DNA of 63,754 nucleotides, the filler included, from Reclinomonas americana ATCC 50394 (taxonomy: Eukaryota): NCBI GenBank assembly GCA_048213135.1. It is 4 parts of one record of this genome, joined end to end, with 100 filler letters (N's around TTAATTAATTAA, not from the genome) between each part and the next. Parts side by side here need not be neighbours in the genome. Positions count along the whole stretch, not along the records: positions 12,314 to 41,892 come from PS015036.1; 3 more parts are not named here. One strand, given 5' to 3'. Each line of letters starts with the position of its first letter. Within the stretch, counting starts at the first letter, position 1. Shown piece after piece: positions 1-63,754 of this stretch. Made by a program: the position numbers and the translations under genes. The notes under the pieces were generated by a model. It was not told where the DNA came from. It saw only the letters and a program-made list of their open reading frames with translations, and did not search any database.

Positions 1-3000
1 GCACGCAACTGGCCCAGTCGGGCGGCGGGTCGGCGGGATCGTACTTGCGCCAGTGCGGATCGAGGACGTGTTGCATCTGCTCCAGTTCGCTGCTCGTGTA
101 GCCGCTGCCGACCTTGCAGACGGTGTGCCATCTGTCGCCATGGTGACCACAAGGGACGGAGCTGGTGATCCACGAAACGCAATCACGCAACTCGTCGATC
201 GGACCACCGGGCACCGAGGCGTGGGAGACGCCGAGCAAAAAGTGTGAGATGTGACGGTGGCGACCCTTGGCGTGCTTCGTGCCATAGTAGCCACCTGCGA
301 CAACACAGCAATGAGAGACAAAGGCAGCGTACACATGCCATCCACCAACCCCTTCACGCACCAATGACCAGCAGATCCAGGTCGGCACCACTGGCCACGT
401 CTCCCATGTCGGGTTTCAGCTTCATCCACACGCGTGCCGGTCGGTCGCCGGGGAAGTACTTGGACGACTGCACCTTGATCATGATGCCCTCGTCGCTGAC
501 GAGAGAGAGGTGAGTGAGGTGGAATAAAATAGCGTACAAGAGGGAGGCAAAACGTACCCACGAGCCACGGCCTCCGTGAGCACGGTCACCGCAGTCTTGG
601 AGTCAGGCAGCGGCAATTGCTCAACCACCTGCAGCAAGTTCGGCTCCGGCCTTTCCACCACGCGACGCAGCAGAGCGTAGCGTTCCTTCTGCGGCATCTC
701 GATCAAGCTCTTGCCATTCAGGAGCAGCAGATCGAACACGCAGTCTGCCATGAACACAAAGGCNNNNNNNNNNNNNNNNNNNNNNNNNNNNNNNNNNNNN
801 NNNNNNNNNNNNNNNNNNNNNNNNNNNNNNNNNNNNNNNNNNNNNNNNNNNNNNNNNNNNNNNNNNNNNNNNNNNNNNNNNNNNNNNNNNNNNNNNNNNN
901 NNNNNNNNNNNNNNNNNNNNNNNNNNNNNNNNNNNNNNNNNNNNNNNNNNNNNNNNNNNNNNNNNNNNNNNNNNNNNNNNNNNNNNNNNNNNNNNNNNNN
1001 NNNNNNNNNNNNNNNNNNNNNNNNNNGCCATGAGAACGGTGATACTCGCAGAGAGGAGCGCGACCACACGCAACAGCAGAAATTCTCGTCCTCCAACACC
1101 TCGTCTCCGTCGGCAAGCAATCCTGTAGGCGAGAGTGTGTGAGCATGGTGGAGCTGTCACTCGCCAGAGGCGTGCACACTTACCGTGCGATCGGTTGGCA
1201 CCAAACTTCTTGAAGGTGCCCGCCTGCTTGCTGTACACCATCATCTCGCCGTCGAGGATGCAGCTGTTCAGGCCCATTCAGTGTGCAGCTCGCTGTTGTC
1301 TTTTTTGCACAGGCGATGGATGATCTCACCTCTGCACCTTGTCGCTGAGACGCGACTTGAGCACGTCCACGTAGCGAGAGTAGAATCGGTCGTAGGCGTG
1401 CCCGTTCCTGCACCAGCACAGATGAGTGACACGAAGAGAAGACAACGGATGCCAACAAGTACATGCCTGGAGAAGAAGCGGATCTTGTGGCCCTCGATGT
1501 GCACCTGGATGCGCTCGCCGTCGTACTTGAGCTCCCACGAGAGCTCCTCCGGACGCGAGCCCTGCAGCGCGCCACAAACACGGGTGGATGCATCGTCACC
1601 CTCTTCTCGGAGACGAGCGAGACGCAACTTTATCCGTGCCACGCAGCAAATCGTCAATGTGTCGCACGTCGCGCAACGGTGCCGCCAGCATGGGTCGCAC
1701 GCAGGCGAACAGGCGAATGGGCTGCATAGGGCGTGAGATAGCGTTGCGACCACAATCCAAAGAACCATCGCCCACCACGCTCACCGTCTGGTCCAGATGG
1801 AACGCCCGATCGCGACACTTGACGGCCACCTCTTGCAAATCGGAACACGCACTGTGCAGCTTCTCGGCGTCGGTGTGGTACGCCTTGAGCATGGTGGCAT
1901 GGTTGACGCCCATCTTCATTTCTGCGAGACGAGAGTGAGTAACAGGGGAGTGGGAAGCGACGCGAACGGCTGCGTGACCCTTCAGGATGATGCGCATGAG
2001 CCAGCGTTGCTCCAACGGCGTCGTCTTCTGCAACAGCGTGAAGAGGTGTTCACGCTTCTTGGCCGGCTCCGGCGCACTGGCCAACTCGTCCAGCATGTGG
2101 TTCACATCGGCCACCGTCAGCGTCGATTGCTGCGTCGACAGTGTCGACATGACTTTGTACACCACGTCGGAAAAGTAGGCCGTCTGTGATGGCAGCAGTG
2201 AGCTCTCCCATCCCTCTCTCTCTCTCAGAGGTTCACGAAACATTGGAGCGGAAGCCGCCTCCAGTGCCATCCTTCCAGTACATCAGGCTGCGCGCCTTCT
2301 CGCTCGTCTTCGGCAGCTGGTACAAGTCGATGATCATGTGCGCGATCTTCTTGTCCTTCAGGCCGTACGTGCCACGCAGAGCCTCATCCAGCTGCATGCA
2401 GTTTCAGTGAGAAGGAGGGGAGGGGAGGGAGGGGANNNNNNNNNNNNNNNNNNNNNNNNNNNNNNNNNNNNNNNNNNNNNNNNNNNNNNNNNNNNNNNNN
2501 NNNNNNNNNNNNNNNNNNNNNNNNNNNNNNNNNNNNNNNNNNNNNNNNNNNNNNNNNNNNNNNNNNNNNNNNNNNNNNNNNNNNNNNNNNNNNNNNNNNN
2601 NNNNNNNNNNNNNNNNNNNNNNNNNNNNNNNNNNNNNNNNNNNNNNNNNNNNNNNNNNNNNNNNNNNNNNNNNNNNNNNNNNNNNNNNNNNNNNNNNNNN
2701 NNNNNNNNNNNNNNNNNNNNNNNNNNNNNNNNNNNNNNNNNNNNNNNNNNNNNNNNNGGGCTGCAGATCACAGGCAACAAACCTCGGGCATGAAGAGTCG
2801 CAGGAAGGGATGGGTGGATCCGTCGCGCACCGAGTCGATGAACTTGGTGAACACCTCCAGCTTCTTCTTGCTGCCCTTGGTGGCGAGGATCTTCTCGAAC
2901 ACACTGCAACCGGAGATACAATGTGGGCACTTTGGTCGCGCCACTTGAAGTCACACTTTTACGACACCAATTGAACCCCACCAGCACCACCACCACGCAA

Positions 3001-3117
3001 CTTGCAGAGACTCACAAAGAGCACAGTCTTGTCGCGCTCACGAAGACCGGGCGGGTCTTGCGCACGAGTGTGCCCACGCGATGAGGACCCGGAGGCAGCA
3101 GAGGCCGCCGCCGACAT
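1..3117 (-). CDS. LIG4: DNA ligase IV, multi-exon; 3' part runs off the window start
   Basis: Spliced exons give RGTYGLKDKKIA, EQRWLMRIILK-EMKMG, RPMLA, the adenylation motif ELKYDGERIQVH, CILDGEMMV, FDLLLLNG, EGIMIK and WMKLKPD..DLDLLVIG. This matches LIG4-type ATP-dependent ligases. ATG at 3117. Confidence 0.9.
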
Positions 3118-3306
3118 GGTCTCCTCTCGCTCGACACACGAATGAAAACTGATGTAAAGAAGGACAACTCGATGTCGACGTGCTCTTCTTTTTTTCCGCT
3201 TTCATTCAGAGGTTGGTCAGTCGATGCAAGAGGGCGTACTCGAGCAGTGCACTCTCCAGCTCGGCGGTGCGTTCGGCCAGCTGATCACGCTGCGAGAATG
3301 AGCGAG

Positions 3307-3987
3307 TCAGCACCACGTCGACCGAGATCGAGTTTGTGCACACACCTCCTCTTGCAACACTGTGCTGCGTTGCTCCTGGTCGACCAGTCGACGGCGGAGT
3401 GCATACTGCTGCTGGTACAGCGAACGTAGATGCGCCGGTGTCGACGCTTGCGGCAACTCAACGTCGACGTCGATGACTGTGGCCCATGAGCTAGAATGCA
3501 CAGCAGGCGCGTGGCTCGTGCCCGGGCGTCGCTCCAGCATCTCTCGCACAAAGGCACTCACGAATGCCGAGTTGCCTGCGGCCGGAGCTGCAGCCGCAGC
3601 AGTGGAAGTGACGATCACAGGCGCGGGTGGCCTCTTGTCGTCGTCGTCGTCGTCGTCACGGATGAGCGGAGACAAGGGCGACTCGGGGTCACTCTCGTCC
3701 ATCTCCATTGGCGCATCATAGATGTCGTCCTCCTCCGCCTGCTCTCTCCGCCGAGCTTGTGGCGGTGATGGTGGCGCAGTGGTCTTCAGTCGCTGAATGT
3801 CCAACGAGGCACTGGCGACGACACTCGACACTGTCGCACTGCGCGACGCAGCATCGCCTCCTGTGGAACGACGCATGCGCTCAAAGAACTCACGCTGTTG
3901 GCGCTCTCGGGCACTGCCACCACCATGGCCACCACCACCACCACCTCCGCGACGAGTGTCGAGAACAGAACTGTGTGTGCGAGGCAT
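3307..3987 (-). CDS. Hypothetical low-complexity protein with an N-terminal RQQREFFE...SLDI motif
   Basis: Open frame from ATG 3987 (just after a GA microsatellite) to the stop at 3307, with coding-like composition. Introns are not excluded. Confidence 0.45.
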   Translation of the reverse strand: MPRTHSSVLDTRRGGGGGGGHGGGSARERQQREFFERMRRSTGGDAASRSATVSSVVASASLDIQRLKTTAPPSPPQARRREQAEEDDIYDAPMEMDESDPESPLSPLIRDDDDDDDKRPPAPVIVTSTAAAAAPAAGNSAFVSAFVREMLERRPGTSHAPAVHSSSWATVIDVDVELPQASTPAHLRSLYQQQYALRRRLVDQEQRSTVLQEEVCAQTRSRSTWC

Positions 3988-3993
3988 GAGAAG

Positions 3994-4024
<31 letters not shown>

Positions 4025-4150
4025 GATGTGAGTGAGGCAACAAGAGGGGCACCGTGCAGAGCCACCGGACCAGCGCTGCATGGGAAGAAACACACAGGTT
4101 CAACTGGACGACTTTGCACGAAAGTGACGTGGCGTTCATTTTGTTTGTCC

Positions 4151-5552
4151 TCACGACCACGGTGTTGCCGGGCATCCTTGCGTGCAGCTGCCAACAAACA
4201 TGAGCTCTCCTCTATCGTAGCATGAGTAAAATAGTTATTACGCAACTTGAATCCGTTGCATCCGTCAATCCACGACAGCGGCTCGTGCACCTCTGACGAG
4301 TCCTGCGCTTGCCAGAAGCGCTCGAGAGCGTCGGAGAGCGTGACACCACCGACGTGCATGCGCGTGAAATCGTCACTGGTTGCCGCGCAGTGCGAGAAGC
4401 AGGCGCCGGCCCAGACCCCATGCGGCGGGCTGTCCCGGGCGGTGAACACGGTCAGCAGGGCAAAGAAGCCGGGTCGGAAGGTGTTCAGCGCATAGGTCTT
4501 CTCCTCGGTGGTCCACGCGCTCGGAGCGCCCCACTGGCCCAAGTCGGTGGACAGCTGCCACGCGTCATACTGCTCCGTGTGCACCAGCGTCGGCGTCTTG
4601 ACAAACGGCATGGCCACGCTGCTGAACAGACACATCCACGGCTTGGCGGCATTGGCCGCCACACACGCCTTGTTCAGCACCGGCTGCCACAACTCGTAGC
4701 CGGCATGCGCAATGGCCTCCAGCGAAGGCACGCGGTCGGGATGCAGCGTAGGCAGGTTGGTGAGCCAGCCGGCGTCGGCAAAGCCCGCGTGCAGCGGCAC
4801 CACCGACGCCGCCACATCCACCGTGTTGACCACGCCCTGCCCACCGGCCGAGCACCCGGCATACAGCACGCGACTGACGCCCGGACGCAGGCCATGCACC
4901 TGCACGAGATCCTCCATGGCCGCACGCACATGCGCCAGCCCGCGGAACACAAAACCAGCGGCGTCGGGCTGCGTTCGGTTGCCAGCAAACATGTCGCTGG
5001 AGCAGTACCTGCAAACGAGGCATGAGCGCGTGCATGTAAAAGGGACGTGGGTGAGCGACAGACACGCAACTGCACAAAGGCCAAGTGTGCGTCGGCAAAG
5101 AGCGCGTTCTTGGCGGCGCTCGGCGACAGCAGGCCGCCATCAAACGCCACCTGCTGCTTCCACGGGTGACTGCTCATCAACTCGGGATTCGACTTGTACC
5201 GCTGGCGACACGACTGCTCGTCTTGGCACCACGCACCACCCTGCAAGCAAGAGAGTGAGAAAAGAGAGTGAATGACAGTGTGTTTGTGTGCGCGCAAACC
5301 TGCAGGAAGACGACCCATGTGTCGGAGGTACCCGGGCGATAGTAGTAGCCACCGGGTGTCTGGTCGTTGCACACAGCGCCTGTGTGTGTGAGGGAGGAGA
5401 GTGAGGCAGTGAGTCGCGGAGCAATCACACTGGTGGAGAAAGAGATGAGGACCTCGCGACTGCGCGTCGGTGTACAAGTGCAGCGTGGCCATGGGCGCGG
5501 CGCATGCACACACGGCCAGAGCAAGCAACAGCAACAACAGCACGCTGCGCAT
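4151..5552 (-). CDS. Secreted Notum / pectin acetylesterase family carboxylesterase
   Basis: Signal peptide MRSVLLLLLLLALAVCACAA, then AVCNDQTPGGYY, FLQGGAWC, YCSSD, nucleophile motif GCSAGG, QYDAWQL, CFSHC and C-terminal DGCNGFNCTQGCP. Splice phases were consistent at the junctions checked. Confidence 0.88.
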
Positions 5553-5633
5553 CTCTCAGAGGCGACAAGAAATGACAAGTTTTGTCCCGCCCGCGCCACC
5601 GTTACTAGTATACTCTCCTGTCTCCAGCGAGTC

Positions 5634-7176
5634 ATGACGACCACGATCGTGAGCAGTGTGGAGTTTGTGCGCGAGGTGACGCAGCGCGCGCATGAGCTCA
5701 TTCGCGACACCGCGTGCAACGATCGCGACACACTGTATGAGCTCACGCGGATGCTGGAGTTGGACTCGCGAGGAGTCGAGGCGCCTGATCCACTCGCCGG
5801 CGACGATGCTGTGTGCCTGGAGGTCTCCTGCTCACTCTCACTATCACTTGTGCTCTTACACGCGCTGACTGTGACGTCGCGTAGTTGTTGCGAAAGCTGG
5901 TGATTCTGTTGGATACGGTGGATCATCGCGCGTTGCCCATGATGAGCAGCAGCATGTCGAAGCGGCAGCGCAAGAAGAAGAAGATGAAGGCGAGCAGTGA
6001 GGAGACAGGTGCATCGTCGTCATCGTCGTCGGTGACGGTGACGACACTGGGAGCGTTTGGGAGGATCTGTGTGCACGCGCTGCTGGCTCGCTTGTTCTCG
6101 CGGGTCGGTGACTTGTACACGGGCGAGGCGAGGGAGCTGTGGGAGCACGCGATCAAGGGCTGCCTGACGCTGGTGGAGAGCGAGGTTTGTCGGGTTGACA
6201 ACTGTTTGGTTTCGTTGGGCTCATCATATGCATCGCCTTGGGCCAGCCGAGCGATCGTGATCGGGAGGTGGAGTGTGCCAAGCTGTATGCCGTGCAATCG
6301 CTGGCGCAGTTTGTGCACTTTCACGGCCACGCCTTGTCGGGCCGTGAGCACGCGTGGGTCGGCAGCAGTCGGGCGGCCATTGAGCGGCAAGTGCTGCGGC
6401 GCGATGTGCGGCAGCAACGCCTGAACTCGGTGTGTGAGCAGATCTCGTCGCTCCTGTTCCACAGTGAGCACTCCTCGGCCTACACGCTGTATTCGATCTT
6501 GGCGTGGACGGTCGGCTTGGCGGCGCCGGTGCTGGCCCTGTGGCAGCGCAATTACGAGTGGCTCGGCTTGTCGGTGGCGTTGCGTCGTCTTTGTTTGATG
6601 TGCCTCACGCGTGCGCGTAGCTATGTTGCTCACGTGCGCGCAGCATGGATGCACTGCTGGTGGCCGGCACCATGTCGGAACAGGCCACGCGCCAGCGCAC
6701 ACTGCAGTTCCTGCTGGAGCCCAGCACGTTCATTGTGCACGATGTCGACATGCTCTCCCGCATGTACGCCCAAGGTGTGTGTGTGTGTGTGTGAGGGGGA
6801 GAGAGAAAGAGGGAGAGGGAGAGAAAAGGCAAAGTGAGTGTCGTGATATATCTCGGATTGGCATTGTGGGGTGGTGTATTGATTGATGTACATGGTATCA
6901 CACTGCTCACTCATTGGTGCGTTTTTTTCTCCACTCGTACTCGCAGAGCACGAGGAGGACTATAGCGGACGCGACGCGACAAGCTCCACAGTTGCGTGAC
7001 CGGGCAAGAGAGACGAGGGGTTGGACATGTTCACCGCACGCTCTCTCCGTCGGCGCGCGCAAACTCACTTTCGTGCACCTGTTCTATCGTGCTTCTGCTT
7101 CCACGTTGATCACAGTCCACCGTGAGTGTGTGGTGGCTATGGAGGGGCGTGGACATTTGTTCTCGCTCACCCTCCG

Positions 7177-7223
<47 letters not shown>

Positions 7224-7681
7224 CCATGTTCCACAGGTGCCACCACCGGCAAACAGCAGATCATCTGCAGCGGCACCACCGCCGGACGCACCTAGCGATG
7301 ACAGGAGCGTGATGACGACAGAGGTGCGTGAGTGTGCGTGTCTACTGTAGATTTGCGCGACCGTCACATGCGTGCGCGCTCACGAGGCCTGCAGGTCGCA
7401 CACGGCACCGGTGGAGTTGTGCGTGCACGCTCCTCCTCGACGCCGCCCACCGGTGCGAGCGAGTACGCTCGAGGTGCGCATGTCGCGTCTCCCGTCGCCA
7501 GACCTTCTCCCTCTCCCTCTCCAACTGACACCCAACTCACGTGCACACAGGCACCGGCTCGCAGCCGCCGTCGACGCAGCCGTTCAAGGAGGTGGCGCCG
7601 ACGCGGCGAGGTGCGCGCACTGGCAGTGGCGGCAACGGTGGGAAGAACCGGCGGCCGGGACGACCGGATCACGGACGTTGA
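5634..7681 (+). CDS. Hypothetical multi-exon protein, probably helical
   Basis: Successive coding-like + frames (MTTTIVSSVEFVRE..., LRKLVILLDTV..., VECAKLYAVQSLAQFV...) separated by GT-AG introns. No recognisable family; 3' end uncertain. Confidence 0.45.
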
Positions 7682-7830
7682 CCAAGATTGGCGTGCAGGT
7701 TGATTCTTTGACCAAATAAGCCTTTATATACTATACTGGCGCACTCGACGATGCATACGTCCGATGTCATTGGTATCACATAGAGAAGCTTCCCTGGACC
7801 ATTCGGGGCTTAGCAACAAAAGCATTACGA

Positions 7831-10004
7831 TCATTGTTCATTATCTGCATTTGCCGAGGAGCGGTTGTGGTTGTGGTGACGGTGATGATGGTGATGGTCA
7901 AGCATTTCGTCCAGCGACCGCTTCCCTAATTCGTTTGTCGCTGTTCCTCCTCCGCCGTTGGTTGTACGTGGAGGCTGATGCCGCGTGTCCACGGCGGCCG
8001 CCGTGGGTGGACTGCGCGGTGCACAGAGGAGGAACTCGATGCGAGAGGCCTCTTGCTGCGTGATGGTACGACTGCGGGCCGCAGCTGCCGCCGCCGCCAC
8101 CTCCTGCTGGTAGAGCTGGTGTGCGAGCATGAGTTGTTGCGGCGAGGGCAGCTGAGGCGGAGGTGGTGGTGGAGGTGGTGGTTGCGGCGGCGCTGGTGGC
8201 GGAGGTGGCAGGAAGGGAGACGAGAACACCGGTGGCGACGAGTGATGTGCGTGAAGCTGGTGATACCCTTGCAGTGGGTGATGCGCCACCGGCAACGGTG
8301 CTGCCATCCTCATGCCGACACCACCGCCGACCACTGTCGCAGATGGTGTTAATGGTGCTGTTGCCAAGAGAGGTGGTGACGACCACGGCTGCTGTTGCGG
8401 TTGCTGCATCATGCTTAATTGCTGTGGCGGCGAGGCGAGGGGCGCCGGTGGCGGTACAGCGTACATGCCTCCGAGGCCCCTGGGCACCGGCATCGCTGAG
8501 CCAGTGTTCCACAACACTTGCGGCATCGGCTGTAGCACCACCGGTGGCTGCATCGGCTGCGGCGGTGACGGCAGTTGGCCGCCGTGCACCAGCAGCTGTT
8601 CACCGTCAAAGTCACCGACACGACGCCGTTTTCGTGCCACCACTACACCATCCCCACCATCCTCCAGCGAGCTCACGTGACCGCCGGACGACTTGCGCGA
8701 GCGTGGCACCTTGCCCGGTTGCGCTGGCACTGGTATCATGGGCGACGAGACCGGCATGAGCACTGGCAGGGTCGGCGAGTGCATGGGCAACATCGACACC
8801 GGTCCGGAACCAAAGTGCCGCGAAAGCTGCGCTGCAGCCAGTGCGGCCACCGCTGAGCCACCCACAGGACTACTCGTGGCACCAGTGACCGACGTGGTCG
8901 TGATGGAGTTGGTTCCGGTGGCGGCGGCGGTGGCGTTCTGCCCATGAGCATGGTACACGGGCGACAGAGGCAGCGGAACCACCACCGATAGCGGCTGCCT
9001 CGTGGCATAGCGCGGCACCGATGCATCCCCCAGAGGTGAGCCGCCAGAGTCACCAAACGGGGCAAGTCGATGGACGGGGGCGGACGATGTCGCCCCCGAA
9101 CCACCACCAGCGCGCTTCGCCTTGCGCCGTTCTTGCGCTCTGATGTATGCAAAACAAAAGCAAGAACAATCCCATGAGAACGAGGCACACGAGGCAGTGG
9201 GTGGCGACCTCCACAGAGACAGACACCAGTCTTAAATGCCGACCGGGCGTGCATAGAGAAAAACCAACACCAGGTTTGCCATACAGCCATCGCTCACACA
9301 CTAGCATGTCATCCCCCACGTCTCCCATGCCCTCTTGTGCTCCTCACTGCACGCTGCTAGCACAGAAACGTGCAACACTATGCTCTCGAGTGCTCACAGC
9401 GTTCACCAGCCGCAAGCAGGGGCAGAAGTGGGCGGTCGAAAAAAATCAGAGACATAGGTTGGAGATGACCGAGTACGACAACAAAAGAACCACCAAAAAT
9501 GGAAGCCCGTACAAGCCACGGCGATGAGTCCCATTGCAAGGCACGCACAGGTGACTGCTGCAACTGTGTGCCTGCAGTGGACGCTTGCCAAATGCGCTAG
9601 CCTCCACACCAACATTGCTCTCATGCAATTTTGGAGTAGCCGACGAGCGCTGTTCATCACACCATACACACACACCACCACGTGCCTCCCTCTCTCCCTC
9701 ACCCTCGCCCTCCCTCTTACACACATACACGCACCGTTTGTTCAGGAAAAAGTTGCGGATCTTCCACAGCGGCCGCGCTGTGCCCACCAACAACTCCATT
9801 TCATGAGCCGCCTCTTGCATGTCTTCCTCAGTCGGCCGCGGGTTGGTGCTATACACGCGATGCAACACACTCAGCTGCACACCATACACACACAGTCAGC
9901 CAACCACACAACACCAGCAGCAATAGAAGCAAGCCTATATGGGCACCTCGGCGTTGGAAAAGTACGTCTTCTTCTTAGCACCGCCCTGCTGCTGTCGTTG
10001 TTGC

Positions 10005-10039
<35 letters not shown>

Positions 10040-10429
10040 CTGTAGCTGCTGCTGCTGGTGATGCTGTTGCAGAAGCTGTTGCTGCTGAAGGGCAAGGAAG
10101 TCATGATGGGGGTCGCCCTGCAGGGCACTACTTGCACCTCGCGACGCCGCAAACGCCGCCATGGCCATCATCTGTTGCTGCTGCAGCTGCTGCTGTTGCT
10201 GGCGAAAGAGCGTGAACTGCACGCGATCATCATCGTCGTCAAAGTCGTCCACATCGTCGTCGTCGTCATCGTCGTCGTCGTCGTCGTCGAGATCGGAGTC
10301 GTGCTCATCGTCATCGTCGCCACTGTCGTCTTCTGGTGTCATGGAGTGACCACCACCTCTGCTTCCGCCCGTGCCTCGTGGTGGCCGTGACGCACGCTGG
10401 CCACTGTCTTGGTGGCGTTTTCGTTGCAT
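7831..10429 (-). CDS. Homeodomain transcription factor with poly-D, poly-Q and Pro-rich regions
   Basis: Removing intron 9875-9946 gives KKKTYFSNAELSVLHRVYSTNPRPTEEDMQEAAHEMELLVGTARPLWKIRNFFLNKRARR, with homeodomain F8, L13, L16, P26, F49, N51 and R53. Middle exons are uncertain. Confidence 0.75.
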
Positions 10430-12180
10430 CGCAAACGCTGCTTCTCCTTCTTCTCCAACACACGCACACGCACACGCACTCACAAACAGGAACAAGGCGA
10501 GAGGAGGAGGTATCTTTCCCCGGCTGTCTGTGGATTCTCGTCGACAAAATACGCACACACGCACGGTGAACACACACGAAGAGAGACAAAAGTGACGAAA
10601 GTCAACAAGTGTTCTGTGGTGATGGCGGTGTGAGCCGAATATAAAGCGCGCGTCACCCTATCTGTCTGTCTGTGTGAATGTCTGAAAGAAATCGCGTCTG
10701 TACAAACACACGACTGTTAATCGGCCATCACGGTACGGTTTCCACACGCGCATGTGCATGAAGGAGTGCGTGCGTGGTGCACGTGCAGTCAATGTACACC
10801 GTACGCTGCTAGCGTGTATGTTTTGTACGCGCATGTTTTTTTTGGCGAGCAAGATTCCTCACCCCGGAAAGGATATCGGCAGCCTGGCATCTTCTCAAAT
10901 TCACGCACCTCACTGCCACTGAAATGCACTTGCGTATTCACGTGGCAAACCAACTGCCGCGGCTGCATCCGGGGCATCAGGCCTTGCATCGCCCGTCGTC
11001 GTGTGTCCTAATCAAGAAAACGGCGCACCTTGCTGTCCAGAAAGAAACTACGCCGGCGGTGAAAACCATTGTGCGCACTCATCAATTACAAACGAGCACT
11101 ACGGCGAGGACAGCCCCGTGCGTGTGAGGGTGCACGTGAGGGTGGAAGAGAAAGAAAGTGTGTGTGAGTGCTGTCCACTGCATAAAGTGTCAGTCAGGGT
11201 TGAAAACACTGAATACCAAATTAGACCATTGTTGTATTGTCATGCGTGTTTCACGAGAACGTGTGCTTCTCATCCACCAACGACGCAAAGTCCACGTCCT
11301 CAATCACGTCCACCTCGTACTGCCTCAGTGCGCGCGCCAACAGCACAGCCAGTAGGTGCTTGCCTGCGCGTTTATGTGGGCGGGGGGAGCATGCGCGTTA
11401 GCAGCAATGAGGCGCACACCATGGCCCACCGCCACTCCCAAGCCCTCACATTACTGCCCCTATCGCCCCCTCAGACACACTCATGTGCACACACACACGC
11501 ATATGCATGCATGCACACACGCACAAAGAAAAAAGTACGAACAGCAGAAACAAGAAAACGAGACAGCGATTTCGGGGAAACTGTGGCGCATGGCTGACTC
11601 CGCGCACTGTCGTCCCCCTGAAAACAGCACAAAATGCACACGCACTGCACAAGAGTGGGGTACACAACGAGAAAGAGAGAGGCAGAGGCAGAGGCGACGC
11701 GTGAAAGACCAGCGAGTGAATCTTCCACGCGTCAAAGGTATGCTGACTCTCGCCAATAATGGGGAGGTACGGTTGTCATGAGGGCAACACCGCCGGCGAT
11801 CGCGCTCTCTCCCCCCGTATGCGCCCGCGAGACCCGCACGAGCAAAAAGAAGAAAGAGATCTCCGAACTGCTGAAATACAGGAGTTTCGCGAGGACGACT
11901 GCAGAGCAATGCACACAGTGGCACTCCCTTTGTGGCGGCAAAGAGAGAGATGCCGTCGAGGGAACAGAGAAAAAGACAAGCGCCGGGGCGCGGGGAAACC
12001 CCGCCGACAATGTCGGCGCACACACACAAAACAAACAAACGCACACAAAAAATGTTCGTGAGAAACAGGAACGGAACGGACAGCGATTAGTGTGTTCAGA
12101 GAGGGTGGAGACGGAGAAGTAGAAGGAGAAGAAAGATGACCGGAAGAGTGGGAGTTGAAGAAAAGAAGAAGAACACGCAT

Positions 12181-12213
<33 letters not shown>

Positions 12214-12257
12214 NNNNNNNNNNNNNNNNNNNNNNNNNNNNNNNNNNNNNNNNNNNN

Positions 12258-12269
12258 TTAATTAATTAA
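12258..12269. other. Artificial scaffold linker TTAATTAATTAA inside an N run
   Basis: Palindromic 12-mer with stops in all six frames, flanked by Ns. Identical at three places. Confidence 0.95.
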
Positions 12270-12346
12270 NNNNNNNNNNNNNNNNNNNNNNNNNNNNNNN
12301 NNNNNNNNNNNNNAGAGAGGGAGAGGGAGAGCATGGGGAGAGATAC

Positions 12347-12441
12347 CTCAACAAAAGCTCATCTGTGAGTCTGCCCTCGCGCTCGATCTCTTTCAGCAGC
12401 GCCTCGGCTTGCAGCTGCACAGGCACAACCACTTGTGTCAT
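12347..12441 (-). CDS. First exon of a gene cut by the scaffold end; weakly ZSWIM7/SWS1-like
   Basis: MTQVVVPVQLQAEALLKEIEREGRLTDELLL followed by a GTATCT donor. Resemblance to the ZSWIM7 N-terminus is from memory only. Confidence 0.3.
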
Positions 12442-12920
12442 TGCTGGTTCTCCTCCTCGTCGTTGATGATCAAGACACACACGCAAACCGGGACAACTTG
12501 AGGGTGACGTCGATGTCGACCTTGTGATTGTCGTGACGGGTCTTTGTTTCAGGAGAGTGGCTTGGAGACAGGCAGAGGGAGATGGGAAGGAGTGAAGGAG
12601 AGGAGAAAGCTGTTGCTGCCGATCTCAGACACAATCACGTTGGTCGGTCGCGACGTGTATCATGTATCGACGTCGCACCCACAGCTTGACGGTCGTGTTG
12701 TGAAGATAATGCCTTCGCCAAGTCAGCCAGTATACGTTCTGCTTCGTCCATTGTCTCCGCTGGCTTGCAATACGCACTTTGGCTTTCGAATCCATTGCCG
12801 ACACCACTTGTCTCGTCGGCTCAGTCGCTGCAATTCTCTGCCTCGGTCTCCACAGCTATCCGCATGCCGATAACTACCTATTCATTTTTCCCTGGCACTA
12901 CAACCAGTCCACTGGCGAGC

Positions 12921-15235
12921 TCAAATGCGTACCGGCTCACTCGACGATGGCGACGCCTGGCTCATCTCCGTGTCGGTGTTTCCCAGCGACTGCAGAAAGC
13001 ACCTCTTGAGTGAGAGAGAGAGAGAGAGAGAGGGCCACAACCTACAAGAAAGCTGCGACACGGACCTTGTACTTGTTGAGCTCGCGCTTCCGCATGCACA
13101 CGCACAAAATGGCGGTGGCGATGACAGCGGTCAAGCCGAGACCGAGACCCAAACCGAGTGCCAGTGCCAGCCGATTGGACGCTGCATGATGCCATGGAGC
13201 GTGAGACCACTCATAAAGAAAGGAGCAAGCGCATGCAGCAAGCGCAACCTTCTTGGCACGCGGCGCCCAAGTAACCCGCATCTGCGACACACGAGAGGCA
13301 ATGAGCGCACGTCCCCACCAAGTACACCTCTTCTTGCCTCTCACACGACTTACCGCACTCGCACGTGCCGAGGTTGCAGCGGCCGTGGCCGTTGCAGAGG
13401 TTGGCGCAGTTCGGGTAGCACGTGTCGGAGATCTGGAAGAGCGTGTCGGGCTGGGGACCCGGCACAAAGTTGGAGAACGAGAACACAATGTCGATCGGTG
13501 TGGTGCCGCCGCCAACCGGCTCGTAGCGTGTGCCGATGATGTGTGCTCTGCGCGCGCAATGGTGAGTCGCCATGGAGCAGACACAGAGAGGAGGAGGATG
13601 CAGGTGCCGCAACTCTACGGGCACACGCGCGCCGGGCAGGCCAACAAACACCCAGGTGGGGAGCGCATACGAATACGAGATGGTGCCGGCCTCCCTGTGC
13701 GGCGCATGCATGAGGGGCTGCAAATCAGCGCTCTATGCAACACATAGGCACACACACACACCTCATGCCGTCGACTGTGCGTTCAAACTTGCCAACCCAA
13801 ATGTCGCACGGAATGCCGCGTGCTGTCAACAGCGCACACAGTCATCAATGAGATATCACAAGAGCAGCGGTGCACAAGGCCGCATACACACAAACCCTCG
13901 CCCTGTGAGGTCCACACTTCGTCGGAGCTGGGGTAGCCAAGAATGTCGCCCGCTGTGAGGCAGAAGAGACGTGTCAATCGACAGCACAGAGACGCAAGAG
14001 GGAAGTGCTCTCGAGTACACTGAAGGAGAATGCTCTGTGTTCTCTTGTTCGTGCGGTCTCTTGTGGACTCTTGCTCTCCTCACCACTTGTCTCCTCCCTT
14101 TCTTCGCGTAAACTACGACACTTTCCACCTGCTACATCGCCTCTGCTCGCAATCGCTCACATGCCTGTTGTCTTCTTCGTCTCACATTTCGGTAAGCTAC
14201 ACCAAGGTGACTTGTCTCTCCTTGAGCCTCTTTGACACACTATCCTGCTCACTCCCTCTCGTCTCTCGGGCTTGCTTGCATAACTTGCTTTCTTTTCTAC
14301 TCAATCTTCTACATTGCACATCCTCGCACACCGTCTAACATGTCTTCATCACATCCATTTTGTTGCACCTCACCAGAGTGACTTGTCTTTCATCCCGTCT
14401 AGCAGTGATGTACTGAACCTCCTTCACACACTATCCTGCTCACTCCCTCTCGTCTCTCGGGCTTGCTCGCATAACGCTTTCTTTCTTCTTGCCCTCTCAA
14501 TCTTCTTTCCCTCCGGCCATGCTGCGTTAAACCTCGCATACTCGCGCTTGCAAGTGCTCTTGTCGTGCCTTGTCTTCTTCCTTTCCCCCTTCCCCTTCCC
14601 TCCCTCTCCTTCCACGCAACGAGAGACCGTGTTAAACATGGCATGCACCGGATCGAATCCAAACGGCGGCGCCGTCACCGGCGTGCACTGATCCCGCCCT
14701 CGCCGATCCCACACATACCCCGAATGCGCCGTGTAATTGTACACTCCCACAAAGTTCTGAGTCGCCGAGCGGCGCTGGTAAAACACGCGCATGTAGATCA
14801 AGTCCAACGTCTCATCCAAGTCAGTCCTGCACACGATGCATGCATGCGTGCATGCAGGAGTGAGGCTCATGCATGCTCTCTCTCTCTCTCTCTCTCGCGG
14901 TGTGCGTGCGTGTGTGTGTGTGTGCGAGAGAGAGACTCTTTCTCTCGTTCCTCTGTTGTCTCCTTCGCTTGTCTCTCTCCCCCTCTCCCTTCTCCTTGCT
15001 CTCTCTCTCTCTCTCTCTCCCTTCTTCTTCTCGTCCCTTTCTCTCTTTCCTCACGCAACGACGAGCGCAGCTGCAGGTCATTCGTTTGCACACTGATGGA
15101 GAACTGCAGCGGGAGCAGCGGCAGTGGATCGCCTGCTGCGGCCTCGGAGGGCGTTGGCAGCACACACGCGGTCAGCACCACCGCCACAGCAGTGGCGGCG
15201 AGGAGTGCGAGAAGAAGCGACCGTCGCCTGCTCAT
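12921..15235 (-). CDS. Type I membrane protein: ependymin/EPDR (LolA-fold)-like domain + EGF-like domain + TM
   Basis: Signal peptide; PLLPLQFSISVQ; FSFSNFVPGPQPDTLFQISDTC (ependymin-like C-terminal motif); CANLCNGHGRCNLGTCECDAGYLGAAC (EGF); TM LALALGLGLGLGLTAVIATAILCVC; short tail. Confidence 0.65.
14207..14475. repeat. Imperfect intronic direct repeat (~50 bp core, 2 copies)
   Basis: acacactatcctgctcactccctctcgtctctcgggcttgct occurs at ~14235 and ~14426. Confidence 0.7.
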
Positions 15236-15400
15236 GTGCACGGGATGAGATGCGATGATGATGGACGTGATGACTCATTTTTGTGTGTTCAATAAACGAT
15301 GATGGAGCGCGGATGTGGACCGGGAACCGTGCATTTACGCACTGGACCACGCGCACTCGAGGGGAGAAAAACAACAACGAACACGCGACACATTGTGTGC

Positions 15401-18400
15401 TTAGAACTTCTTGCTGTCGCACAGGTGGATCGACGAGCAGAGCTTGTCGGGATCGCCCTTGTTGATGAAGCTGTGGGACGAAAGAGTGTCAGATAACAAA
15501 CCGCTGCACGACGGCGAGGACGACAATGAAGGCGCAACTACTGGATAATGTAGGCCGAGTACTCGCTCACAATGGCCTCGCAGGGAGCCGACACTGATGA
15601 CGGGAACAGCTCGCAGGCCTTGTCGAGCCAGGCTGTGACACGGATAGGTGAGCATACATAGCTGGAAAGCGTGTTTCGTGGCGACGAGCGCAACTCTGGA
15701 TCTCGGTCTCGGTGGCATTGGCGCTCAGCGCGTGCTCAGCCAGGCTGACGAGGTACTCGCAAGCTGCGTCGAGGGAGACGATTGAGCAAGAGAGAAAGAA
15801 GGGCAGACTCACACACACGCAGTGACCAACCAGCGCACTCAAGGCCGCCAGCAACCTGGACCTTCGGCAGAGTCACGGGCTCCTCCACAATGCGCGAGCG
15901 GATGGACTGGTGCGAGCGGGCAACCTTGACAAAGGTGGGGGCGGCAGCAGACTGATCGCGCAGAGACACACCATGAGAAGGGGAGAAGAGGAGAACATGA
16001 AGCTAAAAAATACAGTACCTTGCACAGCTTGATGTGCTGGCAGAACTGAGCCGGGGTGCCGATCTTCTTCACCAGGTACTGCGCGTGCTTATATGAGAAC
16101 ATCTCGTCATTGTGAAACGACAAATAGACTGTGGCACACACCTGGATGAGGTAGTCGCCGTACGAGTCAATGATCTGGTCGCACACCGACGTCAGCGAGG
16201 CCGGGAGGAACTTGCAGACGTTGGCCACCAGCGTCTCACTGCAGAGCGCGTGAGTTGCTCCATTCACAGCCAAGTAGACAGCGCACCACGATCCACGCAA
16301 CATCTCCTTGTCCGTTGGCTCCTGCGACAGCTCGCTCTCGATGATCGCCATGGCGTACTCGCAGCTGTGCAAAACAAAGAGATTGTCAGCATTCTCTTCA
16401 CCCACTGCTGAGCAATCAGCGACAAATGACGCAACGCAGGGCACTCCCACGAGACCTCCAGCGACTCGGTGCTGGTGGCGGGGGCCTTCTTCTGCACACA
16501 CACACACAGAGACAAGATAGTGGTGAGACGAGAACAAAGACACGACTGCTTCTTCCCATCAGCGCTCACCGAGCACACGCCAATGTGAGTGCAGAACTGC
16601 ACCGGCGTGCCCATCTTGTTCACGAGGAACTGCCACGATGCACACACCACTCAGCATTCACGACGCAATCGGCAGACAATACAAATGGACACCGATGCAC
16701 ACCTCGATCAGCTGATCGCCGTACTGGTTGAACATGGAGACGCACAGCTGCTGGATCTCTCCGGGCAGGAACTTGCACAGGTTGTCGACGACCTTGATGC
16801 TGTGGAGAGACTCTTCTCGTCAGAGATCACTTGCAGTAAAGTCTCTTCTCCTGCAGTGCACGACGCAACATGTCGGCCTCGGTGGCGTTGTCGCCCAGCT
16901 GGGACTCCAGAATGCCCATGGCGTACTCGCACCTGCATGCGGCACAGTGTGAGAGGGATGAAGAACACACAAAGAGACGTGATCGTGCCAAACAACGCAA
17001 CAGAGCGCACTCAGTGCCGCTCGACGCGGACACGGGCTCCGGCAGCTGGCTCGGCTTCGGGCACAGCGCAATCTTGACGCACAGCTGAGGAAGAAGACAA
17101 AAGTGTCAGCCGGGCAATCAATCCAACAACCACGTCAAGCGGCGTCAAGGTACCGTCTGCGGGTCCTCCTTGTTGATCAGGTAGTCTGCACAAATTACAA
17201 ATGTAAGAGACGACACACAAAACGCAATAAGATAGGAGGGCCAGTCCACTCACCAATGATGACCGGGCCGTAGATCTCGATAATGGTCTGTGGCATCTCC
17301 CTCAAGTTAGTCGTCACCGATCCACGCACAGTGAGACACACACGGCACGCAACGTCGCAGTCGGCCTTCAGCGAGCCCGGGAGCAGGCGGCACACGTTGG
17401 TGATAAAGTCGACAATCTCCTTCTCGGTGCGGTTGTTGGCGACAAAGCCCTCAGCCAGAGTCGCAATGTACTGGCACGCCTGAGAAGAAAAAGTAGAAAT
17501 GGTTAGCACACAACATGCACAAGCGTGCGGATAAAAGGAAATGACCCGACGTACCGTGCACTTCAGGTCCAACTGCACCGACTGGGGAGCAGTGTGGGTC
17601 TTGCTACCGCACAGCTTGATCTGCGCGCAGATCTGACAACAGAAAAAAACATACAAGGTAAGCTCCTAATCATCACAAGTAGCCGCAAATTCCTGGCGGG
17701 ACTCACCGTGGCCGGAGGCTCACGGTCCAGCAGCAGCTGAATCAGCTGGGGGGTATACGAATCGATGATGCTCTGCCAAGTTTCGCCCCACCAGTGAGCC
17801 ACTGCAAAAAAGAAAAAAACACACGACCACACCGCTCTCACCTCGCACAGGCCCTTCATGGCCGACGGCACAATGTTGCACACGTTCTCGAGGAACTTGG
17901 CGATCTCGGCCTCGGTGGCATTGTTGCCGAGGGCGTTCTCCGCCAGACCCATCATCCACTCGCACGCAGAGCACTCAAAGCCACCAGTGCTGGGCTCCTC
18001 AGTCTCAGTCTTGCAGATGCCAATCTGCGAGCAAATCTGCGCCACACTCACACGCGTCAACACACCATCACCGTCATCCATCTAACAGTACATTAGTACG
18101 CACCGTGGCCGGGGGCTCGCGAGCCAGCAGCAGCTGGATCAGCTGGGGAGTGTAGCCATCGATAATGCTCTGCCACGCAAAGTGAGCACATCATATGCTT
18201 TTCGCAAAGCATGCTTGACGCAGTACCTCGCACAGGCCCTTCATGGCCGACGGCACAATGTTGCACACGTTCTCGAGGAACTTGGCGATCTCGGCCTCGG
18301 TGGCGTTGTTGCCGAGGGCGTTCTCCGCCAGACCCATCATCCACTCGCAGACCTGCACACACACACACACACACACAAAAAAAAAAAACAGTCAACATGT

Positions 18401-21400
18401 CGTGCGCAACGGAGCCACGAATGAGACTGAAAGAAGTAAAGGACGGACCGAGCACTCAAAGCCGCCGACGGTGACCTTCTCGGACTCCGCGCGCTTGCAA
18501 ATGCCCAGCTGGCCGCACAGCTGCACATGCGCGAGTCAGTTTGTAAGAGCGTTAAAGGGACAGAAAGAAATCAAAGAGAATGCACGCACCGTAGCCGGCG
18601 GCTCCTTGTTGATCAGGCGCTGGATCAGAGCGGGGCCGACCTGCGCAATGACAGCGTCGCACACCTGCTCCAGGCTGGCCGGCAGGACCTTGCACACGTT
18701 CTCGACAAAGGTGACGCTGTGTGAATGGGGTCAGTTATCACGACAATCGGAAGGTATTTCGTCTTTCGTTACGCAACATCTCCTGCTCGGTGCGCTCCGA
18801 CTGAATGAACTGCTCAGCCAGGCTGCAAAATGATGAAAGAGAGTGAGTATGGAATCACCAAGCTTAGTTGTGTAAACCCATTCTCTCACCTCACAATGTA
18901 CTCGCAAGCGGCGCACTCAAAGCCGCCCAGGCGGGGGGTGGCGACCTCAGCGGCCTTGGGGCACAGCTTGATCTGGCCGCACAGCTGCAGCGAGGAGGAG
19001 GAGAAAGAAGGGGAAAGAGTGAGCTCACGAAACCGCCACACACACACAGCGAGCAGTTCCACACACCGTGGCCGGATCCTCCTTGTTCAGCAAAAAGTCC
19101 ACACTGCCACAATGGAAAAATAAACACCATGCTCACGCACACACATATCTGCATGTAATCGCACGCAACATGACGGGCGCGTAGGCATCAATGAAGGCAT
19201 CGCACTCGGTCTTCAGCTCTCCCGGCAGCAGGACGCACACAGACTCCACAAAGTGCGCAATCTCCTGCTCGGTGCGGTTCGACGCCATGAACTGCTCAGC
19301 AATGGCCGCAATGTACTCGCACGCCTGTGTCATAATTGCGAGGTGAGCGCGTGACAAAGAGCAGCATCGATACGACACCAGAGTTGCATCAACGAACCGC
19401 GCACTTCATGTCGCCCAACGGCTTGATGGTGGCCTGCGGGTTCGGGCACAGGTGGATCTTGGCGCAGGCAACGTTGCCCGGCAGCTGCATAGATTGCAGT
19501 CAGAACACACACACACACACACACACACNNNNNNNNNNNNNNNNNNNNNNNNNNNNNNNNNNNNNNNNNNNNNNNNNNNNNNNNNNNNNNNNNNNNNNNN
19601 NNNNNNNNNNNNNNNNNNNNNNNNNNNNNNNNNNNNNNNNNNNNNNNNNNNNNNNNNNNNNNNNNNNNNNNNNNNNNNNNNNNNNNNNNNNNNNNNNNNN
19701 NNNNNNNNNNNNNNNNNNNNNNNNNNNNNNNNNNNNNNNNNNNNNNNNNNNNNNNNNNNNNNNNNNNNNNNNNNNNNNNNNCACACACACACACACACAC
19801 ACACACACAGTGATGTCAAGAGAACATCACGCCACCACGCACCTTCTGCTGGATGACCTGGATCAGCAGCGGCAGGTAGTGGTTGACGGTGCTGGAGCAC
19901 ACGCCGCTCAGCCACGACGGAGCCTTGTTGCAGACGTCGTCGAGGGCGTTCTCGATCTCGGCCTCGGTGGCGTTCTGGCCGACCACCTGCTCGACCTCGT
20001 CGACAATGTACTTGCAAATGGCGCACTCGGCTGTGTTCTCCACCGCCGGGATCACGTCGACAGTCGCACGCATGCGCAGCGTCGGCGCACCCGCCGCCGC
20101 CACCATGGTGGTCGCGGTCATCGTGGAGCTCGTGGTGCTGCTGGACTTGCACAGACCAATCTCCTTGCAAATCTGCTGCGGCGACTGCTTCTGCAGCAGC
20201 AGCTGAATCTACAAAAGGCAAAGGTAGAGAGTGACGCGTGAGCAAATAGACAAAGTCACCACAGGGAGAGTGAGAGATGTGTACCAGCTGCGGCGTGTAG
20301 TCGTCAATGAGCTCGGTGCAGACGCCCTTGAGTGCCGACGGCAAGACACTGCACACCTGTGTGTCGAAGGATAAGATTCCGGGATCCCGTCAGTCAATAA
20401 ACATGAAGTAAAGGCGTCTCCCCAAGACACGCGCACGCACCTCGCCCAACACCTGCTCGATCTTGGCCTCGGTGTAGTTGCCGGCCAGCAGCTTCTCCAC
20501 CTCAGTCATGACAAGCTCGCACAGAGAGCACTCGAGGCCACCCTGCACAATCGTCTCCTCGTGCTGCTGCACGCGAGTGTACACCGTGACCGGCTGCTCC
20601 GACACCGTGATCTCCACATGAGAGCCCTGCACAGTCTCCGTCACAGTCACCAGCTCTGCACACACGCACAGACAAAGAGAGAGGCCGTTAATGGCGCGCC
20701 ATGTCGAGCACAGTTTTTTTCAGACGAGCACAAAAAGGACTCCACGCGCGCGCGTGTGCACAAGTGGACAGCGCACCACGCAGCACTGTGAGAGACGTCA
20801 CCTCCGTGCGAAGAGAGATGCCGTGACTCGAATATGCGGGGGTCGAAATGTCGTCGATCACACACTTGTGTCTCTCTCTGCGCTCTCTTCTCTCTTCTCA
20901 CTCACACACACACTCACCAGCAGGCGAGCTGTAGACGGCATCGGTGTTGACCGAGGAAGCAGCGCAACGGCGAATGGCGGTGCAGACGGTTTCGGGGGTT
21001 TCACGGGCGACGATGGCGTGCACGAGCGCGGGGGTCTCCGCATTTACGACTTGTGTGCAGAGCGCAGACAGAGTGCCCGGCAGTGCGGCGCATGCCTTGT
21101 GCAGCACAGCCTCCACCGCCTCCACTCCCGTCGTCGAGTCGACGAAATTCTCCGCTTCCGCCACCAGGAACTCACACTGTTGCGCGTGCACACACACAGA
21201 GTGAGCGACAGTGTGCGTGTGTGTGTGTGTGAGAGAGAGCAAGGTACGAGCGTCTGTGCGAGAAGTGGCACACACACGCGCCGCCATGTCTGATTCCTCT
21301 CTCTCTCAGCACTCACCAGCGCACACTCAGTGGCCTGTGTGGACGAGGGCGCTGCGCTTGCGACGCAGCTCAGTGCCAGCAGGCACGCAATGACGAGACA

Positions 21401-21421
21401 GCAAAGCACGCTCGCTCGCAT
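15401..21421 (-). CDS. Prosaposin-like polyprotein with about 11 saposin-B domains
   Basis: Signal peptide MRASVLCCLVIACLLALSCVASA, then repeated ECxxC...N(A/R/Y)TE.EI...VC..LP.....C...I..Y...LI.......P...C..I..C units. I counted 11 after manual splicing. Ends ...LCSSIHLCDSKKF*. Confidence 0.9.
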
Positions 21422-21468
21422 CGAACAACGAATGATTGAATGATTTCATGATTAATTGACTGATTGGC

Positions 21469-24400
21469 TCATGAAAACCGCGGCTTTCCCGGCGAAGGTT
21501 GTCGCGGTGGAGTGCGCGCCATGAGTCGCTGGAAAATGTCATCGGGGTTGCCACGACGAATACGCTGTGCGATGATCGTGTCGGCGAGGGCCTCTGGATG
21601 GATCGACGGGAGCACCCAGCTGCGTGGTCGCTCCTGCTCGGTCCACGTTGCGCTGAAGGATTGAGGTGGTGGTGCTGCAGGCAGAGGCATGGATGGAGGC
21701 GGTCCGCGAGGCGAGGTGTTGCCGCCCATGGAGCTGGCAAAGATGGCCGACGGGACGTGGTTGTCGTCGGCGTTGGCCATTGGAGGTGGCGAGACGGGCA
21801 CGAAGCGACGGAGAACGTCGCGTGGATGCATCATTGGGGCCTCGTCGTGCGCACCACCGCGAGCGGAGCGCATGAACATGGAGGGTGCGACGGCGGACTG
21901 GAAGCCGGGACGCGATGAGTCGTGCAGAATCGGCGTGTCGGCCCACGAGGGAGGCAGGAGCAGCGGGCGTCGAGGGTAGATGCGATCGCGCGAGAGAATG
22001 CTGCTGTCGCCGGCGGAGGGTGGTGGAGCTGCGGCCGTCGACGTGGGCAGGGCCATTGGTCGGCGAGAGTACGCGCGTTGGGCGTCTTCGGCGACGGAGG
22101 GGCGAGGAGAGTTCGGATCGCGTGGTGGCATGCCAGTGGAGGACAGCATCATGGGACGGCGAGAGTAATCGCGACCGTCGGTCAGCCGATCTGGAATGGA
22201 GTCAATGGCCGACTGCAGTGCCGCAATGGGGCTGGCGGGGAGTGGAGGCGGCGGCGTTGGCAGGGATGGCGGCGGCGGCGGCAGCGAGTGGTGCGCCGGT
22301 GGCGACGGATGATGCAGCGTGGTCGAGGCGGAGCCGGCGGTGTTGGAGAAGGAGGCGCCCGAGTAGGCGTCGCGCTGGCGAGCCACCGCAGTGGCCGCCA
22401 TTGACGCAAAGAATTGCGCCTTGCGCTGCGCTTCCAGTGCGCCACTCTGCTGCTGCTGCTGCGAGTGGTGTGCGCCAAAGCGCGGCGGCGACGGCGGCGA
22501 CGGCGGCGACTGCAGGCGTGCTGCGGTGGCGGCCGCATTTGCCGCAATCATGGCATCCTGATCGTCCTCCTCGGCCCCCTCAAAGCCCACCATGGCTTCG
22601 GCCACTGGCACCAGCGGCACACGAGAACGCCGATCGCGACGGGGATCAAACGGCTGCTCGTCGCTGTTACTGCCACGTGGAGAGAGAGCTCTCGGCGACG
22701 TGGCAGCCGACATGAGTGGTGACTGCAGGGCGGAGCCAGGCGCAGACAGCTGGCGTGGCGGCGTAGCATTCTGGTCGGCGTTGAAGCGACCACTTGTCGG
22801 TGACACCAGCAGCGAGTTGGCATTCAACGGCGCCAGCGCGAGTGCAGCCGACGCCTTGCCGGCACGATCTGAGCGACGACGCGCCAACAGATTGTCCACA
22901 GGCGTGAGACCCGCACCGCCACTGACACTTGAGCCGGCAGAGACGAGAGCAACACCAGCCGCAGGCGCCACGGCCACGGAGCGCGGCGACTGCGAGTCGT
23001 AACTGCCGTGGTCGTCCGCGGCCGCCGTGTACACCGGCTCCGGCTGCTCCATCTCCGTGTGCTGCCCGTATTCGTCGTCGTCGTCGTCATCGTCGTCGCC
23101 CTTGGGCGTCGACATGGTCCACGGGAGCAGACCTGTGGTCGACGAAACGGCGGCAGTGGCTCGCTGGCGCGGACTGCTGGCCGCGGCGGCGGCGGCCTCT
23201 TGGCGCGCCACCAGGTGCAGAATGTTGGCGGCCTGGGTGAGCGTGCGCGCCACGTGGTCGGGGCCGGCGGCACTGGCCACAGACATGTCGCGTCGTGCCG
23301 GCGTGGCGGCGCCAGGCGTCGTCGGCATGGAGAAGGCCTCGGCGACGAGTGGCGTCAATGAACCAGGCGTGTGCGCCGCAGAAACGGGTGCCGTGAAGCT
23401 GCCGGCGACAGCGGCAGCCATTCGCAGCATGCGCGGAGGAGGCTGCATGTCGGGCAGCGCCGGCAACGGCGGCGGGGGCGGTGGCGGCAGTGGAGTGTCC
23501 GTGGTGGCAAGCAGTGCAGGCGGCTCCGGTAACGCCTGCCCACCAGCTGTCATTGCACGTAGCGACGAAGCGCTGCTGGATGGCGAGCCAGAGGGCGACT
23601 GCAGTAGCGCCCGCCGATCATTGTCCAGCGACGCGTTGTTGTTGTTCGCACTGCCGGTCGACGACCTCGTGGATGAGGCGTTGGCAGAGGGCGGACGCGT
23701 GACGACCGGTGAGTTGGCCGTGGGTGACCAAGCGTCGACCGACTTGAGCTCCGGAGGCGAGAACATGAAGGGTGGCGGAGACAGGGCCATCGGTGAACTC
23801 AACAACTCCATTTCGCCCTGCATCAGTGGCTGCTCCTGCTTTGCTTGTTGACGGCGACGGCGGCGGCGACGAATGACCAGCACGACAATGAGGCCGGTGA
23901 CCAGCAACGCCAACAACACCAGGCCGCCAACAAGCAGGCCAATCGCCAGCGGGGACAGGCCGCTGCTCAGCGCCGATGCCACTGCGCGAGAGAGTGAACA
24001 CAAATTGGACGTGAGCAAATCAAACAAGCACTTCAGAGAAGGGGGGCGAGTGCGCGCGCACCATTGACACCCGTAATGGAATACACTTCGCTGTCGACAA
24101 ACACGGTCGGTGCACTGGCGTCCACCACGCGAGCCTGCAGAAGCANNNNNNNNNNNNNNNNNNNNNNNNNNNNNNNNNNNNNNNNNNNNNNNNNNNNNNN
24201 NNNNNNNNNNNNNNNNNNNNNNNNNNNNNNNNNNNNNNNNNNNNNNNNNNNNNNNNNNNNNNNNNNNNNNNNNNNNNNNNNNNNNNNNNNNNNNNNNNNN
24301 NNNNNNNNNNNNNNNNNNNNNNNNNNNNNNNNNGAAGAGGTGAATAAAAACTTCACACGCACACGAAAAAAAGTGCACACGACTCAAACCTGTAGCGAGC

Positions 24401-27400
24401 CAACGTCCGACAGCGGGAAGGAGTCGTCAAACTTCCATCGCACCACATTATTCGTCGCCGCGTCTCGTGTGGCGTCGTCGGTTCGCACTCGCGACAATAC
24501 TACAAACACACATCCTCGGTCAGTGCAACGGTTGCCAATGAGCAAAAATGTCAAAAACCACTCACGAGACAACGATGCGTCCTCGCTGCATCGACTGGTG
24601 GCATTGAAGGCGAGCAAGGTGTAGCCGTCCTCCGGCGAACCCCACACCGGCGAGTGCACACTTGTGCCAATGGCGGCCACGGATGGCGTGGGAAGTCGCA
24701 GTGGAGCGCCACGCTTGTCGAATGCACGCATAAACACGTGCACGGCGGTCATTGGTCGCCGATTGCAGTCCCACGACACCGACATGGTCTCCAGCGTCGA
24801 CAATCGGGGCGGAGGTGCCGCCGAGGTGACCGCCACGGCGGCCGCTGCGCATGGGAGGAAAGACATACCACGTCAGTCTCCATCATTTCGTCCTGTGTGT
24901 TTCCCTCCGAATTCCAACTCACAAGCCACGGTGAACACCGACGAAAAGCCGTAGATGCTCGTGTCGTTGGCCCAATCGACGCGAATCGAATATCCGGCAC
25001 TCGGCGACAGGTCAAATGGCACTGTCCAGCGGTACGAGTTGCGTCGGCCGCTCTCGACGTCAGTTCCGCACAACGAGCGCACAGTCGCCAACACCACGGG
25101 TGTCACTGGTGTGGCCACCGACGGCGGGTACAGCAAGACACGCGTGATGGAGGTGCTGTTGGAGTTGCAGCGCCACGTAATCTCGGCCAAGCCACCGACA
25201 TAGACCACGGCAGTGGTCTGGACCGTACCGACGGCGTTCGGGTCGTCCGTGGTGTGCGCCTCGGGCGTGTCCAGCGACCGCAGGCCAACATACGACATGA
25301 ATGGAGCTGCGCGCGCGTCAGCGAGTTAGTGTTGTCTGTGCGTGTGTACGACAAAGAATACCAAAGGCAACGTTACCGTGCACGGTGAAATTCTGACTGC
25401 GCGCATACAGGGTGGGCCTGTCGTCGTCGATGATGCTCATCACGTAGTCGTCGCCGGGGACGAGGCGCACGGGCACAATAAACGAGAGTGCACTCGGTTC
25501 CAGCGACGCACAATTGATGGCTTCGGTGCGCGAGCGCACTACCACCTCGGTGGCCGTCGGGGCGAGTACGATGCCACCGCGAGTGCGTGACAAGACGGCG
25601 CGCACCGCCGTGGTGGTCGGGTGGCGGCAGCCGAAAGTCACCGTGCCTGGCGAACCGCCCACCGCGCTCAACGAGGTGCCGCCCATGTTCAGGGCGACTG
25701 GGCCCACCGCCGACTCCACCACCGTAACGGTGGCCTTGGCGTCGTCGCTGCGCACCGACGGCACCGCCGAGTCCGACACACGAACTCGCACCGACACCGA
25801 AATCAGCGTGCGGTCGACTGACGGCACATGCCACACCACCACCGCCACGTTGCCGTTGCACGCAAAGGGCGCGTTCTTGGCAATGTCGATCACAGCGTCG
25901 CTGTTGGTGACGCTTGTCGCCGCGAGACCCGTGACATCCACAAACTGTATGTCGGGATTCGGGTTGCAGAAGAAGCGGAGAGAGACATCGGCGTCGGTGA
26001 AGTAGAGGCTGCCGTCAATGGGCTGCTTCTGACCGCTGAGGAATGTGTGCTGCAGAGTGACGGCTACGGCAACTGCCGGCGCCGAGTTCACGGCGCCGTT
26101 GGTGGCGTCGGAGATCTCCACCGAGAACACGTTGGACAAGGCCTGCGCATACGAGGCCAGCGGATCCCACTGCAGCGCCATCTCGTTCACCGTGGTGTTG
26201 TCGCACGTGGTGGTCATGGTGGTCGGATTCGACACATTGAAGCACTGCTTGCCGGCGCCGGTACCAGTGCACGCAGTAACCGAGGCCGCCGTTGTCACCG
26301 GAACCGAGCAGGTGAAGCGCAACGGGTACGAGTAGCCGTAGTAGACACCGCCGGCAACGGTGAGTGGGCTCGCCACAATCGCAAACGTGGGCACTGCAAG
26401 TGGTGGGGTGAGTGTCCGAAAGAGGGAGAGAAAAGTACTTGGTCGTTGTGTACGCACTGGTGACTTCAAACGCGGGACTGGAGAGCGCCGTGGCCGGCAT
26501 GGCGGCACCAGCAGACACATCAGTGACCTCAATGACAGCAGCAGCTGCGACGGCCGTCGACGGGAGCGCCGGCAACACGACGGTAGCCATCAGCGGAGTG
26601 CGCGAGGCGCTCAAACCACATGTGATGTCACCGAGAGCCGTCGTCACCGTGCCGACGTACACGCCGGGACTGAGAACGACGCGGGCGCGCACTTGCACAA
26701 TCAGCACGTCGTTACAGGCAAAGGAGACCGACAGCGAGTTGTTGACACCCGGCGACACTCGTGCCGCCGGTGTCACACCGCGGAAGGTGGCAACCACCGA
26801 CGTGATCTCACTCCCTGCACAACAGCAGCAATGATAGATGGATGAGTGGCGATTGTGCATCAAGGACACCATACAACACACACCGTGTACATCAATCGTG
26901 CTGGTGCTCACGAACGGCCCGATACGACTCTCGTCGGCGTCCGACACGCGGAGCACCACCGGTCCTGCTCCAATGAGGGAGGCCGGTGGTGTCCAGGCCA
27001 CAGCAGTGGTGCTGACAGAACCGCGTGTCATATTGCAAGCCACGGCGCGGCTGTTGCTGATGGTGTAGAGGCTGGTCGCGGGATTCGCCGCAGTCACCAC
27101 CGCCAGCATGACCTGCCAACAAGAACGAATGAGGACAACGCGGCAGCTGCTGCAGCGCACAGCGATATATGGAACCAACCTGTGCGGTGGAGCCGCCACA
27201 CGAGACGGTGAGGCTTGTGGGAAGGCCGGCCAGCAAGTGGCCGCTCGGATTCGGTGCGACAGAGAGCACCGGAATGGCGACAGTCACAGCGGTCGAGTCG
27301 GCGTACACGGCCGTCGCATTGGCGTCCTCCACCCGGATAATGACGCTGACGGGCCACGTGCTCTGCGCCGTCACCGGTACCGCCACCGACAGCATCGGGT

Positions 27401-30400
27401 TGCCGAGGGGACAGGCGATCAGCGCAGCGTTGATAACCACAGGAGTCATCAGCTCCTCAAAGTAGGTGGCACCCAGTGCACGCACTCTGCGCAATGCGAC
27501 GCCAGTTGAGGACGAATGTCAACATAAAAAACAAGTGCGTCGAACAGGCACAAACCGCAGGGCAGTGACGGCCGAGTTGCTGGTGCACATGATGCGCGCC
27601 ACGTAGGCGACGCCCGCAGGCACCACCGTAGCCGGTGTGGCCGACATGGAGGTGGGAAGCATCACCGGCGCAGTGACCGTCGCTTTTTGTATGGAGGAGG
27701 GTAAGTGAATTTTTCAGTGCATGCCACATAGCAGAGTTGCGTGTCGCGCAAACCTGCCAGTCCAAAAGAGAGGACAGACGACGACACGGCTGAGTGAACC
27801 AGGCGGAGTGTGTAGGCAGTCGCCAGGTTGTAATTCGGAGGACCGCTGACCGGCACCGTAAACACAAACGTCTCCGTGGCGCCACCGGTACACACGGCGG
27901 TGACAGCCTGCGTCGTGACTGTGGTCACCGGTGCGGCCGTCTCCACCGTCAACGTCAACGGTGACACAGGCACTGGCACGAGGCACGTGAAGCGCACGGT
28001 GTACGAGTAGCCCGGATAGAGCGTTGGCGGGAGGTCAGCCGCAGTCACGGACACCGCAGGTGCTGATTGTCGAGAATAAAAGATGAGTGTCGTGGAGCAC
28101 AAAACTCACAAGACAACAACCAGCGCAAACCTTGCACAGTGAACGCTGTAGAACAGGCGTTGATCGACACATTGTCGCTGTCACGCACACACAGCTGCAC
28201 GCTGGTTGAGCTGGTCCACGCCGAGAGCAGTGTGACGGTCTGCGTGCCCGCAGACACAGCCGGCACGCGAGAGGCCAACACGCTCAGCGCAGCATTGTTG
28301 CGCACGACGTAAACGTCCACAGCCGTGATGACCGAGGCCAGATTCGCAGTCCATGTGACCGTGGCGACTGTGCCGGTCAGCGGTGGTGACGGGCCGGCGA
28401 CGAAACTCGCCAACACGTTGCTGATGCCCGGGGCTGTGTGATGTCGATGAACAAGAAGAAAAAGAAAGTCATGTGAGCAATGGAGCAAAGTAGCCGTCAC
28501 GTCAAAGTCGGTACGCACTGGTGACGGAGAACCACGAGCTGTTTCCTGTGGCGGATCGGGTGCTGGCATTCTCGACAAAGAGTCGGTAGGTGCCAGTCGA
28601 CGGCACCAGCATGTTCACGGTGAGCTGGTTGAAGAAGCCACCGACAGCGCATTGTACGGCTTGCGTACTGGCCACGGTCAACACCTCGGACAGCGACGAG
28701 CCTTGTTGCAGCACATTGACCTGCGCGGTGGTGGTGAGTGAGCATGTGCGAGGCGGCACAGCAGTTATTGGCCATGGAGCGAACCTGCGTAATTGTCGGG
28801 TTGTTGCACACAAACGAGATGCGAGTCGGCACCGAATACTGAGCCAGTGAGACGGCATCCGTCCAAGAACCCGCTCCAATCTGGTACTGCAAGCCGGCGG
28901 TCTCTCCACAGCTGTCGAGACAAAACACACACAGGGATGAGGGCAAGGCTTGCGAGTCGCACGACGACGGGAGCAGAGAACGGCGCCGAACCAGTCATCG
29001 AATGAGAACAGAATGGCGCTGCAGAAAATATAAAGAGTGAGCACAAAGCGAGTGCCGCAACACAACGGATTTTGCTATTAACAAAACACACCGATGACTT
29101 CCCGCAGTGAGAGCGATACTACCCGAGAGGGCGTTCGCCCAATTGCCGCTCCAGTCTGCGGCAGCTGTGCCAGTGGCCACCACCGTCGTGTCCACTTGAA
29201 TCTGAAGATTATGCGTGCCGGGTGTGAGTCAAGGGCACGCATCACAATAAACTCGCGGTGTCTCACGCAACTCGTGAGCCCCATCCGTTGCCGGAGCCCC
29301 AGCGGAACGTGTACGTCGCGGCAGTGGGTACCACAAAGTTAATCGTCACTCTGTACGCTAGTGCATTTCCTGGCGATGCGCCGCACAGCGTGGCGGCAGG
29401 CATGCTCGTGAGTTGCGTGATGGTTGACATGGTCGCCGTGCACGATTTCACCTGCAGAGACGAGACGACACCCTCACTGTCAGCAGATGATGGTAGCGAG
29501 GAGATGGTGCGCCATCAATGAGACACACGCGCACCGAATCAAAGTACGTGTTGAGGTTGGCCAGCGAGTCGGTGATCAGCGGCTGCATCGTGCCGTTGCC
29601 CGCCTCCACCGTGATGCCGGTGAGCGAGAGGCGGCCGGTCTGCAGCACAGTGGTCGACGCCAGTTGCATGTCTGCGCGTGAACATGAAGACACAATGAGC
29701 GAGGAGCACGAATGGGCTCGGAGGCGCCGGCACGCACCTGACACGTCGAACGTGGTGCCAGTGGTGGTTGCCGTCGAGTTGTCAAGAACCAGCTTCAGTC
29801 GGTAGGTTGCACCCGTGTGCACGGAAACGTCGGTACCGACCAGCCAGGCGAGCGTGTTTGTTGCGACACCGTCGCAGACAGAAGGCACGCCGCTGCGAAT
29901 GACCAGCGACCAGCCCGCCGTGGCGTCGTCAGTAATGGAAATGGACACGGGAGCGGTGGCAGTCGGCTGAGCGACACACGTCCACGTCAGTGTGTACGAC
30001 TCGAGACGGAAGATGACCGACGGCAGCGCAGCGGAGGTCAGAGTGACGGATTCTGAGCACCAAAAGCAACTGGGTCAGCGCACGAAAAACGCAAAGTGGT
30101 TTCCAGCTTGACGATGCCTACCAATCGACAATGGCACGAGCGACGAGAACGGGTCCGTGGCGGTGAGGCGGAAACACAGCTGATACTGGCCGGTGCTGAG
30201 AGCGCCCACCGTCGCCGCCAGTGTCACCGACAGCTGTGAGAGGTCGGCAGAGAGTGTAGATGCTGTCACAGCCACTCCCATGCCGGTGTTGCAGCTGGCG
30301 GCCAAAAACATGTCGGCAGTCGCCGGCGCAGTGGTGAAGCCACCAACCGGGATCGTCATGGACACATTCACAGTGCCAACGGGCACTGATGCTGGCACCG

Positions 30401-33400
30401 GCGGTCCAGATGCGCCGACTGCACGCGCGCAGCGGTGGTGAGAACTTGCCTCTCAATTTTTCTTGCGTCACAGCATGCAACACGTACCGACAGAAATCGT
30501 TGCCTCGGGGAACACCGTGCCACCGGTCGCCCACTGCGCGCACACCGTAAACGAACCGGGACCACTTAGCTTTGTGTTGTACGCCACGTCGACTGTGTCG
30601 GCAGTGGCATTGTCTGCAGTCGAGAGGGGCGCCATAACACTGCCGGCGCACGTGGGTGACGACGACAGCGAGTAGATTGCCGCGCCGCCCAACATCGTCC
30701 GCGAGCCAGTGGGCGCCAGCGACAACGACAGCGTTTGCGATGCCGACGTGACCGACACTTGCGGAGACACGGTGGCGATCGAAGCTGTCGCGAAGCGAGG
30801 ATGCGGGAATGAGTCCTCTAATGCAGGGAAGGAGAAGGCGACGATGTATATACCTGCCAATATCGACACGGATGGCACAAGGGCCGCAACCTGTCCACTC
30901 GTCCAACGGGCGCACAACTGCAACCAATGGTAATCAATGAAAGCAACTACGGAGGGAATGAGATAGAGAGCGAGGGCCAAACACGCAACGCTGTAGATGG
31001 CTGGCAACAGTGCGGAAGCCGGGGTTGGATTGATGGCCAGACGCATCTCCGTAGAAGAGATCCACGTGGGTGCCACTTGGACATTGGCAGTCGCCGAGGC
31101 ACAGGAGCCAGTTGAGGAGATGAAGAAGGTTGCGCCAGAGGAGGGGAACGAACGACCGGCCATGGTGATCACTTGACCAGCAGTGGCGGCGTTGATTGTA
31201 GCCGGCGACAAGGAGGTGACGGTGGCGAGGAGCGTAATGTAGCGCACACGAGGACCGTCGCCCACCAGCACATTGTTGCCCAACAAGTCGACTGCAGACG
31301 GCGACGTAAATGTTGCCACAGCTAGCGCCTCGCCATTTGAGGCACCCGCAACTCCAGTGCCAGCAAAGTCACTCACGTAGCCTGTGTACGAACACAAAAA
31401 AAGCCGAGGTGAGTGAATCGGAGAACCGGCATGCGCGCAGAACTGGACACGTCCCGCCGCTCACCGTCTGTGGCCACGCGTCGTACGCGACGGAGCGCCT
31501 GCTGAGAGACCACGGCAAACGAGTCGGTATCGACAGCAATGCCCCACGGTGCGGAGGCCAGAGTGGCAATGGTGGCCACCGCCCCCGTGGAGATGGTCAC
31601 TTGCAGAATGCGCGAGTTGCCGCTGTCGGCCACATATACGTACAAGCCATTGCTGCTGACAGAGAGCGAGAGAGGGGTGGTGAACTCGCCGCCGGAGCCG
31701 GCCAACACGCCCTGGCTCACACCACCCGAGTCCACTTGCGTAAGCGTGGTGCCCGTCGACACAACATACGTGGTCGACGTGAGCGCCACATCACTCAGTG
31801 CGTTCGGGTTGGCCGTGTACAGAACCGTTTTCACGCCTGTTTCGCGACGCGCATGAGATACCACTACGACAACACTAACTGTCTGCAAACTCACCAGTGG
31901 ACGGCACGACGCGGACGAGCTGATTGGCGCCGCGGTCGGCCACCAGCAGCGTTCCGTCACTCAGCACCGCGATTCCGTACGGATTGGTGAGAGCCGGTGC
32001 CACGTTGATTGTGCTCACTTGCATGTCGTCTGCGCAAGGAATTGCAATGAGTGTCACATGACAGTTCCAGTCGCGCCACGTGATGGAGCACTGTTACGCA
32101 CTGCTGCCAGGCACAAACGCGATGCGACGAATGGTGTTGTTGCTTCCACCGTCGCTGACGTACGCCGTAAAGTTGGCAGCGGTGTTGTCAATGGCAACGC
32201 CCTGCACCGTGTCGAAGCGCGACGACAAGGCCGACCCGTCCAGCAAGCCAACCGTGCCGGTGCCGGCAATGGTCAGCACAGTGAACTCGACTACAATCAC
32301 TCTCGAGTCAGCTACTGCGAAGAAAATCGGTGGAGAGCTTCGACACAGGTGCCACTCACCAAAGCTCACAGTGCCCGTCCGTGACGCTGTTGTTTGACTG
32401 GTGTTCCACAGCACGCACAGGCCAAATGGAGCCAGCGCAACTCCAGTGCCGTCCACGGTCAGCGACACGCTCGACGATGTGGCGCTCGCTGCTGTGGCAA
32501 CGGTGGTAAGGGCGCCCGTCGACGAGCACCCGCTGGTTCCGGTGGCAAGGAACACGGAGGTGGGCGACCCCAGACCAGCGCCATCCAGGAATACACGCTG
32601 CTGCGTGCGGTACAACTGCGACGGCCGAATGGTGCTGACCGAGGCCAAACTGATGGTGACTCCCACAATGGCGTACGAGGCCGTCGGATCGGGACGCATG
32701 AGAACGGTGTAGATTCCGGCCTGCACCGTGGCGGTGTTCCACGTGAGAGTGAAGGGCAGCGGGTCGGTCGAGGTGGCCGACGTTCGCGTCGTCGCCGTCA
32801 TGATAGCATCGGTGGCAATCACGGGGAACGCCGTGGAGCACGCAGATACACACAAAATGACACCGGTGGTGGTGTCGGAGGCGGCCAGCGTCGGCAAGTT
32901 GACGCCGCGGAGTTCGACCGCAAATGTGCCCTGCTCCCAGGGCAGCACGGCCGGGAACACGGAGGTGACCGAGGCCACACTCACCGGACCAAAGTCGGTG
33001 TAGGCCGACGTTGTGGACCAGCGCACGCAAACGCGGTACGTGACGGCCGTGTTGAGACTGGCAAACAAACAGTGAGCACACCAGTCCGACGAGCGAGAGA
33101 GCAAATCGGCACACACACACAACGCAACGTCGAGCCGTCAACGATAAATGTCGCACTGATCGGTGACGCGATAGTGATGGAGGTGACAGCGGCGGAGGAG
33201 GCCAGTGTGTTGCAGTTGGCCGCCATCACAATGGCCGATGCATCGCCGGTCACATCGGTGAATCCCGCACCGTCGAGCGACTGTTGCGAAAAAGTGAGTT
33301 TGAGTGGTGCGCGAGATCACCACGCAGCAGCAAAACAAAAGACGCACAATCTTTTGGCTGGCGAGTTGGAAAATGATGCTCGGCACAATGCGCGTCACCG

Positions 33401-36400
33401 TCGGCACAGTGGTGATGCGTCGAATCAAATGGGACGAAAAGTCGGCGACAAACAGGTCACCGCTGGTGTTATCAAAGGCGATGCCGTTGGGCAGCGAGAA
33501 ACGAGCCTGCGGCGGGGGATGTGGTGAGCACCGCAAGAGAGAGCGGAAGACGAGACACACACAGACGCAACTGGAGAGCGAGCGGCGCCGTTCGTGTTGC
33601 CAGTGGATCCGGTTCCGGCCCAGCGAACTGCAACAAGAAGGAGGGTGTCAGCGTGAACGTGTGTACATCACGCAACAAGAGGAGCATGTACACCCGCACC
33701 GACAAAGCCTGTGCGATGCAAACAACAATATCAGTACGGGTATGAAGAGTGCAATGAAGACACACGACACACACATACCATCAACGGTCGATGCACGTCG
33801 CACCACAGGTGTTGTGGTGTCACTGTAGTGGGAGGAGGGCGTGTCAGGGGCAATGACAGTGCGTGTCATTGACAAAGGAGAGAGCGAACAGACGCAACGT
33901 GAAAAAGATGCTGGTCGACGAGTCCGCAAACACCACCGAATTCGGTGCATTCAGCGGCACATTTGCGATCGCTCCTTCAGACACCGTAGGAGCCTGCTCA
34001 AGCATGTCAGTGGGTGCGCACACACACAGCGGAGAGAGAGAGAGAGAGTGAATCGCATGCTCGTACCGTGGAGAATCCCACCAGTGTCGTCACAGCATAC
34101 GCTGCACGAGAGTGTCAGCAGAGAACAACATGGAGCACGGGACGATTGGCGGACGAAACGTGCAGTCAACGACACTTGGCGAATGCGCCCGTTGCCGGTG
34201 TCGGCCACCAACACTGCAGTGCTCACTCCAGATCCGTTGCGCAGCAGTGAGAGCGAAGTCGGCGACGAGAATGACGCGGAAGTGCCGTTGCCGTTGGTCG
34301 ACCCGGCCAAACCGGTGCCCGCGAGCGTGGCGACTGCAGTGACGGACGAGAATGGGTGTGAGTGACGAATTACAGGATGCTCACTCGGCGCACGTGACGC
34401 ACCAGTGCTGCCAGTCAATGTCCGCACGGCATGGTTGGCAGTGTCACAAATGTACAATGTTCCACCGGCATCAAAGGCGAGACCGCCGACTGAACCAAAC
34501 GTGGCCGAGGCCGTCTGTTGCAAAGCGAGAGTGGGCATGTTGCCAAACAACAACACTTTGACACACGACACAATCAAAGAAACATATGTCGCGAACCGAG
34601 CCGTTGACAAAGCCGGCAGAAAGGCCGCCGGCCGCCGTGGCCACACCGGTTGCGGCGTTGACGGTGCGCAGACGGAAACCGTCGCCGACCCACAAGACTC
34701 CAGTTGTGGGATGACGCGCCAAGCCGCGTGGACTGACAAAGCGGGCCAGCAGTGGGTTGGCCGAGTCCAGGTAGCCGGGAACGCCCGTGCTGCACCACAC
34801 ATGCGCCGTAAGCACACAAGTAGCGGCATCGAATATCTCTCTCTCTCACACACACACATGTACTCACCCAGCAACGGTCGACACGACACCGGCGGTGGTC
34901 ACGCGGCGAATTGCACCATTACCAGTATCCTGAGCGAAAATGTGAGGGCGGTGAACCGAATTACGAGCTCTCTCCATAAAACCATGCACGAACCGCGACG
35001 AGCAGCGAGCCGTCCGCCTCCAGTGCCACCTGCGTGGGATTGGTGAACTTGCCCGGACTGCCGTCCGCGAAGCCCGACGTGCTACCAGCGTACGTCACCA
35101 CCGACGGAACGACTGTCGACACGACAGAGAGAAAAGGAAGTGAGAACATTGAAAGGTGTCTGTGGAGTACACCAGCACCCACCAATGGTGACTTGCCCGA
35201 CGGCCTGGTACGTGTCCGAGTCGTAGAATCGCGTGCACACAGTGTACGTGGTGCCGAGGGTCACCGACGATGCGTCAATCACCATGCGGACGCTGCTGTT
35301 GGAGTCCAACAGGTACTGTGTCACCGTCAGGCCGGCCTGAGTGGCGGCCAGCGCACAAGTGGTGCCGCGCGACACAACCAGCTGCTGGCCACTGAGCGCC
35401 GCCGACGACAGTTGAAGCAAACTGAGGCCGGCGAGAGTGAGCACTTGGAATGGAGCCGCGCTGATGACGCTCGGCGCCACACTTTGCACCACCGGCACTG
35501 CAGGGCACGAGGTCAGAGTCCACACAACGTGCCATGCACAGGAAAGCAGGGTGTACGAACCTGAGGCGCAGCAGAGCTTCGAGTTGGTGAAGAGCGGGAT
35601 ATTGCGGTACGTCGTCCCCGACTTGTCAAAGTCAATCACCGAGAACGTGGTCACGGTGACGTCGGCCGCTGCGAGAGAATGAAGGAGTGTGGCGTGAGTA
35701 ACACTGGTACTTTTGCAGGCAGGCGCAAGGGCCCACGTACCAACAACGCCAGTCCACGAATACGCAAAGCAAATGTTGCTCGAGGCCAGTGTCATCGGGC
35801 CAATGATGGCTCCATCTGTGCAAGCGCCACTCCAGTTGTACGATGTGGTCGCCGTGGCTGGCGACGTAGAGAACTATATGAGTGATTGTGCGCCGTGAGG
35901 AAAAACCTGACTGGCTCATGACACGCACCTGAGCTTGTCGTGCCAGTGTACACTCCCGGCTCACTGGAGTTGTCGTCGACCACAATATACGGTCCATTGC
36001 CACCATTGGCGGTGAGCGGAAATGAGCCGGTAGTCGAGGTGGCTGTCACCTTGACATTTAGAAAGTTGCCCTGCGCGCACAGAACACGTTTGTGGGCAAG
36101 AGATGCTTCTGGATAGCGGCAGTGACAGTGATGGCAGCAGTGGAACGCACCGTTGTCGGTCCCACCACCGCCGCATAGTTGTTGGCATTGTTGCTGGTGA
36201 TGACGTAGTACGAGATGTACGAATTGGAGCGCTCGTAGCCGGGATAGACGCCGCAACCCGTGTCGTTGATGTGCTGAGTAGCAGTCCGTGTTGGCTCTCG
36301 CAGAGGTCTGATGGGCAGCGAACTGGCCAGGCCCGTGTACGACATGGTGCAGCAGTACATGACGGCGGGCGACAGGTTCGACATGTACACGCAACCGGCC

Positions 36401-37625
36401 GGCTCGTTGACTGCGCCGCGCGAGTATGAGACGAGGGAGAGGGAGAAGAGATAAGGAAAGACGAATGAAGACAAGCAGGCGCACCGTACGAGATCGGAAA
36501 GGGCGACGAGTACGTGAGACCGGTGGGATCGGTGACGGTGATGGTCAGCGAGCGATTGCCGGTGGTCGTACTGCTGAGCAACACCAACTGCTTCGACGCA
36601 TTGACGGAGAACAGAGCTGCGTCGGCGCCCGACAGACTGTACGTGAAGACCGTGTCGTCAATGTTTGCATCGTAGGCCGACAGCTGGCCCACAATGAGGC
36701 TCGCCGACGAGTACGTCGACGAACTCAGGTAGATGGCCGACGGCGCCACATTCACTGTCGAGCGACGACAACAGAGATCAGTGGAAAAGGGAAGACAGTC
36801 GCCATCATGCAGTCACTCACCGGCATTGATGGTAAATGTGCGCTCGACGAATGCCCCATACGCATCTGTGGCACGGACAGTGACCGACTGATTGGTGCTG
36901 CGGTAGCCAGGGTTGATAATCGTCAGCGAGTCGGGCGACGTCCCCACCCCGAAATCGGCCGTGTTGGTGGTGACAGTCCACGTCAGCGTGTCGCCCGGAT
37001 CGGTGGCCGTCAGCAACCCCACGACGACGTTGGCCGCCAGTGTTGGCGGTGTGTAGGTGGTGGCCGACAGCTGAATGTTGGTCGGCGCCGTATTCACTGA
37101 TGCGGGCAAGAGGAGTGAGTGTGGAGCGAGCAGGGCCAGGCTCATTCTTGTCCCCTCTACACACACACATACCACCGGTGATGGTAAACGCTTGCTCAAT
37201 GTAGTTGCCCGAGGTGTCGGTGGCACGCACAGTGACAGTGAGCGACACCGCCGTGACGCCATTTTGCGACATGGAGAGCGTGGTGCCCGAGATGGAGAAC
37301 GACGCAAAGTCGCCGGTGGACTGCAGAGTGAATGTGACAGAGTCACCAACGTCGGGGTCCACTGCCGACAGCGTGCCAATCACGATGGGCGCGCCGGACG
37401 AGGGCATCGGGTACGTGTTGGCCGATAGTGCGATGGATGTGGGTGGTGTGTTGCCTGCAAGAAGGGGGGTGAGAGGGGAAGAGGGGAAGGGGGGAATAGG
37501 GAGAGAAGAAGTGAGGGAGGAGGGAGGTGGGAGAGGGAGGGGAGAGAAGAGAGGAGAGAGAAGGGGAGGAGAGGGAGTAGAGAAGGAAAAAGAGATCGAG
37601 TGGGAGGTGAAGAGAATGAGAGTGA

Positions 37626-37663
<38 letters not shown>

Positions 37664-38139
37664 AAGGCAGCGGTAAGGAAGGAAGAAATAAGGAAGCGTG
37701 GCGGAGGAGAGATGCAAATGGAGTGGGAGGTGAAGAAAGAGAGAGAAGATGGAAGAGAGGAGACAGAAGAGAGCGTATGTGTGTGTGCGAGGAAGAGAGA
37801 GGGGTAACAGGGAAAGAAGGGACAGAGGACTAAAGTAGGAGAAGGTTCAGGTGCGATAATGCACGACTGTCGATCCACTCCTACTCAGTCCTCCCTCCCG
37901 TCTTCACATGCATCGTAACCGTCTGCTACTTAATTCTTGACACTTACACACATTCTCTCTCCCTTGCTGTGCACACTGCTTTCCCTAGAGACAGAGAGAG
38001 GGCGAGAGAAATTGTGTGTGGGAAGTGGCGGGAGACGAGAGTGGAATAGATTATTGCGCACCACACATACGCACAGATAGAGCGAGAGCGCGCGCGCGAG
38101 AGAGAGAATGTGGTGGAGGATGAGCGGGAAAGAAAAGCT

Positions 38140-38181
<42 letters not shown>

Positions 38182-40108
38182 ACTCTCTCTCTCTCTCTCT
38201 CTCTCTGTCAAGCATTTACAGCGATGAGGGTGCACATTACACAGAATCAGTGCCCTTGATAGTAACCACCTCGAGATCGGCGCCCCCACATTCTCTCTGG
38301 CTTGTGGACGGGAACAGAGGAAATCTCTCTCTCTCTCCCTCTTCCCCACTGTCTCGATTTCCCTTTCCCTCTCCACCCCCCTCAACCACATCTCACACAC
38401 AAACCTGTTGCACAACAGACAACACCGTTGGGGGTGTACGCTCCAGGCGCACCGGACGCTGAGTTGACGGCGTAGTTGATGCGACCCCAGCCAGTTCCGG
38501 CGCAGGAATTCACACCAGCCTGAGCGGTGAAGCACTGATTTCCTATACCGCCAATGTCATTAGCACTGCTGCTGGAGAAGTTCAGCGTGACACATGTGTT
38601 GCCGTCCTGTGCTGCTCGCATTGCAAAGCAGCCGGGGACATCATTGGAGGCTGTGGCATATGGTACAGCGGCAATCACAGCGGTGTCGGCAGGCAGACAA
38701 ACAGCGTATTTGATACTGTGGCGGCACAGTTGTTCAGCAACGATGTTAACCAACGAACGGCGGCGTGCTTGTACGCAACTTGTTACAAAGGGCCTGCGCA
38801 GCTGCGTCGGTGATGGCTACCCACGTTCCACGGCACAGCGCAACAGTGCCAGCCGCGTTGGCAAACGTGTAATCGGGCACGGCTTGTGAACCACAGGCTG
38901 TTTTGCCACAACCACCACATGTGTGAGTGTGAGCGAGTGGGAATCGCAGAAGTAAAGGGAACTCACCAGTAGTTGGTGCTGATCCGCGAGCGTCGCACTG
39001 CGGGTGCGCGATGCATGTCAGTAGGACTAAGGAATGAGGGCAAAAGGAGAGCACACGGACGCACCCAGGTGTATGTCAGCTCCACATAATCGATCGCTGT
39101 GTCGTCGGCGATCAAGACATCAACCTGTCGAAGCGAAAATCAGCAACTGAATCAGGTAGAAGTGGACGAGGAGCAGAGAGAAGGGAAATGCATTCACGCG
39201 GGAACAGAAAAAGGAAAGATGGGCGACGAGAGTTAAGAGAGAGAGAGAGGAGAGAGAGGGAGGGAGAGAGAGAGAGAGAGAGAGAGACAAGAATCGAGAC
39301 CATCGGATTGTAGAGACACGGAAACACGAGGAAACGGGAAGAGCAGAGGTGGATGAAGAGAGTTGAGAGCAGGAATCGAGACCATTGGATTGTAGAGACA
39401 CGGAAACACGAGGGAACGAGACAGGCGAAATGAACTGAGACAAGGACTGGCAAGACTCGAGACCTGATCGCGTGTATAAAAGAGAGGCGAACGTACGAGA
39501 AAACAGGAAAAGGAGAGATGCAGAAGGCACGACTTGAGACTGCATGAAAGAAAGAGCAAGCCAGAGACACAGCAGCACACGCAACTCGCAAGTTGGTGTT
39601 GATCAGCGCCACCAGACCAGCGACAGTCGACAAATCCGCCACAAACAAGAAGCCCGACGGATACGTGGTCTTTGACCAGCCGGTCGCCTGCGCCGCGATA
39701 CTCTGCTCAAAGTACGAAGTCCACGTGGTGCCCGACGAGTGAATGCCGGCGCGCACAGTGTCATTGTCGGGATTGTCGGTGCTGCCAAAGCCCTTGACCA
39801 GCGTGCGCACAGTCGCCGCCACAATGCCACTCTGCAGACCGGTGAACGTCGTCACAAAGTTGGCGTTGATCGTCGTCAGGTCGTCAAAGTTCTTGCGGGT
39901 GGAGTACCCGGCGATCAGTGCCGCGGAAGGTGAGGCCACCTCTGTACAAGGGGAAGGAGAGTGAGTGAGTGAGGGAGGGAAAAGAGGGGTGAAGGAGGAT
40001 AGGGGAGAGTGGGTGAGTGAGGGAGAGGGTGAGTGAGTGAGTGAGTGAGTGAGTGAGTGAGTGAGTGTGTGAGTGTGTGAGTGAGTGTGTGTGTGTGTGA
40101 GTGAGTGA

Positions 40109-40183
<75 letters not shown>

Positions 40184-40806
40184 GNNNNNNNNNNNNNNNN
40201 NNNNNNNNNNNNNNNNNNNNNNNNNNNNNNNNNNNNNNNNNNNNNNNNNNNNNNNNNNNNNNNNNNNNNNNNNNNNNNNNNNNNNNNNNNNNNNNNNNNN
40301 NNNNNNNNNNNNNNNNNNNNNNNNNNNNNNNNNNNNNNNNNNNNNNNNNNNNNNNNNNNNNNNNNNNNNNNNNNNNNNNNNNNNNNNNNNNNNNNNNNNN
40401 NNNNNNNNNNNNNNNNNNNNNNNNNNNNNNNNNNNNNNNNNNNNNNNNNNNNNNNNNNNNNNNNNNNNNNNNNNNNNNNNNNNNNNNNNNNNNNNNNNNN
40501 NNNNNNNNNNNNNNNNNNNNNNNNNNNNNNNNNNNNNNNNNNNNNNNNNNNTGTTTGCGTGTGGTGGTGAGACACGCCCAATATAGAGAAAGTAGACATT
40601 GCTCTCTCTCTCCTCCTCCTCCTCCTTCTCTCTCTCTCTCTCTCATGTGCCCACTGACCACTGGGAGCGGCAAAGTTGTCTTTGAGGCCCTGCAACACCA
40701 CTGTGGTGTAGCAGGCCGACATGGCGGCGTGAGGGAGCACCACCATCGCCAACATCGCCACCACGAGGCATGACACGAGCGCACTGTGTAATGATGACAC
40801 GCGCAT
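21469..40806 (-). CDS. Giant type I membrane adhesion/receptor-like protein (cadherin-like x3, NHL repeats, Ig/TIG-like modules, PA14-like domain, TM, ~800 aa Pro-rich tail)
   Basis: Signal peptide at ATG 40806, then an unbroken series of same-strand Thr/Val/Ser-rich exons. TM LAIGLLVGGLVLLALLVTGLIVVLVI followed by RRRRRRR at ~23870-23945. A single gene is inferred, not proven. Confidence 0.7.
31230..35125 (-). other. NHL-repeat beta-propeller regions within the giant receptor
   Basis: Repeats such as VATLAGTGLAGSTNGNGTSASFSSPTSL, FGSVGGLAFDAGGTLYICDTANHAVR, ARFSLPNGIAFDNTSGDLFVADFSSHLIRRI and YVYVADSGNSRILQV. Confidence 0.85.
36486..37455 (-). other. Three cadherin-like repeats, one per exon
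   Basis: NTPPTSIALS...IGTLSAVDPDVGDSVTFTL...VTVRATDTSG; NTAPTNIQLS...VGLLTATDPGDTLTW...VTVRATDAYG; NVAPSAIYLS...VGQLSAYDANIDD.VFTYSL...ITVTDPTG. Confidence 0.8.
39291..39412. repeat. Intronic direct repeat (~41 bp x2)
   Basis: gaatcgagaccat(c/t)ggattgtagagacacggaaacacgagg at 39291 and 39373. Confidence 0.75.
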
Positions 40807-41706
40807 GGTGGAGAGAGGGAGACGCGAGACACACGCGAGAGAGTGCGCGGGGTGCGCGTCACGGCGGTGCGGAGTGAGTGTGAGAGAAAAATTGCCCTTT
40901 TGGACGATGACGAACGCACATGACCAAGTATGGAAAACTACAGAGGTGCTGGCGATTGAATTCTGATGGTTGATGGTGACGATTGAGAGGGTGTGTGAGG
41001 CTTGTCGTGCGTGGAGGGGGCGCGAGGGTGGTGGTGGTGGATGGAGCGTTTGGTTGTGTGATTCGAACAAGCACGTCAATATTGTCTATCGAATGCAAGT
41101 GGGTGCTGGATGCCCGTCGGTGTTGGAGACGCTGGCGACGCATCGTTTACAACGTGTGTTCACAGCCGTCTGTGGTCGTCTCGAATTCTGTGGACGGTGG
41201 TCAACTAATTTCCTGTTCGAACTTCGGCTAGTTTTTCGAATTCGAATACGGCTGTCTGCAGATCCGCAACGCGCGGATCCACAGTATGCGGATGAAAAGG
41301 CGCATGTGGCAAGTTGCAGACTCTGGATTTGCAAGCAGAAGACGTCTGCAAACGACGAGCACGGCGAATTCGAACCACAATTTCGAAACATAACAATGCA
41401 CCTCATAAAACGACAGTGAGCCACCCATTTCCGCAAATCACTGCCAAAGACTGTCTAACATGAGCAGGCTTCGTCGGATCCGGAGAATTCGAGAGCGCTA
41501 GCTGCAGTTCGAACTCTCTGCGCCGCGAAGTCGACGTCGACTTCGGTCTTTCCCGCGCCACCGCCGCCCTGCTCTCTGGATCCCCCGCGTGCCAGTGGCC
41601 CTTACGATCGCTCCTTCCGCGTGCACACTTCCCGACAACATTCCTGCAAGCATGAGCTGTCCCACACCCTATTTGGCCCTGTATCTCGACGTCGGAGCGA
41701 AGAACA

Positions 41707-41826
41707 TGGCAGCCGCCGCCGACGCAACCGTGGACGACCTCTCAGCGCCCACAGAAGAGGAGGAGAGCATCACCGGTACCCGTGATGCCTCCACGCGTGG
41801 GGCCGAAGAGACTCGTGTGACTGACG
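41707..41826 (+). CDS. Probable first exon of a gene cut by the scaffold end
   Basis: MAAAADATVDDLSAPTEEEESITGTRDASTRGAEETRVTD followed by GTGAGT. Divergent from the giant receptor gene. Confidence 0.35.
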
Positions 41827-41936
41827 TGAGTTTCCGAACCCACACGAACATGCGCTACGTGCACCTCTTCCTTCTCCTTCTCTCTCTCTCTCNNNNNNNN
41901 NNNNNNNNNNNNNNNNNNNNNNNNNNNNNNNNNNNN

Positions 41937-41948
41937 TTAATTAATTAA
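41937..41948. other. Artificial scaffold linker TTAATTAATTAA
   Basis: Same N-flanked six-frame-stop linker. Confidence 0.95.
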
Positions 41949-42283
41949 NNNNNNNNNNNNNNNNNNNNNNNNNNNNNNNNNNNNNNNNNNNNGAAAGAGA
42001 AGAAGAAGGGAGGAGGCGGTGATGGTGGAGGCAAGCGAGGTGGAGGAGGAGGGGGACGCGAGTGAGTCTTGTGACAGTCGATACTTACTCGTCATTCATG
42101 TTGTCTGATTTCCGCCCTTGCATGCAAGTCGATCTCGCTCGCCACGTGCCTCCGATCCGTCTGGTTCCTCCGACCCGCTGCGTGAGAGTCCGGGGTGAGT
42201 GCTCTTGGCCTCAGTGAGTTGTGCACAGTGATGCTGACCGTGTTCCGCGTTTTTGTATGTATGTCGCTCTCACCATTTTTCAG

Positions 42284-45200
42284 AGATGACGTTCCTGCAG
42301 ATGCGCCAGCCGACCTGACTCTGCACGCGAGCAAGGGGTGAGTGTATGTGGCAGCAGTGACGCACAATGTGCGACCACCCTTCTTCGCTCACCGCCATGT
42401 TGGACGCAGTGCCATCAACTACATGCGTCTCTGCCGAGGACTCGATGCCGTGTCATTCGCCCTGCAAAAACTGGTTGACAGTAGTCTGCCCGAGTTTTGT
42501 GTCGAGCATGATGTGAATGTCACGCACTGGTGGGCCGAGGAGCCTCCTGAGCGGTGCGTTCCCCCACCCCTGTTTTTTCTTGCTGCTGCGGGCTGCTGAT
42601 GTCTGCGAGCTCGTTCTTGCCCCAGCCTGTTCAATATCAACAAGAAGAAGAAGAAGGAGGCACTGTTCCCACTGGTTGTTAAAAAGTACGCCGAGTACAC
42701 CCAGATGATGCGGACTTGGCACGACAGTTTTGTCATCTGGAAGGAGCACCGCGACCCTGCGTGTCGTCCAAGTTCCACTTCATTCGATGTAACCCTCACC
42801 GTCGGCATCCTGTTTGAGTGTGGCGTTAACGACGGCGGCACGGTTATTCGTCTGGTGGAGGATAGAGACGCGGTGAGCGAGTCTGCCAGCAGTTGAGTAC
42901 AGCACTTCTCTCACTCACAATGTGCGGCCGTCAGCGAGGCAATCTCGGAAACATTCGCGACATGCGCAACGACGAAAGCCACAAGGATACTCACATCGCC
43001 ACGGACAGGGAAGTGACCGACCTGCTGGGCGACCTCGACGGGAAGAAACCTGGCCTGTGTATCAGGTGCCTTCGCTCTCTCGACTTGGACGCCGCCACGC
43101 TGGCGGAAGCCGAAACTATGGTCAAAGAAGCGCGCACTGGTACGTCTATGCAGCAGACCGACTTGCCACTGTCACAATACCTGACTGGTTGTGCGCCCTC
43201 ATTTGACTGCAGCTCATATCACATACAACAACTTGGACGAGGAGTTGAAATGGGTGTGCAAGCGCGCACTCGAGGCTGCTTTAAGTATCACCGACGCCAA
43301 GCTTCTGGTGGATCTTCATTGCAAGCCTCACGAACCCAATGGCACCGAGACGTTGCTGCTGGCGGAGGTAAACAACAGATCCATGTGCCGCAGTTTTACT
43401 TTGCTTGAGCTCACCCGACGTCGACGACCCAGTTGACGAATTTCTCTACGAGAGGCCCGCAAGGTCGCGTGCTGTTGCTTCTTGGGCACAGTGGCGCTGG
43501 CAAGACGACGGCGCTCACGCAACTTGCTGGCGCAACGGCCGAGGCGTATCTTAATGCCGCCGACAAAAGGAGCAGATTGCCGCTTCACGTGTCGCTGTCC
43601 TCGATCCACAATCCGCAAGAACAGCTGCTGGAAAAGGTTCTCGAGCAGCTCGTACCGGCTGTGCGTTGGACGGCCGAGTCGAACGCCGAGGCTGTGAACA
43701 CCTTCCGCAGGCGTCCTCTACTCATTATTTTGGACGGGTATGACGAGATCCATTGCCGCGACAACCTCTTCAAGACGAGTGGGGTACGCTGTACTTGTGT
43801 TTGTGTTGAGTACACCTTGCCGACGATGTCAAAATTGTCGTCTTCTTGTCGCAGCTCGCTCTCTGCAACAACGTCAAGGTGATTATTTCCTGCCGCAAGG
43901 ACTATGCAAACGGGCTGGCAGGTGGCAAAGTGCGAGTGCAACTTGCCGACAACAAGCACAGTCGAGAACGCGACTACTCGGCGCACTTTGCCCCGGAGCC
44001 ACTCAGCGGCACTGGAGTGGAACAGAGGCTGGTGGTGCGCCGGATCAGGAAGCTTACCGACGGTCAGCTTGGCGAGATAAAGACCAAGTGGAAGGAGCAA
44101 TGCAGTCCCGATATGGGCGCTGGCTTCGTACTGGTCGATCGCTTGGGTTGTGACGACGACAGACTGCACAAGTTGCTGCGCAATCCGTTCATGCTTCGAG
44201 TGGCGTTGGAGGTGTTGGAGTCGCCGGATGTAGCGGCAACCGCTTTCAGGTCGAAGAGGACGCTGCTGGACAAGTTTCTTCGTAGTTGGTTTGAGCGCCA
44301 CTCCACGACCTGGTCTCGCGATCGTCAGCACTCGGCGCGTGAACCCACTCTGACTGCTTGCCTCTTGTTCTGCGAGGGACTGGCCAAGAGGATGTTCATG
44401 TACGATCGCGTTGTGATTCAGCGTGACGATTCGGCGGCCGCCCAAGAGGACATTGCGGCTGCACTCGACGGTGCTCCGCGCCGGATTGTCGCCAGCCAGG
44501 CACCTCGGCCTGCCAGTCGCGCCGCCAGTGACCGTGACGACGAGTTTGCGGTGTTCTTTGAGCCGCGATTCGAGCACCTGCTGGCATGCTGTCCGATTGC
44601 TCGGCGTGGCAACTCGTGGTCCTTCCACCACTCCCTGTACCGCTTGCACTGTATCGCGCGTCACGTTTTCGTATTCGATGAACGCGCTTGGGGGGACGCA
44701 GAACCGTTGACGGTGGAAGAAGTTCGCAGTCACCTGCTCGGCGTGCGACCGCTGAACGACGAGACGCAGCTGTTGGCGCTTCTGGCGGAGGAGGTGTGCA
44801 CTTCCTCGCGACTGCAGCAGCGGCTGTGGGAGATCATCACGTTGTCCATGTTCGACAACAACGAGCGAACGGTGACGGCGGCGGCCAATGCGGCGACTCT
44901 GCTGTGCTATTCGAGTGTGCCGTTCAGTGGCCGTGACTTGCAAGGCGCTCGGCTGCGTGGCGCCGATTTGCGCGACGCTGTCATGCATCGTACCGATCTT
45001 TCGCGCGCTGATCTGCGCGAGGTGAACCTCTGCCAGGCGTTTTGTCGTGACGCCAATTTCACGGGTAGCAACATGACTGGCACGCGACTCTTGTTGCCGC
45101 TGCGAGCTCGAGGTCAAGATGACGGGAGTATCAATGCACTGTGTTTGGCGTACCCGTATCGAGCCATCATTAGCGGCGGCGACGACGGCACTCTGCGTGT

Positions 45201-47510
45201 GTGGGACGCACAGCACCGCACACTGGTCGAGACCATACGCGATCAGCTTCTCGCAGAGGATGCGAGAGGAGGACGTAGCAGTGCAATTCAAGCTGTTGCT
45301 TTTAAATTTGACGTTGTGCACGGCTGCGACACGATTGCGGTTGGCGTTGCCACAGGCACCGGCAAGAAAAGCAAGAAGTCGCAGCGCTCTCTTGTTTTGC
45401 TGTCACGACCGCACGCTGACGGTGGAGTATGGCAAGAGTCTGCTTACGGTTGGTCACGAGCAGTAGCCGACGTGATTGAACCCGTTTGCTCGGTCGCCAT
45501 CTCTAGTGAAGGGATTGTCGCCACCGGCTTCACCAACAAGATGCGACTGTGGCAGCTGTGTGACGGCGATAGCATACTTCACGAAAACAAGCCTTTTCAA
45601 ACACTAGACACCGACGGAACGGTGAAAACTGTGGCCTTTTTCAACACCACCTCTGGCGACCACGTGCTTGCTGCCGGAATCAGCCGTGGTGCCATCATGC
45701 TTTACAGGTACGACGACGACACTGGTTTGTTCAGCGAAGCTGGTGGCGTTGCAACTGGCCGCGAAGAAGCCCGGGTTTCGGCCTCCGTGAATTGTATTGT
45801 TGTCAAGCCGATGCCGGTGCAGTCAGCTGCAGAAGCAGACGCGGGCATCCTCGCGCAGCTCATCAGTTGTGGTGACGACAGGACTGTCCGACTCTGGAAC
45901 GTGAAGGGCAACGCTGTTGACGGACTGCAGCTGGAGGAGGAGCGGCGCTTTGTTGGCTCTGGTCGACCGTTATTCTCTGTGGCCGTGAGCTCCGACGGCG
46001 AGTACGTTGTCAGCAGCAACGCCTTCAAGACCGTGTACGTGTGGTCGTTGAGCAGCGGAAGATTGGTTCGACAGTTCTATGGCCACCATGGCGCGGTGAA
46101 GGCGGTGGTCACTGACGGCGACGGCCACTCATGTTTCAGTGGTGGCGAAGGCGGAGCGATATTCCAATGGCCTCTTCCGGCGGCTCGTGACAGTGTCAGT
46201 GCGAGTGATACTGTGAGCGCAGAGGAAATGCGGCGTGGCGACAAGTTGGCTCGCGGCAAGTCGAAATGCATGATGTGGCCAGCTGGCGGCCAGCACTTTT
46301 ACTTGGGCGGCTTTGACGGCGTTGTTCGTGAGGTCTGCGTAGCGGATGGTCGACTGCAGCATCAGATTGCACCGCCCACCAAAAGAGGCGAACGGCTCAA
46401 GGCAGTGCACAAGATGCTGTGGGTGCCGACACCAAGTGCCGCCAGTGACGGCCTATTGGTGACGGGTGGTTACGACAGATTTATTCGAGTGTGGGAACTT
46501 GAACGTGGCGCGCCCGACTACCGCCTCGTGCGAACAATGACCGGTCACAGCGACTACGTGATGACGCTGGCAATGGCACACGATGATCGCGGAGCCGGTA
46601 TTATCAGCTGCAGCATCGATGGAACCGTTCGGCGCTGGTCACTGGCTACTGGAGACCAAGAATGGTGCTTCAAAAACCCACGCCCATCGTCCAAGAAGGA
46701 AGGACAACCGGAGGCGTATCACACGTTGGTGGTCGATCCGTACGAAGAGCACGTGATTTGTGCAGACGAGCATGGGTTTGTTGACGTCATTGGGCTGGTT
46801 GACGGGAAAGCGGTCGGCGGATGGCAGGCGTTGGAGGGCGAGATCAAGTCTATTCTCCTGGACGGTGGCCGTGGAAATCGGCGACTGCTGACTGGTGGCG
46901 CAGATTCTGCGATTGGAGTGTGGGAATGGCCATTGCCTGGCAGTGGCGACGCGCCAGCACTGCTGCTCTCACTTCCAGGCTTCACGCAGCGCGTGGTGGC
47001 CATGCATCTGATTCCGGAGGGGGCTGACGATGGCTCTCGATCGCGCTTCCTGGTGTGCGCCAGTGGCTGCGCGGTGCAAGTGTGGTCCATCGAGGACGGT
47101 GTCGCAGATGGCCAGCGACTGCTCTACTCGCTGAATGATGCACACTCGTCCCTGGTGTACGACATTGCGTTGTCGAGCGATGACCGCCACGTTGTCAGCG
47201 TGGGTGCCGACAGTGCCATTCGCGTGTGGGAATTGCCAGCTGACGCTGCGCAGCTGCGGTACGTGTCGACACTACTCTCTGTCTTTGCACCTGCCTTTTC
47301 TCACTGACACCACCGATGTTACACATGTGCAGACACGGCAAGCACGTGCTGCTGCAGAAGACGTTTGGCATGTTCGACTGCTACTTTGCGGGCTGTCGTG
47401 TCGACGGCGTCCGTGGACTCGACGAAGCAACAATGGACTGGTTCCGTCAGACCGCAGCATGCGAGAGTCCCGTAGCCGTGGTGCCAATGTGGAGCTACTC
47501 TTCGCCGTGA
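42284..47510 (+). CDS. NLR-like STAND protein: DZIP3-type HEPN + NACHT + pentapeptide repeats + WD40; 5' end probably truncated
   Basis: Phase-consistent splicing gives INYMRLCRGLD...ALFP...SSTSFDVTL...NIRDMRNDESH, Walker A GHSGAGKT, Walker B LLIILDGYDEI, KVIISCR, LLRNPFMLR, WSFHHSL, AANAATLL, pentapeptides (DLQGARLRGADLRDAVMHRTDLSRADLREVNL), many WD40 repeats and C-terminal VDGVRGLD. Confidence 0.88.
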
Positions 47511-47610
47511 TAAGCAACACCGCTACCAATGAATGCGTTTCTTTTGATGCCAGACATCGCTGCGTCCCGTCTTGTCTTTCCGACTCTTCCATCGTCGTCT
47601 CTTGTCACAC

Positions 47611-47813
47611 ATGTCTCGCCGCGGCCTTATCCTCGCTCTCGACTCGTTCGCCTTTCGCCAGTTCGACGACCCGGCCTACGCCGGCACCAAGCTGCTGAGC
47701 TTCGGGCGCGGTGCGTACCCCGCCGACCCGTCCGAGGGCAAGCGCGCCTTCCTGGCCGAGTGTGCTCGCCACATTGAGGCGCGTGGCGGTCTCGAGGCCT
47801 GCCTGGTGCCAGG
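47611..47813 (+). CDS. DUF3228-family protein, exon 1
   Basis: MSRRGLILALDSFAFRQFDDPAYAGT...LVPG followed by GTGAGT; typical DUF3228 N-terminus. Confidence 0.7.
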
Positions 47814-47850
47814 GTGAGTTGGCCATCTGCACAGGCGTGCACACGACACT

Positions 47851-47921
<71 letters not shown>

Positions 47922-48168
47922 GTCGTACGTCNNNNNNNNNNNNNNNNNNNNNNNNNNNNNNNNNNNNNNNNNNNNNNNNNNNNNNNNNNNNNNNNNNNNN
48001 NNNNNNNNNNNNNNNNNNNNNNNNNNNNNNNNNNNNNNNNNNNNNNNNNNNNNNNNNNNNNNNNNNNNNNNNNNNNNNNNNNNNNNNNNNNNNNNNNNNN
48101 NNNNNNNNNNNNNNNNNNNNNNNNNNNNNNNNNNNNNNNNNNNNNNNNNNNNNNNNNNNNNNNNNNNN

Positions 48169-48318
48169 CTGTCGGAGGCCATGCGCAACGAGTTTCGTCT
48201 CGGCATGGAGGTGCTCAAGTCGGGTGAGAGCGTGCAGGGCGCTACTGAGTTTGCGCACCACGGCAAGGGGCGTGGCGGGCGGCCCATGAACACACCTCCG
48301 CTGATCGCCAAGCTATAA
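48169..48318 (+). CDS. C-terminus of an enoyl-CoA hydratase/crotonase-family protein with PTS1
   Basis: LSEAMRNEFRLGMEVLKSGESVQGATEFAHHGKGRGG...LIAKL*. Matches a crotonase-type C-terminus and ends in AKL. Confidence 0.55.
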   Translation: MSEAMRNEFRLGMEVLKSGESVQGATEFAHHGKGRGGRPMNTPPLIAKL

Positions 48319-48339
48319 GTGTACTGCTCGTGTTTTTTC

Positions 48340-48901
48340 TTACACAATCATCGCGTGCTTCTCCCAGTACGCCACCGACGCGGTGTAGGCCTCGCGATCA
48401 ATCGGCACGCCCGAGCCGCCCTCCTCCTTGCCCAGCGCATTGCGCATGGCCGTGATCGGCGACATTGGCAGCTCACGGTCCTCCGACTGCGCCTTCACAG
48501 ATATCACCGCCCACTCCCACGCCTCGGCGGCCGCCACCAGGTCGCCATCCGCCGCAAACAAGACCACCTCGGGAGCGCCTTGTCCCTGCGACGCGCACTC
48601 GGAGATCATCTGCTCCCGCGAGTACAGAATGAGGTCGAGGAACTCGGCACGCGGCACTTGATCCGCCACAGCCTCACGCGGGAACCAGCGACTCAGCACC
48701 GGCAACTCGCGCGCATTGCGCGCCACATACCCCGATCTGGGTCACATCGGTGAGTGCACATTCTCTCTCTTTGTCACTGGCCTCTTCTCCCCTGTCAAGC
48801 ACCTCAGCAGCGACTGGTTGGCTTCCGTGATCAGCATGTCGCCCACCACAGCATCCGTAAAGTCATTCGGGAGGAACACGTGTTTGCAGAAGGGAGCGTA
48901 T
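48340..48901 (-). CDS. DUF3228-family protein, downstream exons (opposite strand to exon 1)
   Basis: YAPFCKHVF, ELPVLSRWF, LDLILYSREQ, ISVKAQ, ELPMSPITAMRNALGKEEGGSGVPIDREAYTASVAYW. Confidence 0.85.
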
Positions 48902-48919
48902 CTGCATGCGCGTCACAGT

Positions 48920-48998
<79 letters not shown>

Positions 48999-49045
48999 GT
49001 GNNNNNNNNNNNNNNNNNNNNNNNNNNNNNNNNNNNNNNNNNNNN

Positions 49046-49057
49046 TTAATTAATTAA
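49046..49057. other. Artificial scaffold linker TTAATTAATTAA
   Basis: Same N-flanked linker. Confidence 0.95.
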
Positions 49058-49266
49058 NNNNNNNNNNNNNNNNNNNNNNNNNNNNNNNNNNNNNNNNNNN
49101 NCCCCAAATCACCATGCGAGAGAGAGAAAGAGAAAGAGGTGAAGGGGAAGGAGGGAGAAGGAGGGAGAAGGAGAGGGAAGGGAGGGAGGAGAAGGAGAGA
49201 AGAGAGAGGGCAGAGAGTGAATGTGTTGCAGTATTAGACGAGAATGCAGTGTGTGCGTCGTGTGCG

Positions 49267-49327
<61 letters not shown>

Positions 49328-49415
49328 TAGAGAGACAGAGAGTGAGTGAGTGCACGTGTCAGTATCAGACGAGTCTGCAGATGAGCTTGCCCTCTCACTC
49401 CTTTCAGTTACTCAC

Positions 49416-49822
49416 CATCCAAGATCCAACACTGTGAGTCCGCGCACATACACCAACGCCGTGCACACCTGCGCCAACTCCTCATGCGACAAGCGCGTGG
49501 CATACAAGTGCACACGCACATCGACTCCCACAGGCAACGCAGACGCACTCGACGCGGAAGAAGAGGTGACCACTGCCTCCTTGACTTCACGACACGAGCG
49601 CAATGTCACTGTGCGACGCGTCAAGTGCGACGGAAGCTGTTGCTGTTGTGTGTCGCTTTGGTCCACTTCTTGTTCCATATGCTCCGCTTCTTGTGTGGTT
49701 GTCGTCGTGGTGGTGTTGGCGGCTCTCATTCTGCGTATGTGAGCCTCTGCATAGCCTCCGCCTCCGCCTGTAGTGGTGGTGGTGGAAGAAGAGGAGGCAG
49801 TGGGTTCCACTGCTGTGCTCAT
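49416..49822 (-). CDS. 5' part of a probable RNI-like leucine-rich repeat protein, truncated
   Basis: MSTAVEPT...VHLYATRLSHEELAQVCTALVYVRGLTVLDL followed by a GTGAGT donor; the LxxLDL pattern is LRR-like. Confidence 0.45.
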
Positions 49823-50415
49823 ATCTCTGCGTGTGTCAAGGGAGGAGAGAGCCGCGCGTGTGAGGACAATATTAGATTGTCTGTCTGTCTCTTGTGTGTT
49901 TCTCTGTGTGCGACATGAGTGCCGGGGAGCCACCTGTGGACCGTGAATGGTGTGTGTGAGTGAGGGGATGAGTGAGAGAACAAGAGAGAGTGTGCACGTT
50001 GATGTGTGAGGAAGAGTGCAATCACTCGTCTCTCTCTCTCTCTCACACACACTCACTCACTCACTCACGCTCACGCTGACACTCACACTCACACTGACAC
50101 ACATACGTTCAAGCATTGAGAGAGGGGGCGGCGTGTGAGGATTCGTCATTCTCTCACAGTGAGGGCGAGAGAGAGTTGCACATGCAGAGACGTTTGCGTG
50201 CATTCGCTCTCTCTCTCTCTCACGCACACACTCTCCTCGCGTTTGCGTGAGAATGACACATGCATTGCGCTTATTCACTCTGTTCACTTCCTCACGCTCG
50301 CACGCACTCTTGATAGAAAGAGAGAGGCGAATGCTTGCACTCATCGCTCATCCAGTCCTTCTCCCTCCTTCTCTCTCTCTCTCTCCCTTCTCCTCCTCTC
50401 TCTCTCTCTCTCCTC

Positions 50416-50462
<47 letters not shown>

Positions 50463-50487
50463 CCTCTCACTCTCCTTCGTTTTCCAG

Positions 50488-53060
50488 GTACGATGTTGAG
50501 GTGATGATCCCCGGGCGACGGGCCAATGAACGAGCGCGCGCTGTGGTGTGGACCATGCACAGGCGGTATCGGCTGTTTCCGGATAAAGTGCTCGGCGCGG
50601 GAGGTTAGGAAAGTGGGAATGAGCAGAAAGATCATGATTGCAGTGGGGGACGCAGAGTCTCTCAATCTCACTCTCTCTTCTCCTGAGCCACACGTGACGG
50701 ATAGCAGGGGTTGCAGAGAGGCAGAGGCTGATTCTCTTTGCCTTGCCTGGGCCACTTTTGAAGAGAACTAGGCACAGTGAGACTCCTCTCTTGCCTGAGC
50801 AACACGCGATAGACAGCAGGAGGAGTACAGTGAGGAAGTGTCTGCTTCTCTCTCGCTCGTTCTCTCTCTCTCTCTATGTGTGTGTGTGTGTATGTCCCCT
50901 TCTATGCTCTCCTGCCCTCTCTCTCGCGTGAGCCATACGTGAATGGACGCAGGATAGTAGAGTACGGGGGCTTCTCTCCCCCTCACCCAGCTGCACGTGA
51001 GAGAAAGCACGAAAACCCCCGAGGTCTTCCATGAATGGATGCAGGATAGTTCGAGAGTAGTTGAGCACGAGGATTTCCTCATCCCCCTTGTCCAGCTGCG
51101 CCTTTTAGAGGAAGCGCAGAATCTTGCCGCAGCACGTGGCCTCGCTCTCCCCTCTCTTGCCTGAATCACGAGAAAGAGAGCAGACACAGTGAGCGTTTCG
51201 AGAGCATTACACGTTCTGATTGAAGCACGAGTCACTTACACTTGCGTCCCTCGTTTGTTTGCGCAGCGTACGGTGTGGTGGTGTTGCGTCCTCTTCCCCT
51301 CCCTCCACTACATCCGTCTCCCACGTATTCTTATCTCTCTTCTCTCTGTCAGCGGGGGGCTTGACACGCGAGACAATTGTTATGTCGCGGTCAAGCGCAT
51401 GGACATTGGTTCGACATTTGCGCCATTCGTGGTCGCCCGGCGTGCGTATCGCGAGGTGAAGCTGCTGATGCCACTCGACCACCCGAATGTTGCGTAGCCG
51501 AGTCGACAACTCAGCACTTTTAAACGTCGTCTCACTTTCCACGTGCATCGCACACACAGATCATCAAGCTGCGTGACGTGATGAAGATGCCCGACAAGGA
51601 GTCGTGCAACACGGTGTACTTGGTGTTTGAGAAGATGGACACGACACTGACGTGGTTCGTGAGCGCGCCTCATTCTTGGACCTCCTCACCGGTCCCGTCT
51701 GCTCACTCGCTGAGTCGTGCAGGGTCATTCGTTCGCCGCAGCCTCTCAGCACCGAACACATTCGCACGTTCATGTATCAGATTTTGCGAGGATTGCGCTA
51801 CCTCAAATCGCGCTGTGTAATTCATCGCGATATGTTGCGTGCCGATTGCGAACTTTTAGCTCAGTCGTGGTGGTGTTTCGTGCGTGATCAGCAAGCTCCG
51901 TTAGCTCCAACTTGCCTGACCAGAAGACTCGCGGATTCTACGTCTCCTTGTGCTTCATTCTCTCCGCAGCACCTGTGTTCGACTCTCTTTCCCCGGTGCC
52001 TCAGCTGGCTCGACCAGTTAGAATCGTGCATTCTCTGTCTCCGTGTGCTTATGTCTCTCTGCAGCTCCTGTGCTTGACTCTCCTTCCTGGTGCCTCAGCT
52101 GGCTCGACCAGTAAGAATCGTGCATTCTCTGTCTCCTTGCGCTTTAATCTCTCCGCAGCTCCTGTGCTTGACTCTTCTTCCTGGTGCTTCAGTTGGCTTG
52201 CTCGCGCATGCTCTTTCTCTCTGTGTTTCTCTCTGAGGCACCTGTGTCTGATTGTCATCCGTGACTCTTGAGACTCGTGCCAGCTTTGTCTTTGTGCTTG
52301 TTTCCTACCTGCGGCTTCTGTGGTTATTTGTCTTCCCTGGCGCTTCAGTTGTCTCTTCCAACGGAGACTTGTGCATTTTCCCTCTCAGCCCCATCATGTG
52401 CATGTCTTCCTCGGCGGTTGTACATGCTGTGTTCTCTCTTCCCCTCACTTCCCTCCCCCCTCCCTCCCCACTTCCGCCACACAGCAAACCAAGCAACCTC
52501 CTGGTCAACGCCAACTGCGACGTGAAGATTTGCGACTTTGGTCTGGCACGCGGTGCGTGGTACGGCGAGACAGATGCCGTGGCCGAGATGGTCATCAATC
52601 GGACGTACCCCGTGGTCACCATCTGGTACCGCGCGCCCGAGCTGCTGTGCCGTTCTCGCAACTATTCGTACGCCAGTTGCGTCGTATGTTCCACTTGTTT
52701 ACCGGCTGCAAGGCAGAGTGCTAAAATGAGGGATGTGCAGTCGACATGTGGGCCACCGGCTGCATTTTTGCTCAACTCATGCTCCGCGCTCCACTGTTTA
52801 AGGCCGACCGAGGTATTTCGGCGGAGCGAGAAAAGGCAGTCAACGTTATGATGCTGATTGTGTGTTCGTGCAGAGGAGGAGCTGTTCACATCGATGATCT
52901 CTGTGCTCGGGTCGCCATCCAAGCAGGATCTGGAGGAAATGGAGATTCAAGATGTGGATCTGTTCATGCAACAACTCGGTCCACCCGTCGCACCTCGTGA
53001 ACTTGCCGAACTGTTTCCCGGCGCTGATGCTGATGGTGCGCGCCTGCTTCTGCTCGTCGT

Positions 53061-53101
<41 letters not shown>

Positions 53102-53173
53102 TCTTCTCTCTCTTCTTCCTCCTCCTCTCTCTCTCTCTCTCNNNNNNNNNNNNNNNNNNNNGTCGTCGTCGTC

Positions 53174-53238
<65 letters not shown>

Positions 53239-53512
53239 TCCCTGCCTCCCTCCCTTCCTCCCTCCCTCCCTCCCTCCCTCCCTTTCTCCCTCCCTCCCTC
53301 CTTCCACAATGATGAATCCTGATTCTCCCCTTCTCACCACAGATGGCATGTGGGAGGAGATTGTCAAGTTGTACCCACCAGCCGCAGAGGGTGGTGCGTC
53401 CTCAAGTTGGGACGGGCTGCCGGCTGCCGCGCCCGCTGCCCCAGGTCCGTCACCAATGGCCGTGTCACCTGCACCACCAGCACCAGCAGCACCACCAGCG
53501 GCTCCACCATAA
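50488..53512 (+). CDS. MAP kinase (CMGC) with an atypical activation loop; start uncertain, part lost in an N gap
   Basis: [109 protein letters not shown]. Confidence 0.88.
51961..52205. repeat. Degenerate ~95 bp tandem repeat (about 3 copies) in a MAPK intron
   Basis: Recurring gcagc.cctgtg...gactct...ggtgcctcagctggctcgaccagt.agaatcgtgcattctctgtctcc units. Confidence 0.65.
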
Positions 53513-53593
53513 GAGTTGCCTCGCCACAAGGTGCACCTTACGTGTCTGCTTCATTTTTATATCAGACATTTTTGGCGACGAATTCCCTCACTC

Positions 53594-56500
53594 CTATCGA
53601 TCTTGCGACAGGATGATGATGCTGTAGGCACCGATGGATGTATCCGCGTAAAACAAATAACCATCGCGACGTCCGCTCACTGCCTCCACGCTCCTGTCGT
53701 ATATAACAAAAGGGTGGCATAAGGGTTCTTTTCTTGCGACACACGCGCGGCAACAACGCAACTGGCCGACTGGCAAGCCGTCATTGTGCAGTATCTCGTG
53801 GTAGGCGCCGCTGTCGCTGTTGAACCTGTGCGGCAATCAACAGTCAGCCATGGCGTCCACTCACCCCCACATCGCCGTCGCCGCCGCAAGAGACGTACCG
53901 AACAACCCAGCGTCCAGGCCGTGGCAGACCGATACGATACACGGGGAACTTGGTGTTCGAAAAGTTGGCCAGCACAATGACATCGTCACCCGGGCCGCCG
54001 CGATCCCTGCCCACATCATATTAGCGACCTGACCGCCAACAAAGAAGCGATCAGTAACACAAGCAAACCATCGGTGGAACAAGATGGCAGGCGCCGCCTG
54101 GTTCGAGTGATGCACGCGAACGTGTTGCCCAGTGAGACCACGAGTCGTGCCGTCCTTGTTCAGTCGCAGGCGCAGTAGATCAGAAAGCATCATGAACATG
54201 GCTGCGTGCAACGTAAGGTGATGAGCAACGCGATGCACTCCCTTCCTTCACAAACAAAACGCCCTCACCTCGCCCGGCGCCCCGTTCACGTCGCGTCATG
54301 TCGAAAACCGGCGGTGCTGGCCACTTGTGCGGGCTCTGCCACTCGGCCACCTCCTGGCCCTGCAGAAGCATGGGAATGCCCGGTGCGCACAGCAACATGG
54401 CATTGACGAGACTCGCTCGCTTCAGCGAAAAGTAGTTTTCGCCTTGCGTGCGATGCGAGATGGCCTCCACCAACCGGTGCTGTGCGCACAATGAGCCACT
54501 CCTTGACATGTGCAAATCTATATCACATGCAGCCACAAACCTGCCGATCAGCGGGCACCGTGTCGTGCGACTCGGTGTAGATCAGGCGAGAAAAGCCGTC
54601 GGTGGTGAAGCGGTCGACAAGAACCTCGCGCACGAGCTGCATGTCACGTGCCTTGTCCGAGTGTTGAGTGGCGGCATTGTACATGACGGAGAAGAAGCGC
54701 GCGTCCCACTGCGAGTCGCAGCAGCAACCGCCACCATTCATGATCGGATCGTGCTGCATATCCTCCGCAATCACGTGGCAGTCGGGGAAACGCATGTGAA
54801 TGTCGTCGCAGATTTCCTACAATGCAGCAGTAAGTCGGCCATTATCCCCCCACACACGCAAGTACATGCATGTACCTGCAGAAGCGTGTAGGCCTCAGGC
54901 AACTCCTCATTGGCCGTCGTGCGGCGCATGGTATTCGTGGAGTCGATGCGCAGGCCGTCCACGTGATACACCTCGAACCACTCCATCATTGAGTCGCGAA
55001 TGTAGCGCCGCACGTGCGGCTTGCTGAAATCGGGACGCGGACCGTACGGCGTGTCACTGTGGGCGAAATAGTGAGTGCAAGTAGAGGGGAAAAGAATCGT
55101 GAGGTGACCCGGCCGTACCGCTTCTTGTCGTTGGGATAGAACCAGCAATTGGGCAGCACACTCTCCGAACTGTGCAGGGCGTTCAGCGTCTCACTGCAGA
55201 GTGGGAAAAGAAACAAAGCTAAACGCACCTCATGTGGTTCGGCACGACGTCAATGATCACCGCAATGTGCAGCTCGTGTGCCGCATTGACGAGAGCCTTG
55301 AGGTCGTCCGGTGTACCGTACTCGCGGTGAATGGCAAACAGGGAGACTGTGCAGCGATGCACAGCGTCAGAAAAGGTGGGTTTCTCGTTGACGTACACAC
55401 TGTTCTAGTGCCGCAACTCGGATCGTAGCCCCAGCACTGCGAGTGGCGATCTGCGCACTTAAACACCAGTGAGCGACGAGAACACCTGCACACATAGCAC
55501 ACCGTCCATGCACGTCACCTTGCGTGACCGGCATGAGCTGAATGGCAGTCGCGCCGAGGTCTGCCAAGTGTTGCAAGCCGGCAATGGCACTCTGGAAGGT
55601 GCCGTGCATCTGACCCGCCGGCACCACAAACGACCCAATGTGCATCTCGTAAATGATAAGGTGCTCTGCGCCAACACGAGATGGCGATGAGTGGGAAAGT
55701 CAGCGCAACAGGTAAGAGGAGAGCACACCTCTCGGAGGCGGCTTGTAGCCGGCGTCGGTCCACGCAAACTGCATGTGATCCCACACAACACTGTGCATGC
55801 GTTGACGGCCACGCAGGTCGCTGGCCACCACGACGGCCGATCGCGGATCCACCAGCGTGATTTGCGTGCCAGTGGCCGTGGTGGCCACCAGGGTGTACTG
55901 CTGCCCGCACCTCGCCTGCGGCACAGTGCCACAAAAGAAGCCATCGTCGTCTACTCACACGCAGTCCACGGTAAGAACACAGCAAGAGCAAGGCACGTGC
56001 AGGGCGCGCCACCTACCAACACGATCCAGCGGGCAAGCGCCCACCGTCCAGTCGTTAAACTCGCCCACCACGCAGGCAGAGACGGCCGTCGGTTCCCACA
56101 TGGAGAAGAAGAGTCCGGCACCTCCGTCGTCCACATGAGCAAACGGAGTCGCGCTCTCCCGATACAGCCCACGAGCTCTTTAAGAGTAGCCACAGATTGA
56201 GGATATAAAGCGCATACAGTAGAACTAGGGCAACACGCAACTCCTCCAGTGGTCGCACAGAGATGGTCGAGACCAGCTCGAAACCGCAATGATTGCACGG
56301 CTGTTCCAACTGACGCAGAGGTCGTCGTTGTCCGCACCGGTAACACTCAAAGTAGTCGTCGACACTGGAAGGAGCTGCAGCAGACAAGGCACCGATGGCA
56401 TGCGAGGCCAGGGCCAGTGAGCGCGATCCACTGTCCGCTCGTCGCGTGTGACACACCTATTCTCGACCATGATCAGACAGACAAGGCGGGAGAATAGCAC

Positions 56501-56898
56501 AGGTGCGTGAGAGGCATCGAGTGACGTACCCTGCACGCAGTGGCACTGTCGTTGTTGTCGTACTTGCAGCGCGGGCAGAACCACACTGCCTGCGCAGAGA
56601 CAAAGGATCAGTCAGTGATGATCATTCTCTCATTGCCTCTTCTTCCTCACACACACACCGATGCAGCTGACAAGGCGGCCACCAGTTCCTCAGTGTCGCG
56701 CACTTCTTGGGGCACTGCTGCGGCCGCGGAGGCAGAGGATCCGGAGGCAGAGAGAACAGGAGGAGGTGCGGCCCACACGGTCTCGGGGTAACCACAAGAG
56801 GCGCAGGAGAGTTGGAACCCGTGTTCGTCGAACTCGAGAGGGGTCGAGCGAAGGCATTGTGGGCACGCCCACAACTCAGGCTCGTCCGCGCCCGCCAT
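53594..56898 (-). CDS. GH13 CBM48-containing enzyme (branching-enzyme/TreZ-like) with N-terminal CxxC zinc ribbons
   Basis: VVGEFNDW, IIYEMHIGSF, LADLGATAIQLMPV, WGYDP, YGTPDDLKALVNAAH, DVVPNH, catalytic DGLRID / IAED / TESHD, PGIPMLLQGQE, GGPGDDVIVLANF, RFNSD, IGAYSIIILSQD*. Confidence 0.85.
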
Positions 56899-57088
56899 GT
56901 CGACAGCAAAAATCCTGTCATGGCTTGTCCTGTTCGTGTTCTCGCCCCTCTTGTCTTTGCACGAGTTGGCTTGTCTCTGTCTGTTGTCTGTCCACCGCGG
57001 AGACGAAAGATTTTTCGCGTTTCATTCACGGCACATGACAAAGAGGCAAAAGAAGAAGAAAGGAACAAGCCACCGGAAGGTTGGCAGC

Positions 57089-60000
57089 TTACGCTGTGCG
57101 ACCAAACGCAGCCCAGCTGTAGTCGACCTGCGAGACTGCGCCAGTGGTGACTGCGAAGCACACCTGGAGCGAGGCGGCGGTGATGGCGCCCGTGGTGAGG
57201 CTGAAGTTGTATGCGCTGTTCGACGAGGTGGCACGGTATCCGCGCACGAATACGGCGGCCACTGGCGCGCTGGTGAAGTGTCCGCTGGAGAACGTGATGG
57301 TGTCTGCAGGGCAACCGGCAGCCGAAACCGTACCCTCGCCGGCCAGCAAGCCGTATCCGCTGGGTGAGCTGTCGGGGAACGACAGGTACTCTGCGTGTAC
57401 GCAAAAGTCAGATTTTACACGAGCTGCACAGACAAGCGCGCAATACGCAACGGTAGGTGAGACGCGACATGCGGGTATCGCCGTACAGCACCGCCTGATA
57501 GCGGAAGTCGCGGCGGCCGACACCGACAAACACACCGCCCGAGAACGACGTGTCAAAGCCGGTGGCGCTGTACAGTGCACGCAGGGAGGTCACCAGCGAC
57601 GGGGTGGAGGCATACGGGCCGAGGCTGCTTGCCCGATCCTGCTGCCGCACAGTCGGCAACACGTCGCCGCTGGGCGCCCACCAATCGCGGCGGAGTTGTG
57701 AGGAGAAGTAGACGGCGCCTTGCGACGTGAGCGACACGTCACGCGGCGTGTATTGCGCCAGCACGTTGATCTCCAGGTTCTGCACGTAGGAGTGAGCATC
57801 AACGACAACGAGGACAATCTGCATTTACTACTGCGTACCGACACCGAAGTCGAGCCGTAGGTGAGGCAGCGGATGGTGATGCCGAATGCGTCAAACTTGC
57901 TGCTCACACACAATATACCACGAATGGGCAAGAGCGTTCATACTTTGAGACACAGTCAACAGGTGCACGCAACGTGGCAGCACAGTACACACGGCTGTCG
58001 GTCACACCGAAACCAATGCCGGAGAAACCAGTGATGACGGCCGGACGGCGGGCTGAGTATTTGCAGTCAGAGAGAGACGATTGCCAACGTACAAGAGAAA
58101 GGGACCAATCGATCGTACCGAATCGCTGCGGGAAAGTGATCTGGGTGACCAAGGTGCGCGTGCCCGGTGGCGCGTCAAACATGGAAGCCGTCCACTCGGG
58201 TGTCGGACCGACGGCTGGCGTAATCTGAGCCGTGTACACCTCTGCAGAATGAAAGAGAGAAGAAAAGCACGTGGTTACCATACTGGCAAAACACAGGAGC
58301 ACCCGAGTGACGCACGGCTGCCAATGGTCAAGAGACCGCGCGAGTTCTCGTCCGTGAGCGGCAGGTTGATCCACGTGCCACCCGCGTTCTGTCGGTAGCA
58401 CACTTGCATGGCGCGGCTCGGGGCGGCCACACTCAGCTTCACAACAAACGTCTGGTACACTGAGGTGTGCGGCAGCAGTTGCAAGAAGCCAGACGGTTCT
58501 GCGGTGGTGCTTGCAAAGCGCGTGACATCGGCATCGTCGGCGCCATTGCATGTGCCAGCGTTGCTCAGGGTCTCGATGGCGAACTCGGCGCAATCCGTAA
58601 ACTGGCCTTGCAGCGTGAGAGCAACCTGAGTTGCTGTCGGCTGGGGAGTGAAAGGGGAAGTCAGTCGCACAAGCACCACATCAAGTAGAGAGAGAGAGAG
58701 AGGAGGGAAAGTAGTACGCACGGCAAACTCAGGATGCGTCCACGTCGGCGTCGACGCGAAAGCTGCAGTAAAGACCGACGAGGACAAGTCAGTATGACAG
58801 ACAAGGAAATCTTTGCGGACATCCAACGCAACGAATGACTTGGATGGTGCGAATGGGCACGTACGACTCGCTGGCGCTCCACTGCACGCAGATCGACAGG
58901 TTGTTGCTCAGCGACGGTGCGCTGACATTGAACGCGCCAGTGCAGTCGGCACGCGTGCTAACGGCGAGAATGTATCGGCTTCCGGTCGGCGCGCTGACGG
59001 CCGTGGCGCTGATGGAGGCGTTGGGGACGGCAGTTGGCGTGCCGGCCGTCGACGCCAAGCAGTCGGTGTCGGAAGAGAGCACGAAAGTGGCGCCGGTGAG
59101 CGGGAACTGTGCGCCAGTGAACTTCATTTGCGCATTGGCGATGCCAGTCGGAATCTGTGTGGCCGTGTCGGCGGCGAACGTGGCCTTCACTGCAGTCACA
59201 CAAGAGACACAAAAATGTTAGCGGGAAGAACAAAGACAAGAGGGTAGAGACGGATGTTTCTCGTAACGCAACAGACGTGCACGGTTCCGTTGATCACGGC
59301 GCGGTAGGTGCCAGAGGCGTTCAGGTTGGCGCACAGCGTGAGGCCGTAGCGTCCGACAGTCTGCAGGGAGGTGTCGAACTTGAGGGTGACGTCGGTGAGG
59401 CCCGTGTACGTCTGCACCGTGGTCGGGATGGTGGCCGAGTAGTTGGAGCCGGTAGTGCACGACGAGGTCGTGAAGAGGGCATACGTGTCGGTGGCCTGGA
59501 AGCCGGCGGCGTTGGTGTTGAACTGCACCAGAATGTTGGCCTGCGACGACGTCAAGTAGACGGGAGTTGGGGCGGCAAAGCACGGTCCGTTCACAACCAG
59601 GGTGCTACCGGTCCACGTCACCACCGTGTTGCCGCTGACGTCGCTGGTGGCGCACACGTAAACAGGGGTGAGTCGACGATCAGGGTGAGCCGTTGTGTCA
59701 ACGATCCACGTCTGGGCCGTCGAGGTGCCACCGGCTTGCGGCGTGATGGCTATAGTGCCCGCGTACGCGGTGAGGCAGTCGGCCGCCGTGAACAAGCTAT
59801 ACGATGAGGTGGCAGCAAGCGGCACCGCAAACAGATCCTTGCCGCTGACGGCGACGGACTGCAGGCCAAGGCTGGTGCAAGTGCCCGCATTCACCGAGAA
59901 GGGACTGTCGCAAGCAAGGGAGGGAGAGGGTGGGTGAAGGATTTCGACGGGTACAGCACCGCTGCTCACATCACTTACCGAGGCACCGTCACGCACGGCC

Positions 60001-61228
60001 GGTCAATGTTGACAATGTTGCCGGTGTTGCTGTAGTTGCCCTCGACGGCGGTCTTCATGCACAGGAAGAGGCCGGTGAGCGAGGTGGACTGGAACACGGT
60101 GTTGAAGCCGAGTGTCTGGTTAGCCGCATCCGAGTAGGCGCGCACAGTGATCACCACATTGGTGTTGGCGCTGGCAGCCGCGCAGTCGGCGCTGGTGAAC
60201 AGCTGGTACGACAGGCCGGCAGTGGCCGGGGCGGGGAAGTCGGTGCCCACCACCACAATATCCTGCGGGTTGGTGACGCACGAGCCGGCGCGCAGCGGCG
60301 TAATGACCGGCGTGGTCACGCAGGCACCTGTCAACAGGGGTGAGTAAAGCGTGCAACGATAGAGAGTGAATGGAAATGAAGACAACTGACCATTGAGGTT
60401 GACACTCGTGCCAGTGTAAGCGTAGGTGCCGGTGGCCGTGGAGCGCGAGCACAGGTATCCCGTGGCATTCGCCGCACCAGAAGCGCTCGTGTACGACACC
60501 GTCGACGCCGCCAACGACAAGGTCGCCGTCACCGACGTGACGCAGTTGGTGTCGGAGAAGAGCGCCAAGCTGTTGACCGTGGCCAGGTTGGAGCCGGTGA
60601 CCGCCACCGTCTGCGTGGCAGGCGCACCACCACCGCAGCTGGTCGCCGCAAACTTGATCGCGCGCGGAGCAGTGACACACGCGCCATTGACATTGACAAC
60701 TGCAGTGGTGTCGCTGAACGAGCCACCAGAGGTCGACGACACGCACAACAGCAGACCACTGTGTCACACACACACACACACAATGAGCGATCATTGCTGC
60801 TGCACAGTCACTCACGCAATGAACGCAACGTGCTGCTCAGTGAGTAGCCAGTGGTGTCAAAGGTCAGGTCGACTGAGGTGGCCGAGAGGTTGCTGGCTGT
60901 GATGACAATGTTGTTGATAATGTCGCTGTTCGAGCAGGCGGGGTTGGCCGAGACCACTGCTGTGCGGTAGAGAGTGGTGGAGGCATTGGTGGGCAGTGCT
61001 GCGCCTGCAAAGGTGCGAGTGATGGTGGAAGGAGTGGCGAAGCAGGCGCTCGAGTTGGGCACGAGAGTGATGATGGTGCCAGCGGTCACTGTGTGCATAT
61101 GTGAGAGAGTGTGTTGTGAGAGAGAAGAGTTGGAGGAGAGAGACGCAACACGTCTGTGCATTTGCCACGGAGCAGCACACGAGCAGGAGGAGGACTGCAA
61201 AGAGTGACACGCGAGTGTGCGTCGTCAT
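57089..61228 (-). CDS. Secreted protein with tandem Cys-containing Ig/TIG-like modules and C-terminal H-type lectin-like domains
   Basis: Signal peptide MTTHTRVSLFAVLLLLVCCSVANA; ~110 aa modules (G.C...P...V.G........LF....C...LC.....G.Y); C-terminal ITFPQRF..PAVITGFSGI and ITFSSGHFTSAPVAAV...VDYSWAAFG. No TM seen. Confidence 0.6.
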
Positions 61229-61399
61229 GACTGTGCGTGTGTGTGTGTCGAGTGAGTGAGTGAGTGAGTGAGTGAGTGAGAGAGAGGGCATGCACACCAA
61301 AGTGTCGCGAAACCTTCTTGGTGTTGGTGATTGTGCGCGCGCGCGCGAAAAAACCTTGAGATTTTGATGGTGTTTGTGCAAGATTTCGCGCCAAAAACT

Positions 61400-63634
61400 T
61401 TACTTGGACTTTTTCCGCCGGCTAAATATGGCCGTCTTATGCATCGATCCGCTTCGGCTGGGCGTAAACGAAGGGCCGTTCGTCTTGCCGCCCCTCTTGT
61501 GCGCTCCGGTCTTCTTTTGCTTCTTGTTCCTCTTGTTCTGGCTTGCGGCAGCCTTCTCCGCAGCCTGCAGCTCCGCCAGGTCGGGGTCAGAGTCGTCGCC
61601 GGCGGCTTCGCTGCCGCTGCCGCTGCTGCTGCCCTTGACTACCTCGGCGGTGGTGTCGTCGAACGGCTCGTCTGCGCCGCCAAAGAGCGCCTCAAAGTCT
61701 TTTTCCGAGATCTTGCGCGACTTGAGCTTGCGCAGCAGGCGAGCGTCGTTGGCAAACTCCTCCGCGTCGCGCGCCATGGCATCGCGTTTCCTCTTGAACC
61801 GTTCGCGACGTGTCAGTGGTGTGGCTGCAGCAGCGGCCGCCTTGGCGGCTGCGGTGGCCTTGGCCTTCTGTCGCACCATTTGCTCTGCGCGTCGCGTCTC
61901 GGCCTCGGCCTCCATCTTGAGCATGCGCGCCCGCCGAGCCTGCTCGCGGCTCTTCTCGCGGTACGGAATGTTTGCCACATCGACGTCCTCCATCGGTGGG
62001 AAGCGATCCATGACCTTGCGCAGCTCCGGCATGCGAGGCAGCTGGATGGTGCGATGAGTGGAAGCGGGAGAGGGAGAGGGGGGTGGGAGGGAGAGACGCA
62101 CCGCTACGAGAGAGAACAAGTGGGCCAGCGCAATGAGATCGAGAGCCTTCAGTCGGAAAATGTAGCTGCACTTGTGCTCCCGGTAGCCGCGCACGTATGA
62201 CACATACGCTTTTTGTGCCTTGTCAAAGAAGTCGCGGTCGGTGGCGGCCTCGCGTCGCACCAGCTCAAAGTACCGTAGCCGGTCGGCGTTGGTCGACAGT
62301 CCCGTCGATTTCGACGACACTCGTGCGCCCTCTTCTTCGTCTTCGTCTTCCTCCTCCTCTCCCTCGGCATCGTCCCTCATCTCCGCATCCTCTCCTTCTT
62401 GTGCTGGCCGAGCCTTGAAGGGAGCCAGAAACTCAAACTGTGTGTCCTCGATGGGAACCTTGCCGAGGCGCAAAAACTCTGCACACTCGCTGGTGAGTGA
62501 AAACGCACGCNNNNNNNNNNNNNNNNNNNNNNNNNNNNNNNGTACACACCGTGTCGTGCAACACGAGCGAACCAATGTATGAATCCTCCGCAGGGGTGAG
62601 AAAGAGGAGGGCACGACCGCGGCGACCCATGCGCGCCGTCCTTCCTATTCTGTGTACCATCATGCTGGGATCCTGCGGCGGATCCACTCTGTGCACACCA
62701 CCGTCGCACAGTGAGAACACCATCGTCGCCCCTTCCACCCCCACGCTCGTCAACGCAACTGAATCACAAAGTCAACGTCGGGAATGTCGAGTCCTCGAGC
62801 CGCCACATCGGTGCACACCAGCACACCGCGCTCCGCCTTGACAAACTGCTCGTACGTTCCGGTGCGGCGCTTCGGCACCATTTGCCCGTGCAGCGAGAAC
62901 ACCTCGGTCCGTTCACCGTCGCCAGCCGCCAGACACACACGCAGCACCGACGCAAAGTAGTCCACGCAAGCGCACGTGAGGAAATACACGATGCACTTGT
63001 CGGCCACATGGTGGCGCAGTGTCGCCACCAGTGCCGCGATCTTGTCCTCCAGTCGGCACACCAGGTACTCGTTGGTCAGCCTGCGAGTGACGAAGAAGAA
63101 TGAGCGAGACCGACTGCGTTGCTCTCTGGAATGGCACGCAACGTCTTGGGGATCTTCGAGTCTTTGGGATGTGAAGAGGCGGGTGCCGCAGCCGTGCTGT
63201 CGGTGGCTCGTGGTTGCACGCGGACAGTGACCTTGACAGGGTTGCGCAGACCGGCGCGAATCAATTCCTGCAAGTCGTCCGTTTGGGTGGCCGAGAACAG
63301 GCCCTGGTGTTCGAGCAGCAGATGGTGTGAGTAGTGTGACACGCGAAACGAGGAATGGGAGAATCAACGAGCGAACCGTGCGTCGTTGTTTTGGCAGCCT
63401 GGTGAGAATCGACGAGATCTGGTCGCGGAAACCCAGCTCAAGCAACCTATCCCAGCCGAAATGTGTCAATACCATCATGCACAAAATCGATCATGCACTC
63501 GGTGAGTGCGCACCGATCGGCCTCGTCGAGAATCAGCAGCTCCACGTGCCGCGTGATCAGTCCACGCTCAATGAGGTCACCAAGACGCCCCGGAGTGCCA
63601 ATCACCACCGCACACGATCGCACTCGGCGAAACT
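61400..63634 (-). CDS. DDX55: DEAD-box RNA helicase DDX55/Spb4; 5' end outside the window
   Basis: [101 protein letters not shown]. Confidence 0.93.
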
Positions 63635-63655
63635 CTGCGCAGACAGTCACACAGA

Positions 63656-63754
<99 letters not shown>

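What the first reader, a model, noticed from the sequence alone, without database searches (positions are those of the whole stretch)
5070..62759. Window-wide use of a GTTGCG 5' splice site that fits a +1 shifted U1 register
Seen: about 25 apparent donors read |GTTGCG(T) instead of G|GTGCGT or G|GTGAGT. Cutting at this GT restores conserved protein at every junction I checked: MAPK 51489 (HPN|IIKL), 51834 (HRDI|KPSN), 52676 (YA|IDMW); esterase 5070 (FVQ|YCSSD); saposin 16301, 16435, 16869, 17001, 17353, 18777, 19169; DDX55 62759 (VIQ|VDPPQDP). At those junctions exon position -1 is never G, so GTTGCGT aligns with G|GTGCGT offset by one base. Established: shifted-register U1 pairing is known for rare human GUUAAGU donors. 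Inference: here it is a common donor class, which suggests a lineage-specific change in U1/U6 recognition.
Basis: partly seen in the sequence, partly recalled or inferred. Interest (0 to 1): 0.72.

Follow-up and report, generated by a model that had tools for sequence, protein, structure and literature searches.

The report
Offset GTTGCGT splice-donor class
In this intron-rich eukaryotic contig a large share of introns begin with GTTGCGT after an exon that does not end in G, which looks like the genome's usual G|GTGCGT signal read one base out of step and hints that intron starts are recognised in an unusual way here.

Summary
GTTGCGT occurs 46 times against 15.7±4.0 in shuffles. 41 of the 46 lie on the predicted sense strand.

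Candidate GT/GC…AG junctions were scored against fetched homologues or uninterrupted saposin repeats. A self-trained gene finder predicts 34 GTTGCG donors among 198.

Exon position -1 is G at 0 of 15 homology-supported GTTGCG donors and at 19 of 21 other supported donors (p=2e-8). Predicted GTGCGT donors keep -1 G (9 of 16); GTTGCGT donors do not (0 of 31).

These introns share no sequence beyond the donor and have ordinary length, CAG acceptors and branch-like motifs.

Best reading: a genuine, abundant U2-type donor subclass recognised in a register shifted by one base. The mechanism is inferred. No RNA-seq run, U1 or U6 gene, or whole genome was available. I rate it a new variant of a known kind.

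The parts
5009..5070 (-). Intron with gca|GTTGCGTG donor in the pectinacetylesterase-like gene (AFVQ/YCSSD)
   Evidence: Best homology score, 120.0 against 110.2 for the next donor. Pfam PAE profile positions run on across the junction: 51-97, then 105-349.
62689..62759 (-). Intron with tca|GTTGCGTT donor in DDX55/SPB4 (DFVIQ/VDPPQDP)
   Evidence: Best score, 292.0 against 281.3.
63081..63142 (-). Intron with gac|GTTGCGTG donor in DDX55/SPB4
   Evidence: Best score, 217.7 against 208.3.
51283..51352 (+). Intron with ggt|GTTGCGTC donor in the MAPK gene, after a 16-nt micro-exon (AYGVV/V)
   Evidence: Best score, 67.1 against 59.0.
51489..51559 (+). Intron with aat|GTTGCGTA donor in the MAPK gene (HPN/IIKL)
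   Evidence: Best score, 93.8 against 84.8.
51834..52484 (+). 651-nt intron with tat|GTTGCGTG donor in the MAPK gene (HRDI/KPSN)
   Evidence: Best score, 213.5 against 202.5. The gene finder missed it.
52676..52740 (+). Intron with cca|GTTGCGTC donor in the MAPK gene (YA/IDMW)
   Evidence: Best score, 148.4 against 137.1.
55347..55417 (-). Intron with cga|GTTGCGGC donor in the GH13 branching-enzyme-like gene
   Evidence: Best score, 903.1 against 896.5. It replaces the gene finder's donor at 55396.
19104..19169 (-). Intron with cat|GTTGCGTG donor in the saposin gene
   Evidence: Best (65 against 60) but second by 3 points. The downstream exon VDFLLNKEDPAT matches the paralogous exon YLINKEDPQT.
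18717..18777 (-). Intron with gat|GTTGCGTA donor in the saposin gene (TEQE-I/VTFVENVC)
   Evidence: Best (85 against 71) and (margin 6).
17288..17353 (-). In-frame, stop-free 66-nt intron with gac|GTTGCGTG donor in the saposin gene
   Evidence: Best (margin 10). Not among the four best printed (scores 96 to 95). The gene finder read through it.
16933..17001 (-). Intron with tct|GTTGCGTT donor in the saposin gene (ECAL/CEY)
   Evidence: Best (79 against 68) and (margin 17).
16800..16869 (-). Intron with cat|GTTGCGTC donor in the saposin gene
   Evidence: Best (115 against 101) and (margin 21).
16365..16435 (-). Intron with tgc|GTTGCGTC donor in the saposin gene
   Evidence: Best (54 against 44) and (margin 16).
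16239..16301 (-). In-frame 63-nt intron with gat|GTTGCGTG donor in the saposin gene
   Evidence: Best (85 against 73) and (margin 29).
15633..15694 (-). Intron with aga|GTTGCGCT donor in the saposin gene
   Evidence: Best (112 against 104) and (margin 18).
15471..15538 (-). Intron with gta|GTTGCGCC donor in the saposin gene
   Evidence: Best, but only marginally: 65 against 64, margin 3.
53694..53762 (-). Predicted intron with cca|GTTGCGTT donor in the GH13 gene
   Evidence: Gene finder. Homology scores are tied in the unconserved C-terminus.
56154..56241 (-). Predicted intron with gga|GTTGCGTG donor
   Evidence: Gene finder only.
57391..57451 (-). Predicted intron with acc|GTTGCGTA donor
   Evidence: Gene finder only. 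A stop codon lies in the read-through.
57900..57973 (-). Predicted intron with cac|GTTGCGTG donor
   Evidence: Gene finder only. A stop codon lies in the read-through.
58763..58832 (-). Predicted intron with ttc|GTTGCGTT donor
   Evidence: Gene finder only. A stop codon lies in the read-through.
59190..59272 (-). Predicted intron with tct|GTTGCGTT donor
   Evidence: Gene finder only. A stop codon lies in the read-through.
60759..60829 (-). Predicted intron with cac|GTTGCGTT donor
   Evidence: Gene finder only. A stop codon lies in the read-through.
1562..1628 (-). Predicted intron with aaa|GTTGCGTC donor in the DNA ligase gene
   Evidence: Gene finder. Not tested by homology.
4188..4246 (-). 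Predicted intron with caa|GTTGCGTA donor downstream of the PAE domain
   Evidence: Gene finder only.
6579..6643 (+). Predicted intron with ggc|GTTGCGTC donor
6991..7115 (+). Predicted intron with aca|GTTGCGTG donor
   Evidence: Gene finder only.
13182..13248 (-). Predicted intron with aag|GTTGCGCT donor; the only predicted member with G at -1
   Evidence: Gene finder only.
13953..14620 (-). Predicted 668-nt intron with GTTGCGT donor
   Evidence: Gene finder only. Low confidence.
14827..15059 (-). Predicted 233-nt intron with GTTGCGT donor
   Evidence: Gene finder only.
29202..29271 (-). Predicted intron with cga|GTTGCGTG donor
   Evidence: Gene finder only.
30918..30989 (-). Predicted intron with agc|GTTGCGTG donor
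   Evidence: Gene finder only.
33058..33128 (-). Predicted intron with gac|GTTGCGTT donor in the NHL-repeat gene
33507..33571 (-). Predicted intron with cca|GTTGCGTC donor in the NHL-repeat gene
   Evidence: Gene finder only.
33823..33898 (-). Predicted intron with cac|GTTGCGTC donor in the NHL-repeat gene
   Evidence: Gene finder only.
38716..38779 (-). Predicted intron with caa|GTTGCGTA donor
   Evidence: Gene finder only.
39540..39585 (-). Predicted intron with cga|GTTGCGTG donor
   Evidence: The donor was also picked by the signal-free gene finder. The acceptor is uncertain: 46 nt against 439 nt.

Best explanation
GTTGCGT, and more rarely GTTGCGC or GTTGCGG, is a genuine and abundant 5' splice site of ordinary U2-type GT-AG introns in this genome.

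The normal donor here is G|GTNNGT, with G|GTGCGT among the commonest. It has a nearly invariant G at -1, G at +5 and T at +6. The second class is H|GTTGCGT. Its seven bases equal the seven bases G-GTGCGT with the second G replaced by T, and the cut falls one base further upstream.

Inferred mechanism:
- The RNA that reads the donor (U1, and later perhaps U6) pairs with G·UGCGU in the same way at both kinds of site. At GTTGCGT sites it therefore sits shifted by +1 relative to the cleavage site.
- The intron's own +1 G then takes the place that the exon's -1 G normally occupies.
- The catalytic core still cuts in front of the only GU available.

This would allow introns to sit after exon ends that cannot be G, which fits the excess of phase-2 introns.

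Shown: the sites are donors, the class is common, and -1 is not G. Inferred: which molecule reads the motif, and in which register.
For: 1. Enrichment and orientation.
- GTTGCGT occurs 46 times against 15.65±4.03 in shuffles.
- 41 are sense and 5 antisense. In Pfam/homology-oriented genes the split is 25 and 2.

2. Homology.
- GTTGCG is the best donor at 16 of 55 scored junctions in MAPK, DDX55, PAE, GH13 and saposin.
- 15 of these have a margin of at least 5 over any other donor.

3. Gene finders.
- Without any splice-signal model, GTTGCG (8) ties with GTGCGT (9) as the top donor hexamer among 97 predicted introns.
- With an intron-side-only donor model, GTTGCG accounts for 34 of 198.
- 31 of those 34 introns are needed to keep the frame open.

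4. Register.
- -1 G: 0 of 15 against 19 of 21 in the homology-supported sets (p=2.4e-8).
- -1 G: 1 of 34 against 83 of 164 in the predicted sets (p=2.3e-8).
- -1 G: GTGCGT 9 of 16 against GTTGCGT 0 of 31 (p=8e-6).
- Other +3-T donors keep -1 G: GTTTG 7 of 8, GTTCG 5 of 7.
- +5 is C in all 34 GTTGCG donors. 16 of 21 supported canonical donors have +5 G.
- The -1 base of the class (A5, C3, T7, G0) resembles canonical -2 (A6, C9, T4, G2).

5. Specificity. No predicted donor among 4 sense GTTGAGT or among 10 sense GTTGTGT.

6. Paralogous saposin introns. CTG|GTGAGT...CAG|TGC at 21316 and CT|GTTGCGT...CAG|GTGC at 17001 lie one base apart.

7. Phase. 20 of 34 are phase 2 against 30 of 102 (p=0.004). 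Without saposin it is 14 of 27 (p=0.04).
Against: - No transcript evidence: no RNA run was listed.
- No U1 or U6 gene in the window and no genome held. The reader of the motif and its register are therefore untested.
- The homology margins (6 to 29) are mostly the cost of one extra residue, against a GC donor 3 nt downstream.
- The saposin donors are paralogues: 9 sites at about 4 independent positions.
- The signal-trained gene finder reinforces itself and is error-prone. It recovered 6 of 9 then-verified donors, and homology moved its donor at 4 of 12 GH13 introns.
- Against the genomic background, where G precedes GTT at 0.17 to 0.22, the lack of -1 G is only moderately significant: 1 of 34, p=0.002 to 0.01. 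The strong contrast is with the other donors.
- The predicted-set -1 distribution differs somewhat from predicted canonical -2 (p=0.016).
- With a human-like U1 5' end these sites would pair very weakly in any register: -1.1 to -3.2 kcal/mol.
Confidence: 0.55

Rival explanations
1. Bulged register. U1 pairs with +1 G and +2 U as usual, one of the two U's (+2/+3) bulges out, and pairing resumes on GCGU. The site is then a canonical-register donor with a one-base bulge, not a shifted one.
For: A +2/+3 bulge register is a validated human mechanism (passages of PMC4856993). It explains equally well why UGCGU sits one base further into the intron.
Against: In this register the partner of -1 stays free, so -1 G should be favoured as at other donors. 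It is G at 0 of 15 and 1 of 34 GTTGCG donors, against 19 of 21 and 83 of 164 others. Even GTGCGT donors with full intron-side match keep -1 G (9 of 16, against 0 of 31).
Confidence: 0.2
2. A dedicated reader. A second U1 variant, another snRNA or a protein is complementary or specific to GUUGCGU in the canonical register, so this is a separate donor class with its own recognition factor.
For: The class is restricted to one heptamer: no predicted GTTGAGT or GTTGTGT donors. T at +7 matters: GTTGCGT is 41 sense to 5 antisense, GTTGCG followed by A, C or G is 17 to 19. A human-like U1 end would bind it very weakly. Variant U1 genes exist in humans (listing and abstracts only, PMC3561869 and PMC10870369).
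Against: It needs changes at about four positions of a highly conserved RNA end. It leaves the exact one-base relation to the genome's own G|GTGCGT as coincidence. Acceptor, branch-like motif and length do not differ from other introns, so nothing else marks a separate system.
Confidence: 0.15
3. Not the real cut sites. The introns start at the GC three bases downstream (GTT|GCGT..., GC-AG introns) or elsewhere, or the motif is a by-product of gene prediction or chance.
For: The GC donor 3 nt downstream is the usual runner-up and keeps the frame. There is no RNA evidence.
Against: That alternative adds one residue and scores lower at every one of the 15 supported junctions, for example HRDMFKPSN against HRDIKPSN. 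The heptamer excess and strand bias are independent of any gene model.
Confidence: 0.05
4. A family of mobile introns (introner-like elements) that carry their own GTTGCGT start.
For: Lengths are uniform: 26 of 34 lie between 59 and 76 nt.
Against: Pairs of these introns share an 8-mer beyond the donor no more often than other introns do: 50 of 496 pairs against 381 of 4186. The other introns have the same median length, 69 against 69.5.
Confidence: 0.03

Closest known systems
Human '+1 shifted register' 5' splice sites (cited as reference 10 in PMC4856993; passages read)
   Same: The donor is a poor match in the canonical register and a good match when all pairs move by one position. The cut stays at the GU, so U1 position and cleavage site are uncoupled.
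   Different: In humans all validated non-canonical registers together make up 1.5% of 201,541 sites. Here the class is 34 of 198 predicted and 16 of 55 homology-scored donors. The motif is UGCGU-based rather than UAAGU-like. No experiment exists for this genome.
Human bulge +2/+3 register 5' splice sites (reference 16 in PMC4856993; 68 predicted and 54 curated sites)
   Same: A GUU start followed by the usual intron-side consensus one base late.
   Different: A bulge leaves -1 free to pair. The class here lacks -1 G (0 of 15; 1 of 34).
This genome's own canonical donors, G|GTGCGT, G|GTGAGT and G|GTACGT
   Same: GT-AG ends, the same acceptor CAG, the same length and the same branch-like motif. 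Seven-base identity apart from one base.
   Different: Canonical donors have -1 G (19 of 21) and +5 G. The class has -1 A, C or T and +5 C, with the cut one base upstream relative to UGCGU.
U12-type (minor) introns, the textbook example of a second donor class (recalled knowledge, plus the mention)
   Same: A second, sharply defined donor motif beside the major one.
   Different: There is no RTATCCTT-like donor, and nothing distinguishes the 3' part of these introns. U12-type introns are about 0.36% of human introns, far rarer than this class.

Membership tests
U2-type GT-AG spliceosomal intron | GT at +1/+2 and AG at the 3' end, with removal restoring the reading frame and conserved protein | tested here: met
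   15 junctions have a homology margin of at least 5. 31 of 34 predicted introns are needed for an open frame. The acceptor is CAG in 33 of 34.
U2-type GT-AG spliceosomal intron | Branch-site-like CTNAY and a pyrimidine-rich tract upstream of the 3' splice site | tested here: inconclusive
   The motif is present in 21 of 34, against 60 of 102 other introns. Pyrimidine content is 61% against 65%. It is a motif count only; no branch mapping was done.
Shifted-register (+1) 5' splice site | Poor canonical-register match, notably no G at +5, and a consensus match when read one base later | tested here: met
   +5 is C, +6 G and +7 T in 31 of 34 predicted and 13 of 15 supported donors. Canonical donors have +5 G and +6 T.
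Shifted-register (+1) 5' splice site | Exon -1 behaves like canonical -2, because the intron's +1 G takes the -1 place | tested here: met
   -1 is A5, C3, T7, G0 against canonical -2 of A6, C9, T4, G2. In the noisier predicted sets the two differ at p=0.016, and against canonical -1 at p=1e-8.
Shifted-register (+1) 5' splice site | Rescue by compensatory U1 only in the shifted register; complementarity of the organism's U1 5' end | not testable with these tools
   No U1 in the window, no genome and no RNA data.
Bulge +2/+3 register 5' splice site | Canonical pairing of -1, +1 and +2 retained, so the -1 G preference is retained | tested here: not met
   -1 G at 0 of 15 and 1 of 34, against 19 of 21 and 83 of 164.
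GC-AG intron | The intron begins at GC | tested here: not met
   The GC start 3 nt downstream scores lower at all 15 supported junctions.
U12-type intron | RTATCCTT donor and TCCTTAAC-like branch site (motifs recalled) | tested here: not met
   Donors are GTTGCG. The printed intron sequences show no such motifs.
Introner-like mobile introns | Sequence similarity along the intron body between copies | tested here: not met
   8-mer sharing in 50 of 496 pairs, against 381 of 4186 in other introns.

The most novel reading that the evidence does not exclude
In this lineage the 5' end of U1 (and perhaps the U6 contact) has been retuned to GUGCGU. Shifted-register recognition, a curiosity in humans, has become a major route used by a fifth or more of all introns. 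The spliceosome accepts either exon-G + GU or GU + U in front of GCGU, and cuts at the first GU. This frees intron positions from the need for a G at the exon end.
Probability: 0.4. Interest if true: 0.8.

Novelty: new variant of a known kind. Interest (0 to 1): 0.62.

Why it matters
If transcripts confirm it, this organism would be a natural system in which the place where the donor signal is bound and the place where the intron is cut differ by one base at a large fraction of introns. The question of how the cleavage site is fixed after U1 leaves could then be studied genome-wide rather than on a handful of human sites.

It also matters for annotation. Gene predictors trained on GTRAGT-like donors, or on a single weight matrix, will miss or misplace a fifth or more of the introns of this genome.

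Tried and rejected
- RNA evidence: the look-up of sequencing runs on 53200-62500 listed no RNA holder. Read laying could therefore not be used.
- Whole genome: none is held.
- Rfam at gathering threshold over the window gave 0 matches, so no U1 or U6 is present here.
- Organism and relatives:
  - DDX55, PAE, MAPK and GH13 searches found no close relative. The best were 36 to 66% identity over parts.
  - A metagenome scan with a DDX55 exon gave at best 48 to 64% identity.
  - Those 80 loci show no GTTGCGT excess: 57 have none and the rest have 1 to 3.
  - The organism stays unidentified.
- Signal-free gene finder: it recovered only 1 of 9 verified donors exactly. I used it only to rank donor hexamers.
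- First call of the junction scorer: it returned no candidates for three junctions because the flank ran into neighbouring introns. These were redone with short flanks. The MAPK junction across the N gap at 53142-53161 could not be scored.
- DNA ligase junctions (1628, 1074, 191): no homologues were on hand and an N gap lies in one intron, so they were not scored.
- Literature:
  - Searches for GTTGCG or GUUGCG, alone and with splice terms, returned only primer-type hits.
  - A search on divergent U1 in protists returned nothing relevant.
  - I therefore found no description of this donor class in the library searched. A genome paper that shows it only as a logo would not have been found.
- Duplex energies with the human U1 end cannot separate shifted from bulged pairing.

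Full report
**What the window is.** It is a 63,754-base draft stretch of a eukaryotic genome.
- It has 14 runs of N and a G+C content of about 0.5 to 0.64.
- Pfam scans of long open frames and of predicted exons show nine recognisable genes:
  - DNA ligase (1-2900, -)
  - a pectinacetylesterase/Notum-like esterase (3310-5552, -)
  - a many-domain saposin gene (about 15400-21400, -)
  - a Kre9/KNH domain (24876-25325, -)
  - an NHL-repeat and Ig-repeat gene (31376-37452, -)
  - an uninterrupted NACHT-pentapeptide-WD40 frame (43409-47304, +)
  - a MAP kinase (51200-53600, +)
  - a GH13 branching-enzyme-like gene (53597-56152, -)
  - DDX55/SPB4 (61403 to the window end, -)
- Protein searches found no close relative; the best were 36 to 66% identity over parts. 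I cannot name the organism.

**Is the motif there, and beyond chance?**
- GTTGCG is at every cited coordinate.
- As a hexamer it is only slightly enriched: 83 against 64.2±8.4, and 3 of 100 shuffles reach 83.
- The informative unit is the heptamer. GTTGCGT occurs 46 times against 15.65±4.03, and no shuffle of 100 reaches 46.
- By the gene finder's strand assignment, 41 copies are sense and 5 antisense. GTTGCG followed by A, C or G is 17 to 19 (binomial 4e-8).
- That strand assignment used a donor model. I therefore also tallied by hand only the genes oriented by Pfam or homology: 25 sense, 2 antisense (p=5.6e-6).

**Are they donors? Method.**
- I fetched homologues for four genes.
- For each exon pair I scored every frame-compatible GT- or GC-to-AG intron near the junction. 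The score was the BLOSUM62 alignment of the joined peptide to those homologues.
- For saposin, the references were three saposin domains of the same gene that are uninterrupted in the DNA.

**Are they donors? Results.**
- The GTTGCG site was the best candidate at:
  - 5070, 62759 and 63142
  - 51489, 51834 and 52676
  - 51283
  - 55417
  - 18777, 17001, 16869, 16435, 16301, 15694 and, marginally, 15538
- Two cited sites are less clean.
  - 19169 was best (65 against 60) and second by 3.
  - 17353 was not among the four best printed (scores 96 to 95) and was best by 10.
- The usual runner-up is the GC three bases downstream. It adds one residue, for example HRDMFKPSN instead of HRDIKPSN. The margins of 6 to 29 are largely that one-residue penalty, repeated at every junction.
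- Over all junctions scored, GTTGCG was best at 16 of 55: MAPK 6, DDX55 4, PAE 2, GH13 12, saposin 31.
- The saposin sites are paralogues and represent about four independent intron positions.

**Gene finders.**
- I wrote a hidden-Markov gene finder that knows only coding and intron composition, GT, AG, frame and stops.
- It places boundaries poorly: 1 of 9 verified donors was exact. Even so, its 97 predicted donors are led by GTGCGT (9) and GTTGCG (8).
- I then added donor and acceptor models learned from its own output, with the donor model restricted to intron bases. This version gives 198 usable introns, of which 34 start with GTTGCG, 16 with GTGCGT, 14 with GTGTGT and 12 with GTGAGT.
- This version recovers 6 of 9 verified donors and is self-reinforcing. 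Homology moved its donor at 4 of 12 GH13 introns, so its counts are predictions.
- 31 of the 34 GTTGCG introns are needed to keep the frame open.
- Of the 41 sense GTTGCGT copies, 31 are predicted donors. Two of the five 'exonic' ones are the in-frame introns at 17353 and 16301.

**The -1 base and the register.**
- Among homology-supported donors (margin at least 5), -1 is G at 0 of 15 GTTGCG sites and at 19 of 21 other sites (p=2.4e-8).
- Among predicted donors the figures are 1 of 34 against 83 of 164 (p=2.3e-8).
- Two controls bear on the mechanism.
  - Donors with the same intron-side match keep the exon G: GTGCGT 9 of 16 against GTTGCGT 0 of 31 (p=8e-6).
  - Other donors with T at +3 keep it as well: GTTTG 7 of 8, GTTCG 5 of 7. 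Supported examples are cag|GTTTGCGC, atg|GTTTGCTT, gtg|GTTCGTGA and acg|GTTCGCTC.
- So the class is not simply 'T tolerated at +3'.
- Canonical donors here read G|GTNNGT, with +5 G in 16 of 21 and +6 T in 14 of 21. GTTGCGT has C at +5 and G, T at +6 and +7. That is the same UGCGU one base later, with the intron's first G where the exon's last G normally is.
- The class's -1 base (A5, C3, T7, G0) resembles canonical -2 (A6, C9, T4, G2).
- Caveats:
  - Against the plain genomic background, where G precedes GTT in 17 to 22% of cases, 1 of 34 is only moderately low (p=0.002 to 0.01).
  - In the noisy predicted sets, class -1 and canonical -2 differ at p=0.016.

**Specificity and further pattern.**
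- The class is confined to UGCGU. None of 4 sense GTTGAGT and none of 10 sense GTTGTGT is a predicted donor, although GTGAGT and GTGTGT are common canonical donors.
- GTTGCG introns are enriched in phase 2: 20 of 34 against 30 of 102 (p=0.004). Without saposin it is 14 of 27 (p=0.04). This is what one expects if they serve exon ends where a G, as second codon base, would constrain the protein. That reading is an inference.
- In the saposin repeats one intron position carries CTG|GTGAGT...CAG|TGC in one copy (21316) and CT|GTTGCGT...CAG|GTGC in two others (17001, 16435). It is the same place, slid by one base.

**What it is not.**
- These introns share 8-mers beyond the donor no more often than other introns: 50 of 496 pairs against 381 of 4186.
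- They have the same median length, 69.5 against 69.
- The acceptor is CAG in 33 of 34. A CTNAY-like motif occurs in 21 of 34 against 60 of 102.
- That speaks against a mobile-intron family and against a minor-spliceosome-like class.

**Mechanism.**
- The shifted register and the +2/+3 bulge register are both established for rare human sites. All validated non-canonical registers together are 1.5% of 201,541 human donors (passages of PMC4856993).
- The loss of the -1 G preference favours the shift over the bulge.
- A human-type U1 end would pair with these sites at only -1.1 to -3.2 kcal/mol, against -8.9 to -14.0 for canonical strings.
- So either the U1 end differs in this organism, or other factors carry recognition, or a variant snRNA exists.
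- None of this can be decided here: no U1 or U6 in the window, no genome, no RNA runs listed, and no related loci with the motif.

**Prior description.** Four searches for the motif, alone and with splice terms, and one on divergent U1 in protists found no description of such a donor class. A paper showing it only as a logo would have escaped these searches.

**Verdict.**
- The shifted-register interpretation is the best-supported reading, but it rests on sequence statistics from one window.
- I rate it a new variant of a known kind, with moderate to high interest pending transcript and snRNA data.

Noticed in passing
window 53597-56152 (-): The GH13 branching-enzyme-like gene has about 12 short introns. 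Its best full-length matches are about 600-residue proteins. The only organism-named matches are bacterial (Dyadobacter, Salmonirosea, a Thermoanaerobaculia MAG); the top-ranked ones are unnamed metagenome proteins. This may be an acquired gene that has since gained introns.
   Followed up: partly
window 51267-51282 (+): A 16-nt micro-exon encodes the AYGVV part of the MAPK glycine loop. It lies between a CAG acceptor and the 51283 GTTGCGT donor. The exon upstream of it was not located.
   Followed up: partly
window 17288-17353 and 16239-16301 (-): Two saposin introns are in frame and free of stop codons (66 and 63 nt). Retention would add 22 or 21 residues rather than break the frame, and the gene finder read through both. 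A similar case may exist in the DNA ligase gene at donor 191.
   Followed up: partly
window 43409-47304 (+): A NACHT - pentapeptide-repeat - WD40 protein is encoded by an almost uninterrupted frame of more than 1,150 codons, in an otherwise intron-dense region.
   Followed up: no
window 51840-52480 (+): By eye, the 651-nt MAPK intron holds several tandem copies of a roughly 60-nt unit (...ctcctgtgcttgactct...cagctggctcgaccagt...). The next large intron (53040-53340) is CT and CCCT microsatellite around an N gap.
   Followed up: no
window-wide canonical donors: Outside the GTTGCG class, -1 G is almost invariant (19 of 21 supported donors). +4 G is nearly absent (4 of 102 predicted +5G donors), while +3 may be G, A or T. 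The consensus G|GTNNGT is unusually strict on the exon side.
   Followed up: partly
window 15400-21400 (-): The saposin gene holds at least ten SapB domains. Intron positions are only partly shared between repeats: the TEAEI-position intron is present in four repeats and absent in others.
   Followed up: partly
window 36395 (-) and 41728 (-): These are the only two GTTGCGT copies preceded by G. Neither is a predicted donor: the only predicted GTTGCG donor with G at -1 is 13248. 41728 lies antisense to the predicted + strand gene at 41652-42896.
   Followed up: no

Follow-up and report, generated by a model that had tools for sequence, protein, structure and literature searches.

Bacterial-type cadherin-fold repeats on separate exons of a predicted giant type I membrane protein in Reclinomonas americana

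Accounts of cadherin-type adhesion usually centre on animals and choanoflagellates, and the cadherin-like repeats of bacteria are treated separately. A locus of Reclinomonas americana ATCC 50394 (assembly GCA_048213135.1, on the PS015036.1 part of the 63,754-nt window, by which we mean the whole stretch of DNA analysed) raises the question of whether a eukaryote has built an adhesion receptor partly from bacterial-style parts, which would be plausible and not unprecedented. An initial annotation of this DNA had described a giant receptor here, and the features that it listed are all present where it had placed them, on the minus strand. From the N-terminus, the predicted product comprises a signal peptide, two head regions, three cadherin-fold repeats, two successive units of an NHL propeller with IPT/TIG-like modules, an Ig-like stalk, a transmembrane helix and a Pro-rich tail:

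21469..40806, minus strand: whole gene, ATG to stop (splice-aware dynamic-programming models)
40659..40806, minus strand: exon 1, with the start codon and a signal-peptide-like hydrophobic N-terminus (translation, judged by eye)
39583..39941, minus strand: N-terminal region 1, ~100-120 aa, without a recognisable family (no Pfam or PDB-sequence match; exon 39583-39939)
38405..38897, minus strand: N-terminal region 2, Cys-rich, without a recognisable family (no Pfam match; exon 38406-38714)
37173..37454, minus strand: cadherin-fold repeat 1, alone on a 282-nt phase-1/phase-1 exon (bacterial-repeat profile, 95.3 bits)
36821..37096, minus strand: cadherin-fold repeat 2, alone on a 276-nt phase-1/phase-1 exon (same profile, 78.1 bits)
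36485..36754, minus strand: cadherin-fold repeat 3, alone on a 270-nt phase-1/phase-1 exon (same profile, 60.8 bits)
35741..36410, minus strand: Cys-rich region after the repeats, three exons (no Pfam match)
35183..35497, minus strand: single-exon IPT/TIG-like module in which two Cys are conserved (AF2 pLDDT 82.7; MET, EBF and plexin IPT folds)
33348..35112, minus strand: NHL beta-propeller region 1 (Pfam NHL above cut-off; 5 blades by self-profile)
32360..33280, minus strand: about three IPT/TIG-like Cys modules between the propellers (Cys-module alignment A2; weak internal similarity)
31230..32314, minus strand: NHL beta-propeller region 2 (Pfam NHL above cut-off; 4 strong blades and 1 weak blade by self-profile)
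30122..31226, minus strand: IPT/TIG-like modules after propeller 2 (Pfam TIG 16.4 bits; alignment A2)
24062..30052, minus strand: stalk of weakly related beta modules of ~90-110 aa, Kre9/KNH-like at 24924-25304 and broken by the N run 24146-24333 (Kre9_KNH match; internal repeats)
23872..23958, minus strand: transmembrane helix, followed by RRRRRRR (translation)
21469..23871, minus strand: 800-aa cytoplasmic tail with 15.1% P, 15.4% A and 12.6% S (no Pfam family)

Two splice-aware dynamic-programming models both join the ATG at 40806 to the stop at 21469, and they predict an intron-rich gene of ~39-49 exons encoding ~4,300-4,400 aa (39 exons and 4,328 aa in model 1; 49 exons and 4,426 aa in model 2, in which several tiny exons are doubtful). 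Most introns of model 1 (31 of 38) are 48-102 nt long with ends of the form GTGCGT/GTGAGT...CAG, and 22 of these 31 short introns are in phase 1. Exons may be concealed by two runs of N within the gene, 40185-40551 and 24146-24333, and the exon at 30488-31381 probably still contains two unrecognised in-frame introns. The neighbouring genes are eukaryotic (PAE/Notum-like, saposin, DUF3228 and an SPB4-type helicase). We consider it rather probable that a single, real eukaryotic gene lies here and that it encodes a giant membrane protein of type I, most likely a receptor for adhesion or ligand recognition at the cell surface.

Two gaps in the 5' part are about ten times the usual intron length: 39942-40658 (717 nt, including a 367-N run) and 37455-38404 (~950 nt, with GA, TC and CA microsatellites). 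They are unlike the other introns and could conceal exons or a gene boundary, and the locus might accordingly be divided into at least two genes, such as one for a small secreted protein of the N-terminal part (40806 to ~38405) and one for a separate receptor beginning at an unseen first exon before the repeats. We regard such a division as unlikely. The longer gap is occupied by its microsatellites and not by coding sequence. Between the repeat and the stop upstream of it, the ORF of repeat 1 contains no in-frame ATG, so that the exon, for which there is a good acceptor site, must be joined by splicing to something further upstream, and from 37454 to 21469 both models have an unbroken frame with gaps too short for promoters.

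Read as a single gene, the locus encodes a protein that would begin with the signal-peptide-like sequence MRVSSLHSALVSCLVVAMLAMVVLPHAAMSA, judged by eye from the translation. Of the two head regions that follow, region 1 has no match in Pfam or among PDB sequences and a best ESM Atlas value of 0.86, under the 0.9 level for a lead; region 2 has no Pfam match, and the PDB sequence search returned only a chance-level row (E 0.22).

The three repeats each occupy a separate exon, as had been annotated, and these exons are symmetrical, of phase 1. All three exon lengths are multiples of 3 nt and the introns fall at a matching codon position before a conserved N, an arrangement that fits duplication or shuffling of exons. 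The repeats are 33-41% identical among themselves, with values of 41-47% for repeat 1 against repeat 2, and their monophyly is not rejected by a domain tree (p-AU 0.30). The predicted structure of repeat 1 (AF2 pLDDT 90) has seven strands, and its best PDB folds are the EC domains of T-cadherin, CDH23 and PCDH15 together with SraP modules (Foldseek E 5e-3, TM 0.6-0.73). With seven strands, EC domains in the top rows and three tandem copies, the repeats fall within the cadherin superfamily at the level of fold. For none of the three does Pfam Cadherin (PF00028) give a row at E<5. Matches to Big_9 (PF17963) are near whole-model (positions 1-89 of 89 for repeat 2) and score 17.9, 16.6 and 21.8 bits for repeats 1, 2 and 3 against a cut-off of 23.6. 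The sequence tie to the cadherin superfamily runs solely through a profile of 14 bacterial repeats and the 3 window repeats (A3), which matches 165 PDB sequences at E<=0.1, the best 60 of the 165 all being cadherins or protocadherins (top CELSR1, 3e-37). NCBIfam rows for the repeats were rejected as far under their cut-offs; among them were chance rows of 14-17 bits against 175-204, and tandem-95 with 14.7 against 90.

Judged by their sequence, the three repeats belong to the bacterial branch of this superfamily, the ~95-aa tandem repeat of giant adhesins. A profile of the window's three repeats alone (A1) finds 10,082 proteins at E<=1e-3. Among the best 150 of these, which favour many-repeat proteins and come from a library without names, the linker N[ED]xP occurs 1,749 times (in all 150) and the animal linker DxNDNxP twice, and GGxGxD is present in 52 of the 150. 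Fifteen matches were scanned for domains: all contain Pfam Cadherin and 13 contain Cadherin_4, with RTX in four, a T9SS tail in two and SLH in one, such that seven of the 15 carry RTX, T9SS or SLH domains and none carries a eukaryote-only domain. A profile of 2,306 bacterial domain instances gives the scores listed above over positions 1-91 and finds nothing else in the six-frame window, although its domains were chosen with the window's own profile and the scores are therefore inflated. The taxon-labelled searches covered prokaryotes only; independently of that profile, tblastn returned 21 named bacterial loci 32-50% identical to repeat 1, from Planctomycetota, cyanobacteria and Pseudomonadota, including a Pirellula repeat that is 50% identical. 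Matches are present in ten of the 81 Planctomycetota genomes sampled, and one genome alone has 39, arranged within single ORFs in 300-nt tandem arrays. The window and bacterial repeats share the start NxAPTxIxLS as well as VVGxLSAxDPDxGD, F.I, TVRATDxxG and FTI. With 61-95 bits to the bacterial profile, N[ED]xP linkers among the best matches and the identity to Pirellula, the claim that the repeats are much more like those of bacterial adhesins than like animal cadherins is supported.

The high identity of planctomycete repeats to those of the window, together with the N runs within the gene, could in principle point to bacterial contamination or an assembly chimera, an explanation to which we give almost no credence. 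The bacterial copies form uninterrupted 300-nt arrays in a single ORF, whereas the repeats here are three separate exons with canonical short introns, in frame with eukaryotic exons on both sides. Their GC3 (0.76-0.83) and codon scores match those of the rest of the gene, the repeat exons not being part of the training set.

The window repeats differ from those of giant bacterial adhesins (Cadherin, Cadherin_4 and Big_9 repeats in RTX, T9SS or SLH proteins) in several respects. The length of ~90-95 aa and the tandem layout are the same, but there are three copies here against 5-56 in the bacterial matches, each is a separate exon, and they sit in a predicted eukaryotic type I membrane protein with NHL and IPT-like modules and a cytoplasmic tail, without RTX, T9SS or SLH. 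They also lack three Ca2+-ligand elements of the bacterial consensus: the E of the linker, the pair E-N and the triplet D[FY]E. The three linkers read G-NTPP, G-VNTAP and A-VNVAP; the N and P of the bacterial N[ED]xP linker are kept, and every repeat has other residues in place of the acidic ones. The DPDxGD signature that the initial annotation had emphasized is complete in repeat 1 only (as the DxD-like DPDVGD) and ATD is retained, but most of the Ca2+-ligand positions have been lost. Bacterial 'CHDL' cadherin-like domains are cited in a passage of PMC2926784. With metazoan and choanoflagellate cadherins and protocadherins the repeats share the fold and, through the profile, the superfamily, and the proteins are alike in having tandem extracellular repeats and a single membrane pass. 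However, a search of the repeats for metazoan-type Ca2+ motifs (PE, LDRE, DxNDN, DxD) found no LDRE or D[FY]E equivalent, DxNDN is likewise missing, and the 837-aa last exon contains no Pfam family, neither a catenin-binding cytoplasmic domain nor any other known tail domain.

The membrane-distal part of the protein beyond the repeats is formed by the two propeller units. Pfam NHL (PF01436) scores 22.9-30.1 bits in four ORFs, against a cut-off of 20, and is above cut-off in five exon pieces. Region 2 matches Pizza6 (1.7e-15), PknD (7.2e-12) and TRIM3 (1.6e-8) in the PDB, and the Pfam rows and the matches to PknD and TRIM NHL domains place both regions in the NHL repeat family. The blade counts of 5 and of 4 plus 1 weak are accompanied by further blade-like ORF pieces in poorly modelled gaps nearby, and a sixth blade of region 1 likely lies in poorly modelled small exons. 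The module at 35183..35497 has MET, EBF and plexin IPT domains as its best Foldseek rows (E ~7e-3, TM 0.5-0.6), and the Cys modules between and after the propellers are predicted to fold as IPT/TIG-like sandwiches. The alignment of the latter (A2) was put together by hand from window references, and the Pfam TIG score of the first module after propeller 2 lies below the cut-off of 20.9 bits. The two NHL regions with Ig/TIG-like modules had been correctly recognized, but the bacterial style ascribed to their NHL repeats is not shown by the PDB scores, PknD (49 bits) being only a little above TRIM3 (38 bits).

A beta-propeller followed by IPT/TIG-like sandwiches in a single-pass receptor, as predicted here, is also the arrangement of plexin, semaphorin-receptor and MET ectodomains. 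The likeness is in architecture only: the propeller here is NHL (probably six blades) and not Sema (seven), and there is no PSI, kinase or GAP domain. Another comparison is with the teneurins, which a passage of a preprint (bioRxiv 10.1101/2025.11.11.687626) describes as a bacterial protein with NHL repeats that the choanoflagellate-animal lineage acquired and put to new use as an adhesion receptor. On that description teneurins provide a precedent for a bacterial surface module in a eukaryotic adhesion receptor, and they too have an NHL propeller, of six blades, a number that is probable here as well. The present protein is, however, type I rather than type II, its TEN_NHL rows are weak (10-17.1 bits, cut-off 27.1), and in the exons and ORFs scanned by Pfam there is no YD, RHS, FN-plug or toxin family, and so no sign of the superfold seen in teneurins, in which FN-plug is combined with NHL and YD-shell.

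The stalk contains a Kre9/KNH-like module in the exon at 24924-25304 that scores 29.3-30 bits with Pfam PF10342 (cut-off 24.6), and a second such module that scores 15.8 bits only. The ESM Atlas leads for the stalk are Ig-like or Kre9-like, all below 0.9, and include He_PIG and Ig_SIBA-type clusters (~0.8). A single transmembrane helix and a Pro/Ser-rich tail of about 800 aa with YSRRP/YPRRP motifs are found as had been described, and the seven arginines after the helix conform to the positive-inside pattern, so indicating a type I topology. Within the tail, which is disordered, are three tracts of poly-Pro, an acid patch (D8) and three copies of Y[SP]RRP (YSRRP at 22153-22167 and 22057-22071, YPRRP at 21964-21978). 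With the last exon as query, no relatives of the tail were found at E<=1e-3 among proteins of 1,464-4,180 aa and 459-1,463 aa. A 343-aa exon likewise has no homologue at E<=1e-3 among proteins of 602-2,000 aa and none in a metagenome scan; its ESM Atlas values are <=0.86, no more than leads, and the PDB sequences gave no more than chance rows. No orthologue or paralogue of the lineage-specific parts was found among proteins of up to 4,180 aa, the range searched, beyond which proteins as long as our models (>4,300 aa) would lie.

From this architecture we infer a receptor function. The two propeller-plus-IPT units, in a Sema-IPT-like arrangement as in plexin and MET, would bind ligand together with the head, and the stalk would hold these parts far from the membrane. 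The repeats, with their degenerate Ca2+ sites, may act as Ca2+-independent spacers or binding modules, and the tail may recruit cytoskeletal or endocytic adaptors through its poly-Pro tracts and its Y[SP]RRP motifs. The protein might instead be a structural component of a surface coat or matrix, a glycocalyx or wall anchor whose tail serves only for anchoring. We rate this as a minority possibility. It would suit an ectodomain rich in Ser (11.6%), Thr (13%) and Ala (12.6%) with 33 N-glycosylation sequons, and the presence of a Kre9/KNH-like module, that family being named after yeast wall proteins; a neighbouring gene also has the same Cys modules, which suggests a family of coat proteins. Yet an 800-aa tail with repeated motifs and poly-Pro tracts exceeds the needs of an anchor, and propellers, of which two lie at the end away from the membrane, are typical modules for binding.

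A receptor of this kind would have an architectural parallel in Dictyostelium SibA, whose repeats are of bacterial type. A passage of PMC10880500 describes SibA as a talin-binding adhesion receptor of type I in a protist; it too is a large adhesion protein with a single membrane pass in a unicellular eukaryote. Here, though, there is no VWA domain and there are no NPxY tail motifs, and the Atlas rows for the stalk are only leads. A far more speculative proposal, which we think improbable, is that a bacterivorous protist acquired a repeat of a giant bacterial adhesin and set it at the tip of a phagocytic receptor, where it would bind like repeats or their glycan ligands on prey bacteria, with the propellers as co-receptors and the Y[SP]RRP and poly-Pro tail triggering engulfment. 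The prey would thus be captured with an adhesion module of bacterial make.

How the repeats came to be in this protein can be answered less firmly than what they resemble. The proposal that bacterial modules were domesticated by exon shuffling finds support in the phase-1 repeat exons, which fit duplication or shuffling, but the domain tree names no donor: the three window repeats lie outside a 13-row bacterial cluster (support 89/95). Since the searches returning taxa covered prokaryotes only and the best 150 matches of the large unnamed library are biased towards many-repeat proteins, a bacterial origin is not separated from an old domain in unsampled protists. Vertical inheritance of a 'bacterial'-type cadherin module that is old and widespread in little-sampled protists, its bacterial likeness reflecting sampling and conservation rather than transfer, is therefore a serious but less favoured alternative, with which the position in the tree, the fully host-like codon usage and the introns exactly at the domain borders all agree. 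It has to contend with the near absence of the animal linker among the best 150 matches, with the bacterial secretion or anchor domains of the scanned matches and their lack of eukaryote-only domains, and with an identity to a planctomycete repeat that is high for a domain split since before eukaryotes arose. A passage of PMC2926784, moreover, reports cadherins to be absent outside metazoans, choanoflagellates and oomycetes. On the transfer reading, one bacterial-type repeat would have entered the lineage long ago, its codon usage now host-like and its position now between spliceosomal introns, and would then have been triplicated as a phase-1/phase-1 exon.

Transfer of the cadherin and NHL parts en bloc is not supported. 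The NHL exon is without a match in five bacterial genomes that have relatives of the repeats; the NHL family is present in all five, mostly in frames of ~330-450 aa (up to ~800) and elsewhere than the repeats. In the literature searched, no protist protein is described that combines cadherin-like with NHL domains in this architecture.

The predicted single-pass receptor carries a bacterial sequence type with each copy on its own phase-1 exon and in host codon usage. The locus allows one to ask how exon duplication brings bacterial surface modules into eukaryotic receptors, and whether repeats of the cadherin fold can work with most of their Ca2+ ligands gone. Domestication has precedents (teneurins, diatom trail proteins), and the value of the locus lies in its particular architecture and clean exon structure rather than in a new principle. 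Repeat 1 is as close to the Pirellula repeat (50%) as to repeat 2 (41-47%), which also fits acquisition of an already diverged array.

The window is eukaryotic; among the products of its long open reading frames are a PAE/Notum-like esterase, a saposin, a WD40 protein, a DUF3228 protein and an SPB4-type helicase. The receptor region is dense with short introns that have the ends GTGCGT/GTGAGT...CAG. We modelled it with two splice-aware dynamic-programming models trained on the codon usage and splice sites of the receptor locus. On the minus strand, both run from the ATG at 40806 to the stop at 21469, the first through 39 exons (4,328 aa) and the second through 49 exons (4,426 aa). The gene model is approximate. 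The features initially annotated for a giant receptor at 21469..40806 are confirmed. In the first model 31 of the 38 introns are 48-102 nt long, and the seven long introns contain N runs (40185-40551 and 24146-24333), microsatellites, or small exons recovered by the second model. The long 5' introns at 37455-38404 and 39942-40658 are filled with dense GA, TC and CA microsatellites, with a run of 367 Ns in one of them; their length, around ten times the usual, may be due to repeat expansion. The long exon at 30488-31381 probably still contains two in-frame introns: two hydrophobic stretches within it, at 30792-30986, break up otherwise regular modules and look like unrecognised in-frame introns, and so the true protein is probably slightly shorter there.

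Judged from sequence alone, the locus is probably a single gene. From the exon of the first cadherin-fold repeat to the stop codon, the gaps are too short to accommodate promoters. In that exon no ATG lies in frame between the repeat and the stop codon that precedes it, and the exon must therefore be spliced to upstream sequence. The weak points of the single-gene model are the 5' gaps of 717 nt and ~950 nt. Directly downstream of the receptor stop codon lies a saposin-B-type gene with SapB_1 and SapB_2 matches (19819-21305, minus strand).

Features of the receptor gene

39583-39941, minus strand, N-terminal region 1
38405-38897, minus strand, N-terminal region 2
37173-37454, minus strand, cadherin-fold repeat 1
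36821-37096, minus strand, cadherin-fold repeat 2
36485-36754, minus strand, cadherin-fold repeat 3
35741-36410, minus strand, Cys-rich stretch
23872-23958, minus strand, transmembrane helix, with seven Arg directly after it

The proposal that each repeat occupies its own exon is borne out: the three exons are 282, 276 and 270 nt long, and the flanking introns are all in phase 1 and at the same codon, immediately ahead of a conserved N. Phase-1 introns typically bound extracellular modules spread by exon shuffling; across the receptor gene, 22 of the 31 short introns are in this phase. The repeats are 33-41% identical to one another. None reaches the Pfam Cadherin family, even at E<5, and each has a full-length match to Big_9 slightly under the cut-off.

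When a profile built from the three repeats was run against 1.84 billion representative proteins, 10,082 of them matched at E<=1e-3, with 3,683 left at E<=1e-10 and 826 at E<=1e-30. Giant proteins with 5-56 matched stretches each make up the best 150 of the 10,082, and Pfam scans of 15 of those 150 found Cadherin in all 15, Cadherin_4 in 13, RTX repeats in four, type IX secretion (T9SS) C-terminal signals in two and SLH in one. Across the best 150 the linkers show the bacterial form N[ED]xP 1,749 times and the animal form DxNDNxP twice. In an independent search that took one genome for each prokaryotic species, 21 loci showed 32-50% identity to repeat 1; their hosts are Pirellula and other Planctomycetota, cyanobacteria, Verrucomicrobiota and Pseudomonadota. 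Both results support the earlier assignment of the repeats to a bacterial style of cadherin. Matches were present in 10 of the 81 sampled Planctomycetota genomes, one of which has 39 as uninterrupted 300-nt arrays. A Pirellula genome contains 39 matches in all, some within open frames of more than 11,000 aa; at G001:C173:60331-63312 it carries ten consecutive 300-nt repeat copies in one open frame. A profile built from 2,306 domain instances of the best 150 proteins recovers the window repeats at full length with 95, 78 and 61 bits, scores that are somewhat inflated because the instances were picked with the window's own profile. The same profile found no further copies in the six-frame translation of the window.

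Repeat 1 is predicted to fold as a seven-strand sandwich (pLDDT 90), with cadherin EC domains and the cadherin-like modules of SraP as its best PDB neighbors. A joint profile of the window and bacterial repeats matches CELSR1 (3e-37) and many protocadherins in the PDB. Together, the fold neighbors, profile links and bacterial matches indicate that the repeats are cadherin-superfamily domains of bacterial sequence type.

The proposed check of the calcium-binding residues was made by comparing the window repeats with the bacterial consensus column by column. The motifs NxAPTxIxLS, VVGxLSAxDPDxGD, TVRATDxxG and FTI are kept, and the ligand positions formed by the acidic linker residue, the E-N pair and the D[FY]E triplet are lost. 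According to PMC2926784, LDRE and DxND are already missing from bacterial cadherin-like domains, and the sites of the window copies are even more degenerate. We infer from these substitutions that calcium dependence of the repeats is weak or absent.

The repeat exons have a GC3 of 0.76-0.83 and codon scores similar to the remainder of the gene. With the introns, these host-like values exclude bacterial contamination as the source of the repeats and argue against recent transfer. In a 17-row domain tree the three repeats are unresolved outside a bacterial cluster (support 89/95), and their monophyly is not rejected (p-AU 0.30). This fits a single old acquisition followed by exon triplication; an old module also present in unsampled protists fits almost equally well. 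No bacterial protein joining these repeats with NHL was found in the five genomes checked.

Pfam NHL repeats score above cut-off in four open reading frames and also in five exon pieces. A profile of the gene's own blades detects five in NHL region 1 and four strong and one weak in region 2, which we interpret as two six-bladed propellers. Among solved structures, one NHL exon is closest to the designed Pizza proteins (1.7e-15), followed by M. tuberculosis PknD (7.2e-12) and by TRIM3, Thin and TRIM71 (~1e-8), a set compatible with either bacterial or eukaryotic affinity. Modules of ~100 aa with two conserved Cys lie ahead of propeller 1, behind it and behind propeller 2. One of them has a predicted fold (pLDDT 82.7) whose best PDB matches are IPT/TIG domains of MET, EBF and plexin (E ~7e-3), and one has a Pfam TIG match below threshold. 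An alignment of 11 such modules combines six from the receptor gene with five from a neighboring multi-exon gene (57411-60763, minus strand), in which they occur in tandem. The similarity between the two genes is weak but reciprocal, the neighbor matches no Pfam family, and the sharing suggests that surface proteins assembled from this module form a local family. Weakly related beta modules make up the C-terminal half of the ectodomain, and one of them is a Kre9/KNH-like domain above cut-off. The two N-terminal regions and the Cys-rich stretch have no family match in Pfam, nor do the N-terminal regions among PDB sequences.

The tail comprises 800 aa (P 15.1%, A 15.4%, S 12.6%) and contains three poly-Pro tracts and one acid patch; the motif Y[SP]RRP occurs in it three times, at intervals of 31-32 aa. 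From this architecture, the N-terminal regions, the repeats and two propeller-plus-IPT units would act as binding modules carried on a long stalk, a single transmembrane helix would separate ectodomain from tail, and the long disordered tail, with its poly-Pro and repeated Tyr motifs, would lend itself to recruiting adaptors of the cytoskeletal or endocytic machinery. A comparable propeller-plus-IPT arrangement occurs in plexin and MET. Diatom trail proteins (10.1101/2023.03.06.531300) are reportedly a precedent for the reuse of bacterial surface modules in eukaryotic adhesion. Teneurins are another (bioRxiv 10.1101/2025.11.11.687626), and SibA of Dictyostelium (PMC10880500) is a functional analog.

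The fillers between the joined parts (12214-12313, 41893-41992 and 49002-49101) each consist of two 44-N runs with 12 bases between, a regular, masking- or scaffolding-like pattern unlike ordinary gaps. At 43810-47304 on the plus strand, an uninterrupted 1,165-aa open reading frame, intron-free amid an intron-rich region, encodes pentapeptide repeats (~residues 396-427) and many WD40 repeats.

What the first reader, a model, noticed from the sequence alone, without database searches (positions are those of the whole stretch)
42410..47510. HEPN-ribonuclease NLR: DZIP3-type HEPN fused to NACHT-pentapeptide-WD40
Seen: three short exons, invisible as a single ORF, splice in phase to INYMRLCRGLDAVSFALQKLVD...KEALFP...PSSTSFDVTLTVGILFEC...GNLGNIRDMRNDESH. 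The R-x4-H motif is intact at 42965-42982. The frame continues into a NACHT (GHSGAGKT at 43484), pentapeptide repeats and WD40s. Established: NYxRL / FDxTL / RNxxxH marks the DZIP3-like HEPN domain found on invertebrate NLR-type proteins; RxxxxH HEPNs are dimer-activated RNases; NACHT-pentapeptide-WD40 proteins are known from bacterial endosymbionts, Mortierella and ciliates. Inference: a single-chain immune receptor in which WD40 sensing drives NACHT oligomerisation and RNA cleavage (abortive defence). I do not know of this combination being described in a microbial eukaryote.
Basis: partly seen in the sequence, partly recalled or inferred. Interest (0 to 1): 0.9.

Follow-up and report, generated by a model that had tools for sequence, protein, structure and literature searches.

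The report
Protist NLR-like gene, possible RNase head
This is a real, intron-split gene of an unidentified single-celled eukaryote that encodes an NLR-type immune-receptor-like protein (NACHT ATPase, pentapeptide repeats, WD40 propellers), whose front end may be an RNA-cutting HEPN domain, though that part is not proven.

Summary
Exons at 42410-42553, 42626-42872 and 42935-43139 join in phase through GT-AG introns to four further exons. Together they give one open frame that ends at 47510. RNDESH lies at 42965-42982 and GHSGAGKT at 43484. Pfam confirms NACHT, pentapeptide repeats and WD40.

The "DZIP3-type HEPN" label is not supported. No Pfam, PADLOC or NCBIfam model matches the head exons, singly or with exons A and B read through. 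Exon C has no relative among 1.84 billion representatives.

HEPN at superfamily level stays plausible on weak evidence:
- the RNxxxH motif, which arises in 2.6% of shuffles;
- language-model neighbours of exon C that are mostly HEPN families, all below the 0.9 mark;
- a marginal hhalign match to DUF4145, reached by 6 of 289 shuffles.

Limits: the spliced head could not be scanned or folded whole. The 5' end is cut by a contig join at 41893-41992, and no cDNA or genome was available.

The kind is known. HEPN-NACHT proteins are described in bivalves and other animals and in bacteria. The NACHT-pentapeptide-WD40 chassis occurs with other heads in bacteria, Linnemannia and Physarum. I rate it a new member of a known kind, of moderate interest.

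The parts
41893..41992 (.). Contig-joining spacer (N run, TTAATTAATTAA, N run) that cuts off the 5' end of the gene
   Evidence: The same spacer occurs at 12258 and 49046, so sequence upstream of 41993 need not be adjacent in the genome.
42000..42337 (+). Three candidate upstream exons (42000-42061, 42129-42194, 42284-42337) encoding a low-complexity Gly/Ser/Arg/Pro-rich stretch; no start codon
   Evidence: GT-AG and in phase. The coding score is clear only for 42284-42337 (LLR 7.7); the other two are ambiguous.
42410..42553 (+). Exon A: first part of the head domain (contains NYMRL)
   Evidence: LLR 5.8, no stops in frame. No family match.
42626..42872 (+). Exon B: middle of the head domain (Lys run, ALFP, SFDVTL)
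   Evidence: LLR 27.6. No family or relative found.
42935..43139 (+). Exon C: candidate catalytic part of the head, with IRDMRNDESH (RNDESH at 42965-42982)
   Evidence: LLR 25.3. Atlas neighbours are mostly HEPN families, with scores of 0.81-0.88. hhalign places the motif on the conserved block of DUF4145. No phmmer hit in 1.84e9 proteins.
43213..43367 (+). Exon D: linker between the head and the NACHT module, probably helical (inferred)
   Evidence: LLR 11.4. No family match.
43433..43783 (+). Exon E: N-terminal half of the NACHT NTPase; Walker A GHSGAGKT at 43484-43507, Walker B LIILDGYDE at 43721-43747
   Evidence: Pfam NACHT 1.3e-10, 41.8 bits, cut-off 26.7. Motifs located.
43855..44913 (+). 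Start of exon F: rest of the NACHT module and the region expected to hold the STAND helical and winged-helix parts
   Evidence: No Pfam family on its own. It aligns with NACHT-pentapeptide-WD40 relatives: blastp to P0010 covers model residues 323-1361, E 8e-34; alignment A1.
44914..45090 (+). Pentapeptide-repeat segment between the NACHT module and the propellers
   Evidence: Pfam Pentapeptide 7.7e-18, 64.2 bits, cut-off 20.2.
45172..47258 (+). WD40 repeats: about 12-14 blade-like units, enough for two propellers (propeller number inferred)
   Evidence: Pfam WD40 1.2e-30, 5 stretches passing on their own. A loose blade-end pattern found 12 matches.
47333..47510 (+). Exon G: 58-residue C-terminal tail and the TGA stop (47508-47510)
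   Evidence: LLR 16.1. No family match.

Best explanation
This is a genuine, multi-exon gene of an unsampled protist. It encodes an NLR-like STAND protein. From front to back it has a low-complexity leader whose start is missing, a head of about 200 residues carrying IRDMRNDESH, a NACHT NTPase with intact Walker A and B motifs, a short pentapeptide-repeat segment, about 12-14 WD40 blades and a short tail. My preferred reading is that the head is a divergent HEPN-superfamily RNase domain of no assigned family. The proposed mechanism is inferred by analogy and not shown here. The WD40/pentapeptide part holds the protein off until it binds a ligand. NTP-dependent NACHT oligomerisation then brings the heads together. 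Paired HEPN domains form an RNase site from the Arg/Asn/His residues, and RNA cleavage stops the infected or stressed cell. Shown here: the gene structure, the NACHT, pentapeptide and WD40 domains, and the motif. Inferred: the HEPN fold, RNase activity, the activation route and an immune role.
For: Gene model: nine GT-AG introns of 62-89 nt, one open 4866-nt frame, and the best coding score in the model frame for 7 of 9 pieces. Chassis: NACHT 1.3e-10, WD40 1.2e-30, Pentapeptide 7.7e-18, Walker A and B intact. Relatives with the same NACHT-pentapeptide-WD40 order carry recognised heads in the same position: TIR_2 in Physarum P0044 and ARM_5 in Linnemannia P0010, and source names or precomputed Pfam entries point to TIR, nucleoside phosphorylase and phosphoesterase heads. 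Head: RNDESH has the polar Asn after Arg that PMC3710099 describes for active HEPN domains (passages), and RNx3H arises in only 2.6% of shuffles. For exon C the ESM Atlas lists Csm6-type HEPN (PF09670, PF09659), Ymh, HEPN_Apea and DUF4145 clusters, and 8 of the ten best hits with a family share a family or clan with the top one. hhalign of the joined head against a 30-sequence DUF4145 alignment scores 18.6, puts Asn on Asn and His on His of the family's conserved block, and is reached by 6 of 289 shuffles. Only 2 of 12 HepT singles and 0 of 7 Cas02710 singles score higher against that alignment.
Against: No profile library recognises the head. Pfam, PADLOC and NCBIfam give nothing that fits for exons A-D (two chance-level NCBIfam rows to unrelated families). 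Pfam also gives nothing for the A+B read-through at E<=10. There were no phmmer hits for exon C in 1.84e9 proteins, no word-search hits for exon B and no PDB hits. The Atlas scores are 0.81-0.88, below the 0.9 mark, with 146 of 256 shared features where 170 is usual for same-family hits; exon B gave no usable hit. The hhalign signal appeared in 1 of 3 HEPN families tried (Cas02710 12.0, HepT 14.4, shuffle mean 11.9), so it is about 0.06 after correction. The test also has little power, since true HEPN cross-family singles have medians of 12-14.5. The looser motif R[NDH]x3-5H arises in 24% of shuffles. Single-exon AlphaFold models were low-confidence (pLDDT 64 and 56), and the exon C model left the motif in coil. 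There are no relatives to test conservation of Arg and His, no cDNA, and the start of the gene is missing.
Confidence: 0.5

Rival explanations
1. The chassis is as described, but the head is not a HEPN RNase. It is some other lineage-specific helical domain (an adaptor, an oligomerisation module or an unrecognised effector), and RNDESH is a chance motif.
For: No family model or relative supports HEPN at a significant level. Rx4-6H arises in 84% and R[NDH]x3-5H in 24% of shuffles. The Atlas hits are below the mark the tool sets for more than a lead. The hhalign result is marginal and seen in one of three families. Relatives on the same chassis carry non-nuclease heads such as ARM_5.
Against: The stricter RNx3H form arises in 2.6% of shuffles. 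The Atlas neighbours agree on one superfamily and are not scattered. hhalign places the motif in register with the conserved block of a HEPN family.
Confidence: 0.35
2. The head is specifically a member of the DZIP3/hRUL138-like HEPN family (PF18738), but has diverged beyond the Pfam model.
For: That family is the HEPN type known to sit N-terminal to NACHT in animals and is expanded in the unicellular Capsaspora (PMC3710099 Table 1; PMC9646362 passages).
Against: PF18738 (144 positions, cut-off 27 bits) gives no hit at E<=10 to exon A, B or C, or to the 154-residue A+B read-through. By my recollection, ALFP and SFDVTL are spaced much more widely here than in typical members. No reference members could be obtained: 0 of 401 cyanobacterial genomes and 0 of 14 control genomes were over the cut-off.
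Confidence: 0.15
3. The gene model is wrong or the locus is a pseudogene. The upstream exons might not be spliced to the NACHT exons, or the gene might not be expressed.
For: No cDNA or read evidence could be obtained. The 5' end and start codon are missing. The two most upstream exon pieces have ambiguous coding scores.
Against: Nine consecutive canonical GT-AG introns of uniform size keep a 4866-nt frame open. Exons A-E and G each score best in the model frame, with no stops. The NACHT domain itself is split between exons E and F by such an intron, so splicing of this type is needed for the recognised domain too.
Confidence: 0.07

Closest known systems
Invertebrate NACHT proteins with an N-terminal DZIP3/hRUL138-like HEPN domain (pearl oyster, oyster, Nematostella; PMC9646362, PMC3710099)
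   Same: A candidate Rx4H (Arg-Asn...His) helical head sits N-terminal to a NACHT NTPase, with C-terminal repeats. The oyster paper reports heads of this type on more than 50 NACHT proteins, and NACHT proteins with LRR, TPR or WD40 tails (passages).
   Different: The head here does not match PF18738. A pentapeptide segment lies between the NACHT module and the WD40 repeats. The host is a protist with short introns, not an animal. The NACHT-to-WD40 part is closest to bacterial, Linnemannia and Physarum proteins; animal proteins were not among the hits.
NACHT-pentapeptide-WD40 proteins of bacteria, Linnemannia hyalina (P0010) and Physarum polycephalum (P0044)
   Same: The same order of NACHT, pentapeptide repeats and WD40 propellers, alignable over most of the length at 19-24% identity (A1; blastp E 8e-34 to P0010). 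The N-terminal heads vary.
   Different: Their heads are TIR (P0044, and source names for P0014, P0015, P0058), ARM-like (P0010), nucleoside phosphorylase (P0016) or phosphoesterase (P0042). None of the stored hits aligns with the head here.
Bacterial NLR-related NACHT proteins (bNACHT; Kibby et al., bioRxiv 10.1101/2022.07.19.500537)
   Same: A NACHT hub with swappable N-terminal effectors and C-terminal repeat sensors, including beta-propellers and pentapeptide repeats. HEPN is among the domains listed in that survey's abbreviation list (passages). The paper infers several transfers of NACHT genes from bacteria to eukaryotes.
   Different: Those are intron-less bacterial antiphage genes with shown function. 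This gene has nine introns, no shown function and no close bacterial relative (at most 29% identity).
HEPN RNases that act as dimers (RNase L, Csm6, Cas13; recalled, apart from the general HEPN features read in PMC3710099)
   Same: An Rx4-6H motif with a polar residue after Arg. The proposed activation by induced proximity is modelled on these enzymes.
   Different: There is no detectable sequence relation beyond the motif region. The fold and the activity are untested here.

Membership tests
NACHT NTPase (PF05729, STAND class) | Profile match above the curated cut-off | tested here: met
   Exon E alone scores 41.8 bits against a cut-off of 26.7, E 1.3e-10, covering profile positions 1-96 of 167.
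NACHT NTPase (PF05729, STAND class) | Walker A GxxxxGK[ST], and Walker B followed by the D-[GAS]-h-D-E signature (signature recalled from Koonin and Aravind 2000) | tested here: met
   GHSGAGKT at 43484-43507 and LIILDGYDE at 43721-43747.
NACHT NTPase (PF05729, STAND class) | C-terminal helical and winged-helix extension of STAND NTPases | tested here: inconclusive
   No Pfam family in 43855-44901. The region does align with NACHT-pentapeptide-WD40 relatives, with invariant columns.
Pentapeptide repeat (PF00805) | Profile match above the cut-off | tested here: met
   64.2 bits against a cut-off of 20.2, E 7.7e-18, at about 44914-45090.
WD40 repeat (PF00400) | Profile match above the cut-off, with several repeats | tested here: met
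   105 bits against a cut-off of 27, with 5 stretches passing on their own. A loose pattern found 12 blade-end matches.
HEPN superfamily | Rx4-6H motif with a polar residue (N, D or H) after Arg (PMC3710099) | tested here: met
   RNDESH at 42965-42982. Weak on its own: RNx3H arises in 2.6% and R[NDH]x3-5H in 24% of shuffles.
HEPN superfamily | Four-helix up-down bundle with the motif at the end of helix 3 (PMC3710099) | not testable with these tools
   The spliced head cannot be handed to the folding tools. Single-exon models had pLDDT 64 and 56 and show nothing either way.
HEPN superfamily | Significant profile or sequence similarity to a recognised HEPN family | tested here: inconclusive
   Pfam, PADLOC and NCBIfam give none. 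The Atlas neighbours of exon C are mostly HEPN families, at 0.81-0.88. hhalign against DUF4145 scores 18.6, reached by 6 of 289 shuffles; two other families gave no signal, and the test has low power.
HEPN superfamily | Second conserved acidic residue in helix 2, often as Ex3[KR] (PMC3710099) | tested here: inconclusive
   The only Ex3R I saw upstream is EPPER, at the end of exon A (translation printed). Its two prolines make a helix unlikely, and without an alignment no equivalent position can be named.
HEPN_DZIP3 (PF18738) | Profile match at or above 27 bits (144 positions) | tested here: not met
   No match at E<=10 for exons A, B or C alone, nor for the 154-residue A+B read-through. Caveat: the whole spliced domain could not be scanned as one piece, and HMMER's filters drop most matches above about E 0.1.
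   The strings NYMRL, SFDVTL and RNDESH are present in that order. No reference members or logo could be obtained to check the signature or its spacing.

The most novel reading that the evidence does not exclude
The head is the founder of an unrecognised, highly divergent HEPN family, and this is an oligomerisation-triggered RNase NLR in a deep-branching, unsampled protist lineage. That would mean the HEPN-on-NACHT design of animal and bacterial immune receptors was assembled independently on the bacterial-type NACHT-pentapeptide-WD40 chassis in a free-living eukaryote, perhaps against giant viruses or other intracellular parasites.
Probability: 0.3. Interest if true: 0.55.

Novelty: new member of a known kind. 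Interest (0 to 1): 0.35.

Why it matters
NLR-like STAND receptors with swappable heads are a shared design of bacterial, fungal, plant and animal immunity, but protists are poorly charted. If the head is a working RNase, this gene would be a protist example of a suicide or antiviral RNase coupled to a NACHT switch. It would be built on a chassis otherwise seen with TIR, phosphorylase or ARM heads, and it would add a data point on how often such receptors were assembled or transferred. The design itself is already described in animals and bacteria, the catalytic claim is unproven, and the organism is unknown, so the value is incremental.

Tried and rejected
Whole genome: none is held for this window, so paralogues could not be counted. 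tblastn of the model against the window found only the gene itself.

Expression: the look-up of sequencing runs listed no run and no RNA holder. An exact 40-mer from exon C had 0 matches in metagenome contigs.

Relatives of the head:
- word search with exon B, longer proteins, E<=10: 23 candidates, none scored;
- phmmer of exon C against 1.84e9 representatives: 0 hits;
- PDB phmmer of exons B and C at E<=10: 0 hits;
- Atlas with exon B: no usable hit.

Family libraries on single exons: Pfam, PADLOC and NCBIfam gave nothing relevant. The only rows were chance-level matches to unrelated families: CLIP (E 0.16, in intron-derived residues), Msp porin (0.13) and TIGR00269 (0.057). The Pfam read-through of exons A and B with X at the intron's stop gave 0 families.

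Folding: complex prediction on the exon A, B and C products as three chains returned "no answer" (score 0.30, mark 0.34), which I count neither for nor against. AlphaFold on exon C and exon B alone gave pLDDT 64 and 56, too low for fold searches, which I therefore did not run.

Reference DZIP3-type HEPN members: the paper's supplement that is held as text has no occurrence of the three search terms DZIP3, Capsaspora or hRUL138. PF18738 was over its cut-off in 0 of 401 cyanobacterial genomes and 0 of 14 control genomes.

hhalign against Cas02710 (7 sequences) and HepT (27 sequences) gave scores of 12.0 and 14.4, no better than the shuffle mean measured against DUF4145.

Organism: Rfam and tRNA scans of the window found nothing. 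The neighbouring DUF3228 gene has best hits of at most 62% identity spread over unrelated protists and algae, so the lineage stays unidentified. An animal origin looks unlikely: introns are 62-89 nt and the next gene starts 100 nt downstream.

I used P0004 instead, only to obtain genome handles.

Earlier notes of this scan: none on this genome and none on the same architecture.

Literature: searches for HEPN with DZIP3, HEPN/NACHT/WD40/pentapeptide and HEPN/NACHT/protist terms found no paper describing this exact combination in a protist. This covers only the held library. bioRxiv supplements and the figures and alignments of PMC3710099 could not be seen and may list such architectures.

Full report
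**What is in the sequence.** Reading 42000-48000 and joining exons by coordinates in a script gives ten exons:
- 42000-42061, 42129-42194 and 42284-42337 (upstream, low-complexity);
- 42410-42553 (A), 42626-42872 (B), 42935-43139 (C), 43213-43367 (D), 43433-43783 (E), 43855-47258 (F) and 47333-47510 (G).

All nine introns begin with GT, end with AG and are 62-89 nt long. The joined frame is open for 4866 nt and ends at a TGA at 47508-47510. With a codon table trained on exon F, the model frame has the highest log-likelihood and no stops in 7 of 9 other pieces. The two exceptions are the two most upstream, low-complexity pieces. The NACHT domain is itself split by the E/F intron, so the splicing rule needed for the head exons is the one needed for the recognised domain.

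**Limits of the locus.** The window is several assembly pieces glued by an N-run/TTAATTAATTAA/N-run spacer at 12258, 41937 and 49046. The gene therefore sits on the piece 41993-49001, and its 5' end runs into the join. There is no in-frame ATG before the NYMRL stretch, so the true start is missing. Nothing upstream of 41993 can be taken as its neighbour. No whole genome is held and no sequencing run was listed. An exact 40-mer from exon C is absent from the metagenome collection. The junctions thus rest on sequence logic alone, and paralogues could not be counted. The window holds no second copy.

**The chassis.**
- Pfam finds NACHT on exon E (1.3e-10; 41.8 bits against a cut-off of 26.7) and WD40 on exon F (1.2e-30, five stretches).
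- Pfam finds pentapeptide repeats at about 44914-45090 (7.7e-18).
- Walker A (GHSGAGKT) and Walker B with the acidic signature (LIILDGYDE) are intact.
- A loose pattern finds 12 blade-end matches between 45172 and 47240, enough for two propellers (the propeller number is inferred).

A search of 5.8 billion proteins with exon F found 92 proteins at E<=0.001 among the 8000 candidates scored. None exceeded 29% identity over more than about a tenth of the query; higher identities covered only 4-9% of it, almost all on pentapeptide-repeat proteins. The hits that share the NACHT-pentapeptide-WD40 order are bacterial proteins that the sources name TIR, nucleoside phosphorylase or phosphodiesterase fusions, plus Linnemannia hyalina P0010 and Physarum P0044.
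- blastp of the model aligns residues 323-1361 with P0010 at E 8e-34.
- A 13-sequence alignment shows 19-24% identity to the query, with the P-loop, Walker B and pentapeptide blocks conserved.
- Pfam puts ARM_5 at the front of P0010 and TIR_2 at the front of P0044.

The chassis is therefore a known, widely shared one whose N-terminal slot takes different heads.

**The head: tests of the DZIP3/HEPN claim.** None of exons A-D matches any model that fits the head in Pfam (E<=1 and E<=10), PADLOC or NCBIfam; the only rows were chance-level matches to unrelated families. Exons A and B share a frame, so I read them through the 72-nt intron with X at its single stop. The 154-residue product also gave 0 Pfam families at E<=10. 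PF18738 has 144 positions and a 27-bit cut-off, and a typical member should have registered on these pieces. I therefore do not file the head under that family. The caveats are that the spliced domain could not be scanned whole and that HMMER's filters drop most matches above about E 0.1.

Other searches also found nothing:
- exon C has no phmmer hit at E<=0.001 among 1.84 billion representatives;
- exon B has no word-search hit;
- neither has a PDB hit.

I could not obtain reference DZIP3-type sequences. The held supplement of the HEPN paper has no occurrence of the three search terms. The family is over its cut-off in 0 of 401 cyanobacterial genomes and 0 of 14 control genomes.

**What speaks for a HEPN-superfamily head.** There are three weak lines.
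1. The motif. PMC3710099 (passages) defines the active site as Rx4-6H with a polar residue, mostly N, D or H, after Arg, lying at the end of helix 3. RNDESH fits. By shuffling the 258-residue head, Rx4-6H arises in 84% of shuffles, R[NDH]x3-5H in 24% and RNx3H in 2.6%. Only the strict form is mildly unusual.
2. The ESM Atlas features of exon C. The nearest clusters are Csm6-type HEPN (PF09670 at 0.88 and 0.87; PF09659 at 0.86), then Ymh, HEPN_Apea and DUF4145. Eight of the ten best hits with a family share a family or clan with the top one. All scores are below 0.9 and the feature overlap is 146 of 256, which the tool calls a lead only. Exon B gave nothing.
3. hhalign in the Python box. I built alignments of three HEPN families from loci returned by the genome search: DUF4145 (30 sequences), Cas02710 (7) and HepT (27). 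The joined head scores 18.6 against DUF4145, with IRDMRNDESH laid on the family's conserved block, Asn on Asn and His on His. Six of 289 shuffles reach that score. The other two families give 12.0 and 14.4, no better than the shuffle mean of 11.9. As a power check, genuine HEPN singles against other HEPN families have medians of only 12-14.5. Only 2 of 12 HepT singles and 0 of 7 Cas02710 singles beat 18.6 against DUF4145. The test is weak, and the head does at least as well as most true members.

The folding attempts added nothing. The three-chain complex job returned no answer, and the single-exon AlphaFold models had pLDDT 64 and 56.

**Most likely working.** The position of the head, upstream of a NACHT module with intact nucleotide-binding motifs and a long repeat sensor, is the effector slot of NLR-like proteins. 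By analogy with bacterial NACHT proteins (Kibby et al., passages) and with HEPN RNases that work as dimers (recalled), I propose four steps. The repeats keep the protein off until a ligand binds. The NACHT module oligomerises with NTP. The heads are brought together. If they are HEPN domains, they form an RNase site that cuts RNA and arrests the cell. Only the domain layout and the motifs are shown here; every step of the mechanism is inferred. I put the HEPN-effector reading at about 0.5, a non-HEPN head at about 0.35, and a wrong gene model or pseudogene at about 0.07. Within the HEPN reading, true DZIP3 membership is at about 0.15 overall.

**Comparison with what is known.**
- Table 1 of PMC3710099 lists the DZIP3/hRUL138 HEPN family as fused to TPR, RING, ankyrin, CARD, NACHT, DEATH and LRR in animals, with expansions in Nematostella, the oyster and the unicellular Capsaspora.
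- PMC9646362 reports more than 50 pearl-oyster NACHT proteins with that head. It also reports NACHT proteins with TPR or WD40 tails, and Rx4H with Asn after Arg as the commonest motif.
- PMC8195603 describes HEPN heads with WD40 propellers in oyster death-domain proteins.
- HEPN is among the domains listed in the bacterial NACHT survey.

A HEPN-type head on a NACHT-repeat protein is therefore a described design. Three things are new here: the host (an unsampled protist), the chassis (the bacterial/Linnemannia/Physarum type with a pentapeptide segment) and a head with no detectable relatives. Three literature searches found no paper describing this exact combination in a protist. That statement covers only the held library, and I could not see figures, alignments or bioRxiv supplements.

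**Organism.** Rfam and tRNA scans found nothing. The neighbouring DUF3228 gene has best hits of at most 62% identity. These are scattered over a dinoflagellate, a haptophyte, Klebsormidium, Acanthamoeba, an apicomplexan and Naegleria. The short introns and the 100-nt gap to the next gene point to a compact protist genome, but the lineage is not identified.

**Verdict.** I class it as a new member of a known kind, with interest 0.35.

Noticed in passing
window 12214-12313, 41893-41992, 49002-49101: Three identical spacers (44 N, TTAATTAATTAA, 44 N) join separate assembly pieces. The 12-mer is its own reverse complement and reads as a stop in all six frames. Gene neighbourhoods across these points are therefore not evidence of linkage.
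   Followed up: partly
window 47611-47814 (+) and 48343-48741 (-): A DUF3228 gene appears in two pieces on opposite strands either side of the N gap at 47932-48168. The plus-strand exon matches profile positions 1-21 (E 0.023) and the minus-strand ORF matches positions 78-194 (1.5e-47). This suggests a wrongly oriented contig at the gap, or two convergent copies. The plus-strand start lies only 100 nt after the NLR gene's stop.
   Followed up: partly
window 47830-47925, 48955-49000, about 40550-40700: Long (CA)n/(GT)n microsatellites flank several assembly gaps and probably caused them.
   Followed up: no
window 43585-45402 (-): A 605-codon open frame runs antisense to exon F. It is most likely a by-product of the GC-rich codon usage of the sense gene, and I did not test it further.
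   Followed up: no
window 1271-2282 (-), 3310-5555 (-), 17198-18081 (-), 24876-25325 (-), 33954-34898 (-), 51631-52848 (+), 61400-63490 (-): Other gene fragments on the other assembly pieces, by Pfam: ATP-dependent DNA ligase, pectinacetylesterase, two saposin B domains, a Kre9/KNH-like domain, NHL repeats, a protein kinase, and an SPB4-like DEAD-box helicase. All appear to be split by short introns.
   Followed up: no
window 21469-24426 (-): A 985-codon open frame lies in the most GC-rich part of the window (66% GC) and has no Pfam match. It contains an N gap at 24146-24333.
   Followed up: no
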